Part shown: in pieces, positions 1 through 64,000 of the stretch
How the letters are laid out: every line of letters begins with the position of its first letter
Numbering within the stretch: position 1 is the first letter of the stretch
NCBI RefSeq assembly: GCF_947568905.1
Contig: NC_079165.1
Span: forward strand, 67,642,001 to 67,706,000
DNA from: Ostrea edulis
Lineage: Eukaryota
Length of the DNA: 64,000 nt
Direction of reading: 5' to 3'
Made by a program: the position numbers and the translations under genes
Notes under the pieces: generated by a model
The model's database searches: none
What the model saw: only the letters and a program-made list of their open reading frames with translations
Told to the model about the DNA's origin: nothing

Positions 1-797
1 CATATATTGTTGTATAAATGGAGCTAGCCTTGTATCTAGTGATAGTGGGGATAGGTTGACTTGAGACTCTGCAATCTAAAAGCAACAAGAAATTTCTAGA
101 TCTACATATTGAATAACAAAACAGCATCAATGAATAAACTGGACAAAAAGTAAACCAACAAGCACATAGATTACAAAAAGCACCATTAATATCATATCGA
201 TACAATGTATATATATATATATATATATCCAATATACAAAGTATTATATACGTGTATTTACCAAGATAAAATACCTTTCGACTGCATTGCATCATCTATT
301 GTTAAATCTGCTGCACGTTATTGAGAGGACACTTCATTTCAAGTACGTGAAGCACAGCAAATATCGAGCTTCTGGATTATAGAAACTTGCATCACATGTT
401 GATGGTTGTATGACTAGACCATCTGAAGATGACCCTGAAGATCCAGTTAGTGAAGCCAAATCCCTCCTTAAATTCCTATCTTTTTACTGATATGAAAAGA
501 CCAGGTGAATTCTGGACACCAATAATTCGAATTTTACGTAATGAATTGTTGAATATCTATAGAAATATTATGAAATTCTTGATATATCGGTAACTCCATA
601 AGGAAAAATCTGAGGGAAATACATTACAATATTTAATACCAAAAATAAGAAATCTCAGTTTCAAAAAGACTACTTATAATTCCTTGCACCAAATATCATC
701 TATTTAGCATAAAGAAGTAATAAGCAGTGAAATGGTACACGACAGCAAATAAATGAAATATGTTTGATTCGTTATATAATAAAGACACCTAACTTAC

Positions 798-2376
798 CAT
801 TCATTCCATTTCAACTTCAGACATGCTACTTTGTGGTTTGCTATAAGAGTTGTGATACACCTGTTTGTTTGCGTTTTTGCCGAATTTAACCTTCGCGTGA
901 ATTCCAGATTGACCGTCGGGTTTAAAAGTGGTAAGAAAATGGTGGTGAACAATGTCTTGGGCATTGAAATTCGGATAACATGTACGCTATTTAATCTTGG
1001 AACATCAATATTAAGATAAACAGAGATTTATCCGAAACTACACGAAGTTTTAGTCATGGATGCTTTGTGAGGATGATCAGAATAGATAAATGGAACGCCC
1101 TATCATTCAATTCTAATATCGAACGAGGCATCGTAAAATAGACACAACATAATATGAAAATACAGAATTGATATTTTAAATGAATAGTAATTTATCTGTA
1201 TAACGTCCAGTGAAGCCAGTTGTTCATTTCAAGCACCAGTTCAACTTCTGTGTAATCATTTCCCAGGATTTCATGTCATAATAGTTTAATAATAATAAGT
1301 TGACATCTTTTTTATTTCTAGGGAATAGGATTTATCAGCTACAAAGACTACGTGAGACGGGTAGATAAACGAAAAAGAAAAAAAACATCTTTGATTTACT
1401 TACCTTTTCCCGTGTACATGTACTTTATTTGATGGATTTATAGAATTCAAAAACAGCCATTGAATAACTGGAATTGTTCATGTAATATTTTTCTCCATTG
1501 AAAGTAGTTTCTAAATTTAGTTTGAGAATTGCTACGTATATTATTTTTACATATGCAAACTTTCAAAAACCTGCCTATATTGTCAGGTTTATACATTGTC
1601 ACCTTTAAAACGACTTTTCTGTACGTTAAACTATTTCATCACATAGATTGGTGTTGAAATGACAGAAGAGAAGTAAAGGGAAATAGAAGTGAATGATTTG
1701 TTAGTCAATGCAGCAGATAATGTTTTGAAAAAAGGAAGAAAATCATTAGTGAAATAAAATATTAAGTTCACATTTTGTTACTATGAAACATGGGAAGACA
1801 ACATTGAAAACAAAAGATGTCCAAGAATGGGTTTTTGTATGCATTTAAATTTTTGTACCTTTCACTGAAATATGAAATGCTTAATACATGCAGAAAACTA
1901 AATGAAATTTGGTCTTTTCATAATCAATTGGACATACAAGAGATGTTATTTCTTGCAGCGTCAGTTTCCGGTTTTATGGAGTTTTGAGTGGACTTCATGT
2001 AGTTTCCGGCTTTGGTTTTTGTAGAAAAAGTGGATGCTGTAATAGAAAATAGATATACATTTTTATTATCAATGGGGGATGTACCAGTATCTCTAATAGT
2101 TAAAGAGATATTTTTGATCAAATAAGATATATCATGTAAAAACATACTCCGGGAAGAGGAAGAAACTATCTTTACAATAATGACAGGCATGTTTAAAAGT
2201 TTTTAATCATTAGAGAAATATTGCTAGACAGATTTCAGAAAGAGGAAACTCTATATTAAAACATACATTTTTTTATTTGCAAGATATATTTGATGAGAAA
2301 CATTCATATTGACTATAATATAACTTCTCCATGATGTTTTACCAATACTTACCTATGATAATTGGCCAATTGATCA
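798..2376 (-). other. Candidate orphan exon chain Z1 (24, 99, 64, 189 nt); the 99-nt exon is paralogous to the start of receptor exon 4
   Basis: Putative exons 2353-2376, 1938-2036 (ASTFSTKTKAGNYMKSTQNSIKPET, similar to ASTSTTSTEAGNDMKS), 1404-1467, 798-986. GT-AG boundaries, phases 1-1, 1-1, 1-2, 2-2, open frame. The 99-nt exon homology is solid; the rest is speculative because acceptors were chosen by eye. Confidence 0.4.
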
Positions 2377-2899
2377 CTGAATTTTTATATCAATATTTCA
2401 ATGATTAGTGAAATTAATTTGATTTCGTTACCCAATCACTATTCTTTATAATACGAGGTTAACATAATTCATTAATGATATTTCATCAGTGCATTACCTT
2501 CCATTTAGTACACATTGCAATTGCAGGTTTAGTGCGAAAAAAAAATATCAAGCATTAAAAAGGAAGGAAAGAATGAAAAGAGAAGGACACGAATGCTCAG
2601 AATAAATGAATATTGTTTACATATCATACTGCTAGATTTGAGTCGCGTTAAATTATGTTTATATCCGCATGGGTTGGATTGAAATTCAAATTTGTAAAGA
2701 TGGTCGAGAAGAGAATGGTGATTATTGCATAACATGACAATTTGAATGAAGTTTATTATCTTTGTATTTTGTTTTCGTCAGTGGAAAATTCAGATTTCAT
2801 ATATAACTCTCAGTTTATCAAAGCGTTACTCCAAAATTTATATTATATCATTATGCTTTAATTGATAGAACAATCGAGGTAGGCTACTTACAAACAAGT

Positions 2900-3258
2900 T
2901 CATGTCACAGGGGTTTTAACTATCTCGTTTAAGGTCAGCATTAAACAAATTCCATGGTCGTTATAATGATTTAGTTCGCCAATACAAACTATCACTGGGT
3001 CAAATGCTGTCTGGCGTGTTTCATACCGATAGTTAGGCCGTTCTTGGCACACTGATTTTGACTACGGATAACTCCGTTTACTTGATTAAGATATAGGGCT
3101 CACGGCGGGGGTGACCGGTCGACAGGGGATCCTTACTCCTCCTAGGCACCTGATCCCACCTTTGGTATATACAGGAACCCATGTTTGTATAACTCTTTAT
3201 TTTGTATTGCTTATAGGAGATATGAGATGTATCACTGTTCGTTATCTTCACCTTTCAT
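2900..3258 (+). mobile_element. Penelope-like 3' fragment
   Basis: End of RT ORF plus the conserved UTR ggccgttcttggcacactg...ttcacctttcat. Confidence 0.85.
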
Positions 3259-3574
3259 CAGAAGGAATTTCACCCTAGTAAGAATCATCTGACAAAATTT
3301 GGGTAAAGTTTGTGTTTGATGTACTCCTTCCCTACATGTTCCATTCAACCTGTAGGGTCTATAATTTTATGAAGTTTCTTTTCATTCTAGTGAAAATATC
3401 GTCTTAATATCAATATTATATTATGTTGATTTACTACGCAGTATTTTAAGCTGTGGATTTCATTTTTCATTTTTAGGACAATTTTGATCAGCCTTTTTTC
3501 TGAAACACAGAATTTAGGATGCACACCTTCACTTGTACGTAACAACTAACAAGGTTCAACGCATTGTTCATCAG

Positions 3575-4747
3575 ACTGTATAAATAGCTGGTTTCCCCAA
3601 GTATGATAAAATAATCAGATATATACTGGATGCAGTAAACCCCTATCTTTGCTCCTCGCGAAAAGTTTTACTGTTGTCGAAAGAGAATATTCAAACTTAT
3701 TATGCCACAACATATACCAGAAGTGGTGTATTATTAAAAAAAAATCTAAATACCTTTTAGAAAATTTGAAATCTCAAAGCTTTTCTTAAAAATCAACAAC
3801 ATCAGAACAACATAAGAACGTATGACTTTTCAACACTTTACTCGATCATTCCTCATGATGAATTAAAAAGACCATATATTTTCACATCATAGACAGTTTT
3901 TCCCCAATAAAATGGAAAAAGGGTGTATTTATATCTTGTGATCAGTCATTCACTTTGTTAAGCACCACTCTGATTCTACGTACAAATACTCTAAAGTTAA
4001 TATTAAAAAGATGCTGGATTTACTTATTGACAATATCCTCGTAGTTTTTTTTTGTGTGATCACGTCTTCCAACAGTATTGGAATTCCGATCAGCACCAAT
4101 CGTGCTCGTTTCTTAGCTAACCTATTCTTGTATTGTTATGAGGCAGAATTTATTCAAAAGTTTTTACATGTAAAACAAAATTCTTTTCGTGGCCTTCAAC
4201 TCGACATTTAGATATATCGACGACCCTTTATCTAATAACAATATTTATTTTCATTCGTATGTTTATTAGATATATCCCAGTGAATTCAAAATAAAAGACG
4301 CCACATAGTCTTCCACATCGGCTTTGTACTTAGATTCCCGTGGAGATCCGGGTTAGAATAGGTCCTCAGTACTCCCTGGCTTGTCGTAAGAGACGACTAA
4401 ATGGGGCGGTCGTTCGGATGAGACCGCAAAAAGCAAGGTCCCGTGTCACAGCAGGTGTGGCACGATAAAGATCCCTCCCTGCTCAATGGCCATAAGCGCC
4501 GAACATTGGCCTAAATTTTGCAGCCCTTCACCGGCAGTAGTGACATCTCCATATGAGTGAAATATTCTCAAGAGGGCCATAAAACAATATTCAATCATAC
4601 ATAGATATTTGATTGAAAATAGATTTTAACAGCAAACTAACGACTCAGGTTTTTGACAAACGGGATGACTTAAACTTCTCCACTGTCAACTTCCCATATT
4701 TATGTAGGAATATTCCGTTATCACTTGCATATGATGTTTACGTCTCT

Positions 4748-4750
<3 letters not shown>
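3575..4750 (+). mobile_element. Decayed Penelope-like RT fragment split by a SINE (4336-4600)
   Basis: LIDNI...GIPI..N.A.FLA.LFLY.YEAEF, FRYID and DKRDD.NFS.VNFPYL motifs. Counterpart at 37490-38470. Confidence 0.8.
4336..4600 (+). mobile_element. Head-less SINE-like element with a Deu/Nin-like central domain
   Basis: tcccgtggagatccgggttagaatagg...gtcgtaagagacgactaa...cggatgagaccgc...taaagatccc; tagat duplicated at the flanks; empty site in the paralog at about 38020. Confidence 0.8.

Positions 4751-4782
<32 letters not shown>
4751..4782. repeat. (GA)n microsatellite at the break point of a Penelope fragment
   Basis: Direct reading. Confidence 0.95.
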
Positions 4783-4784
<2 letters not shown>

Positions 4785-5789
4785 ATTTGATAAATTTGAT
4801 GTTGATGGTCCTTATATATAGTTATGTAAGGAGAAGGTACGCTTAGCATATAAATTTGGCTTAGTAAAATCAAGAAATATGAAGTAGAAGATGATGCACT
4901 TTTATCTATCAAAGTCATTTGTGGGCAACACCCTCTCTTTAAATATACAAACGAAATGGCGCCAAATCGTTACATAGTAGAATAATACACTCCCGATTTT
5001 ACCCGGATCGCTATTTTTTAACCAAAACTTCAAAATTTTACTTGCATTTGTCATTAATTTGATATGTGCACATACAAGGCGATGGGTGATAATTGCGTGT
5101 GTTAAATGTAGTACTTCAATTGATAATAAAAAGGGCCTTTCGTCAATCGCATTCCCTCTGCACATTGTGAAATCATCAAATCTTATATTTCCGGAAAAAT
5201 TTCCGCATCACACACATTTGATATTAAGATAACATAAATGCACGACAAATAAATGTTACGTTTTTTGAAGTACAGATATTATAAAATGAAGTATAATAAC
5301 GTTTTTATCAATTACTGCGATCATTATACATGCAATTCTGATTTTCAATTTCATTCATGTTTTTATCTAAAACGATAATGACATATAGTCGACTGTAAAA
5401 TTATCGCTTGTTACATGAACAACACTCATGTAAAATTGTTTGTGTATTTCATAACATTAATGTTAAACACGTGTTGGAAAAAATTACTACTGGATTTAAC
5501 GGGAGCATCACCTGTTAAACATGGAGGAGAATGAAGAGAAATGTTGAGTTTGACATGTGAAATTATAACATTTTGGGAATATAAAGCAAAATTACCATGA
5601 AAAAAGATACATTTAGCTAAAGTTTAAGTAAATGATGTTTTGTTTTAATCATTGATATAACTATTTGTAAGCATTGCTAGATGTATGCTTTGATTTCAAT
5701 ATGTTGTATGTGAAGTAAATTTTTGGGGTAAATTATATACGGTCTACGTTTGGTTTAATTTTGACGATATTTACACTATTTTAGTATTA

Positions 5790-6005
5790 AACCGTTCTTG
5801 GCACACTGATTTTGACTCCGGATAACTCAGTTTACCTGATCAGGATATGGAGCTCACGGCGGATGTGACCGGTCAACAGGGGATGCTTACTCCTCCTAGG
5901 CACCTGATCCCACCTCTGGTGTGTCCAGGGGTCTGTGTTTGCCCAACTATCTATTTCGTATTGCTTATAGGAGTTATGAGATTGATCACTGTTCGTTATC
6001 TTCAC
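5790..6005 (+). mobile_element. Penelope-like 3' UTR fragment, absent from the duplicate (empty site about 39370)
   Basis: Conserved UTR; the paralogous flanks are contiguous in copy 2. Confidence 0.85.
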
Positions 6006-6779
6006 GTTGCATGTATATGTATATTCATGTAATAGAAATTGAATACTGCTCGGTATCAAAATGAACTACGATATATAAATAAATTGTCATTTATACAATT
6101 TTCATGCCGAACGCCATTTTCCCAAAACAACACTAGAGCAACAGTTGTTGTTTTATTCACATTCATGGAGTCTAATCTTTGTGCATGCACAGGCATGACT
6201 ATAGAGTTACCTGAGATTTCCCAATCAAAAACCCTCAATAATACTTTTAAGATAGCAATGGTATTCAAAGAAAAAGGAAGTGCTTTGTCTACTTTTGATT
6301 TGTAATATATGGAGTCATTGACTTTATGTCGTTTTCCGCTTTGATACTTGTAGAAGAAGTAGATTCTGTTATAAAATTAGAAATTATATTATTCATACAT
6401 GCTTCAAACCAATCGTCATTTTGAATAACCTTTTGTACACTTATCGGTACAATGTACATGTAGCAAGTCTTATTTATCCTTTGAAATCTTATCGGCAATA
6501 TTCTAACACGTACTTTTACCCTTAACGACAGTCATTGTGATAGATCCATTTTATATCATTATTTATTGTAACACAGCTTTTGTATAATTTTGATAAACCT
6601 TGTGAATTCTTACCTATGCGTATTTGGATACACCCTTTGTATTACAGGTGATTATGCTAATACAGTTACCAGTAGATATTCTTTTTTTATTCCTTGTACA
6701 ATTGAATGTAGTTATTCTGATTCACCCTTTGCACTCTTACCAGTAAATGATTTGCTAACATTTGTATGCTTACCGGTAC

Positions 6780-7720
6780 TTATTTTGATGCATTCTTTGT
6801 ACATTTACCGATAGCTATTCTGATACATTATTTGTACAGTTACCGGTAGTTATTCTGATGCATTATTTGTACACTTACTGGTAGTTATTCCGATGCATTA
6901 TTTGTACAGTTACCGGTAGTTATTCCGATGCATTATTTGTACAGTTACCGGTCTTTATTCTGATGCATTCTTTGTACAGTTACTGGTAGCTATTCCGATG
7001 CATTATTTGTATAGTTACCGGTCTTTATTCTGAAGCATTCGTTGTACTATATGTATTACCGGTAATTATTCTGAAGCATTATTTGTACAGTTACCAGTTA
7101 TTTGTCCAGTTACTGGTAGTAATTCTGATGCATTTTTTGCAGAGTTACCATTAGTTATTCTGATACATTGTACAGTTACCGGTAGTTATTCTGATACATT
7201 ATTTGTACAGTTACCGGTAGTTATTCTGATACATTATTTGTACAGTCACCAGTAGTTATTCTGATACATTCTTTGTACAGTTACCAGTTACTTGTCCAGT
7301 TACTGGTAGTAGTTCTGATGCATTTTTTGCAGAGTTACCAGTAGTTATTCTGATATATTGTTTGTACAGTTACCGGTAGTTATTCTGATGCATATTTTGT
7401 ACAGCTACCGGTAGTTATTCTGATGCATTATTTGTACAGTTACCGGTAGTTATTCTGATACATTATTTGTACAGTTGCCGGTAGTTATTCTGATACATTA
7501 TTTGTACAGTTACCGGTAGTTATTCTGATACATTATTTGTACAGTTACCGGTAGTTATTCTGATACATTCTTTGTACAGTTACCAGTAGTTATTCTGATA
7601 TATTGTTTGTACAGTTACCAGTAGTTATTCTGATGCATCATTTGTACAGTTACCGGTATTTATTATGATACATTATTTGTACAGTTACCAGTAGTTATTC
7701 TGTTTTATTCCTTGTACAAT
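6780..7720. repeat. 35-bp minisatellite, about 26 units, intron 3 of A
   Basis: Unit taccggtagttattctgatacattatttgtacagt; period 35 measured at 7441/7476/7511. Confidence 0.95.
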
Positions 7721-8587
7721 TAGATAAAGTTATTTTGTTTCACCCTTTCTACTCTTACCGGTAAATGTTTTGCTAACATTTGTATGCTTACCGGTACTTA
7801 TTTTGACACACCCTATATGGGGACTACACATTTCATCCAGACTACATTTACACTGGAAACCACAGTTCTCCCCATACGACGGGGGTGGACAAGTATTGGA
7901 ACAATTATCTCCATAGGAACCTGTAGGGCAGGCTACAGAAAAAGTTAAAGGAAGATGATAAAACTCTTAATGTTATTATAGACGCAGCCTGAATAATACA
8001 GTACCATATACAATGGTTTGTACATTGTACCATGAGAGAAAACTGCAAGCTAGAACATAGATCAAAGTCAATCATTTTTTCTTTGACTTAATTTTTTAAC
8101 TTTTAAATATGGCTTTCGATCAGAATGAAGAAGAATTAGTAAAAACTTACGAATGCATTCACCATTGTGATGGTGAAAATTCGTTCAGCACTCGTTTGTG
8201 GAAAAATGTGTGGTAATTAGATTCTATCTTCCAATAAATCTAAGAAGAATATCTATATTTTAATATTTTGAATATACATGTATGTGTACCTTTACCAAGA
8301 ATCAAATTTTGTACTCTTCTAAATTCAGTAAATATTGAGAAAAAATTAACCCATGAATAAAATTCAAAATGTACTGATATGGATTTATCCTCCCACTGGA
8401 TTCATTTCACTCACAAGATACTATTCCAAGTCATATCATTATTTATACATGTAGGTTAATGACTGGATATAGGGAAATATATTTTCAGAAGTTCTTGTGC
8501 CGAAAAGCGGACTCTGTGAGGTGTTTTTGTTATTGTAAATTCTGCAAAACGATAACGAGCTGGCATATTTCCCGATATGCAGTAAAA

Positions 8588-8856
8588 ACCTATCATTGGG
8601 TCAAATACTGTCTGACGTATTTATACCGATTGTTAGGTCGTTCTTGGCACACTGATTTTGACTACAGATAACTCCGTTTACCTGATCAGGATATAGGGCT
8701 TGCGGCGGGTGTGACCGGTCGACAGGGGATGCTTACTCCTCCTAGGCACCCGATCCCACCTCTGGTGTGTCCAGGGGTCCATGTTTGCCCAACTAAATTT
8801 TGTATTGCTTATAGGAGTTATGAGATTGATCACTGTTCGTTATCTTCACCTTTCAT
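8588..8856 (+). mobile_element. Penelope-like 3' fragment in intron 1 of A
   Basis: Conserved UTR; the 5' junction shares the microhomology aacctatc with host sequence seen in B (about 17080). Confidence 0.85.
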
Positions 8857-10029
8857 CACATTTGCTCTACATCTATCTACTTCTAACTCTATAAATGCTC
8901 AATTTTAAAAGAAAATATTATAATTAGCAAACGAAGTTCTTTACGTCCATGAATATTTGTGAACATATCAGGCCTCAAATCCATACACTGAAAATAGACT
9001 TTTAAAAATCAAAACACTAGAAATGTTATGTTCTTATGAAAAATATTTGAAAAGTTAATTGGATTTGAAATTTAGACTTAAGTCTATTCCCAGGTTATGG
9101 TTTTGAAAACTGATATCACAATAATCGTGTTAAGTAGGCAGATGCGATGTCACAATTAAGTTAAGTGGTCTCCGAGCGTCTGCATTACCGACAATTATAG
9201 CTCAATAAATGCCCAGGTACTCTAAATAAAATATACAGCAAAAAGTATCAAAATATGTAATAAGAGTGGCTATAGAAATATTAATATCGTGTCAATCTTA
9301 ACAGTTTGATATTTGTTTAAACATGCATTTCCTTGTTCTACGTACCGATCGTTAACACAGCTGCCTTTAGTTGTTGTTTCTGCATTGAGTGATGAAACCA
9401 AATAGGCTAATAATCCTATGTTTCGACCTCTCCGCGAATTAAAAATTATCATTTGAAATATTGAATCCATTCCATCTATACTTTTTAAAGATACTATGGA
9501 AACTCTATGGCTAATTTCCCTTCAAACATTTATTTTTCAATCATAGTAAAGTGTGTTATACCCCGGAAGATTCATTGATTGGGAAACACGTTTACCAATA
9601 TAGTTTAGAATTACAGTCAGAATCAACACCAAATCATATTTCTAAGAGACATAGTTCTTGGCAGCCTTCAATCATAAACGAAAATTATTCGACCATCATT
9701 ACTAACACCAGCACTAGATTTTACAGACTCTGAGAATGTAACAAGAGTGGTAGACAACGCACTAACATGACATGGGCAGGGCATCAGAAGAGGTAGCAGG
9801 TGTGTGAGATACAAAGGTGTCAGTTGGAATTGACGAAACGTAAGCAGAATTAGAAATACATATGATTTCTTTATTCAAAAGTTAGTTATTGATAGCTAGT
9901 CCCTAGAAACCATTCGATTTCCTCAATTCTATTTATTATAAGATTTGAACGTTATCCTAAAACATATCAAAAAGGAATAAGTAAATCAGTAATAAGTAAT
10001 CCAGTTAATTTAGGAGGATATTGAGATTG

Positions 10030-10450
10030 TGGCCTTCAACTCGACATTTAGATATATGGATGACGCTTTATCTATTCACAACAATCATTTTCATTCATTT
10101 GAAAGGTGAAGATAACAAACAGTGATAAATTTCATAACTCCTAGAAGCAATACAAAATAGATATTTTGCAAACACGGACCCCTGGATATACCAGAGGTGG
10201 GATCAGGTGCCTATGAGGAGCAATAATCCCCTGTTGACCGGTCACATACGCCGTGAACCCTATCTTGATCAGGTAAACAGTCTAACAATCGGTATGTAAC
10301 ATGTCAGACAGCATTTGACCCAATGATAGGATGTATTGGCAAACTAGATCGTTATAAAGACTATAGAATTTGCGAAATGCTGACTTTAAACGATATTGTT
10401 GAAACCCCTGCACCATCAACTTGTTTGTCAGTAGCCTGCCTCGATTTAAA
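10030..10450 (-). mobile_element. Penelope-like 3' fragment (minus) abutting a short plus-strand RT fragment (10030-10100)
   Basis: tgaaaggtgaagataac...gtagcctgcctcgatttaaa; the plus-strand piece encodes VAFNSTFRYMDD. Confidence 0.8.
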
Positions 10451-10739
10451 CACTTTATTATATAGAAGCATACTATTCCTAATATAAACTATGGCTAATT
10501 TCCTCTAGGTACCCATCGAGCCGTCCCCCTTAATCATGAAGTCATACACAGTCACATGACACTATCAGAATCCCCTTTTGTTTTTCAACAAATGTATGAA
10601 GGTGTAAGGAAATCCGCAAATAAATTCACGTGAAAATACACAATATGTACTAATCACGTGGTTGCTCTCCGTTGCTACCTTAAAGGGAAAATTCCGGAAG
10701 CCTTGAACCTACTTTGGATATTCTGTTTTGCGGCAGACT

Positions 10740-11035
10740 TCTCCCACGCTATTTTACTTAAACCAGGGGCAACCACTTATTTACATTGTTGATGGGATTT
10801 TCAGATTCTCTGAACAAGCCATATTGTACGGGTACCAAAATGGAATGGTCAAGTGGCTGAAAGATATGAGTGGTATTGGGAGGGAAGACACGATGTGGAT
10901 GGTATTTTTAAGAGAACAGCCGAGAATTATTGATTCCTGTTTCATCGCATTTTCGAAGTTGGTAATCATGCTAAATACTTTGTTCTACTTTCAGATACCG
11001 GAAGTAGTTGAAGAAGTTTAAAAAGCACCAAGTTT
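10740..11035 (+). pseudogene. Unidentified decayed coding fragment
   Basis: One frame reads ADFSHAILLKPGATTYLHC*WDFQIL*TSHIVRVPKWNGQVAERYEWYWEGRHDVDGIFKRTAENY*FLFHRIFEVGNHAKYF. Protein-like but unassigned. Confidence 0.3.
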
Positions 11036-11899
11036 CTTCAATAACCATTTTAAAACCGTTTATTACTTCGTGAATGCAAGAAAAATTCTAAATGTGTGAT
11101 CATCTTTTACTACTACAATTTCCTCCAATGTAGTAAGGAAACTGCATCGTTGTACAAAGTTGCTATACCAATTGCCTGTAGATAGTTAAATGTGAACATA
11201 TATATACACCCAATAAACAATTTGCAAGACACATTTCATAGATAGTTTGAATTATAACATTGCAGCAATATTGATTTATATGGAAAACAAAGGAAAAAAG
11301 TTCATTCGAGTGATATCATTTGAAAAAAAAAGAAACCATAATTTCCTCACACGAACCCGTGATGACAAGCTCCATTGATATTAACTGTCCAGCTGATTAC
11401 GACGAGCAATTAGTACAAGAATACTTCAATATTCTCCATCGTCATCTTCCCATAATCATGTAGCAGTAACTAATTCATGACAATAAATTGTTTATGTGGT
11501 TGCTTTATGTGAAGTTTAGTACATGTCATGACTGTGCATGCTCATTTTATTCTTTGTGTATATTACATTTCAAGTTGGTAAGGAAAAAGTGAGAAGATAA
11601 AATACGTCATTCATTAAGTATAAATGACAACAGATAAACACGCATAAAAACAGCTGCCTAGAATATGAAAACAATATGCAATGAATAAAACACCTAACCA
11701 GGCAAAAACTCCAAATAATGAAATAGAGTTGACTAATGCTACATTATGCACTAAATTGGTAACAGATGTACAAAGTTTCGTGATACTGGTACTAGTACAT
11801 TTGACTAGAAAATTGAGACCATTTAATAAAACATCCTAGTATTGGGTGTTACCTCGCCACATTAACAAGGTAGGCAGATTTGTTATGCCACTGCTCCCC

Positions 11900-13400
11900 A
11901 TAAAAATTGGGCTACCTTGTTAACACCCCATTAAACAAACATATGTAACTTAAGGAAAGAGAACAACGAACAGGATATAAACAAAGTAATACTAAAGAAA
12001 ATAAAAGCTAGAAACCTGTATAGCGATCGCAGCCCCTAACTGCTTAACTTCACATCCTGCACTAAGGAACTCTCAGTTCCTGACTGAATGGTTCACATTC
12101 CAGAATGTGCAGCCCCTGTCTACACATCCCATAACAGAAACATTCAATTAAATGTGACCAATTGGTAATTGATGACAATGTCCATTGTTTTGGGTTAGCA
12201 GCTCAATCACGACATATAACCCCTGTCTGCATGACTTAATGATCAAATAGCGAATGTTCACACATTAAGAGTAGGAATACGGATGTATTTATTGAGTGCA
12301 GTTGAATTCCATCTACCTATGTTTTGTATCTGAAGATTAGAGAACCCAGATGCTGCAACGGTAGTTGCTGCTCCTATTCTAAAGCTATGCGTTTGATAAC
12401 GCTGCAAGTCAAGATTACAGAATGCCAGAGCGGAACGAAGATGCTGTGTAACGAATTGTTTTGAAACTGAGACGCAGTACATGAAAGAAAAAAGTGGTTC
12501 AGACTGAGACGAATGTTTTGTAATTTCAAATACTGTGGAATAATTTTAATTCGTGGGGACCAATGTTTGTGGGTAAGTAAAATTTTGATGGTTCGTGGGG
12601 ACGTAATTTCGTGGATAAACAATACGATGCCACTAGTTGATAGTAACTCTACTTGCTTTTAAAAAAATGTTCGAGGACACGTAAATTCGTGGGTAAGAGT
12701 GACCCACGAAAACCACGAACATCATTCCACCACGAACAATGATGATTCCAAAGCACTAATTAAGTGTAGCACATTGGCAAATAATTGGTTCTTTAGCACT
12801 TTGGTGTAACCTAAGAGTAGTAACATTTGTCTTTGGATGTTTGAAATGTGGAATATTGATGTCAATAACTTGTTGCTGGTCGGGTCCATTTTGGAATGAA
12901 ATATTTCTAACAAACAGAAAATGCTGGGTTAGGCGGGGTGTCTAGGTGATTTTCCGAATCCACAAGAAAGCGGAAAATGCTAAAAATGAACATGGATCTG
13001 AAAAGGTGTCTAAGGAAAGTTGATGAGGTGGTGTGATTTAGGGCCTTCACAAGTTGAATTACAGTAGGCGACGTTATTGGAAGTCTGGACTCCGACGAAG
13101 GATTAAACCTGATAACATTTTCTTGATAACGAAATGTTGCATAATGTCTTGGTAACCTTCTAGGTGAAAACTAAAGCTTGAGGAATATACAAGTGTTCGA
13201 GCAGATCAAGCTGCCAGATTCTTTAGGAAACAGTGTGAGCTGAATGCTGACAAGTGGTTGAGAGAAAAAGGTATTGGTTTTGCTGACTGCCCAAACCTCC
13301 AAGAGATAAAAGTATTGTATTCAGTGAAAGCCGATTTGTACGCAGAAATGGGAATATGGGAAGGTGACTTTTATAAAAAGTTTTGAGAAAATAAGTACTT
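11900..13400 (-). mobile_element. DIRS-type retrotransposon remnant (tyrosine recombinase)
   Basis: IPHFKHPKTNVTTLRLHQ..., PLFSF, HSFRIGAATT..., IGRWNSTALNKYIRIP (12258-12500); frameshifts and a MITE insertion. Confidence 0.8.
12531..12755. mobile_element. MITE with subterminal ttcgtgg/ccacgaa repeats inserted into a DIRS recombinase
   Basis: Imperfect TIR tactgtggaat / attccaaagca; recombinase coding sequence continues on both sides. Confidence 0.7.
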
Positions 13401-13491
13401 TGTTTAACGGATTAGGGATTTTCTCATTCTCTTTAAGAACTGGAATTTACAAAACCTAAATAGTTTGTATAGAAAGAAAACTTAAAGACTA

Positions 13492-13827
13492 CTTTTTCTC
13501 ACATTTTTCTGTCTCACACTGCTGCGAAGTCATTTGATTGTGCCGTCATATATTTTCTATTATTTACGTTACACGGTGAAGATTTACGTTACATGGTGAA
13601 ATAAAAATATTTTGCATTATTTTATTTAAATTTTAATGCAGTATAATTTCTGGTGGACAACATTGGGTTTTTTAGTTTACACTTACAGTGTAAACAATTT
13701 TCGGGCATGCTCTTTCTGCCTATCTAATTAGTTTTTGCATTGAAGTTCAAATGAGGATTTTGATAATCTTTAATTTTCTCAAAGCTCCTAAATTTTTGTA
13801 TTAAACTGTAGGTAAAATGTGAGAAAA
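13492..13827. mobile_element. TIR element (ttttctcacatttt / aaaatgtgagaaaa) adjacent to the foldback
   Basis: 14-bp inverted repeats; the whole of 13492-13980 is absent from the D paralog flank (about 50150). Confidence 0.65.
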
Positions 13828-13980
13828 TAATCCTTCATTATCTACTCGTGTGGGATAGGAAAATCCCACCTCTGGAACAAGATTCGCTGTCTAGAACTCG
13901 GCAAAGCCTCGTCCTAGACTGGGAATCTTGTCCCCTCGGTGGAATATCCCTATCCCACACTCATACTAATGAAGGATTAT
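13827..13980. mobile_element. 154-bp foldback element
   Basis: Perfect 14-bp outer TIR ataatccttcatta; near-perfect inner arms; loop aactcggcaaagcctcgtc. Confidence 0.85.
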
Positions 13981-14218
13981 ATTAATCACAAACGAATTAC
14001 AATCATTCATCGCTATTTGTAAGAACGTTATTATAGTCTAAGTCATATAAAATGTAAATCAAGTAGGTGACAGTTTCAGATAATACAATCACAAGATTGA
14101 TCTCGTTTTTATCGTTGAAAGTTACGTTTAATCTGTATTAGTGGATGCTGATCCACATAAGTTTTTACAAGTATTTGTCATACAATATTAAAAAACAAAA
14201 TACATATGTGAATAATCT

Positions 14219-14580
14219 CTACTCATGGATAACTTCAAGATATGTGTCCATTTAACTGGTTAGCTCGCTTTGACAGATCGATGGACTTTCCACTTCAAAG
14301 GTGTGACACTCGGTCCGACTTCCGCTTTCTGACTTCCCTTTTGGTGGTGAACCTATCACGTCTATATACGTGTTTAACATACATACTGGTTTCAGGTAAG
14401 AATTATCTGGGGATTCATTAAGATTGTCAGTCACAACATCCAGATAAACTGAACGTCTCTCTTTCAAACTTTCATCTTCTTGTCTAATACTAAGTTCTTC
14501 TGATTTTGTACCAATGACTTCATTTCTTAATTTTGGAAGCATTGGTTTTGTTTCATTACTGATTTCAATTTTCGAAACAT
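14219..14580 (-). pseudogene. Out-of-frame distal tail of paralog B
   Basis: ORF 14252-14542 matches the D tail (SVYLDV, SYLKP, TYIDV) but lies after the frameshift. It also has CAA>TAA at 14252-14254 before the final TYLEV. Confidence 0.75.
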
Positions 14581-17500
14581 CTCCTTTGAGTTTTGTTGTT
14601 TTATTGAGGGTTGCGACTCGATTTTGTCGTATCTTGAAATATTTTCCAGCATGCCAGACTCGTTTATTTCTACATAAAGCTCTTCCTCTGCTTCGTTTGT
14701 AGCCGAGAGCTTGGGCTTTTTGCTTGCAGAAATGTTTTTCCTACGCTTTTTCATTTTTCCGTGAATCTGGTTAATTATTATAATAATCAGAAATAAAGAT
14801 AATACAGATCCTGTGATTATGATGACCTGCAAAGTTTGTGACTTACCTCCAGAAGCTGACTTAGGAGTCACAGAATTTGTTTCCTTGGATACCACTGCTA
14901 AGGTAGGAATGATATCCGTAGGAACAGGATATACTTCGTCTACTTTTGAACTGTTAGGATTTCTCGTTGATTTTGTTTCGACTTTTGGGGATTTTTGAAT
15001 TGACTTCATGTCGTTTCCTGCTTCGGTACTTGTTGTAGAAGTGGACGCTATTAGAAAATTAGAAATGTTAATGCATACATGTTTTATATGAATGTATCAA
15101 TTTAAGAATTGTCGTCTTTATATAATCCATTAAATAATTTATTATACACACTGATTAGTTGATACTTATATGAAATCAACATTTACCCTTTGTACGTTGA
15201 TAGTTCTTTTTGTACTCCCTTTCTGTACTTACCAGTAGTTAGTCTGCTACACCATTTGTATACCCCTGGTAGTTATTCTACTGATATATCCTTTCTATAC
15301 ACAAGCCGTAATTTATTCCAATACAACCTTTGTAAAATTAGTGGCATTCATTTTGATAAACATTTATGATTGCTTACCTGTGATTATTTTGATGCACCCT
15401 TCGTACGTTTACTGGTAGTTATTCTAATATACTATTTGTACAGTTACCGGTAGCTATTCTGATACATTCTTTGTTCAGTTACCGGTAGTTATTCTGATAC
15501 ATTCTCTGTACAGTCACCGGTAGTTATACTGATACATTCTTTGTGCAGTTACCGGTAGTTATTCTGATACATTATTTGTACAATTACCGGTAGTTATTTT
15601 GATGCATTGTTTGTACAGTTATCGGTAGTTAATCTGATGCATTTTTTGTACAGTCACCGGTAGTTTTTCTGATGCATTGTTTGTACATTCACCGGTAGTT
15701 ATTCTGATGCATTGTTTGTACAATTACCGGTAGTTATTGTGATGCATTGTTTGTACAGTTATCGATAGTTATTGTGATGCATTGTTTGTACAGTCACCGG
15801 TAGTTATTGTGATGCATTGTTTGTACAGTCACCGGTAGTTATTGTGATGCATTGTTTGTACAGTCACCGGTAGTTATTCTGGTGCATTATTTGTATAGTC
15901 ACCGGTAGTTATTGTGATGCATTGTTTGTACAGTTACCAGTAGTTATTCTGATGCATTCTTTGTACAGTCACTGGTAGTTATTCTGATACATTCTTTGTA
16001 CAGTTACCACTTTTTCCTCCACAACCGTTGCACTCGTGGTGGTATCTTTTCCTTATACACTTATATACAGTTATTCTGTTTCACCCTTTCTACTCTTTCC
16101 GGTTAATGTTTTGCTAACCATTTGTATGCTTACCGGTACTTGTTTTGACACACCCTATATGGGGACTACAAACTTCATCCGCACTACAATTACACTGGAA
16201 ACGACAGTTCTCCCCCCAAGACGGATATGGACAAGCAGTGGAACAGTTATCTCCATAGGAACCTGTAGGGCAGGCTACATATAAAATGAAAGTAAGATGA
16301 TAAAACTCTTAATGTTGTTAGAGACAGCGTGAATACGTCATAAGTTAAAATTTAGAATGGTTTGTACTAGGAGGGGAAAAAATGCAAGCCAGAACACAAT
16401 TCAAAATTGTGGCGGATCCAAGGGGGGGTTGATTCCGGGGATCGGACCTGCCCACTTTCGTAAGAAAATTTTGCTAAAAAGGTAAAATTAACGCATTTTG
16501 AGGATGGAAAACCCCTTTGAAAACCAAAATTATGGTCGAACCCCTCTTTAAGAATTCCTGGATCCGCCCCATACAAAGTCAATAATTCATGTTTTGACTT
16601 CGTGTTTTAATTGTTACATCAGATTGATGGAGAAATAGAGAGTGACTTACAAATGCATACACCATTGTGATGGTAAAAATTCGTGCAGCACTCGCCTCTG
16701 AAAAAAAAAGTTTTATTAGATTCTCTCTTCCAATAAATCTAACAAGAGAATCTATATAATGATATTTTGAATACATTTGTATGTTTACAAAGAATGATAT
16801 TTTGGAATTAGCGGAAAGTTGTAAATTCAATAGGCAACATATTAAGAGAAAAAAAATGAACCCATCAATAAAATTTCATGTGTATTGACATAGCCCCATG
16901 TTTCCACTACTTTCATTTTACTCACAAGATACTATTCCAAGTCTTATATCATTAGTCATACGTCATTGACTGAAATCGGGAAACATACCCACCGGAAAAT
17001 TGTTGCGCAGTAAAGCGGACCGAGTTTCCGAGGTTTGTTTCCGCGAAAAGACCGAGAACAGGTTCCGATATTCAGTAAACAACCTATCTATCGCATATGT
17101 GACGCCACAACTAGGTTGAGTAGGTATCTACAAAGCGGCCATTTAAGGTTCAATTAAAGTCAGGGTACTCTAAAATCTACAGGTATGAAAGGGGAAGATA
17201 GCGAACAGTAATCAATCTCATAACTCCTCTAAGCAATACAAAATAGAATTGGGCAAACACGGAACCTGGGACACACCAGAGGTGGGATCAGGTGCCTAGG
17301 AGGAGTAAGCAACCCCTGTCGACCGATCACACCGACCGTGAGTCCTATACCTTGACCAGCTAAACGGAGTTATCCGGAGTCAAAATCAGTGTGCCAAGAA
17401 CGGCCTAGCAATAGGTATGAAACATGTCAGACAGCATTTGACGCAATGAAAGGTTGTACTGGCAAACTAGATCTTGTGTATCGAATCAGTTGAGCGATAT

Positions 17501-19766
17501 AAACACCATATGCAGGTGATAATGGAATATTGCTACATAAATAGGGGAAGTTGACAATGTATAAGCTGAAATCATCCCGTTTGACATAAAGTTGAGTTGT
17601 TCCTTTGCCGGTTAAGGTAGTACTCTACATCGTCATAATGGCTGACTTCCTTTAAAAACATGGATGGAAAAATCGATATGAGCAATATTTGACTTTTCCT
17701 TTTACATTTTAATAGCTAGTCGAGTAACTCAGTAGTGTAGAATACCGATTGCTGAACTGTAGATCGCAGATTCGAGTCCAGCAGGGGTTTTCAATTTTTT
17801 TTTCATATTACCTTCTACTAAATCTATTTTTTGACAAAATAAAGTAGATTTGAGAATTTTCAACTTCAAAATATTGTTGTACATATCCCCCACATCTACA
17901 TCAAATTTCTCTGGTGTAGCATACCTCCTTAACATCTACTTTCGATAAAATATCTAGGAAGCAGATGTGCACGACTCTGTGGTGTCTTTTATTTCGAGTT
18001 CACAGGGATATATATCGAAATCATTGATTGGTTGTATCTTGTTTAAACGTCTCTCTCTTTCTCTCTCGATCGATCGATCGAGAGAGAGAGAGAGTTTCAC
18101 TCATATGAGACGTTACCAAGACCGGTGAAGGGTTTCAAATTTAGGCCTTTGCTCCGCGCTTACGATCATTGAGCAGTGAGGATTCTTTAGCATGCCACAC
18201 CTATTGTGACACGGACATCCGTTTTTAAGGTCATATCCGAGGACTCGCGACATTCACACCTTATACCGAGCGTTTGGTGATGGAACTGTCACTATTTTAA
18301 CAACTTAGGTCTGTCGTGGCCGGGATTCGAACCCTGGCCTTCCGCATACGGGGCGAACGCTTTAACCTCTAGACCACGGCGTCGGTTTATGGAAATGATT
18401 GATTAATTGATTGAATTATGATTTACGTCCCTCTTGAGAATATTTCACTCATATGGAGATGTCACCACTGCCGGTGAAGGGCTGCAAATTTTAGGCCTAT
18501 GCTCGGCGCTTATATCCATTGAGCAGGGAGGGATCTCTATCATGCCACACCTGCTGTGACACGGGGCCTCGGTTTTTGCGCTCTCATCCGAAGGACCATC
18601 CTATTTAGTCGCCTCTAACGACAAGCAAAGGGGTACGGAAGACCTATTCTAACCCGGATCCCCACGGGATTTATCGAAATGACATATGAATAAAAATTAT
18701 TATTGTTTTAAAATAGATAAAACTTCAACGATATATCTAAATGTCGAATTGAAGGCCACAGCAAGAGAGATTTTTCTTCTCACTTAGATTTTTTTGAATA
18801 AATTCTGCTTCATAGGAATATAAAAACAGGTCAGCTAAAAAAGTAGCATAACTTGTGCCCATGAGAATTCCAACAGACTGTTGGAAGACCTGATCACCAA
18901 ACACCACGAAGATATTGTCAATGAGGAACTCCATCATATTATTTATTTCAACTTCAGAGTACTTGTGGGTGGAATCAGAATGATGTTTAACAAAGTAATT
19001 TTTTTTGGATGAGTGATCACTAGACATGTATATGAATATTTCCGTTTTCCATTTTTGTTGAAGAAGCATCTGACTATGATGTCAAAAAGTCTAGTCTTAA
19101 TTCATCTTGAGGAATGGTCGTATAAAGTGTTGAAAAGTCATAGGTTTTGATGTTGTTGAGTTGAGAAAAGTTTTGCGATTTCAAATTTCCTGAAAGTTGT
19201 TTAGAATTTTTTAATGTCCACATTTGATTAACACCACTTCTGGCATATGTAGTTGCACAGTACGTTTTAAGTTTCTCCTTCAAAGCTATTAATATTTTCG
19301 TGAGGAGCAAATATAGGGGCTTGGTAGAGCACTTACTGTATCCAGCAATGTATCTTTGTTTGAAAGTGTTTTTATGAAGTTTAGAAATCCAGTATAAGTA
19401 CGGTAACTCATATTAATCCGACCCATTGACTGGCATATTAAATGTGTCTAAAACTGAAGCATGGTCTTGAAGAATTTCATCTTTTGAAAGGGCAGTTAGA
19501 TTATATATAAGATTACCAAAAATGGAATTAATGCCAAGTTCGGTTAAAATACAATATGTAATAAGAGTACATTAAGAAATATTAATATCGTGTCCATTTT
19601 AACAGTTTGATATTTGTCTACATACATACCCTTCTTCTACGTACCGATCGTTAACACAGTTGCCTTTACTTGTTGTTTCTGCATTGCGTGATAAAACCAA
19701 TAAGGCCAATCCTATGTTTCGACCTCCCCAAGAATTAAAAATTCTCATTGGAAATATTAAATCCAT
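14527..19766 (-). CDS. Paralog B: transmembrane EGF receptor with frameshift-truncated cytoplasmic tail (276 aa)
   Basis: Exons 19645-19766, 16651-16697 (GECCTNFYHHNGVCI), 16134-16274 (EGF), 14527-15047 (stalk, TM, proximal tail). Spliced frame is open for 831 nt. A 1-nt deletion relative to D near 14583 shifts the frame and the protein ends ...QCFQN*. Confidence 0.75.
15405..16010. repeat. 35-bp minisatellite, about 17 units, intron 3 of B
   Basis: Same unit with gatgcattgtttg and cagtcaccgg variants. Confidence 0.95.
16408..16571. mobile_element. Small MITE (ggcggatcca...tggatccgcc ends, hAT-like) in intron 2 of B
   Basis: Inverted termini; absent from the paralogous introns of A and C. 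Confidence 0.7.
17616..17928. mobile_element. TTAA-flanked MITE (Kolobok-like), 313 bp, inside a Penelope RT
   Basis: ttaa on both sides; imperfect 16-bp TIR ggtagtactctacatc / ggaggtatgctacacc (reverse complement); the uninterrupted target gccgttaatgtctac is seen at about 42538. Confidence 0.75.
18030..18386 (-). mobile_element. Full-length tRNA-headed SINE sharing its 3' half with the head-less family
   Basis: A box tggtctagagg and B box ggttcgaatcc; central tagtgacagttcc..ccaaacgctcgg; shared tail ...catatgagtgaaa. Confidence 0.85.
18400..18669 (-). mobile_element. Same head-less SINE-like family
   Basis: Same 5' start; TSD tatcgaaat (18013-18021 and 18672-18680) brackets this element and the adjacent tRNA-SINE. 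Confidence 0.85.
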
Positions 19767-20339
19767 TCCGTCTATGCTTTCTAAACTTACATTGGAAACT
19801 CTTTGACCCCTTTTCCTTCAAACATTTATTGTTCAATAATAGTCAGGTGTGCTATATCCTGATGGAATATTAGAGAACACGGAATATTCATTAATTACAT
19901 GCACGTTTTCGCACACTAGAAACAAATTATGCAATTGAACCAGTCAAACATTATGCATATATTCGACATTCCAAATGTTGCAATACTTGATCTTGTATAA
20001 TATTGTATTTGTATTCTGTATTTTCCTTTCCATTTTGTATTGTATATTTTTTATTAGTATTGTATTCGAGGAACTGTTTATTTTGATTAGTTATGAAGAA
20101 TTTTATTGGTCAAGTTTTAGTCTGTATCGTATTGAAAACTATCGAGATGTTCTGAATGCTCAACCTCAACATAAAATGTCCCTCTTTTCTCTGCATGACT
20201 AGTTTATACACGAGGTTGATGAGTGACAGAGTTAGAATCTATATGTAAGTAAACAGTAGTTATGAAAAATATATTGCCTATGGTTTGATAATTGAACCAT
20301 TGTTTACACAAATGAGATTCATTGTAACAAGCCAAAATA

Positions 20340-20600
20340 AACAATCCCTCAGATACAATATACACAAATGAAAAATAATATACAATTCAAATAAACAATT
20401 ATACAGTACAAATGAAAATCAATCAATGCAAAAGAAAATTATAAAACCAAAATGGAAATATAAAATACAAATGGGAAAAATACAATAAAACGAAAAAATT
20501 ATATAATTCAAATAGAAAATATACAATACAAAATGTATATTTTTACAATACAAATGAAAAATCATGCAATACAAATGGAAAATATAAAATGAAAAATCAA
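20340..20600. repeat. Degenerate ~21-bp A-rich tandem repeat (aatacaaatgaaaaat-like)
   Basis: Repeated tacaaatg(g)aaaa motif; an inverted-sense version lies at about 19990-20070. Confidence 0.6.
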
Positions 20601-23414
20601 CATTTGACATGCCATGATACGAATTGACAATTAACAGAGTTGATATCTATATCTGACCCTGAATATTTTTATTCTTTCTTTTTCTATGAAATAAAGTTAT
20701 TTTCATGTTGCCATACCTTGAAAGAAAACCGAAAATCTACTTTTCTCTAAATCGATTCCAATTTTTTAAAAATTTGACGTCACACATTTGGTAAAGAACA
20801 AAAGTATAAGTATTTTAAAGTTGTGTATTATTATTATATGAGGTAGAATCATTCACATGTACATGTATGATGGATTTGATCGCAGTCGCCGCTCTCCGAA
20901 TACCTACTGCTGATGACGATTGTTGGACATTTAATAGTAAAGGACAAAAAGTACTCCAAATTACCCCTTTCCCCTTAATGTACAGTATGGTATGGAGAAA
21001 GATGAGCAGGAACATAGACATTATGAACTGCACTTTATGCCTTGAAGAAAAAAAAATAGAGAAAAGATTCAGCATCGATGTGACCAATGACATTGATGTA
21101 TATGATACAAAAATAATGATTGTTATGCAGAAGTACCAGTAGAAAAGTGAACATTCCCTAGTACACGAAGAAGAAAAAACTAGAAAACATTTCTCTTTCA
21201 TCTACCGTAAAATATCAGATCCCTGGGTCAGAACAATGTGAACAACATTAACTGATAATGAAGTATTGTACATCATTTCCTGGCTATTCTATTTTTGGAC
21301 ATTTGAAAGAAAAGGACAAGAACTGTTACTTTGTTCACAGTAAATTCACGATAAGTTTTAAATCATAACTAAGTCGTTTGGAGACTCCTTGTTTTTGCTT
21401 GGTATATCTGCTTCTTTCTCTCACCCACCTGGTTTTGACACAATCTGAGCAAACTTGTGTTATTTAGTATAATAGGAGGAAAGGGAACTAACAAGCTTCC
21501 GTTAACTTCTCGGTTGCTCGCTTCAAACTCTTACAACTTCGGTATTAATCGTGATGATAATGTATGAAGTTTTCCCAGTCGAAATCCAGAACTTTGTTCT
21601 GTTTTGTAATACATGAATCGTTCACCTGATTTCACAGAAACTTTGAAAAAATAAGTTCCGAGAACTAGCCCTACACCATTTTCTCCATGCAATTTTCTTT
21701 CATTACGTTGGATTTTACTGTACTTCATCCGTAACATAGATAAATTGTATGTCGACATAAATATGGTGCATGTCTGCATAATTATCTCACATGTCAACAT
21801 AATTAAGATGCATGTCAACATAAATAAGTTGCAGATAGCATATTGGAAGTCTCACGTGGGCAATATTTGAGACTTTTAGAATATTTTACAAATTCTTATC
21901 TGATTACATTTTTCTTATCGGATTCGACAAATTCATCAAATTGAATGTGTGAGGTGTCCACAACCTGCCGTTGTCAGAACATTTAAAAAAAATTCCTGAT
22001 ATCTGAAATAGTTTTCTTTTTAAAGTAAGTTAAACATAGCATTGTTTCTTGAAAAAAATATCGCATATAACGTCGTTACATCGACGTTTATTGACAACGT
22101 CTTGGAAAGGTGACAAGCAAGATTACGTGAAAAAGTTTCTTTAATATCTCTACCTTTTCAACTAAATGGGTTAGAGTATTTCCAATCCTAATTGGAATTG
22201 AAAGAAATCTATGAAATAAAGGAAAATTTTTATCAGATTTTAAATAAGTGTGGAATTAAAAACGAAAACACTATTTTGTCAAACAGCGACAATGATTTAA
22301 CTGTCCATACATTTTTTCTAGCTGATACTACGATGTCCTTCCTCAAAATAATATCAAGACGAAGTTTAGAAAGAACAACTATGATTTTGGGCCAGATATT
22401 TTATACACACAGCAATAAATGACTTCTGTAGTTGTTGGTAGACCTAGAGCGAGAGATGGGGAATAGCGTGGTCCTCGTTTGTTTTGTTGGAGGTTCTTAG
22501 TTTTCGCTAGTATACGCCACGATTGCCGATCTTAAAGGAAATTTCGTTTTGTTTTCTATGTAAACATATCTTCTTCCTCGTATTCCCAAAATGTCCACTC
22601 GTACTTTTCACGATGCAGATAGATTTGTCCGGTTAACAAGGAAAACACTTTGGACCATTTTCAAGCATTTTCTAAAGCTATATTCAACATAATCTAATAA
22701 AGATAATTTTTTTTTTATAAGTATGATGTGTGTGTGGAATCATGGGAAGGGTTTGAATTCACTAAATATAACTCTTTTAGCTGATGCCTAAAACCAGGAA
22801 TATTGAAATGTGGGAAATAATGTTAGAAATATTCTATTGTTTTTTGGACGGAGCTATACATATACGACGGTCGTAACAGTGGGGTCTTTTGAAAGGGAGG
22901 GGTGCACCATCTAAAATGGCTGATTTATGATTATTGTTATTATTTGCTAAAAAGAGTCTAGGTTTGATATGTATGTACATATGTTATAACTCTGAATTTT
23001 GAACTCCTGGTCATTTGTCAGAAGCATATTAGATCTATAATCATACAAATTAGATACATGAATTGTGATTGGGGAAAAAATTGTGCGGAGAACGAACGTC
23101 GTGTGTTAAAAAAACGTTTTTTAAGATACTTTATAACGTCAGTTGTTTACGTACGTTACACCAACATTCATTACATCGTGACTGATAAATAAGTACAGCA
23201 AAAGCAAAGATGTTATCTATTGAATGATATTAAAATGGCTACCGTGATTTTTTAATGCATGTTATTTCCTCCTTCGATGATTCAAACAGTCATGAAATAA
23301 GGAATTACATCATTAATCACAAATGAGCTATTTTTCATTTACGTCTACTTAGCGTTACTGTTTCAAATGACTGTGGTATTTTTACCTCATATAACAGTAC
23401 TAATTTTGCTTAAA

Positions 23415-23422
<8 letters not shown>

Positions 23423-23452
<30 letters not shown>
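23423..23452. repeat. (AT)n microsatellite
   Basis: Direct reading. Confidence 0.95.
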
Positions 23453-23454
<2 letters not shown>

Positions 23455-23625
23455 CTCTTATCCTAAGACGAATTTGACTCCACCTTTTTTTTGGCACGCT
23501 GTTTTGGCTATAATAGCTCTAAAACTTCATTGTTATTTCGGATTTCAAACATTTTGGTTGAGCATCACTGAAGAGACATTATTTGTCGAAATGCGTATCT
23601 GGTGCATCAAAATTGGTACTCTATA

Positions 23626-23630
<5 letters not shown>
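23453..23630 (+). repeat. Dispersed repeat/satellite monomer fragment (second copy 28480-28675; 28405-28445 matches about 63955-63990)
   Basis: gacgaatttg.ctcca...actgaagagacatt..tgtcgaaatg.gcatctg.tgcatc.aaattggtac shared between copies; resembles bivalve Helitron-associated repeats from memory. Confidence 0.65.

Positions 23631-23712
<82 letters not shown>
23630..23712. repeat. Compound (CA)n(TA)n microsatellite
   Basis: Direct reading. Confidence 0.95.
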
Positions 23713-23715
<3 letters not shown>

Positions 23716-23814
23716 TTGACTTTTGATATTAAAAAATCATTTGCAATGAACTTAGCCATATCTTTGTATAGATTGTTTTGTGTTTTATTTTAAATTCATA
23801 TTAAGAAATAATGC

Positions 23815-24010
23815 ATTCAACTCCGTTTACCTGATCAGGATATAGGGCTCACGGCGGATGTGACCGGTCGACAGGGAATGCTTACTCCTCCCAGGCACCT
23901 AATTCCATCCCTGGTGTGTCCAGGGGTCCGTGTTTGCCCAAACTACCTATTTTGTATTGCTTATAGGAGTTTTGAGATTGATCACTGTTCGTTATATTCG
24001 CCTTTCATTC
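23815..24010 (+). mobile_element. Penelope-like 3' UTR fragment
   Basis: Conserved UTR. Confidence 0.85.
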
Positions 24011-25689
24011 AAGAAAATAATGTATGCATAGATTGATGTAGCCTTATAGAAAAACATAAATTCTTTGAAAATCCGGAGAATCACTTCGGTTTTGGATTCT
24101 ATAGATTTATAAGACGCATGTGCATTTTCAAAAACAAAATCAGTTTTATACACACTTGGTCTTGAACAAATTATTTAGACAATTAAGATATAAGATACCA
24201 TAATATTTCTTTTTACGTGCGGATAAGGCCGATGTGCTCTTCTTACCGTACCCAGTTCTTTCTGTTTGCTTTCATCTTAAAAAAGCATGACCATGCGACA
24301 ATATAAATTAGAAAATTTGAACAACAAAGGTAATTCCAACTACCAAAAATAAGATTTCTTCGCTTTGATAAATGAATTTTATTATACTTTATACATTTTA
24401 CTATTAGTATTAAAAAGTTTTGAGCATAATGAAATACCAGATGGTTTTGATTTGATGATTTTGTCAAAGTGAAGAGCTATGGCCGTAGGTGGTTTTGATG
24501 TAGGCCTATAAAATTCGATTTATTCTCCCGAGGTTATTTCTAAAATTTACAACGTATCAAGACTTTTGCTTACTAAATCTCAAATATTGTGAAGTGCAGG
24601 CTTTTATGCTTACCGTTTTCCGTGCTTCACACACTCACTCCCACTGATGATATTTACTTGCAGACTTGTGATGATAGCAAACACAACAATGTGTTGGGCG
24701 TATTTAAACAATGATCTATTGAATAAAGACAAAATATCCCTCCTCATTTTATGCTCTGACACCGAACTGCTCCGATAATGACTCAAAACTCTACTTCATC
24801 CAAATTCACACATATTTCACGATTTTGTAGATTGGTGTATTCACACACTTCCTTGATTTCTTTGTGTACTCTAAATTACTTCAGAGTCTCTCATCTGTTT
24901 GATGGAAGTCACATTTGTTTCATCGAGGGATTAGATGATTAATTTACAGCTTTTCTATTGTTCGAACAAGTCATTTTTCGCAGCCTGAACAATTTGACTT
25001 TCGAAGATTGAATAAGTTTTTCCCCTTCAAAGTATGAACAAATCTATTTGGAGCTGACGGATTTCACTGGCATGTTATTGTTACAGAGGTCTCTTATATT
25101 TCTCAGACGTTTGTAAGTAGATAAGAGTAAATCATTTTTAATCACATGATTTGCGAAAATATAATATATTTTTCTTGATTTGACGATCTTCATCTTTTAC
25201 TTCACTATCACTTTCAAACACTTCTAAAACTAAATGAAGAATATGTAATTATTGCAAGCAGCTCTATTTCGATATTTCATTATGTGTTGTAGGGGGTCAG
25301 ATTGCATAATCATACCTATGTGATACATATGTTCTTGTATTTTTGTTTTCGACTCATTCTGACCCCCACTAGCGATTCTGTTATATACCTTCCTCATTTT
25401 CAAAATAAATGACATTTCTTCAATTCACATAACTGTCCTGTTTTCACTGCCTTTATCAAGTAACAAGCAAAGGCTACTTGGCAAGTCATATTAACTAAGG
25501 AACATAAAATAATCTTCGACTTTGCATGACAACGACCACCACCGTCGCCTCATCGCAACAAACCTAGTGTAATAGACCCCTACTGGGCAGTCTGTACCAT
25601 AAATCTTCACCATCGTCGTCAACGATATATTTCTATAAACTTCATTTTTTTCATAGTAGAAGGGTGAAGAAAGAGTGAAGAAAACGAAC

Positions 25690-26165
25690 ACCGATCAATC
25701 TCATAACTCCTTTAAAGAATGCAAAATTAAGAGATGGTCGAACACGGACCCCTGGACATACCAGAGATGAGACCAGGTGCCTAGTAGGAGTAAGCATCCT
25801 CTATCGACTGATCACACCCACCATTAGCCCTGTATCTTGATCAGGTAACAGAGTAATCCGTAGTCTAATTCAGTGTGTAAAACAACAGCCTAAGAATTGG
25901 TACGAAACACATCAGACAACATTTGACCCAATGATGAAAGGCGAAGATAAGGAACAGTGACCAATTTCATATGATGTATTGGCAAACTAGATCGTTATAG
26001 CGAGCATAGAATTTCAGAAATGCTGATTTTAATCGAGACTGTTGAAACCTCTGCAACATTAACTTGTTTGTCAGTAGATTGCTTCGATCTAAAACTGATC
26101 ATACATAGAAGAACGTTTTACGTATCGAATCAGCTTAGAGACATAAACATCATATGTAGGTGATA
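25690..26165 (-). mobile_element. Penelope-like 3' fragment with a nested tail piece at about 25935-25972
   Basis: Conserved UTR and RT C-terminus on the minus strand. Confidence 0.8.
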
Positions 26166-28139
26166 ATAGACTATAGGGACTGTTAGCCTTAGTACGTAAG
26201 TCCTCAAAAGTTACGCTTCATACTTTACAATTTATAGAGACCTTAGAGCTGTTGATGCCATGTCGATACTAAAGTCACGTGATTCGGTAAAAAGATGGAG
26301 GTCTAGACGATCTTTTTGCGTATCGTTAGGAATATAATTTATGAATTGATAGGGTAGGTAATAGTTTATAGTGGTTAGTAGGGTTATGAACTTATAGAAA
26401 CTAGTTGATGAAACATTTCTAACATTAAGATCTGTAATATTTTTTCGGATGTGCAGTTTCCAAGCATCAAACATAATGTTTTATATTGTAATTAATACCT
26501 TTGTGTCCTCTGAAACTAATTCGTTGTTTCTCTTGAAGTAATTAGAATCTGCACAATTCCTTCTTTGGATGTTCAAGCTGATATTTTGTAGCGGTGAACG
26601 CCCATTTTATGAACACAGAGCACAATAATTTGCAATTTAAACACTAATTAGTTTGCTTTTATATCATTTACCAAGTTTTGCAGTCTGTAAAAGGTAACGA
26701 TTTTCAGGCTATGATAACCAAAAATCTAAGAGCATCAAGGATTTAGCAAGACAGCGTTATGAATAGAGGGCAAATCTCCAATAGTAAACAACCTCTATAA
26801 TATTGATAGGCCTATAGTGTAACTTAGCCTATATCAAATAACATTATTTGTTCATTTACTAGATATTAGATGGGAAAGTAGCAAACTTCCGCCAGAGTTC
26901 GTTGGCTTACAAACCAAACTCTTCCATTTAGGCATTATGGGATAGCGATTTCCTAGGCCGCGTTTACTGTGTGACGTCACTGTAGAATGACGAAAAAACA
27001 TAACGTCAAACGTAACAACTTTCAAAACAAGAAAGTAAACATTAAGTTAATTAATTTACACAATAATTTGAACAGTCTCCCTACTTTTTAATGATCTTTT
27101 GATCATTTTATGTTTAAAATAAAATCCATACTTTTATAGTAATGCATCTTCAAACTTTTAACTACGAACTACTTCATTAGTGTTATTTGCCTGCGTGATA
27201 ATCGCGGACTCACAATATACAAATCTGTATATTGTAGTGCGTCACATAGGAGAGGTATATTCGTAGGTGACGTATCGATGCCTTGACGGGGAGTTTGGGG
27301 AAAGTAGTGCGGTAATATGTGACGTCATACTTAAAGAAATGTACGTTCATAAACGAGAGCAACCGTGATTTGAGTACCTCTAGTGAATAAATGGCGATCA
27401 TGTAACCACCGAAATGGCACCAGTAACTGTAAAAAATTCCCATATACGACAGAAAGCGATCATTTCTATTGGATGAGTGATCGCTTTCAATCATGTTGAA
27501 TATTATATAACTCATATAACTCATTGCTAGACAGAAAACCATTTCTAGCACATGCGAAACCTCCGTCCATTTGCTTTGGGAAAAGCTATGCAGGTAAGGA
27601 CTTGTAGTATTTTTTGTGAATATTTTAAAAGACGGAGTTCTGAATGTACACATGGCGAAATTGTTTGTTGATGTAGTCAAGTCTGCGATATGTTTGCAGT
27701 ACCTAAAATTTAAGACACCAGAGCTTAGTACTTAAGCCAAGGTTAAAAATTAGGTATAACTACGAAATTATTACCCGTGATACACAATCGAAAGCGGTTC
27801 AAAAATCTAGTTGTAATCAGTTTAATATTGATTTGATTATATGACAGTCGGTTGTTTCATATACTTGGTACTATTGTAAGGTGACCATTTATTTTTGCAG
27901 CTGTTGGATTTCAATTCCAAGGCACTGTATTTCCTGCGTACAAAGTGATGTGCAAGATGCAGAGTAATTGTGCTCTACCATTATTTGAATAAAATATATC
28001 AATTTTAAACATCTCAGCAAATAAGAAGGAACGTTTCACTATTTTTTGTTTGGGACCAAAAATATTGTTAAAATGTCTGCCATTTAGGCGAAAATGATAA
28101 AATCTATATGCATGGCAAAATACATTTACAAAAAAGGTG

Positions 28140-28400
28140 AAGAATATCAACAGTTATAAATCGGATAACTCCTATAAGGAATACAATATTAAGAGTTGGG
28201 CAAACACGGACGCCTGAACATAACAGAGGTGCAATGAGGTGCCTAGGAGGAGTAAGCATCCCTGTCAATCGGTCACACCCACTGTGTGACCTATGTCTTG
28301 ATAAGATAAACAGGGTAATCTGTAGTCTAAATCAGTGTGCCAAGAACGGCCTAAAAATTAGTATGAAACACGTCAGACAGCATTTGACATAAGGACAGGT
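28140..28400 (-). mobile_element. Penelope-like 3' fragment
   Basis: Conserved UTR on the minus strand. Confidence 0.8.
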
Positions 28401-29014
28401 TACAGATTCTCTGAATTTAAGATCTTTAAAAATAAGTTAATACGAATGTATATTTAGAAATTCATTTCACAATTGAGGATTATATCTCCCTCATGCATAG
28501 CTCTGATGCTTGGACGAATTTGGCTCCAGTTTTCCTTTTAGCTCTTAGAAGTTTATTATTATTTTTATTATTATTTCGAATTTCTAAAATTTCGGCTTGA
28601 ACATTACTGAAGAGACATTATTGTCGAAATGAGCATCTGTTGCATCGAAATTGGTACCGTATAAGTTTTACATTCAGGTCCTCATTTTCAACTGTATCAG
28701 CATCATCAGTAATGACATGCGCAGCTCGACTATGGCTTAAAGAAGACGAAGATCAAGAACACGTAGGTGGATTATGTATATGATGGTCTATTTCTAGGCG
28801 CTGTAAAGTTGGGTTTTTTGTAATTCAAAAGTTTTGATGCAAAAAGTAGAAGTATATTTGTAGTAAACACAGAGTTTAGCCTTAAACTTGAAAAATGCTG
28901 GAATACAAGACATCATTTTTTATGACAAAATGTTTTGCTGATGACGACGGCAGCTATTCCTTTGTTAGTAAAGTTAATTTAAGGAAATAACGGTATGATT
29001 CAGGAGAAATATTA

Positions 29015-29275
29015 TTACATTGGGTCAAATGCTGTGTTTCATACCGATTGTTAGGCCGTTCTTAGCACACTGATTTTGACTACATATAACTCCGTTTACC
29101 TGATCAAGATACAGGACTCGTAGCGGGTTTTACCGGTCGATAGGGGATACTTACACCTCCTAGGCATCTGATCCCACGTCTGATATGTCCAGGCGTCCGT
29201 GTTTGCCCAACTCTCTATTTTGTATTGGTTATAGGAGTTATGAGATTGATCATTGTTCGTTATCTTCGCCTTTCC
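29015..29275 (+). mobile_element. Penelope-like 3' fragment
   Basis: Conserved UTR. Confidence 0.8.
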
Positions 29276-29799
29276 TCATCCATAGCCAGCGGTGGTTTAA
29301 AGAGCCTGTGATGTCCAAGAATACATTGCGCGCGCAAACACGCAGATACATACACACAATATTGAATTTGGTATACGTTGAATATATCTATAATTCCTGT
29401 GTTATTATAATGTAGGATAATGAGAATATGGAAAATCAAACATTTGCTTGGCGTAAAGTCGTGTATCTTCTTTGAATTGAAAATTCGGAATTTTCTTGAT
29501 CCAAATATCAGACAATCAAGAGCAATGATGGTGTTGATACAAGAATATATAGATGCACAATTGTATGAACGCTTACTAAATCAACGTTGACTTTAATGAC
29601 TAATTTTTGAGATCTCAATCGAACACAAAACGGATTTAGAGTGTGTAAAACAGAAACCAATATCCATTGATTGCATCAAAGAAAATGAGGAGATGGTGCA
29701 TTTAGCTTTTTTTTTTTTTTTTTTGAATTTCTTTCGTGATAAGTATGCTTACTAGTATGATATATGAGTAATTCTGAATCCATCATAGGCTCTTTAAAT

Positions 29800-30750
29800 A
29801 GTGCGGATTACGGATGATGATCCTTCCGAATTACGCCTTCTGGTCTTTAAACTTAAATTTACTAACAAAAAAGTAAATGCTCTCAACATAAATAACATCG
29901 TCATAAAAAGTTCATTCCATCATACTTCAAGTTCAAGTCTACAACTTGTACTTCCTACAAATATAAATTCACAATTGCATGGGATCTTTTTAATTACAAA
30001 CTTTATAGTCTCAAGATATAGACTATGTTATACAAATTTTACTTACATCTTTGAACTTTAGTTTACCTGGACATATATTTACTGTTGATATAGTTGAAAA
30101 TGACGACCTCAAGTCAATTATCTTAAAAGATCCAAAATTCAGAGAGCTCCGATCGTTCAATTGACGACAAAGCTTCATCTCTATTATGAATTCTGTCGAA
30201 GATTATGGCAGATGATGGGCTAAATACGAAAAACTTGACATTTTGTCAGAACGGATACAAACTATAAGTGCAATTTCAAAGTATTGTATTAGACACTTTA
30301 AAACAAAAGTGTGTATTACCTATTCTTCTGTATTTGATAAACCAGAGGTGATGAAAGACTTAGATATTGAAGCTGACAATGCTTGTAACAACATTGTTTT
30401 TGTTTGTAAGGCCCATCAGTACAACTGTATTTTAAACGAACTTGACTTTAATTCCACTTTTGGTAATCCAAGTTACATTGTTTGTTTAAAACACATCTCA
30501 TATTCCAGTCCATGGAACGAATGACTATGAATTACCTTATCTATATTGGATTCCAAAACTACCCCAATACCCTTACAGAGATACATTGCATGTGACCAGT
30601 CAACAGTGAATGCATACCCCTCCTAGGCAACTAATGTCATCTCTGGTGTGTCCAGGGATCCGTGTTTATCCTTCTTATAATTTTGTATTCTTTATTGGTA
30701 TTCTTTTTAGGAATTATGAGATTAATCACTGTTTACTATCTTCACTTTTC
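29800..30750 (+). mobile_element. Internally deleted Penelope-like element keeping the pre-RT region and 3' UTR
   Basis: KDPKFRELRSF, IMNSVEDY and ADNACNNIVFVCKAH.YNCILNEL..NSTFGNPSY, then the UTR at 30610-30750. Confidence 0.7.
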
Positions 30751-31254
30751 CATCAGTCGCCGAGTTCGTCAAACGACATGGCAAATTCAAACATTAAATG
30801 AAATGCTACAGGCAATGTTTCAGGAGTCGCAACAACATGAAATTCGACGTCTGATCAAAGGTTTAAGATGCTCAGAGTCGGTCATTCGTATCCACGGAAG
30901 TTACGCTGGATACTAAAACATCTATTTAGATATGCTAACCTTATCAACTTCATTTCATTCATAATAGACATTTGAATAAATACATAGAGGCATCGTTGTC
31001 TACTTAAAGTTTTACTCAAAACATTTTCTCATCTTTGAAAAATAATGTCAATGAATGTATTTACTGATGTGTTTTTTTAAACGATTTTAAAGATCAAGTG
31101 ATGATATTAAAAAGATAACGTCAAACATGAAAATTGTTATTCATGTTATAGTTTTGAATTAATCATCACACTTAAATTAAGATAGAAAAGCTAGTGTTGA
31201 ATATTTTCCCATATACATTTGTAGATATATATCCATGTTCCGCCTCGAAGCTTT

Positions 31255-31565
31255 AGTCAAGTTTTAAACAAGTTTAAGGCAGGGATCTTTTTCTAGCCGA
31301 CAAAGGTTTTACTATTCATGATCAGTTGCCACAAGATGTTTCTTTGAACATATTTATTTTTCATCAACATGTGATGAGTTTACGCCCCAAGAAGCAGCAC
31401 TATGTTTCAAGATAGCAAGAGTCCGTACTCATGTTGAAAAAGCAAATGAGGGTATCAAGAACCATAAAATTCTCCGTCACATTCCAGAAATATACACACC
31501 TATATCAACAAATATTTTCCAACTTTGTAGCTCTCTTGTAAAATTGCAAACACCCCTTTGAAAGA
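31255..31565 (+). mobile_element. ISL2EU/Harbinger (DDE_Tnp_4-type) transposase C-terminal fragment
   Basis: DLFLADKGFTIHDQLP..SLNI, then after a frameshift EFTPQEAALCFKIARVRTHVEKANEGIKNHKIL...CSSLVKLQTPL. Confidence 0.75.
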
Positions 31566-31699
31566 AACAACTTGATTCAATTGTTATTTCATCATCTCAG
31601 ATGATAAGATATTTTATCTCGTGTCTCATTTTCAACTAGGAAAATCTTTTGCTGATTAGTTTTATGACATGTTCACATATAAATGATATACAGTGGTGA

Positions 31700-31930
31700 A
31701 AAATCTCCGGTCAGTAGCTAAGCTCTGTGGTATCATTTGTATCCTTAGGCAAGTTACTTAACTCTATCGGTACACCCTCTTCACTTAGGGGATAAACTGG
31801 CTACTTGTCATGTTAGACAAGCTGGCTATGTGGATGTAAAAGCATTTACACCGTATACGGCAGCTCTGCTTCTATGTTCCCTTGAATTATTTCAGGAATG
31901 AAAATGTTTTAAAAAATCATATCGACTTTG
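31700..31930 (+). mobile_element. Degenerate CORE-type SINE
   Basis: tatccttaggcaagttacttaact resembles the CORE/MIR motif tgtgaccttgggcaagttacttaacc. Confidence 0.6.
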
Positions 31931-32814
31931 CAATGGGTTTTTTTTTTGGTCAACTCGGAGTCCTTCATGATCCAAACAATTTGACACTCTACTCTAGTCG
32001 AAATAATCAAATCACAGCAGCTATTGTTGTATAAATGGAGCTAGCCTTGTATCTAGTGATAGTAGGGATAGGTTGACTTGAGGCTCTGCAATCTAAAAGC
32101 AACAAGAAATTTCTAGATCTACATATTGAATAACAAAACAGTATTAATGAATAAACTGGACAAAAAGTAAACCAACAAAAAGCACATAGATTACAAAAAG
32201 CACCATTAATATCTTATCGATACAATGTATATATATATATATATCCAATATACAAAGTATTATATACGTGTATTTACCAAGATAAAATACGTTTAGACTG
32301 CATTGCATCATCTATTGTTAAATCTGCTACATGTGATTGAGAGGACACTTCATTTCAAGTACGTGAAGCACAGCAAATATCGAGCTTCTGGATTATAGAA
32401 ACTTTGCATCACATGTTGGTGGTTGTATGGCTAGACCATCTGAAGATGACCCTAAAGCTCCAGTTAGTGACGCCAAATCCCTCCTTAAATTCTTATCTGT
32501 TTACTGATATGAAAAGACGAGGTGAATTCTGGACACCAATAATTCGAAATTTACGTAATGAATTGTTGAATATCTATAGAAATATTAATAAATTCTTGAT
32601 ATATCGGTAACTCCATAACGAAAAATCTGAGGGAAATACATTACAATATTTAATACCAAAAATAAGAAATCTCAGTTTCAAAAAGACTACATATGATTCC
32701 TTGCACCAAATATCATCTATTTAGCATAAAGAAGTAATAAGCAGTGAAATGGTACACGACAGCAAATAAATGAAATATGTTTGATTCGATATATAATAAA
32801 GAAACCTAACTTAC

Positions 32815-35567
32815 CATTCATTCCATTTCAACTTCAGACATGCCACTTTGGGGTTTGCTGTAAGAGTTGTGATACACCTGTTTGTTTGTGTTTTTGCCGA
32901 TTTCAACCCTCGGGTGAATTCCAGATTGACCGTCAGATCTAAAGGTGGTAAAAAAATGGTGGTGAACAATGTCTTATGAATTGAAATTTGGATAACATGT
33001 ACGCTATTTAATCTTGGAAAATCAATGTTAAGATAAAAAGAGATTTATCCGAAACTACACGAAGTTTTAGTCATGGATGCTTTGTGAGGATAATCAGAAT
33101 AAATAAATGGAATGCCCTATCATTCAATTCTAATAGCTACGGAGGCATCGTAAACTAGACACAGCATAATATGAAAAGACAGAAATGGTATCTTAAATGA
33201 ATAGTTATTTATCCGTATAATGTCCAGTGAAGCCACTTGTTCATTTCAAGCACTAGTTCAACTCGTGTATAATTATTACCCGGATTTCATGTCATGATAT
33301 TTAATGTTGACATCTTTTTATTTCTAGGGAATATGATTTATCAGCTACAAAGACTAAGTGAGACGGTTATATAAACGGAAATATTATAAATACTTGTTTG
33401 ATTTACTTACCTTTTCCCATGTACATGTACTTGATTTGATGGATATATAGAATTCGAAAGCTGCCATTGAATAACTGGATATGTTCATGTGATAGTTTTC
33501 TCCATTGAAAATAGTTTCTAAATCTAGTTTGAGAATTGCTACGTATATCATTTCTACATATGAAAACTTTCAAGAACCTACCTATGTTGTCAGGTTTATA
33601 CATTGTCACCTTTAAAGGACACATTTCGTGTTTTCAAAGTATGCAGAATTATATGCATTTTGTCCTCCTTATGCTTATAGAAATTAATTGTAATAGTATT
33701 GCGATAATTAGCCACAATACGGACTTAAATCTATGCCCTGATTTCAAAAAGCCCAGTGAATTAGATAGGTAGACACATGGTACAGTGACGTCATATGCGA
33801 CCTTCGTCTATCAACTTGTAGTAAAAGTAGTGTTAGATATTTTTAAAAACTCAGGTTTTGGGGGCCTAATTTATCTACCATGGATACCATTTATTTCGAT
33901 GTTGACAGATTTTTTGAGTCTTATATCTTTTAGCCACCAGTGCATACAAATAGCGACCCAAATGTAGCGAGGAAAGCGATTATGAAATCTGCATTTGCGA
34001 GTAAATAATATTTACATGGGATCACTGTGTAAACACTATTTGGTAATGCTATTTCTGTAAGCCACTGTAATTAGCGTTGTTGCTTTTCTAAAATGAACAG
34101 TGCAATTATTATTAAATTTATTTTTGGAGAAGATAGATAGGTCTAAATTATGATACGATTAAGTATCATTGACAACTAGGCCTACTGTCACGGGTGCATT
34201 TCGAATTTTTTTTTAATAAAAATGATCTTATCGTGAAAATCACAATACTTTTAAATTATTTTATTCAAGCAATTTTATTAATCATTATTTTATCTACACG
34301 TTGTGACTTAGGACGTGGGAGCGCGGCCTGCTGTTGTTGTTACGTGTACGCGTTCCTTGAAAAAAAAAATGAAAACATTATAATTTAAATCAAAGTTGGG
34401 AAATATCATATTTTATTATTTATAATTGAAAGTTCAAGATTTGAATTTCATCGCTTTCAAACTCGAAAACTACGCAAACTGTTTCATTAAAAACACATGT
34501 AAAGTAGTTTTAGGCATGAAATGAATTAAATTTGCTGAAAAAATTTAAAAGTTTAGAAACATGCGATGTGTCCTTTAAGACGACTTTTCTGTACATTAAA
34601 ACTTCTTTATCATATAAAAAGGTGGAATTGTTCATGTGATAATTTTCTCCATTGAAAGTAGTTTCTAAATTTAGTTTGAGAATTGCTACGTATATTATTT
34701 TTTACATATGTAAACTTTCCAAAACCTGCCTATATTGTCAGGTTTATACATTGTAACCTTTAAAACGACTTTTCTGTACATTAAAACTACTTCATCACAT
34801 AGAAAGGTGTTGAAATGACAGAAGAGAAGTAAAGGGAAATAGAAGTGGATGGTTTTTTAGTCAATGCAAAAGATGATATTTTGACAAAAAGGAAGAAAAT
34901 CATTAGTGAAATAAAATATCAAGTTCACATTTTGTTACTATGAAACATTATTGGAAGACAACATTGAAAACAAAAGATATCCAAGAATGAGCCTTTTGTA
35001 TGCATTTAAACTTTTGTACTTTTCACTGAAATATGAAATGCGTAATACATGCAGGAAACTGAATCAAATTTGGGCTTTTCATAATCATTTGGACATACAA
35101 AAGGTGTTGTTTGGTGCAGCATCACTTTCCGGTTTTATGGAGTTTTGAGTCGACTTCAAGTGGTTTCCGGCTTTGGTTTTTGTAGAAAAAGTGGATGCTG
35201 TAATAGAAAATAGATATATATTTTTATTATCAATGTGGAATATACCAGTATCTCTTATACTTAAAGAGATATTTTTGATCAAATAAGATACATCATGTAA
35301 AAAATATACCCTGGGAAGAGAATGAAATCATCTTTATAATGATCAAAGACATGTTTATCTTTTAAAGCGTTTATTTCACTTTGGAGTTTTTCATCATTAG
35401 AGAAATATCCCTAGACGGATTTCAGAAAGAGGGAACATTATAGGTGAAAGATACATTTTTCTAATTGAAAACTATATTTCATGAGAAACATTCACATTGA
35501 CTTTAACATAATTTCACCATGATTTTTTTTTATTAATACTTACCTATGACAATTGGCGAATTGATCA
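32815..35567 (-). other. Candidate orphan exon chain Z2 (duplicate of Z1)
   Basis: Exons 35544-35567, 35099-35197, 33411-33474, 32815-33003. Same lengths, same splice sites and open frame as Z1. Confidence 0.4.
33616..34574. mobile_element. Non-autonomous DNA transposon with TTAA TSD (Kolobok-type), 959 bp
   Basis: TIR aggacacat (9 bp perfect, about 23 bp imperfect); ttaa at 33612-33615 and 34575-34578; empty sites cctttaaaacgac at about 1600 and 34757. Confidence 0.85.
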
Positions 35568-36044
35568 CTGAATATTTTTATCAATATTTTAATGATTAGT
35601 GAAATAATTTTGATTTCGTTACCCAATCACCATTTTTTATAATACTAGGTAAGCATATTTCATTAATGCTATTTTATCGATTCATTATCTTCCATTAAGT
35701 ACATACTGCAATTGCAGGTTTAGTATGGATGATTGTGATGATGGGTTCAGAATTTTGGTGTAATAAGTGTTGGTACATGTTCTTAAGACCTCGCCAATTT
35801 CCACACAAAAATTATCAAGCAGTAAAATGGAAGGAAAGAATGAAAATAAACATACAAGAATGCTAAGGGGAAACGAATATTCTTTACAAATTATAGTGCT
35901 AGATGTAATCCGCGCTAAATTATGTTTATATCCGCATGGGTTGGATTGAAATTCAAATTTGTAAAGATGGTCGATAACAGAATTGTGATTATTGCTTTTA
36001 AATGAATATAAAATCACATTTGTATTTTGTTTTCTTCAGTGGAA

Positions 36045-37160
36045 AAGTCATATTTCATTCATATGTCGATTCAATATATCCCAGTGAACTCAAAATAAAA
36101 AACACCACAGAATCGTCCACTTCTCCTTCATACTTAGATATTTTATTGAAGGTAGATATCAACGGCAAACTAACAACTTGCCTTCATGACAAACGGGATG
36201 ATTTCAACTTCTCCATCGTTAACGTCGCATATTCATGTAGCAATATTCCATTATCACCTGCATATGGTGTTTATATCACTCAACTGATTCGATATGCAAC
36301 AGCTTGTTCTGCGTATGGTCAATTTTTAATTCGAAGCAGGCTACTGACAAACAAATTGATGGTGTGTGGGTTCCAACAGTTTCGTTTAAAGTCAGCATTT
36401 CGCAAATTCTATGGTCGTTATAACGATCTAGTTTACCAATACAACCTATCATTGGGTCAAATGCTGTCTGACGTGTTTCATGCCGATTGTTAGAGCGTTC
36501 TTAGCACACTGATTTTGATACCTCCGTTTACCGCATCAAGATATAGGGCTCCCGGCGGGTGTTGCCGGTCGACAAGGGATGTTTACTCCTCTTAGGCACA
36601 TGATCCCACCTCTAGTATATCCAGGGGTCCGTGTTTACCGAACTCTATTTTGTATTGCTTATAGGAGTTATGAAATTGATCACTGTTAGTTATCTTCACC
36701 TTTCATTTCATAGATAGCTCCTCTCAGATAATCAAGTGTTCCTCCAAACTTTCTATTATATCATAATGCGTTTATTGCTATATTAATCGGAAAAGGCTAC
36801 TGACAAACAACTTGATGTTAGAGCGGTTTCAATACTCTCGTTTAAAGTCAGCATTTCTTAAATTCTATGGCCATTAGAATGATCTACTTTGCAAATACAA
36901 TCTATCATTGGGTCAAATGCTGTCTGACGTGTTTCATGTCGATTGTTAGGCCGTTCTGGGCACACTGAATTCGAATTCGGATTACTTCATTTACCTGGTC
37001 AAAACATAGGCTCACGGCGGGTCTGACCGGTCAACGGGGGATGCTGAATTCTCCTAGGCACCTGATTCCAACTCTGGTATATATGTTTGCCCATCTCTTT
37101 ATTTTGCATATTTTATAGATGTTATGACATTGATCACTATTCTTTATCTTCACCTTTCAT
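36045..37160 (+). mobile_element. Two partial-tandem Penelope-like 3' fragments
   Basis: ORF 36002-36493 (RT C-terminus, ...SDVFHADC*) plus UTR to 36710; a second shorter copy at 36790-37160. Confidence 0.85.
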
Positions 37161-37489
37161 GAGAACGAATCCCACCCCAATTAGGATAATCTGACGAAAT
37201 TTGGGTAAATTTTGTGTTTGATGTGCTCCTTCCCTACATGTTCCATTCAATCTGTAAGGTCTATAAATTTACGAAGCTTCTTTTTATTCTAGTGAAAATA
37301 ATATCTAAATGTCAATGTCATTTTATGTTAATTTATTATGCAATATTTTAAGCTATGGGTTTATTTCTTATTTCTAGCTAGGACAATTTTGATCAGCGTT
37401 TTCTCTTAAACACCGAATTCAGCATGCAGACCTTAACTTATACGTAACAACCAAACAAGGTTCAAAGTATTGTGCATCATGTATTCTAA

Positions 37490-38830
37490 AAAAAACATTC
37501 TAAAGAACTTTTAGTAAATTTGAAATTGCAAAACTTTTTTCAAATCAACAAAATCAGAACAACATCACACAATCATTCCTCACAATGAATTAAAAAGTAC
37601 ATGTTTTCATATCATAGACAGTTGTTTTGTTTTTCAATAAAAATGAAAAAACAAAGTATTCTGATTCTACGCACGAGTACTCTGAAGATGCTATTAAAAA
37701 GATTCTGCATTTCCTCATCGACAATATTTTCGTAGTTTTTGGTGATCAGGTCTTCCAACAGTCTTGGAATTCCCATCAGCATCAATTGTGCTCCTTTATT
37801 AGGTGACATATTTTCCTATTGTTATGAGGCAGAATTTACTTGAAAGCTTCTATATGTAAAAACAAAATCTTGCTGTGGCCTTCAACTCGACATTTAGATA
37901 TATCGACGATGTTTTATCTATTAACAATAATCAGTTTCATTCATATCGTTATTAGATATATCCCAGTGAATTCGAAATAAGAGACATCACATAGTCTTCC
38001 ACATGTGCTTCGTACTTAGATATCTTACTGAACATATATGTTAACAGCAGCAACTCAAATTTTTGACAAACGGGATGGCTTTAGCTTCTTCACTGACAAA
38101 TCCCATATTTAAGTAACAATATTCCATTATCACTTGCATATGGTTTTTACGTCTCTCAAGTCAATCGATACGCATGAGCTTCTTCTGCATATAAACAGTT
38201 TTTAAATCGAGGAAGGTTATTGACAAGTAATTTGATGTTCCAGGAGTTTCAATACTCTCGTTTAAAGTCAGAATTTTGTAAAATGCATGGTCGTTATAGC
38301 TATGTAATTTACCATTACAATCTGACATTTGGGCAAAATGCTGCTGATGTGCTTCACACCCATTGTTAGGCCGTTCTTTACATACTGATTTGGACTACGA
38401 ACTACTGATCAAGATAGAGACCTCATGGCGGATGTGACAACAGCGGATGCTTACTCCTCCAAGACAGCATTCCACCTAATAATAGGTTGTATTTGCAAAT
38501 AAGATCATTATAACGACCAGAAAATTTGCTAAATACTAACTTTAAAGGAGACTGTTGAAACTCCTGTAACATCAACTTATTTCTTAGTAGCTTGCCTGTA
38601 TCTAAAATTTATAATTCCCCGGACATGCTCTCGCGTATCGATTCAGTTGAGAAACATAAACACCATATGTAGGTGATAATGGAATATTGCTTCATAAATA
38701 TCGGAAGGTAACGATGGACATCTAAGTAATCTGAACGACGCTCCACTTTTAAACTCTGACAGGTTGTATTTGTAAATCGTGATGACAACTATGGAATTTG
38801 AGAAATGCTGACTTTAAAACGAGACTGCTG
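37490..38830. mobile_element. Decayed Penelope-like RT and UTR (plus, to about 38470) followed by a minus-strand RT fragment
   Basis: RT motifs as in 3575-4750, without the SINE insertion. Confidence 0.75.
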
Positions 38831-40604
38831 AAATCCCTGTGACATCAACTTATTGTCATTATTTCTTGTTATGGTAAGAAAAAAGAGGAATGAAATCCTG
38901 ACTTTATGATGACCTGCTTGGTACGCGAGTCAACACCACGCTTTGGAGTCACATATTCTGTTTTCGTATAGCACGTTTGATTGAACAACTTGAGTTACAC
39001 GAGTTGCTATAGTTGTAAATAAAACGTGTCTTTCATAACACTAGTGTTAAACACGGGTTGGAAAAAATTACTACTGGCTTTAGCGGGAGCATCAAGTGTT
39101 AAACATGGCGGAGAATGAAGAGAAATGTTGAGTTTGACATGTGAAATTATAACATTTTGAGAATATAAAGCAAAATTACTATACAAAAAGATACATTTGA
39201 CTAAAGTTTAATTAACTGATGCTTTGTTTTTAATAATTGATATAAATATTTCTAAACATTGTTAGATGTATGTTTTGATTTCAATATGTTGGGAATAAAG
39301 TAAATTTTTGGGATGAATTATATACGCTCTACGTTTGGTTTAATTTTGTTGATATTTACACTATTTTAGTACTGTATTTACATGTATATTCATGTAATAG
39401 GAATTAAATACTGCTCGGTATCAAAATGAACTACCATATATATATAAATTGTCATTTATACGATTTTCATATCAAACGCCATTTTTCCAAAATAACACTA
39501 GAGCAACAGTTGTTGTTTCATTTACATTCATGGAGTCTAACCTCTGTGCATGCACAGGCATCACTATAGAGTTACCCGAGTTTTCCTAATCAAACGTGTC
39601 CCTTGATAATACTTTTATGATACCAATGGTATCCAAAGAAAAAGGAAGTGCTTTGTCTACTTTTGATTTGCAATATATGGAGTCATTGACTTTATGTCGT
39701 TTTCCGCTTTGATACTTGTAGAAGAAGTAGATTCTGTTATAAAATTAGAAATTCTATTATTGATACATGCTTCAAACCAATCGTCATTTTGAATAACCTT
39801 TTGTACACTTATCGCTTATTTATGAAAGGCGAAGATAACGAACAATGATCAATCTCATAACTCCTATAAAAGCTTATCGACAATATTCTAACACGTACTT
39901 TTACCCTTAACAACAGTCATTGTGATAGATCCTTTCTGCATCATTATTTATTGTAATACAGCTTTTGTATAATTACTGATATTCATTTTGATAAACCTTG
40001 TGTATTCTTCCTTATGATTATTTGAATACACCCTTTGTACATTCACAGAATTTTATTCTAATACACTCTTTGTATAATAACCAATAATTATTCTTTTTTA
40101 TTCCTTGTACAATTCAATGTTGAAATTCTGATTAACCCTTTGCACTCTTACCGGTAAATGTTTTGCTAATATTTGTATACTTACCGGTACTTCTTTTGAC
40201 ACACCCTATATGGGGACTACACACTTCATCCGGACTACATTTATACCGGAAACCACAGTTCTCCCCGTACGACGGGTATGGACAAGTAGTGGAACAGTTA
40301 TCTCCATAGGAACCTGTAGGACAGGCTACAGAAAAAATAAACGGAAAATGAATAATACATTAACATATACAATGATTTGTACTATGAACGGAAAAATGCA
40401 AGCTAGAACATAATCAATCAAAATCAATCATTTTTGTTTAGACTTCGTTTCTACTCTTAGATATAGCTTTCAGTCAGACTGAAGTAGAATTAGAGAAAAA
40501 ACGTATGATGCATTTATTTTGATAGACTGTGTGTGTTTACCTAGAATTAATCTAGTAAACCCTATGTAACATTATATGTAGTTATTCAAATATATTTTCC
40601 ACAA

Positions 40605-41450
40605 TTACTGGTTGTTATTCTGATACATTCTTTGTACAGTTACCGGTAGTTATTCTGATGCATTATTTGTACAGTCACCGGTAGGTATTCTGATACATTA
40701 TTTGTACAGTTACCGGTAGTTATTCTGATGCATTGTTTGTACACTTACCGGTAGTTATTTTGATGCATTGTTTATACAGTTACCGGTAGTTATTCTGATG
40801 CATTATTTGTACAGTCACCGGTAGGTATTCTGATACATTATTTGTACAGGTACCGGTAGTTATTCTGATGCATTGTTTGTACACTTACTGGTAGTTATTT
40901 TGATGCATTGTTTATACAGTTGCCGGTAGTTATTCTGATGCATTGTTTGTACAGTTACCGGTAGTTATTCTGCTGCATTGTTTATACAGTTACCAGTAGT
41001 TATTCTGATACATTCTTTGTATAGTTACCGGTAGTTATTCTGATACATTCTTTGTATAGTTACCAGTAGTTATTCTGATACATTATTTGTACAGTTACCG
41101 GTAGTTATTCTGATGCATTGTTTATACAGTTACCGTAGTTATTCTGATACATTCTTTGTACAGTTACTGGTAGTTGTTGTAATACATTATTTGTACAGTT
41201 ACCACTAGTTATTCTGATACATTCTTTGTACAGTTACCAGTAGTTATTGTGATGCATTGTTTGTACAGTTACCGGTAGTTATTCTGATATATTACTTGTA
41301 TAGTTACCTGTAGTTATTGTGATGCATTATTTGTACAGTTACCGGTTGTTATTGTGATACATTATTTGTACAGTTACCGGTAGTTATTCTGATACATTCT
41401 TTTTACAGTTACGGTAGTTATTCTGATACATTCTTTGAACCATTACCAAT
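40605..41450. repeat. 35-bp minisatellite, about 24 units, between duplicated EGF exons of C
   Basis: Same unit. Confidence 0.95.
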
Positions 41451-41989
41451 ATTCTTTCCGTCACACCCTTTGCACACGTGGCGGTATCTCTTCTTTATAC
41501 ACCTATATGCAGTTTTTTGTTTCATCCTTTGTACTCTAACCGGTAAATTTTAGCTAACATTTATACTCGTACCGGTATATTTTTTGCTAACCATTTGTAT
41601 GCTTTCCGGTAACACCCATTGCACACGTGGCGGAACATATATATCTATTCTTTATACACTGATATGCAGTCATTTGGTTTCACCTTTTGTACTCTTATCG
41701 GTATATTCCTAACATCTATATGCTTACCGGTACTTTTTTGACACACCCTATATAGGGATTACACACTTCATACGAACTATATTTACACAGGAAACCACAG
41801 TTCTCCCATACGACGGGAACGGACAAGTAGTGGAACAGTCGTCTCCATAGGAACCTGTAGGACAGGCTACAGAAAAATAAACCCAAAATGAATAATACAT
41901 AACTCATACAATGGTTTGTACTATGAACGGAAAAATGCAAGCTAGAACATAATCAATCATTTTTGTTTAGACTTCGTTTCTACTTTTAG

Positions 41990-43190
41990 ATGAATGGTGA
42001 AGATAACGAACAGTGATCAATCTCATAACTCCTACAACCAATACAAAATAGATAGTTGGGCAAACACGAACCCCTGGACACACCAGAGGTGGGATCAGGT
42101 GCCTAGGAAGAGTAAGCATCCCCTGTTGACCGGTCACACTCGCCGTGAGCCCTATATCCTGATCAGGTAACGGAGTTATACGTAGTCAAAATCAGTGTGC
42201 CAAGAAGGGCCTAACAATCGGTATGAAACACGTCAGACAGCATTCGACCCAATGATAGGTTGTATCGACGAACTAGATCGTTATAACGACCATAGAATTT
42301 GTGAAATGCTGACTTCAATCGAGACTATTGAAACCCTTGTATCATCAACTTGTTTGTCAGTAGCTTACCTCAATTTAAAAACTGACTATACGCAGAACAA
42401 GCTCTTGCATATCGAATCAGTTGAGATATATAAACACCATATGCAGGTGATAATGGAATGTTGCTACATAAATATGGGAAGTTGACGATGGAGAAGCTGA
42501 AATCATCCCGTTTGTCATACAGTTGAGTTGTCATTTTGCCGTTAATGTCTACTTTCAATAAAATATCTAAGTATGAAGCAGAAGTGGACGACTCTGTGGT
42601 TTCCTTTATTTCGAGCTCACAGGGATATATCAAATCGACATATGAATGAATGTTATTATTGTTAATAGACAAAACGTCATCAATATATCGAAATGTCGAA
42701 TTGAAGGCCACAGCGAGATATTTTTTCTTCTCACATAGAAGTTTTTGAATAAATTCTGCTTCATGTGAATATAGAAACAGTTCAGCTAACAAAGGAGCAC
42801 AATTCATGCCCATGGGAATTCCAACAGACTGTTGGATGACCTGATCACCAAAGACCACAAAGATATTGTCAATGATGAACTGAAGCATTTATTTTATTTC
42901 AACTTCAGAGTACTTGTGTGTGGAATCAGAGTGGTTTTTAACAAAGTAAGTTTTTGAATGACTGATCACTAGATATAAATATTTCCGATTTCCATTTTTG
43001 TTGAAGAAGCAACTGCCTATGATGTCGAAAAGTCTAGTCTTTAATTTATCGTGAGGAATGGTCGTGTATAGTGTTGAAAAGTGATAGGTTTTGATGTTAT
43101 TGAGTTGGGAAATATTCTGCGATTTCTAGTTTACTAAAAGTTCTTTAGAATTTTTTAGCATCCACATTTGATTAACACCACTTCTAGATA
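41990..43190 (-). mobile_element. Penelope-like (Naiad-type) retroelement, 5'-truncated, RT plus 3' UTR
   Basis: ORF 42370-42888 has QQSVGIPMGMNCAPLLAELFLYS and FRYIDDVL; KTYDFSTLYTTIP-like region upstream; conserved 3' UTR. Inserted into duplicated intron sequence that is uninterrupted at about 40455. Confidence 0.85.
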
Positions 43191-44769
43191 TATCTTTCAG
43201 TCAGACTGAAGTAGAATTAGAGAAAAATGTATGATGCATTTATTTTGATAGGCTGTGTGTGTTTACCTAGAATTAATCTAGTAAACCCTTTGTAACATTA
43301 TAGGTAGCTATTCTAATATATTTGCACAATTACTGGTTGTTATTCTGATACATTCTCTGAACCGTTACCAATATTTTTTCCATCACAATCTTTGCACACG
43401 TGACGGTATCTCTTCTTTATACACTTATATGCAGTTTTTGTTTCATCCTTTGTACTCTTACCGGTAAATGTTTGCTAACATCTATATGCTTACCGGTATT
43501 TATTTTGATACATCCTATATAGGGACTACACACTTTATCCGCACTACATTTACACCGGAAACCACAGTTCTCCCCGTACGACGGGTATGGACAAGTAGTG
43601 GAACAGTTATCTCCATAGGAACCTGTAGGACAGGCTACAGAAAAAATAAAAGTAAGATGATAAACTCTTGTTGTTATAGAAGCAACGGGAATAATACATT
43701 AACATATAAAATGGTTTGTACATTGTACTATGAGAGAAAAAGGGAAGGTATAACATAATTCTGAATGAATCATTTTTGCTTTTATTTTAACTCTTAAATA
43801 TAGCTTTCAATCAAACTGAAGGAGAATTAGACAGTAACTTACGAATGCATTCACCATTGTCATCGTAAAAATTTGTGCAGCACTCGCCTCTGCAAAAATG
43901 TTTTGTAATCAAATTATCTCTTCTAATAAGAATATTATATTTTGAATACATTTGTACGTATCCCAAGAATTAAATTTTGTACTGTTATAAATTCAGAAAA
44001 AAATTGAGAAAATATTGATTTTTCTCAAAAATTGAGAAAAAATTGATCCATGGATAGCATTCCACATGTTTTGACATAGATCTATCTTTCCACTAGATTC
44101 ATTTCACTCACAATATATTCTTGAAATTCATATATCACTATTCATAGGTTGTTGACTGGATATCGGGAAATATACCCGTCAGAGGTTCCTGTTTTGAAAA
44201 GCGGACCGAGGTTGCGAGGTGGTATTTGTTTTCTTTGTTAATTCTGCAAAACGATGAAGGGCTGGCATATTTTCCGTAAATAACCTTTTCATAGCATTTT
44301 TTCTCGTTGTATATACTTCACATTCTATTCATATTCCGCAATTTTGAAATAAATTTGATTTGAACATATTCTATTGTATAAATATACAAAGGGGTTGGTT
44401 ACAAGTTTTAGCAACTTAGAAAACCTATCCAGTATACAAGGTATATTATGGTATACATGTACAAATAAAGATTGTCATACATGTACCACAGAAAATATGA
44501 TAATCGTTATGATATACAATTATGATAATATACAATATATATGTATAGGTTCATTTAAGTACATAATCAGGCATAAAATGCAAAATATATTTAAAATATG
44601 ATATATATAGGTCTGATTAAAATCTGTTACAGTTCTTAATAAACTTCTGAACTGCTTTGAAAATATTAAAAATTACATCATCTGAAAAAATCCCTTTCCT
44701 TATAATAAAAAGTTGGCATCGACAACAGCAATGCCATTTACCTGAAATATTTTAGTTTGAATTAGAAAA

Positions 44770-45980
44770 AAAACTATGATAGGTAATCTGAAGATAACGA
44801 AGAGTAATCAATCTCGCAACTCCTATAAGCAATACGAAATAGATAGTTAGGCAAACACAGACCCCTGGACACATCAGATGTGGGGTCAAGTGCGTAGGAT
44901 GAGTAAGCATCCCTTGTCGACCGGTCACACCCACCGTGAGCCCTATATCTTGATCAGGTAAACGGAGTTATCCGTAGTCAAAATCAGTTTGCCAAGAACG
45001 GTCTAACAATCGGTATGAATAACGTCAGACAGCATTTGACCCAATGATAGGTTGCATTAGCAAACTAGATCGTTATATCTACCATAGAATTTGCGAAATG
45101 CTGACTTGAAATGATACTGTAGAAACCCCTGCACCATCAACTTGTTTGTCAGTAGCCTGCTTTGATTTAAAAACCGACCATACGCAGAACAACCTCTTGT
45201 GTATCGAATCAAGAGATATAAACACCATATGCAGGTGATAATGGAATATTGCTACATAAATATGGGAAGTTGACGATGGAGTAGGTGAATCATCCCGTTT
45301 GCATAAAGTTGAGCGGTTAGTTTGCCGTTAGTATTTACTTTCAATAAAATATCTTAGTATGAAGCAGAGGTGGACGAATCTGTGGTGTCTTATTTCGAGT
45401 TCACATGAATATATCAAATCGACAGTTATCATTGTTAATAGATAAAACGTCGTCGATATATATAAATGTCGAATTGAAGGCCACAACAAAAGATTTGTTT
45501 CTTCAAGTTTTTGAATAAATTCTGCTTCATAGGAATACAAAAACAGGTCAGCTAACAACGGAGCACAATTCATGCCCGTTTGAATTCCAACAGACTGTTG
45601 GAAGACCTTAACACCAAAGACCAGATAGATATTGTCAATGAGGAACTCCAGCATATTTTTTGTTTCAACTTCAAAGTACTTGTGCATGGAATCAAAGTGG
45701 TGTTTAAGAAAGTAATTTTTTGGATGACTGATCACTAGATGTGAATATTTGCGTTTTCCTTTTTTGAAGAAGCAACTGTCTATGATGTGAAAAAGTGTAG
45801 TCTTCAATCTATCGTGAAGAATTCTCGTGTGAAAAGTCATACGTTTTGATGTTATTGATTTGAGATTTACACCACTTCTAGAATATGTAGTGGCACAGTA
45901 ATTTGAAGTTTGTCCTTCACAGCTGTTAATATTTTCGTGAAGAGCAAAGATAGGGGCGTGGTAAAACACCTACTGGATAC
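44770..45980 (-). mobile_element. Penelope-like element in intron 1 of C
   Basis: ORF 45328-45969 (QQSVGIQTGMNCAPLLADLFLYSYEAEF) plus 3' UTR; the 5' junction lies about 10 nt from the exon 1 donor. Confidence 0.85.
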
Positions 45981-47029
45981 CCTTGTTCTACGTACCGATC
46001 GTCAACACAGTTGCATTTACGTGTTGTTTCTGCATTGAGTGGTAAAACCAATAAGGCTAATTCTATGTTTCGACCTCTTCATGAATTAAAAATTATCATT
46101 TGAAATATTAAATTCATTCTACCTACATACAATAGAAACTGTTTGACCCATTCCCCTTCAAACATTCATATTTCAATGATAGTCATGTGTGTTATATCCT
46201 GATGGAACAATAGTGAACACGGAAGATTCATTGATTGGGAAGCACATTTTCATAAACAGGAAACAAGTTATGCAATAAATTCAGTCAAACATTATACGTA
46301 TTGAGCATTCATATACGACTAAGCGTGGAAATGGCCATACTTGGCCCCGAATATTTCAAAATACATTGATTTCTTTGAAATAGTCAATTTCATATTGTTA
46401 TACGTTGAAACAAAAACGAATATCTGTTTTTCTTCAAGACGATTCCTATTTTCGGATATGACCTCACAAATTTGGTGAAGAAATAATCATTCTTTGTTAT
46501 AGGCATGCATCATTATCATTTTCATATATATCCAACACCTAAGATAGAATCATTCACAGGTGTGCTATATTTTATCGTTGTCGCCGCTCTCCAAATATCT
46601 ACTGCTTATGATTATGGCAATTTTTGACCATTTATACTTATAAATGAACAAATTTTGCCCATAAACTCCGAAATGCTTGCTCCAGAGTTACTGCTTGCAC
46701 TTAAATATTGCTTCATATATGAGGTGGAGTCCGTAAACTATAATAGAATATTACATCATGAGTAAATATCGTAAAATTAATTAAAATCCTACTTTCCTTT
46801 TCGATAAACTACTCTGAAATAGCAAATATGAAAGTAGAGTGGCGGACACGCTTGGCGGATCTAAGCCAGTTTTCTTTTTTTTTTTTTAAATGACAACTTA
46901 ATGACAATACGATATGAAGTAAATCCATTGGTTATCAATGCGTGATTTTAATCGAACAGAAGAAATATGTTTTTATAATTGTTGAATAAATAAAATGTGA
47001 ACATATCTTTACCGTTGCAGATTATTGAC

Positions 47030-48170
47030 ATATGGAACTTTGTTTATAGCACAACTCCATGACTCCCATTTCAGTGCAAGTTCGATCTCTTCTCATACTT
47101 CTGCCAAAGGATATGTTCACAAGATACTGGTATTACCAGATCCTACACATGGTTTCTGTCTTAAACTATCGCATCATGTTAGAAACCCTTTTCTCTATTT
47201 GTTTCCATTCTTTTCTGAGACTTGGTGAAGTCACTGTTAAGCAGGGCATTGTCCCTGATAAGGTCATTCAATTTAAAGATGTAGAATTTCAATACAATGG
47301 CTCAACTCTCTACAGAGTTCAATTAGTATTTCAAAACCCCCCAAAAAATGAATAAACCCATTACTATCTGTTTGGAGAGTTCCCCCATGCCTGACCATTG
47401 CCCTGTCAAAGCACTGTACCTCTATCTATCTCATTCAGGTCATACATCTGGTCCACTTTTTCAATACAGGGATCTCTCTCCAATTACATACAATTATGTT
47501 TCCAAGCAACTTCAACCATTGTAATATTTGTGGGAATCAATCCGGCATTGTATAAAGGTAACAGTTTCCGCATTGGTGCGGCAACATACGCAGCACAAAA
47601 AGGCGACTCTGAAAACTATATCTAGCAGTTAGGTCGTTGAAACTGAAAGGCCTTGAAAAGCTATATTCGAATCCCTACCCTCTCTGTTTGAGAACCCCAT
47701 TTTCTCACCCAGGGTAGTTCATTGATAGCTCAGTGATTAACTGCTATCTGATCTCTTTATACCTGACAGATATACATTCTTTTTTCCTTTACAGGACAGG
47801 TCAATGTGTAACTGCTGTATGTACAAATGTATATGTACAGTGTATCTTAAATACACAACATTTCCTATATTCCTGGAACTCCCCCCTCGGGTATCAAATT
47901 ATGCAGGTCTGTTTTACTGCTGCACCAAAGTCAATACAAAATATATTCGTTAGATAGGACATACGTTTTGTGTTGAACTCTGTAATTTTACTATGCAGGT
48001 CAGTGTTTAGCTGCTGCATCACCCCCTCCCTTACCTTGAAGCGTATTTACTTGTATGTTGACTCACAAATACTATTGAACAAATTATGGTTTGTTAGTCT
48101 ATGCAGATCTCTTTGTACAGTGGTAATTAGTTCATTGCAAACAGCTCACCTCGGATGGTTCTGAATATGA
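47030..48170 (+). mobile_element. Second, different DIRS-type tyrosine recombinase remnant
   Basis: FHSFLRLGEV, NSFRIGAATYAA, LGR..KALKSYIRIPTL; multiple stops. Confidence 0.8.
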
Positions 48171-48416
48171 TTAGATAATCATATCCTTGGCCTTATTGTT
48201 CGCCATCGTTTTGCTTTTTACGCTTTCGAACAAGATGTCCAAGTTTATGTTCAACTAGGCAGTAGTATTTGTTATTTGTTATAATCCTTTTTGGGGGAAA
48301 TCAGGACAGATATGTTGAAATCCTGTGTAATTGATGTTTTATATCGGTTGATTTTCCCCTGTTTGAACTAGTAAGTAGTATTGGTTTTTGGTAAATTATT
48401 TATGGAGGGGGGGGGG

Positions 48417-48660
48417 GGCTCTGTGCCCGAGTGGTTAGAGCATCGCGCTCAAAATCACACAGCCTCTCACTTCTGGTCGCGCGGGTTCGAATCCCGCTCG
48501 CGCCGGTAAGTGAGAAAGTTTCCCAGTTTACTTTCGGAAGGTCGGTGGTCTCTTCCCAGGTACATTGTATCTGGGTTTTCTCTTCCACTAATAAACACTG
48601 GGCGCGAACAGATAACTGAAAAATTGTTGAGTGTGGCGGAAAACAGCAAAAACAAAATTA
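48417..48660 (+). mobile_element. tRNA-derived SINE, V-domain-like
   Basis: A box tgcccgagtgg, B box ggttcgaatcc, then cccaggtac...gggttttctcttccact...gataactgaaaaattgttgagtgtggcg and an A-rich tail. Confidence 0.8.
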
Positions 48661-49335
48661 TGGGAGAAATAAGGACAGATGTGTCGATATTGGTGCAATG
48701 ATATGACAATGTTTTATTATTTGATGACCCCCCCCCTTTATTTGTGAACCTTTATTTTCGTCATTTGTCAGAACGAAGTTAAGGTCTACAACCAATCGTG
48801 TGTTACCGATTCAAGCCGATAAGTTGCGATTGGTTTACAAGATAGCCATAAAATTGTATAGATGTTCAATGTTATTTATAAATATAATAGTATTGACTAG
48901 GCCCATATTTATCATTTTATGAACATTTTTAATTGTATTGCTTATATACATCTCATTCAACAAAGGACACCCCTATCCTCCTGTGACCAACGATCTGACA
49001 CATTGATAATTTTTTATACGATATTCATCTAACATTTTCGATGTTCTTGATTTTTCCCGTGATTATAGAAGCCACTGTTACGACTTTTTATAATAATTAA
49101 TTAATTAACAGTCACTGATATTTACAAAAGCACAAAAAAAAAAATCATTTCGGTTGAGCATATTTTGTGATGACACAGATCTTGAAAGTAAGTAATAAGT
49201 CTAAAACTGTCCAATATGTCAGATATCGAATGACTCGAGACTCGGAAAATGCGCCTTACGGCTTAATTTTTTTTAACGAAATTAGGTTGTACACTACCTG
49301 ACAATGTCCAAGAAATCAGGTCATTGTTTACAATG

Positions 49336-49580
49336 CAAGGTGAAGATAACGAACAGTGATCAATGCAAGGTGAAGATAACGAACAGTGATCAATCTCATA
49401 AGTCCTACAAGCAATACAAAATAGATAGTTGGACAAACACGGACCCCTGGACACACCAGAGGTGGGATCAGGTTCCTAGGAGGAGTAAGCATCCCCTGTT
49501 GACCGGTCACACCCGCCGTGAACCCTATATCCTGATTAGGTAAACGGAGTTATCCGCAGTCAAAATCAGTGTGCCAAGAA
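49336..49580 (-). mobile_element. Penelope-like 3' UTR insertion with 11-bp TSD and 30-bp terminal tandem duplication
   Basis: tgtttacaatg at 49325-49335 and 49581-49591; 30-mer repeated at 49331 and 49361. Confidence 0.9.
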
Positions 49581-49859
49581 TGTTTACAATGTAGCAGGTT
49601 TTCTGTTTGTCATTCATATTTATTAAAACAATATTTTATTAATTAATAAGTGAATGGGATTGGGCAGCAGGCATAGCCCATTTCAGCCCTCCCAATACCG
49701 CTTTCATTTGCAATAGAGAGTTTCAAATTTTGAAATTATGGAAGACCGTTCATTTTGTCTGGTCAACTATTAGGCATGACGGATTACAATTGCATTCGTA
49801 AAATCATTATCTAATTTTCAATACGGAGTCAGATCATAAGGAACGTTTAATATCATCCT

Positions 49860-50070
49860 TTGGCCTTCAACTCGACATTTAGATATATCGACGTTTTATC
49901 TATTAACAATTATTATTTCATTCATATGTCGATTCCATATATCTCAGTGAACTCGAAATAAAAAGTAACCACATAGTCTTCCACATCTGTTTCGTATTTA
50001 GATATTTTATGTGAGCATAGATGTTAACTGCAAATTACCAACTTAATTTTATGACAAACGGGATGACTTG
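49860..50070 (+). mobile_element. Penelope-like RT fragment
   Basis: AFNSTFRYID...ELEIK...DKRDD-like translation with indels. Confidence 0.75.
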
Positions 50071-50386
50071 TTTAGGGATTTTCTCATTCTCTTTAAGAAT
50101 TTGAATTTACAAAACCTAAATAGTTTGTGTACAAAGAAAACTTAAAGACCAATTTATCACAAACGAATTACAGTCATTCATCACTATTTTGAAAGGTAGC
50201 TATTTTAGTCTAAAGGATATGAAATGTAAATAAAATAGGTGACAGTTACAGATAATACAATGAAAAGATTGATCTTGTTTTTATCGTTGAAAGTTACGTT
50301 TAATCTGTTTTAGTACATGCTTATCCACATTATTTTTTACAAGTATTTGTTATATCAGATTAAAAACAAAATATGAATGGTCTCTA

Positions 50387-53042
50387 TTAATGGACAACTT
50401 CAAGATATGTGTCCCTTTGGCTGGTTAGCTCGCTTTGACAGATCGATGGACTTTCCACTTCAAAGGTCTGACACTCGGTCCGACTTCCGCTTTCTGACAT
50501 CCCTTTTGGTGGCGAACCTATCACGTCTATATACGTGTTTAACATACATACTGGTTTCAGGTAAGAATTATCTGGGGATTCATAAAGTGTGTCGGTCACA
50601 ACATCCAGATAATCTGAACGTCTCTCTTCCAAACTCTCATCTTCTTGTCTAACACTTGGTTCTTCTGGTTTAATATCGATCACTTTATTCCTTAATTTTG
50701 GACGCATTGCTTTTGTGACATCACAGATATCAATTTTCAAATCATCTTCGTTTGAGTTTTGTTGTTTTATTGACGGTTGCGACTCGATTTTGTCGTATCT
50801 TGAAATATTTTCCAGCATGCCAGACTCGTTGATTTCTACATAAGCCTCTTCCTCTGCTTCGTTTGTAGCCAAGGACTTAGGCTTTTGACTTGCGGAGATG
50901 TTTTTCCTACGCTTTTTCAGTTTTCCGTGAATCTGGTTAATTATTATTATGGTCAGAAATAAAGATAAAACAGGTCCCGTGATTATGATGACCTGCAAAG
51001 TTTGTGAGTTACCTCCAGCAACTGACTTAGGAGTCACAGAATTTGTTTCCTTGGATACCACTTCTAAGATAGGAATGATATCCGTAGAAACAGGATATAC
51101 TTTGTCTACTTTTGAATTGTAAGGATTTCTCATTGATGTTGTTTCCACTTTTATTGAATTTGGTGTTGACTCCATGTCGTTTCCTGCTTTGATACTTGTA
51201 GAAGGAGTGTACGCTGTTATAAATTTAGAATTGTTATCATTTTTACATGCTTTATATAAATGTATGAAATTAGAATTGTTCTCCTTATATAATCCATTCA
51301 ATTAGTCATCATATACACCAATTCGTTGATACTTAGATGAAATCAACATTTAGTAAAAGCATATAGAATTTGTATATGCTTCATAAACCTTTCTATACAC
51401 TTATTGGCAGATATTCTGATTTACCCTTTGTACGTCTATCGATAGTTATTTATACTCCTTTTCTGTACTTACCAGTTAGTCTGCCACAGCCTTTATACAC
51501 TTACCGTTATTCATTCTGATATACCATTTGTACACCTATCGATAATTCTTCTGATAAACATTTTGTACACTTAGCGGTAGTTATTCTGATAAACATTTTG
51601 TACGCTTAGCGGCAGTTATTTTGACAAATCCTTTATACATATATCCTTACTTATTGTAATACTGCCTTTATACAATTACTCATATCCATTCTCATAAACT
51701 CTTATTTGTACTTATATCGATAGTCTTATCATCGTTTACCGTTCGTCGATATTATATCCCCTTTGTATGCTTACCTGTACCGGTTGTTATTCTAAAATAT
51801 ATTTAGTAAACATACCATTGTTATGCTGGTACACTCTCTGTACGTTTTCTGGTGCTTATTTTGATGTACACTCTGTACATTTACCGGTACTTATTCTGTA
51901 CCACGTTTTCCACGCTTACTAGCAATTTTTCTGATATTCAATCTTTGTGCACTTACCGGTATATATCCTATAACATCCTTTTTATCTTATCACATCCTTT
52001 GTACACTTACGGCATTGTTCTTTGTAACTTACTAATATTTAGTCTGTTTCACCATTTGTACATTCACCTGAAGCTTGTTCATAAACCTTCGTATTCTTAC
52101 CGGTATCGATTCTGACACATCCTTTATAGGGATTGCACTCCTCATCCGGACTACATGTACACCGGTGCCCACAGTTCTTCCCGTAGAGCGGAGGTGAACA
52201 AGTTAAGGAACAGTTATCTCCATATGAACCCACAGGACAGGCTAAATACAAACAATAATAAATATAACACTCCCAGTGTTGTTCTTAATGTCTTAGGTGC
52301 AATGTACATAACGCGTTATTGTATGCATTGTTTTATGTGAAAAATCCAAGCTTAGAGCAAACTCCTGAATAATTAATTATTTGTATTTGTTCTTATATTT
52401 CACTCTTTCGATCATACTATTGCTGAATCATAGAATGACTTACGAATGCATTTCCCATTGTAACGGTAAAAATTCGTACAGCACTCGCCTCTGGAAAAAT
52501 GTTTTATGATTAAATTTTATCTTGCAATAAATATATGACAAACAACTACACAATGTCATTTTGAATATGTTTCCCAAGAGTGAAATTTTGACATTGCTAT
52601 CGTAAAGGTATAATTTAATCACATATACAGAAAAAAATTACACCTGCAAATATATGTAATACATGCATACATACATACATATATAGTTTCACGCCACTAC
52701 TAAATTCATGTTATTTACAAAGATAACATCCAAAGTCGGACTTCCAATATCATTGAGACCACTTGCTATTTTGTAACATTGATACATTTGCCGTTTTTGC
52801 CTCTATTATAAAAACCCTGTAATATAATGTATCCAGTAAATTTGAAATTCTCATTAGAAAAATCAATAACCTGTCTATTCCATAAGTTCGATATTTATCT
52901 GCATATACCCTTCTTCTACGTACCCATCGTTAACACAGCTGCCTTTAGTTGTATTTACATTGAGTGATAAAACCAATAAAGCCAATCTTATGTTTCGACC
53001 TCTCCATGAATTAAAAATCCTCATTTGAAATATTGAATCCAT
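50387..53042 (-). CDS. Paralog D: intact single-pass EGF-repeat receptor (CED-1/MEGF10/SREC-like), 4 exons, 377 aa
   Basis: Exons 52924-53042 (MDSIFQMRIFNSWRGRNIRLALLVLSLNVNTTKGSCVNDG, donor gtacgt), 52444-52490 (GECCTNFYRYNGKCI), 52101-52241 (CPVGSYGDNCSLTCSPPLYGKNCGHRCTCSPDEECNPYKGC), 50387-51213 (Ser/Thr stalk, TM VIIITGPVLSLFLTIIIINQI, KKRRK stop-transfer, Tyr-rich tail). All GT-AG, phases 2/1/1 compatible, total 1134 nt with no internal stop. Confidence 0.85.
51430..52050. repeat. Degenerate 35-bp minisatellite, intron 3 of D
   Basis: Recognisable units such as ttattctgataaacattttgtacacttagcggtag, but heavily diverged. Confidence 0.75.
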
Positions 53043-53483
53043 TCCATATATGTTTTCTAAGTTTTAACTGGAAGCACCTTGATCAATTTCCCTTATAACA
53101 TTTATTTTTATTAATGATAATCAAGTGTGTTATACATGCATCCTGTTAGAATGTTAGAAAACGCGGAAACTCCATTGATTGTGATGCAATTTTCAATCAC
53201 AGGAAACAAATTGTAGATTGGAACTGATCAGACTCTTTACATAATGATCGTTTATAAACGACCAGGTTGGACAATAGGCATATCTGAAACGAAATTGAAT
53301 TTTCTTCCAAACTGATACCAGTCTATTCGTAGTCACTGGTTTCTGAATACATATGGTTGAGAATAATAGCTAGTTTTTGGCCATTATAAAAAATGATAAG
53401 AATGTCCTTATTTGTGACTTTGTTCACAGTATAGTCATGTTTCATTAACCATCATTTGTTTTGTTGATCCAACCTAATTACTG

Positions 53484-53610
53484 TCCCGTGGGAATCCGGG
53501 TTACAATAAGTCCTCAGTAAACCTTGATTGTCGTAAGAGGGGACTAAATTGGACGATCCTTCGGGTGAGACCGCAAAAACCGAGACCTCGTGTCCCGGCA
53601 GGTGTGATAT
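53484..53610 (+). mobile_element. Same head-less SINE-like family, 3'-truncated
   Basis: tcccgtgggaatccgggttacaat... Confidence 0.8.
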
Positions 53611-53614
53611 TGCA

Positions 53615-54185
53615 TCACAATATATTAGCGGCAAACTAATAGATCAACTTAATGAGAAACGGGATGATTTCAGCTTCTCCATCGTCAACTTCCCATATTT
53701 ATGTAGCATTATTGCATTATCACCTGCATATGGTGTTTATATCTTGCAACTGATTCGATACGCAAGAGCTTCCTCTGCGAATGGTCAGTTTTTAAATCAA
53801 AGCAGCCTACTGACAAACAAGTTTATGATACAGGGGTTGCAAAAGTCTCATTTAATGTCAGTATTTCGCAAATTATATAGTCGTTATAACAATCTAGTTT
53901 GCCAATACAGCCTATCATTGGGTCATATGCTCTCTGACCTGTTTCATACCGATTGTTGAGCTGTTCTTGGCACACTGATTTTGACTACGGATAAGTCCTT
54001 TTAGCTGGTCAAGATATAGAGCTGACGACGGGTGTGACCGGTCGACAGAGAATGCTTACTCCTCCTAGACACCTGATCCCACCTCTGGTATATCCAGGGG
54101 TCCGTGTTTGCTCAACTCTCTATTTTGTATTGCTTATAGGAGTTATATGAGATTGATCACTGTTCGCTATCTTCGTCTTTCATTG
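53615..54185 (+). mobile_element. Penelope-like 3' fragment upstream of gene D
   Basis: ORF 53549-53959 C-terminal part (EKRDDFSFSIVNFPYL...DLFHTDC*) plus UTR. Confidence 0.85.
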
Positions 54186-55424
54186 CACATCATGATAACA
54201 TGGAAACATCAGAAAAAGAATTTGTAATATAAATATAAAGTGGAAAGAGGCAAAGGCATACCGACAATATCAGATGGAATTTTAAATACAATAGGAGAAA
54301 AGTATGAGGGAAGATAACAATATACAGAAAATATATATCATACGACACTCAAATACAAAAATTGAAAAGAAGAAAATAATAACCATAAAATATTGCTCTG
54401 CTTTTATTACACAAATGATTAATTCATGTACACGTATGATCTAAATCAAGAAAAACAAGCAATTTGTCAATTAATTTTCATTTATAGGGGAAAAATTTAG
54501 AAACAAAACAAAATATATTACCCCAAGGGAACTGCGTACCGGTCATTCGTTAGGATTTGAAACACTGGTGCTGACGACGAACTAGTTATTTCTGTTTGGA
54601 GCTGTTTACTTACTCCTAGGATATATACAAACAATCATCCTTACTACTATTGTTGTTATTGTATTGTTGTTGTTGTTAACACCTGAATGTACAGATAAAT
54701 CTTCAGCCTGTCCTATAAACCGCCCATTTTTGCCTCGTGGTTTCGGATAAACGTTTTTATTTGCCGTTGATATTGTGATAGCAATCTGTATTAAGTTAGT
54801 ATAAAGAACATTATCTCTTACGTGAATATGTAAGAGTTACAAAACTTCGAAGTGAAATTCACGTTTTACAATGGCAACTGCGACTCAGACTTCTTAAGTA
54901 TCGGGATTTGTTTGCAAATGAAGAGAAAAAGCACAGTGTGACATTTTAGATCTTACACCTTTATCAATCTGGAGATATTTTTTTGATTTAAAAAATAAAG
55001 AATTTTTCTTTATCGTCGTAGTTCAATCAATTAATGTGATTCGATACCGGTTCAGTAAAGAAACGTAAATCCAATACTCTTATATGTAGAATATGACAAA
55101 TAACCACACATTTTGCAATAGTTCTGTGCAATAGTGGAACACGCAAAGCTTGATTTTCCCCAATAGAGACCAGAGTAGGATTAAATAAAAACAAAAGTTA
55201 CGACTGTCGAGAAGAAACAAAACGTTTTTACCCAGTGTCATTAACACCATATTGCAAGGATATGGTCCAAAAATAGTGTAGAAATAGTGAATGATCTTTG
55301 GGATTGGTCGACCCGTGACTTTCACTTCTGATACTGGACGCTTGGCGAAGGAACAGTTATAACCTTTTTCAGAAGTCTTTATACGGCGTTGGGATCAAGA
55401 TTCGAAGCGAGCGCAATAGCCTCT

Positions 55425-56790
55425 AGACTATATCCTGATCGGGTAAACGGAGTTATCCGTAGTCAAAATCAGTGTGCCAAGAACGGCCTAACAATCGGTA
55501 TGAAACACGTCAGACAGCATTTGACCCAATGATAGGTTGTATATAATTTAAAAGCTGTACAGCAAGTCGTAGAAAATCTTTACAAAAGAGTATATTGTAA
55601 ATAATATAAGTTTTTAGAAAACAATGAAATCTTAATTTAAAAAGGAAAGAAAAAAAAACAACCAACCAGTTACCTGAAATAGAGAACTAGTCATATTTTA
55701 GTCACAGTCGTAACACGCGTAAGCTGTTGTTTGAAAATTGAAAAGGGCGGGGGGGGGGGCATATAAACTTACAACACTAAATAAACACATATATGATGAG
55801 GTGTGTGAGTTATTGAGTTAATGTGTGCCTGAGATTGGGTATGAGTATACAGAATACATAAACCTTTAACCTACCATCATTCTTATAATCCATAGCGGTG
55901 GATCTAGGAGCCGCGCATATATGTCTGTGCGCACGTGCTTCTCTATGCTGAACGTCAGGGTACTGGATAATGAGTTCCAAAATACGTTTCATGTAATATT
56001 TAATTATAACTTATCTTGTTCTGTGGATGGCGGTATTTGACATTGCAACAAATTTTAGTCACGATGCAAGATACACTATCTGTTCTTGTCGAGATAGCTA
56101 TCGCAACAAAATGAAATAACTTACCTTGACTACACGAGATATACTTTGGTTTATGTCAAGAAAACCAGAATATTATCTTGACTTGGCGAGATAGTTATCT
56201 TGACTTGACATAATATCTTATGTTGACAAAAATTATCTGGATCGCATAAATATGCCACCATACGTTTGTTATACAATTGAGTTGTCAGTTTGCCCTTAAT
56301 GTTTACTTTAAATAAAATATCTAAGTATGAAGCAGAAGTGGACGACTCTGTGGTGTCTTGTATTTAGAGCTCACAGGGATATATCGAATCGATTTATGAA
56401 TGAAAAGTGTATATGATCAATTCTTAACCGAAACTAGCTATTGACAATTTTTTTTAAATGTTACAAGGGTTTGAACAATCTCGTTTGAAGTCAGCATTTC
56501 GCAAATTCTATGGTCGTCATAATAATCTAATTCGCAAATTCAACCTGTCTTTAGGTCCAATGCAATCTGAAGTATTTCTCCAAATATAACTATGGGTTAC
56601 TCCGTTTATCTGACCAAGATAGAGGGTTTACGGCGGGTATGTACTGTCAACAGAGGATGCTTACCCCCCCTGGGCACCTGATCCCATCTCTGGTATGTTC
56701 AGAGGTCCGTGTTAGCCTTAATCTTTATTTTGAATTCTTTATGGGGTTTATGAAATTGATCACTGTTCGTTATCCTCACCTTTTTATGAA
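55425..56790. mobile_element. Cluster of Penelope-like fragments (minus 55425-55545 and 56265-56410; plus 56470-56790) with an intervening TIR-like element at about 56025-56262
   Basis: UTR and RT similarity; imperfect inverted ends atggcggtattt / aaatatgccaccat with internal atcttgac repeats. Confidence 0.65.
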
Positions 56791-57685
56791 CGAACTCATT
56801 AACTACATTGTAAACATACATGAATTAGGCAGAACGAAAGGTGATACAAGATAATCCTACACCATGAAATGATAATCTAATGGATTGGGAATGCACATTA
56901 CATTATTACCTAAGCATTGTATCGCTTGATGTATTTAAAACAATGCTATATATCATAGATTTTGTTTGACACAAAGTCAAAGTCGGTTTTTGTCAATAAA
57001 TGGCATTTCTACTATGAATGTATATTTTAATTATGTACACGATTAATATCGTATTCTATATTAGTCGAAATGGGAATGTAAAATCAACTTTAGTTATTCA
57101 TTTAATATAATTCAATAATGGTAGTAAACATGCTGCAACAATATCAGTAACGTCTCTTGGTTGTGTTAGTTTATTAATGAAATGGGATAAAGGTCCACAC
57201 AAACAAAGTATCACGAAATCAATTTCATTTAAAACAGGAAGTCATGGACACTGTGATACCATCTTATTTGTGAAGCCCATTTCATGATTTTTTTTCCCAA
57301 TGGAACAAAAACCTGTGTACGCTGCCCAATAATCATCCTTACATGTACTTCAAAAGTAGATCAAACAAATACAGAAGTTTTACACTAGCATATTCACATT
57401 TCCAATGTTTTTGCCTTTGACGAATTGAATGTGAACAATATGCATATGAATTTTGAAAAATATAGTACGACTATTTTAACGGCTTGGAATTCCGACAGAA
57501 ATGAAAATGAAATGTAATTATAAAAAGTAAATTTCGTTTTCAGAAATACATATGGGTATAAACAGCAATGTTTCACACTAGCATACTTCATAAAAAGTAT
57601 GCTGGCGTGAAGCATCGCAGTCCATGTCCTCATGTAGTTTTAAAGTCTTGCACAAATCAAATCTCTATGACTATGCATATGTTGT

Positions 57686-60600
57686 CTACACAATCACTAA
57701 ACTCCACAATGTGGTTATCATACACAGTAGTATTCCTTGTTTATGAATATCGATAGCTGAAGAGTAATAATTCTGCGTTGTCAGATCTGATGTCGGTCTG
57801 TATGACGGTGAGGGACTTGGAAAGCATCCGTACATGGCATCCAACATGGCGGTACCCGATGAACCTATACGACATGTAGACTGGCGCGTAGAATTGTTTA
57901 TCAAGAATGCCATGGTAACTTCTTCTCCAGGTTTGCCCCTGATACCCACTCGCATGTTGATTTCGGCATGTACAATGTTAGTAACTCTCTCAGGCGACAT
58001 GGGTACCCATTTAGAAATTTCTCCAAATATAACTATATCTGTTCCGTTCCTGTAAATATAACAGTATAGTACGTGTTACGACATAGTGATCTTTCTACTG
58101 CATGATTCACACGGATGAGGTGGAAAACTGGTACTTACAAACCAGGTTCTCTGACACTGAACAAGTACAAGAAGAAGTCCTCACGCGTACAGTTGCCGAG
58201 GACTAACGTGTGATCATCATCAAATTGCTGCCACATCTCCGGTAAACCGAAAGGGAAGGCAGGAGATTGCTTAAGCTGTAGGTATAACGTGTTTAAAGCA
58301 GCAAGACTTTACTTGACTTCAATACAAATTATTTCCTTTATACATGTAGTTTGTTATTTATCCTGCGTGATGGGACAATATATCATTGTTAATTTAATTA
58401 ACAAGATTAGTAACTGAAATGGTCGTTGTTTAATGAGACTATCTCGGAATCATGTGTCCCGAATACTTATTGGGACTAAACTCACACTCTCTGAGTTCAT
58501 AGACTGGTACTTGGAATCCTATGTCTGAATACTTATTGTTTCTATACTGGTGCTGACTGGGAGTGATTTGTCTGGATACTAAGTTTGAATATACAAACAC
58601 TATCTGGAAACCCTGTGTCCGAGAACTTGACCGTGTATGGAGATGACAGATTGGCTGCCATAAGAATGCCAAAGTCACGTGGACGGTCAGAGACGATGGT
58701 TGTATATAAGATCCACATTTCCCCTACAAGACGATCAGCGGATGGAATGGCAGCCTGTAAATCAAAAACCATGTATCAATGGATAACGAAGAAAATAATT
58801 CATTTGAGACCTTAATGAAAGGGAAAGATAACGAACAGTGATCAATCTCATAACTCCTATAAGGAATACAAAATAGAGAGTTGGGCAAACACGAACCCCT
58901 GGACACACCAGAGGTGGGATCAGGTGCCTAATCTGAGAGGGAAAAGGTAACCAATTAAGGTCTCAGAGACATTTGCATATCTTTACCAGGAATTTAGTAT
59001 TCTGAGGATACAAAGCGGAAATTCTTTACAACTAGAAAGTATCAGCCGGGGACTGAAGGTGGATTGTTTTACAGGCAGAAAATACCACTTTTCTTCCAAT
59101 TAGACAGCATAGCCCCCGCTGGTAATGCAACGTACTACCAGAAGGGATTTCCTTACCGTTATATTGTACAGTACTAGTTGGGAATTCCATACAGTAAAAC
59201 AGTTGAGCACTAACTGGGAGTTTCTTACATTTAGACAGCCTAGTACACGATACCAACCCGGAATTCCTTACAGTTAGACAACACAGTACCATCTCAGAAT
59301 TCCTTACAATCACACAGTGTCATCTAGGTTATTTCTTACAGCTGGTCAGTTCCAGCCAGTTATTCATTACAATCAGATAATATTAGTCAGGAGATTCCTT
59401 ATACCCGTAGTCACAGTCGCTTACTTATCAATATGCTGCAAGAGGAAGGTGTCAACTCTGTCTAACTAATTACCAATGAACCGTTCGCGGAAACCTAATG
59501 GTTAGAATACTTCGCAATTGGGTGATTCTGGGTTCAATCTCCACCGAAGTATGTATAGTAACTGTTCTTTCGCTAAGCGTCTGGTATCAGAAGTGCAAAT
59601 CAGTTTCGGTTGAAACGTTAAAAACGAAAGTCCCGTTTAACGTTTCGTGTTGACACAAAAAAAACCCGCCCCTTGGAGATCCGGGTTAAAATAGATCCTC
59701 AGTATCCTTTGCTTATCGTAAAAGGCGAATAAATGGGGATGGTCCTTCGAGTGAGACCGCAAAATCCGAGGCCCAGTGTCACAGCAGGTGTAACACGATA
59801 AAGATCCCTCCCTGCTAAACGACCGTAAGCACCGAGTATAGGCCTCAATTTTACAGCCCTTCACTGGCAATGGTGACGTCTCCATGTGAATGAAAGATTC
59901 TCCAACGGAACGTTAAACAATTTACAACCAATCAACAATAAAGAACCCTCACTGCGACCTTAAGTTCCTTGCATTGGTGAAAAAATGTGGCATTTCACTT
60001 ACAGCTGATGACGTCCCTGTATGCATGATACATTCTCGAATGTGATATAAAACAACAATCATAAAAATCACATGATACATATTTAGTATTTCCATTGCTT
60101 AAATCACATGATAAAGTGAAATGTTGATGGGGAATTTGTCCGTGGAAACGTTACAGGAGGCATGTGGCTTCAATCTTGATGGCGGATAAGGAAATGATTT
60201 CCTTTCCCTTATATTCAACCATCTCCTTATCTTATACGCTATCCTCAAGCTTTTTTACAATTGTAAGCAATACTTTTGTTTTCAACGACAACATAAGCGT
60301 TGTGTCATAGTTAGAAATGTGACAAATAAACGTACCTTGGAATTATTCTTGTATATTACAATCCTATATGTGTATAAAAGTGTAGGCCTCTTCTACGGAT
60401 ACAGACCTTGATTATTTGTCTGTCGATGGCAGTAGCAGGAAGCGAAGGTTTCAACATACGTCCGTTTCCATCACAACATTTCATGATGACATAGACATCT
60501 GAACTATTGATCTTGTCCCCTGGACCTACAGGTCCAGCACTAAGGGTCGATACTAACACCTCTAACACATGGTAGGGCTCCGTGACAGCTTCTTATCAAA

Positions 60601-60966
60601 CAAACTCATTACATATTTATACATGTACGTGAAACTTTAATTGCTTGTGTGAAAATCAACAACCTTGAAAACTCCTAATGTATTAGCGAAATTCATATCG
60701 TGATTCTTGATTTTTTAAAAATATTTTCATTCAAATATAATTGAAGAGGTGACAATATATCAAGGGTTCGTATCCCCTTCGTTAATACAAGATATAAAAT
60801 GAGCTGAACCTTAATACCTACCAGGGTAAAGTGGGTTGCCATTTTGCCGACGCGTAGACCAGAAAGTGTCTTTGTATGGCGTCAGACCAATAGCAGAAGT
60901 CAAAATAGATGATATTCCGATCCGCCGTTGCTCTGGATCCAAGTGATAATCCTCACTACCTCTTGC
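57686..60966 (-). CDS. Last five exons of an uncharacterised glycoside hydrolase-like (GH36/Sip1-like, inferred) protein with probable GPI-anchor signal; 5' part not located
   Basis: Exons 60822-60966 (ARGSEDY...KDTFWS), 60407-60591 (STLSAGPVGPGD...CCDGNGRMLKPSLP), 58599-58754, 58139-58275, 57686-58049 (GEISKWVPMSPER...SSAIDIHKQGILLCMITTLWSLVIV*). All GT-AG, phases 1/0/0/2 consistent, 987 nt open. Family assignment is from remembered motif similarity. Confidence 0.8.
58815..58930 (-). mobile_element. Short Penelope-like 3' tail in an intron of the hydrolase gene
   Basis: atgaaagggaaagataacgaacagtgatcaatctc...ggatcaggtgccta. Confidence 0.85.
59090..59405. repeat. Degenerate tandem repeat (attccttaca.ttagaca core) in a hydrolase intron
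   Basis: About seven irregularly spaced tt(c/t)cttac cores. Confidence 0.55.
59669..59940 (+). mobile_element. Same head-less SINE-like family, nested in an older tRNA-SINE (about 59480-60060)
   Basis: Full body with caatcaa tail; the host SINE resumes at aaagaaccctcactgc. Confidence 0.8.
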
Positions 60967-61654
60967 CTGCAATAAGGTAAATGTAACTTTCATATCTGAG
61001 ATTGTTGGCCTGGACTCACAATTTGTTAAATATTATTGATTACTCCACAGAGTATTAATCAGAGATATCTGAACAATCTTTTCTTTTCTTTTTAACCAAT
61101 GTTCATAGTTCCAAATGAAATAATTATAGGTTTTTGTTAATGTGAACTTATGAGAACCTGTACTTTCATATGATGATGGAGGTTTCAATGCAAATAAAGA
61201 CCTGTTAAGAGGATTACACTTTACTTAAACATTAATAGGTTTGGGAACAGCATCATTATCTTTAATTTTCAATCTTTGGTCCCTTTCTAAAGGTGAAATT
61301 GGATTTTGGTACTGGATACTCAATGCTGACGAAATGATCATGAGCATGCAATTCGGCAATTTTTTTCTGTCTGAAAACTTTTATTAATTAATAAGAAAAC
61401 GAGTGAAATCAGATCCAAACATCAAGAGCCCTTTTGGGGTTAAAACATAGATGATAGCGGAAAGGTTTCTGTCGATACCTACCCACACTCTTTCTAAAAT
61501 TTCATGAAACATTTTAGCAGAACAAACAATCATACCTTGGTGATTTCAAAATGGCATAAAGCAATAGTCGATATTGTGGATGCATATATTAATTGTCAGT
61601 AAAATGTATGTGGAGGATTTATAGCTTAATATGTGTTATTGGAACCACATTGAA

Positions 61655-62345
61655 CTATGGGACTAGTTTCATAAAACTATTTTACTAGCAAGATCTGTCT
61701 TAAGACCAAAATTTATCTTAAGATTCCCTCATAGCTGTTTCACAAACTGTCATATCTTATGATCACCGCAAGATGGCTAGAAATCTTAAGACATCAAGTT
61801 TGAAATGACGGCTGCCTATGTTAGATATTTCATATGGAGAAGACGTGCATTCAGGGACAGAAACAATTCATTAAACTATATGGAGGATATGTTCATAATC
61901 GACGAGTTTCGTTTGTCCTGATATGTAATCTTTGAACTGTGTGATGAATTCATCATTCGTTAAGAACATCCCACTAACAGATGACATTCATTTATTGTTT
62001 GTAGTCACAACAGAAGTAGTGGATAAAAATATACCAGGATCCCACATTTATTCTTTTAACAGGCGTTTATATCAAATACCATTCAATCCTTTCATTTTGT
62101 ATCACAATGTCTGTAATAAAATGATAGACAAACCGAGCGTAAAACCCTTTGATACACTTGATCACGACTATTGTAAAATCTAGTTTATCTACTTTAATAT
62201 TTCATATATATTTTCACAAATACACCTATGTAATTAAAAGATGATAAAAGAAACATGGCATTTTACAATGTAATATGTGTAATAAGATGTCAAGATCTAT
62301 CTTAAGATTTCGTAAAGCTAAGATAGTTTTGTGAAACGGTACTGT
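61655..62345. mobile_element. Probable non-autonomous TIR element (gtttca(c/t)aaaactat termini); another right-end-like copy at about 62815-62865
   Basis: Inverted gtttcataaaactatttta / taagatagttttgtgaaac with subterminal cttaagat repeats. Confidence 0.55.
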
Positions 62346-63372
62346 CGTATTTTATGATTATCATACGTCACATCTTTTAGTACACCTTGACGTGGTTGTA
62401 GATTTTATTTTAAAAAGTCTATTAAATTTACTGCTTTTTGAACGCAAAATTTGCCCCAGAAAACCAATATAATTATCAAAGGGGTTAAAAGAATTTCAAT
62501 TATTCATGTTAATTAACATAAATCAGTGTTATGTTTGAATAAAAAATCCAATCAAAAGTGTTTCATGATAACCAGAAATAAACATGTGCTTGCATAAAGA
62601 GAAATTCTAGTGATATACGTAAATGCATAACATGCTCTCTAAAAGGCACGTGGTTTCCATGGTAACAATGTGAAAAAATGAAAAATTTTTGTTTATTTTT
62701 TATTAGACTATGTATCATGAATATTTTATATCAGTTTCATCAAAATATATTTTTATGCCACTTTCCACATTTTTCACAAAATGTTTGATGTTTACTGATT
62801 TTGACTGTTATGAAGCTCTTATAATCTATCTTATGACAGATCTTAAGACTGTTTTGTGAAACCCTGGATGTGTTGTGTATTATTCGAACATATCTAAATA
62901 TTTGTTTGAAAAACCAATAACAAATCCAAAAACAATTGACCAAAAAGTTAACAACAAACATAAAAAACAAATACACTTCCCCTCATTAAAAAAAACCCAA
63001 GGAAAATAGCGAAAAAGATGGCCCTCCCATGCTTCTTCATCCTCTTCTATTTGAAAATGGATTTTCTTCATAATCTTTAAACTGAAATTCATGAACCGAC
63101 TGTCCTATACCATGTATTAAGAACACAATTTAAATCATACTCTGTACTATTGTACGACCCTGAAATGTGTATGTCTCTCAACTAATTCGATACACGAGAA
63201 CATGCTCTGTGTATGATCAATTTCCAAACTTAGGTAGGCTACACACAAATCACTTTATCGATTTTTCGCATTTGAGAAGCAGTAGACGATAACTGACGAT
63301 TGATTTCGCTGGTAAATGGACTTTATTCCCGTTCATCAGAACGATGCGAGAGATAAGACTTTGATAGCCTGT

Positions 63373-63374
<2 letters not shown>

Positions 63375-63420
<46 letters not shown>

Positions 63421-63461
63421 CTCTCTCTCTCTCTCCTATCTCTCTCCCTCCTATCTCTCTC
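63375..63461. repeat. (CT)n microsatellite with cta interruptions
   Basis: Direct reading. Confidence 0.95.
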
Positions 63462-64000
63462 TAGTACTAGTATATCCATGTGAAAATTCAATTCCCTTTA
63501 AAAAATGTGGTTAAGTACCATGTTTGATAGATATTGATCCATTCTTGGTTTGAAAAAAGAAGTCGGAAATGTGATAAGACGATGACTACGACAACGTTTG
63601 AGTAGAAAGGCCAAAAGTGGGATTCATGCCGAATTTATTTAAAATAAGAGTTTTGATAATTGGCCTTACAAAGACAATGTTGTTAAAACTTTGTCATCTG
63701 GAACTAATATATATTCCTCACGTAACCTATCCAAATCTTCTATCACTTCTGGTTTACTAAACACAGATGGATGAGTGGTATGCACTTTTGATTTAATGTA
63801 CCTAATAAGTGATTTTAATATTCCTCTGATAATTTGTTTTCATTCTAACAATGTTTCAAGATCTTTCTTTTCATATTTAGCCTATCAACTGTCATAATCT
63901 TCGACAGAATTCATAATAGAGATGAAGGTGCATTGCCAATTGAAAGATCGTGATTCTCTGAATTTAAGATCTTTAAAAATAAGTTATTCACGTCCTCATT

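What the first reader, a model, noticed from the sequence alone, without database searches (positions are those of the whole stretch)
6289..53042. Duplicated two-gene cassette: Tyr-motif EGF receptor paired with a TM-less sibling
Seen: on the minus strand the order is D(TM)-C(no TM)...B(TM)-A(no TM). A and C end at the same early stop (...MTPYI(T/A)NQK*) just after the EGF exon, while B and D keep stalk, TM and tail. Known: CED-1/Draper/MEGF10/SREC proteins are EGF-repeat recognition and engulfment receptors, and paired receptor/soluble-decoy layouts occur in immune and allorecognition clusters. Inference: this is a rapidly turning-over receptor plus secreted-decoy locus. A and C now carry lesions in this haplotype, so the decoy may be functional only in other alleles.
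Basis: partly seen in the sequence, partly recalled or inferred. Interest (0 to 1): 0.75.

Follow-up and report, generated by a model that had tools for sequence, protein, structure and literature searches.

The report
Oyster mini-EGF receptor array with decayed siblings
This stretch of flat-oyster chromosome holds four tandem copies of a small oyster-only cell-surface receptor gene; only one copy is intact, and the two "membrane-less siblings" are co-duplicated broken copies whose leftover end-exons may still serve to make soluble receptor forms.

Summary
The layout is real. On the minus strand of Ostrea edulis chromosome OX387705.1 lie D (TM), C (no TM), B (TM) and A (no TM). A and C end at the same stop (MTPYI(T/A)NQK*). 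That stop comes from shared 4-bp and 27-bp deletions, and from loss of the TM and tail part of the last exon, in a common ancestor.

- **Intactness:** Only D is intact (RefSeq LOC125682187, 377 aa). B has a 1-bp deletion and a nonsense codon in its tail. A has a dead exon 2. C has a stop in exon 1, a frameshifted EGF copy and a Cys-to-Tyr change.
- **Missed exon:** A second short terminal exon (t2) lies about 4.3 kb below each sibling. RefSeq models from sister units use it: an intact secreted A-type paralog (156 aa) and TM-less isoforms of upstream TM genes.
- **Array:** D-C-B-A is a four-gene unit seen whole or in part at five places over about 390 kb.
- **History:** In the 5' halves D is the outlier and A, B and C are equidistant, so a simple (A,C)/(B,D) cassette duplication is not supported there.
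- **Protein type:** One Tie/MEGF-type EGF module, TM, and a conserved ITAM-consensus tail. It has no EMI domain, EGF array or NPxY motif, so it is not a CED-1/Draper/MEGF10 member.

I found no usable RNA data. My verdict is an ordinary birth-and-death receptor array. A decoy function for A and C is unproven.

The parts
50387..53042 (-). Gene D, the only intact gene here (RefSeq LOC125682187, 377 aa). Exon 1 with signal peptide is 53042-52924, exon 2 is 52490-52444, the EGF exon is 52241-52101, and the last exon (stalk, TM, ITAM-type tail) is 51213-50387.
   Evidence: The exons match P0001 at 100% and the splice sites were read directly.
39657..47447 (-). Gene C (RefSeq 159-aa model P0013, auto-named 'MEGF6'). 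The model starts at 47447 (MYDLNEIDR, no signal peptide). The native exon 1 is 46117-45996 and has a TGA at 46081-46079. Exon 2 is 43889-43843. The three EGF exons are 43634-43494 (intact), 41866-41728 (139 nt, frameshifted) and 40325-40185 (Cys-to-Tyr at 40245-40243). The t1 exon is 39733-39657 and ends MTPYIANQK*.
35085..35197 (-). The t2 short terminal exon below C. It encodes ASTFSTKTKAGNHLK...CMSK*, is an intact ORF, and has a CAG acceptor in phase 1.
   Evidence: tblastn with P0015, P0016 and P0017 gives 84-89% identity. A 110-nt contig of run X1 lies on 35090-35198.
14219..24747 (-). Gene B, a TM type with a broken tail. The alternative exon 1 is 24747-24613, exon 1 is 19766-19645, exon 2 is 16697-16651, the EGF exon is 16274-16134 and the last exon is 15047-14219. 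There is a 1-bp deletion at 14585/14584 and a TAA at 14254-14252. An internal consensus donor GGAG|GTAAGT ends at 14847, just before the TM-coding part.
   Evidence: No RefSeq protein matches B exactly.
6289..9470 (-). Gene A, a TM-less pseudogene in this assembly. Exon 1 (9470-9349) is intact. Exon 2 (8197-8151) has lost its acceptor (AC at 8199-8198) and has a TGA at 8187-8185. The EGF exon (7932-7792) is intact. The t1 exon (6365-6289) ends MTPYITNQK*.
1924..2036 (-). The t2 short terminal exon below A. It encodes ASTFSTKTKAGNYMK...CMSN* and is an intact ORF.
6770..7702 (-). A 35-bp minisatellite in the intron after the EGF exon of A. The same array occurs in B (15384-16008), C (40601-41437) and D (51492-51628). 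It is not coding.
   Evidence: TRF result. Its intronic position follows from the D gene model.

Best explanation
The window is one unit of a tandem birth-and-death array in Ostrea edulis. The array spans at least 390 kb, from 67.47 to 67.86 Mb of OX387705.1.

The family is oyster-specific. Its members are small type I membrane proteins made of a signal peptide, a 12-cysteine head containing one Tie/MEGF-type EGF module, a Ser/Thr-rich stalk, a TM segment, and a tail of about 180 aa. The tail has a conserved ITAM-consensus motif (ExxYxEI, 11 residues, YDKI) plus distal YxxV/I motifs.

The repeating unit has four genes: D-type (TM), C-type (short), B-type (TM), A-type (short).

A and C descend from one ancestor that was already truncated. 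In that ancestor's last exon, 4-bp and 27-bp deletions created the NQK stop, and the TM and tail part was lost. After that ancestor was copied, A and C each decayed further at their 5' ends. In this assembly they are duplicated pseudogenes, not working decoy genes. B is also disabled or truncated. Only D is intact.

Shown: the anatomy, the lesions, the shared deletions, the array structure and the motifs.

Inferred: that the family signals through its ITAM-type tail, and that the lesions abolish independent A and C products.
For: - **Identity and position:** D matches P0001 exactly, and the window sits at OX387705.1 about 67.642-67.706 Mb.
- **Shared derived deletions and breakpoint in A and C:**
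- **Independent later lesions:** A exon 2; C exon 1, second EGF copy and third EGF copy; B tail.
- **A third copy of the A type:** the copy below P0006 has lost its exon 1 donor, exon 2 and the t1 acceptor.
- **Same gene order in other units:** P0003 plus a short gene; a short gene, then P0002, then P0017; P0006 plus an A-like gene; and D' plus C'.
- **Selection on the EGF exon:** among A-like copies nearly all differences change the amino acid (15 of 16 pairwise differences, dS about 0). B-like and D-like copies give dN/dS of 0.25-0.8.
- **No exon-limited conservation at t1 or t2:**
- **Domain assignment:** the EGF module matches Tie2 EGF3 at E = 1.4e-5.
- **Tail motifs:** the ITAM-consensus motif and the TM segment are conserved down to homologs of 37% identity.
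- **Taxonomic range:** named relatives are from Ostrea and Saccostrea.
Against: - RefSeq annotates C as protein-coding (P0013) and splices into the t1 exon, so there may be transcript support that I cannot see.
- An A-type paralog is annotated as intact with a signal peptide (P0017).
- Exons of A and C are modestly more alike than their flanks (91.1% against 86.6%).
- Reads in other individuals show the Cys codon at 40244. This could mean the Cys-to-Tyr lesion is polymorphic, or it could be cross-mapping of paralogous exons.
- B's 1-bp deletion lies in an A-run and could be an assembly error. Its nonsense codon is a substitution and could not.
Confidence: 0.7

Rival explanations
1. Exon capture. 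The siblings are dead as genes, but their 3' exons (their EGF exons, t2, perhaps t1) are used as alternative terminal exons by the TM gene upstream. D would splice into C's exons. B would splice from its EGF exon, or from the internal donor before its TM, into the t2 exon at 2036. The result would be soluble ectodomain isoforms, that is, a decoy made by splicing rather than by a separate gene.
For: - RefSeq isoform P0015 joins exons 1-3 of a D-like gene to the EGF and t2 exons of the decayed short gene downstream. The t2 part matches at 100%.
- P0016 joins a B-like gene, cut at '...SASG' just before its TM, to a t2 exon.
- B carries a perfect GGAG|GTAAGT donor at exactly that point.
- All exon phases are compatible.
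- All six t2 copies keep the acceptor, the open frame and the stop position.
- A 110-nt contig of the possibly-RNA run X1 ends at the t2 acceptor, although the genomic flank there is conserved among paralogs.
Against: - These are computed gene models from sister units. Their evidence is not visible here, and no such isoform was found for the window's own B or D.
- t2 is no better conserved than its flanks, and its 3' half changes mostly at the amino-acid level.
- X1 is only guessed to be RNA.
Confidence: 0.3
2. A and C are (or are in other alleles) independent genes for secreted decoys that end at the NQK stop, kept next to their receptors by selection.
For: - The receptor-then-short-gene order recurs in every unit examined.
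- P0017 is an intact secreted A-type paralog.
- Saccostrea cucullata has an independent 113-aa TM-less model, P0014.
- The t1 exon differs at 1 of 77 positions between A and C.
Against: - Each of the four distinct t1-bearing copies examined (C and its near-identical copy counted once) has a disabling lesion or skips t1. A has a dead exon 2. C and C' have a stop in exon 1. The L006 copy has lost splice sites. The P0017 gene has a 1-bp deletion in t1 and its model skips it.
- The high identity around t1 extends about 80 nt upstream and about 60 nt downstream, so it is not exon-limited.
- The NQK stop arises from a frameshift, and out-of-frame homology continues after it.
- Recurrent order is expected from copying of whole units.
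Confidence: 0.1
3. Part of the apparent duplication and decay is an assembly artefact, from uncollapsed haplotypes or consensus errors.
For: - The C-D block occurs a second time about 204 kb away at 98.7% identity over 23.4 kb. That level is within the heterozygosity I would expect for an oyster, from my own knowledge.
- B's frameshift is in a homopolymer.
Against: - A against C and B against D differ by 10-25% and have different transposon content, far beyond allelic difference.
- Most lesions are substitutions or multi-base deletions shared by distinct copies.
- DNA contigs from three other samples cover the C region.
Confidence: 0.1

Closest known systems
Draper / CED-1 / MEGF10-12 / PEAR1 engulfment receptors
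   Same: Both are type I membrane proteins with an 8-Cys Tie/MEGF-type EGF module. Their tails carry tyrosine motifs; Draper carries an ITAM (YxxI, 11 residues, YxxL; from my own knowledge). RefSeq auto-names several members 'cell death abnormality protein 1-like', 'MEGF6/11' or 'PEAR1-like'.
   Different: These proteins have one EGF module instead of 15 or more, no EMI domain, no NPxY motif, and a length of about 380 aa. They resemble this family in one module and one motif, and are not members.
Tie2 (angiopoietin receptor) EGF-like domains, and SCARF1/SREC-I
   Same: The EGF exon aligns to Tie2 EGF3 with its cysteines in register (E = 1.4e-5). There is a weak hit to SCARF1 (E = 0.095).
   Different: There are no Ig or FN3 domains and no kinase, and there is no EGF array.
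Vertebrate immune-receptor clusters (KIR/LILR type) with pseudogenes and secreted members such as LILRA3, and soluble receptors made by an alternative terminal exon such as sFlt-1
   Same: This is a tandem birth-and-death array in which ITAM- or ITIM-type TM receptors sit next to truncated or TM-less copies. RefSeq models show soluble isoforms made with an alternative 3' exon. The vertebrate examples are from my own knowledge.
   Different: The ectodomain fold is unrelated (EGF, not Ig). The alternative exons lie in a decayed neighbouring gene, not in an intron of the same gene. Function and expression are untested.
Other flat-oyster 'mini-EGF receptor' clusters noted by this scan (s1-271430, s1-281906)
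   Same: They are described as one-EGF membrane receptors in tandem clusters with tyrosine-motif tails, in the same genome.
   Different: They lie at other loci. I did not compare their sequences with this array.

Membership tests
CED-1/Draper/MEGF10 engulfment receptors | N-terminal EMI domain | tested here: not met
   Pfam scans of P0001, P0008, P0013, P0015 and P0017 give no EMI hit and no hit above any cutoff.
CED-1/Draper/MEGF10 engulfment receptors | Long array of tandem EGF / laminin-type EGF repeats | tested here: not met
   Each TM gene has one EGF exon. Two or three modules occur only in the chimeric model P0015 and the decayed model P0013.
CED-1/Draper/MEGF10 engulfment receptors | NPxY motif in the cytoplasmic tail | tested here: not met
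   A pattern search finds no NPxY in any of the 12 TM homologs.
CED-1/Draper/MEGF10 engulfment receptors | YxxL/I or ITAM motif in the tail | tested here: met
   E-x-x-Y-V-E-I, then 11 residues, then Y-D-K-I, about 25 aa after the TM. It is present in 11 of the 12 TM homologs. P0003 lacks it, and in Saccostrea P0008 the second motif reads YDKM.
ITAM-bearing immunoreceptors | Consensus D/ExxYxxL/I, 6-12 residues, YxxL/I in the tail of a membrane protein | tested here: met
   Pattern match. The consensus is as quoted in PMC6994640, which also shows ITAM-Syk signalling in an oyster.
ITAM-bearing immunoreceptors | Tyrosine phosphorylation and recruitment of a Syk-family kinase | not testable with these tools
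   This needs biochemistry.
Paired receptor plus secreted decoy gene | The sibling encodes an intact signal peptide and ectodomain without a TM | tested here: not met
   A has a dead exon 2 and C has a stop in exon 1. The RefSeq model of C has no signal peptide. The feature is met only by the paralog P0017 in another unit.
Paired receptor plus secreted decoy gene | The sibling is expressed and spliced | tested here: inconclusive
   No run on record as RNA holds the stretch. Only short contigs of one possibly-RNA run were found.
Duplicated (unprocessed) pseudogene | Retains intron-exon structure but carries disabling lesions, with relaxed constraint | tested here: met
   Differences among A-like EGF exons are almost all non-synonymous.

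The most novel reading that the evidence does not exclude
Across the whole array, the decayed TM-less siblings are kept as exon donors. The upstream ITAM-type receptor gene would read through and splice into the sibling's EGF and t2 exons, or from a donor just before its own TM into t2. Each receptor would then make its own soluble decoy from one promoter. Even B, whose TM and tail are broken, could still yield a soluble product.
Probability: 0.3. Interest if true: 0.6.

Novelty: new member of a known kind. Interest (0 to 1): 0.36.

Why it matters
Oysters lack antibodies and rely on expanded germline receptor families. This array shows one such family in detail: oyster-only one-EGF receptors with an ITAM-type tail, copied as a four-gene unit and decaying quickly.

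It corrects database names ('MEGF6', 'CED-1-like') that suggest engulfment receptors. It also shows that only one of the four genes in this window is intact.

If the exon-capture reading holds, it would be a simple route by which gene-duplication debris becomes a source of soluble receptor isoforms. That could be tested with existing RNA data.

Tried and rejected
- **Pfam** on single exons and on whole proteins gave nothing above cutoff.
- **AlphaFold2 model of P0017** from a 14-row alignment had mean pLDDT 46. That is too poor for a fold search, so none was run.
- **Sequencing runs:** five runs were listed and none is on record as RNA. Laying them on 35050-40560 was swamped by transposon copies. 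No splice joint could be read, because all runs were kept as short contigs.
- **Exon-specific constraint at t1:** the 1-in-77 difference between A and C looked promising, but the conserved block extends into both flanks.
- **Exon-specific constraint at t2:** the exon is no better conserved than its flanks.
- **Single cassette duplication giving (A,C) and (B,D):** rejected for the 5' halves. Flank identities are A-C 84%, A-B 84%, B-C 81%, and 78-79% for every pair with D. The EGF tree puts the D-like copies outside all others with 100/100 support.
- **Exact-product look-ups** for P0004 and P0016 found nothing on record.
- **Papers:** no paper mentions the LOC identifiers, and general searches found nothing on this family.
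- **Joined models left out:** joined, spliced models of A and B have no reference. Exons were searched one by one by reference, and stored RefSeq proteins were used instead.


Full report
**Where this is.** The 304-aa open frame at 50390-51301 (minus strand) finds Ostrea edulis proteins. RefSeq protein P0001 (LOC125682187, 377 aa) maps onto the window in four exons at 100% identity. The gene look-up places it on chromosome OX387705.1 of assembly GCA_947568905.1. Window position x equals record position 67,642,000 + x. The window has no N runs.

**Gene structure.** D gives the template:
- Exon 1 (53042-52924) encodes the signal peptide.
- Exon 2 (52490-52444) encodes GECCTNFY..NGKCI.
- The EGF exon (52241-52101) is phase 1 at both ends.
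- The last exon (51213-50387) encodes a Ser/Thr-rich stalk, a TM segment (VIIITGPVLSLFLTIIII) and a tail of about 180 aa.

The 35-bp minisatellite lies in the intron after the EGF exon and is not coding. The same four exon types recur for B, C and A.

The order on the minus strand is D, C, B, A. A and C end in an exon I call t1 (6365-6289 and 39733-39657). It reads ESTSSTSIKAENDIKSMTPYI(T/A)NQK*. An alignment of the four last exons shows why. A and C share a 4-bp and a 27-bp deletion, which together shift the frame by one base. The stop is the out-of-frame reading of the ancestral ...NSKVDK... codons. Homology to B and D continues out of frame for about 80 nt and then ends at the same breakpoint in A and C, before the TM-coding part. 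The truncation therefore happened once, before A and C separated.

**Lesions.** Only D is intact.
- **B:** a 1-bp deletion (14585/14584) ends the frame 18 codons later, and CAA has become TAA at 14254-14252. No RefSeq protein matches B exactly.
- **A:** exon 2 has lost its acceptor (AC instead of AG at 8199-8198) and has TGC changed to TGA (8187-8185). Skipping exon 2 would break the frame.
- **C:** a TGG-to-TGA change in exon 1 (46081-46079), a 139-nt second EGF copy with a stop, and Cys-to-Tyr in the third EGF copy (40245-40243).

RefSeq still models C as a 159-aa protein (P0013, auto-named 'MEGF6'). That model starts at an upstream ATG (47447, MYDLNEIDR), has no signal peptide, uses a shortened second EGF exon and ends in t1.

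Other short RefSeq models were found with P0013 as query. They end in a different tail, ASTFSTKTKAGNY...CMS(N/K)*. This exon, which I call t2, is present and intact at 2036-1924 (4.3 kb below A's t1) and at 35197-35085 (4.5 kb below C's t1). Both have a CAG acceptor in the right phase. Three models use t2:
- **P0017** (156 aa, 'cell death abnormality protein 1-like') is an A-type gene in a sister unit. It has an intact signal peptide, exon 2 and EGF exon. It skips its own t1, which has a 1-bp deletion, splices to t2, and ends in one further short exon about 2.3 kb downstream.
- **P0015** joins exons 1-3 of a D-like gene to the EGF and t2 exons of the decayed short gene downstream.
- **P0016** joins a B-like gene, cut at ...SASG just before its TM, to a t2 exon.

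B in the window has a perfect donor GGAG|GTAAGT at exactly the point where P0016 is cut.

**The array.** Look-ups of P0003, P0002, P0006, P0013 and P0017 and an exon catalogue show the same order elsewhere on the chromosome:
- P0003 (D-like) followed by a short gene, at 67.85 Mb.
- A short gene, then P0002 (B-like), then P0017 (A-like), at 67.79-67.75 Mb.
- The window itself.
- P0006 (B-like) followed by an A-like copy, at 67.565-67.550 Mb.
- D' followed by C', at 67.49-67.47 Mb.

The last block is 98.7% identical to the window over 23.4 kb and gives the same 159-aa product. It may be a very recent duplication or an uncollapsed haplotype. The A-like copy below P0006 has lost its exon 1 donor, exon 2 and the t1 acceptor.

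**History.** In a tree of the EGF exon plus flanks, the D-like copies are separated from all others with 100/100 support. B-like, A-like and C/E-like copies form groups that follow position in the unit. For exons 1-3 with flanks, the flank identities are A-C 84%, A-B 84% and B-C 81%. Every pair that includes D is at 78-79%. The four-gene unit therefore predates the copying of units. A and C pair only through their derived 3' ends and downstream flanks. B and D share only the ancestral TM exon. A single duplication of a two-gene cassette does not fit the 5' halves, unless gene conversion has homogenised them.

**Selection.**
- Among A-like EGF exons, 15 of 16 pairwise differences change the amino acid (dS about 0). 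The cysteines are all kept.
- B-like and D-like copies give dN/dS of 0.25-0.8.
- Exons of A and C are somewhat more alike than their flanks (91.1% against 86.6%).
- The striking 76/77 identity at t1 sits in a conserved block that reaches into both flanks.
- t2 is no better conserved than its surroundings, and its 3' half varies mostly at the protein level.

The counts are small. They fit relaxed constraint and do not exclude diversifying selection.

**What kind of protein.** Pfam gives nothing above cutoff. Against solved structures, the EGF exon aligns with Tie2 EGF3 (E = 1.4e-5), with a weak hit to SCARF1. The tail has no NPxY motif. It does have E-x-x-Y-V-E-I, then 11 residues, then Y-D-K-I about 25 residues after the TM. 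This motif is present in 11 of the 12 TM homologs, including ones of only 37% identity; P0003 lacks it, and Saccostrea P0008 reads YDKM. It fits the classical ITAM consensus as quoted in PMC6994640, which shows ITAM-Syk signalling in an oyster. The tail also has S-x-Y-L-D-V and a C-terminal Y-L-E-V-V.

A full-library search finds 474 representative clusters at E of 0.001 or better. Most match only the cysteine-rich head. The named ones are Ostrea and Saccostrea proteins, 'uncharacterized' or auto-named. Saccostrea cucullata has an independent 113-aa TM-less model. It reads through the EGF exon's donor and has no last exon downstream. The AlphaFold model of P0017 was too poor to use.

**Expression.** One search for runs and one laying of reads were allowed. 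No run on record as RNA holds 35050-40560. In run X1, which is only guessed to be RNA, depth sits on the t2 exon and on C's third EGF exon but not on the neighbouring introns. A 110-nt contig ends at the t2 acceptor. A 315-nt contig lies just below the t1 stop. Both are 95-96% identical to the window, so they come from paralogs or from another individual. DNA runs show the Cys codon at 40244, but paralogous exons are 92-94% identical and could cross-map. Nothing here is decisive.

**Verdict.** The 'receptor plus secreted decoy' reading is only partly supported. In this assembly A and C are co-duplicated, further-decayed pseudogenes, and B is also damaged. The locus is a typical birth-and-death receptor array of an oyster-only mini-EGF, ITAM-type family. 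RefSeq already annotates it, under misleading names. The most interesting reading still open is that the siblings' leftover exons serve as alternative terminal exons that give soluble isoforms of the upstream receptors. RefSeq models show this in sister units, but it is untested here.

Joined, spliced models of A and B were not sent to any search tool. I used only exon references and stored proteins.

Noticed in passing
L004 (OX387705.1 67467770-67495560) against window 29657-57447: A second copy of the C-D block lies about 204 kb away. It is 98.7% identical over 23.4 kb and encodes the identical 159-aa C product. It is either a very recent segmental duplication or an uncollapsed haplotype in the assembly.
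   Followed up: partly
window 24613-24747 (-): This is an alternative first exon (MMRDILPLFNTS... type) upstream of B. Its counterparts are used by RefSeq models P0005, P0006, P0007 and P0016, so B-type genes have two alternative signal-peptide exons.
   Followed up: partly
window 14838-14853 (-): B has a consensus 5' splice site GGAG|GTAAGT inside its last exon, just before the TM-coding part. D and the other TM paralogs have GTAACT at that point. RefSeq isoform P0016 is cut at exactly this point.
   Followed up: partly
window 6770-7702, 15384-16008, 40601-41437, 51492-51628: A 35-bp minisatellite sits in the intron after the EGF exon of all four genes. Its unit resembles the exon's 3' end plus the donor (..ACCG|GTAA..), so each repeat carries a donor-like site. 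The scan already noted this (s1-301994).
   Followed up: partly
window 2872-3260, 5787-6012, 8587-8858, 41990-42260 and more than 15 other places: A short interspersed repeat of about 220-390 bp is present in more than 20 copies in both orientations. Reverse-transcriptase-bearing retroelement fragments also occur (42373-42888, 45328-45969, 18737-19069, 36002-36493). These dominate the read depth in public runs.
   Followed up: no
L008 (Saccostrea cucullata JAVVLV010020891.1) 2143-2946: This is an orphan TM-less family member (113 aa) with signal peptide, exon 2 and EGF exon. Its model reads through the EGF donor to a stop. No last exon lies downstream, and the next gene is a VWA-domain protein.
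   Followed up: partly
window 39295-39602 and 35090-35198: Contigs of run X1 (guessed to be RNA, and from a different organism label than the DNA runs) lie just below the t1 stop and exactly on the t2 exon, at 95-96% identity. This hints that t1- and t2-type exons are transcribed in some paralog or relative.
   Followed up: no
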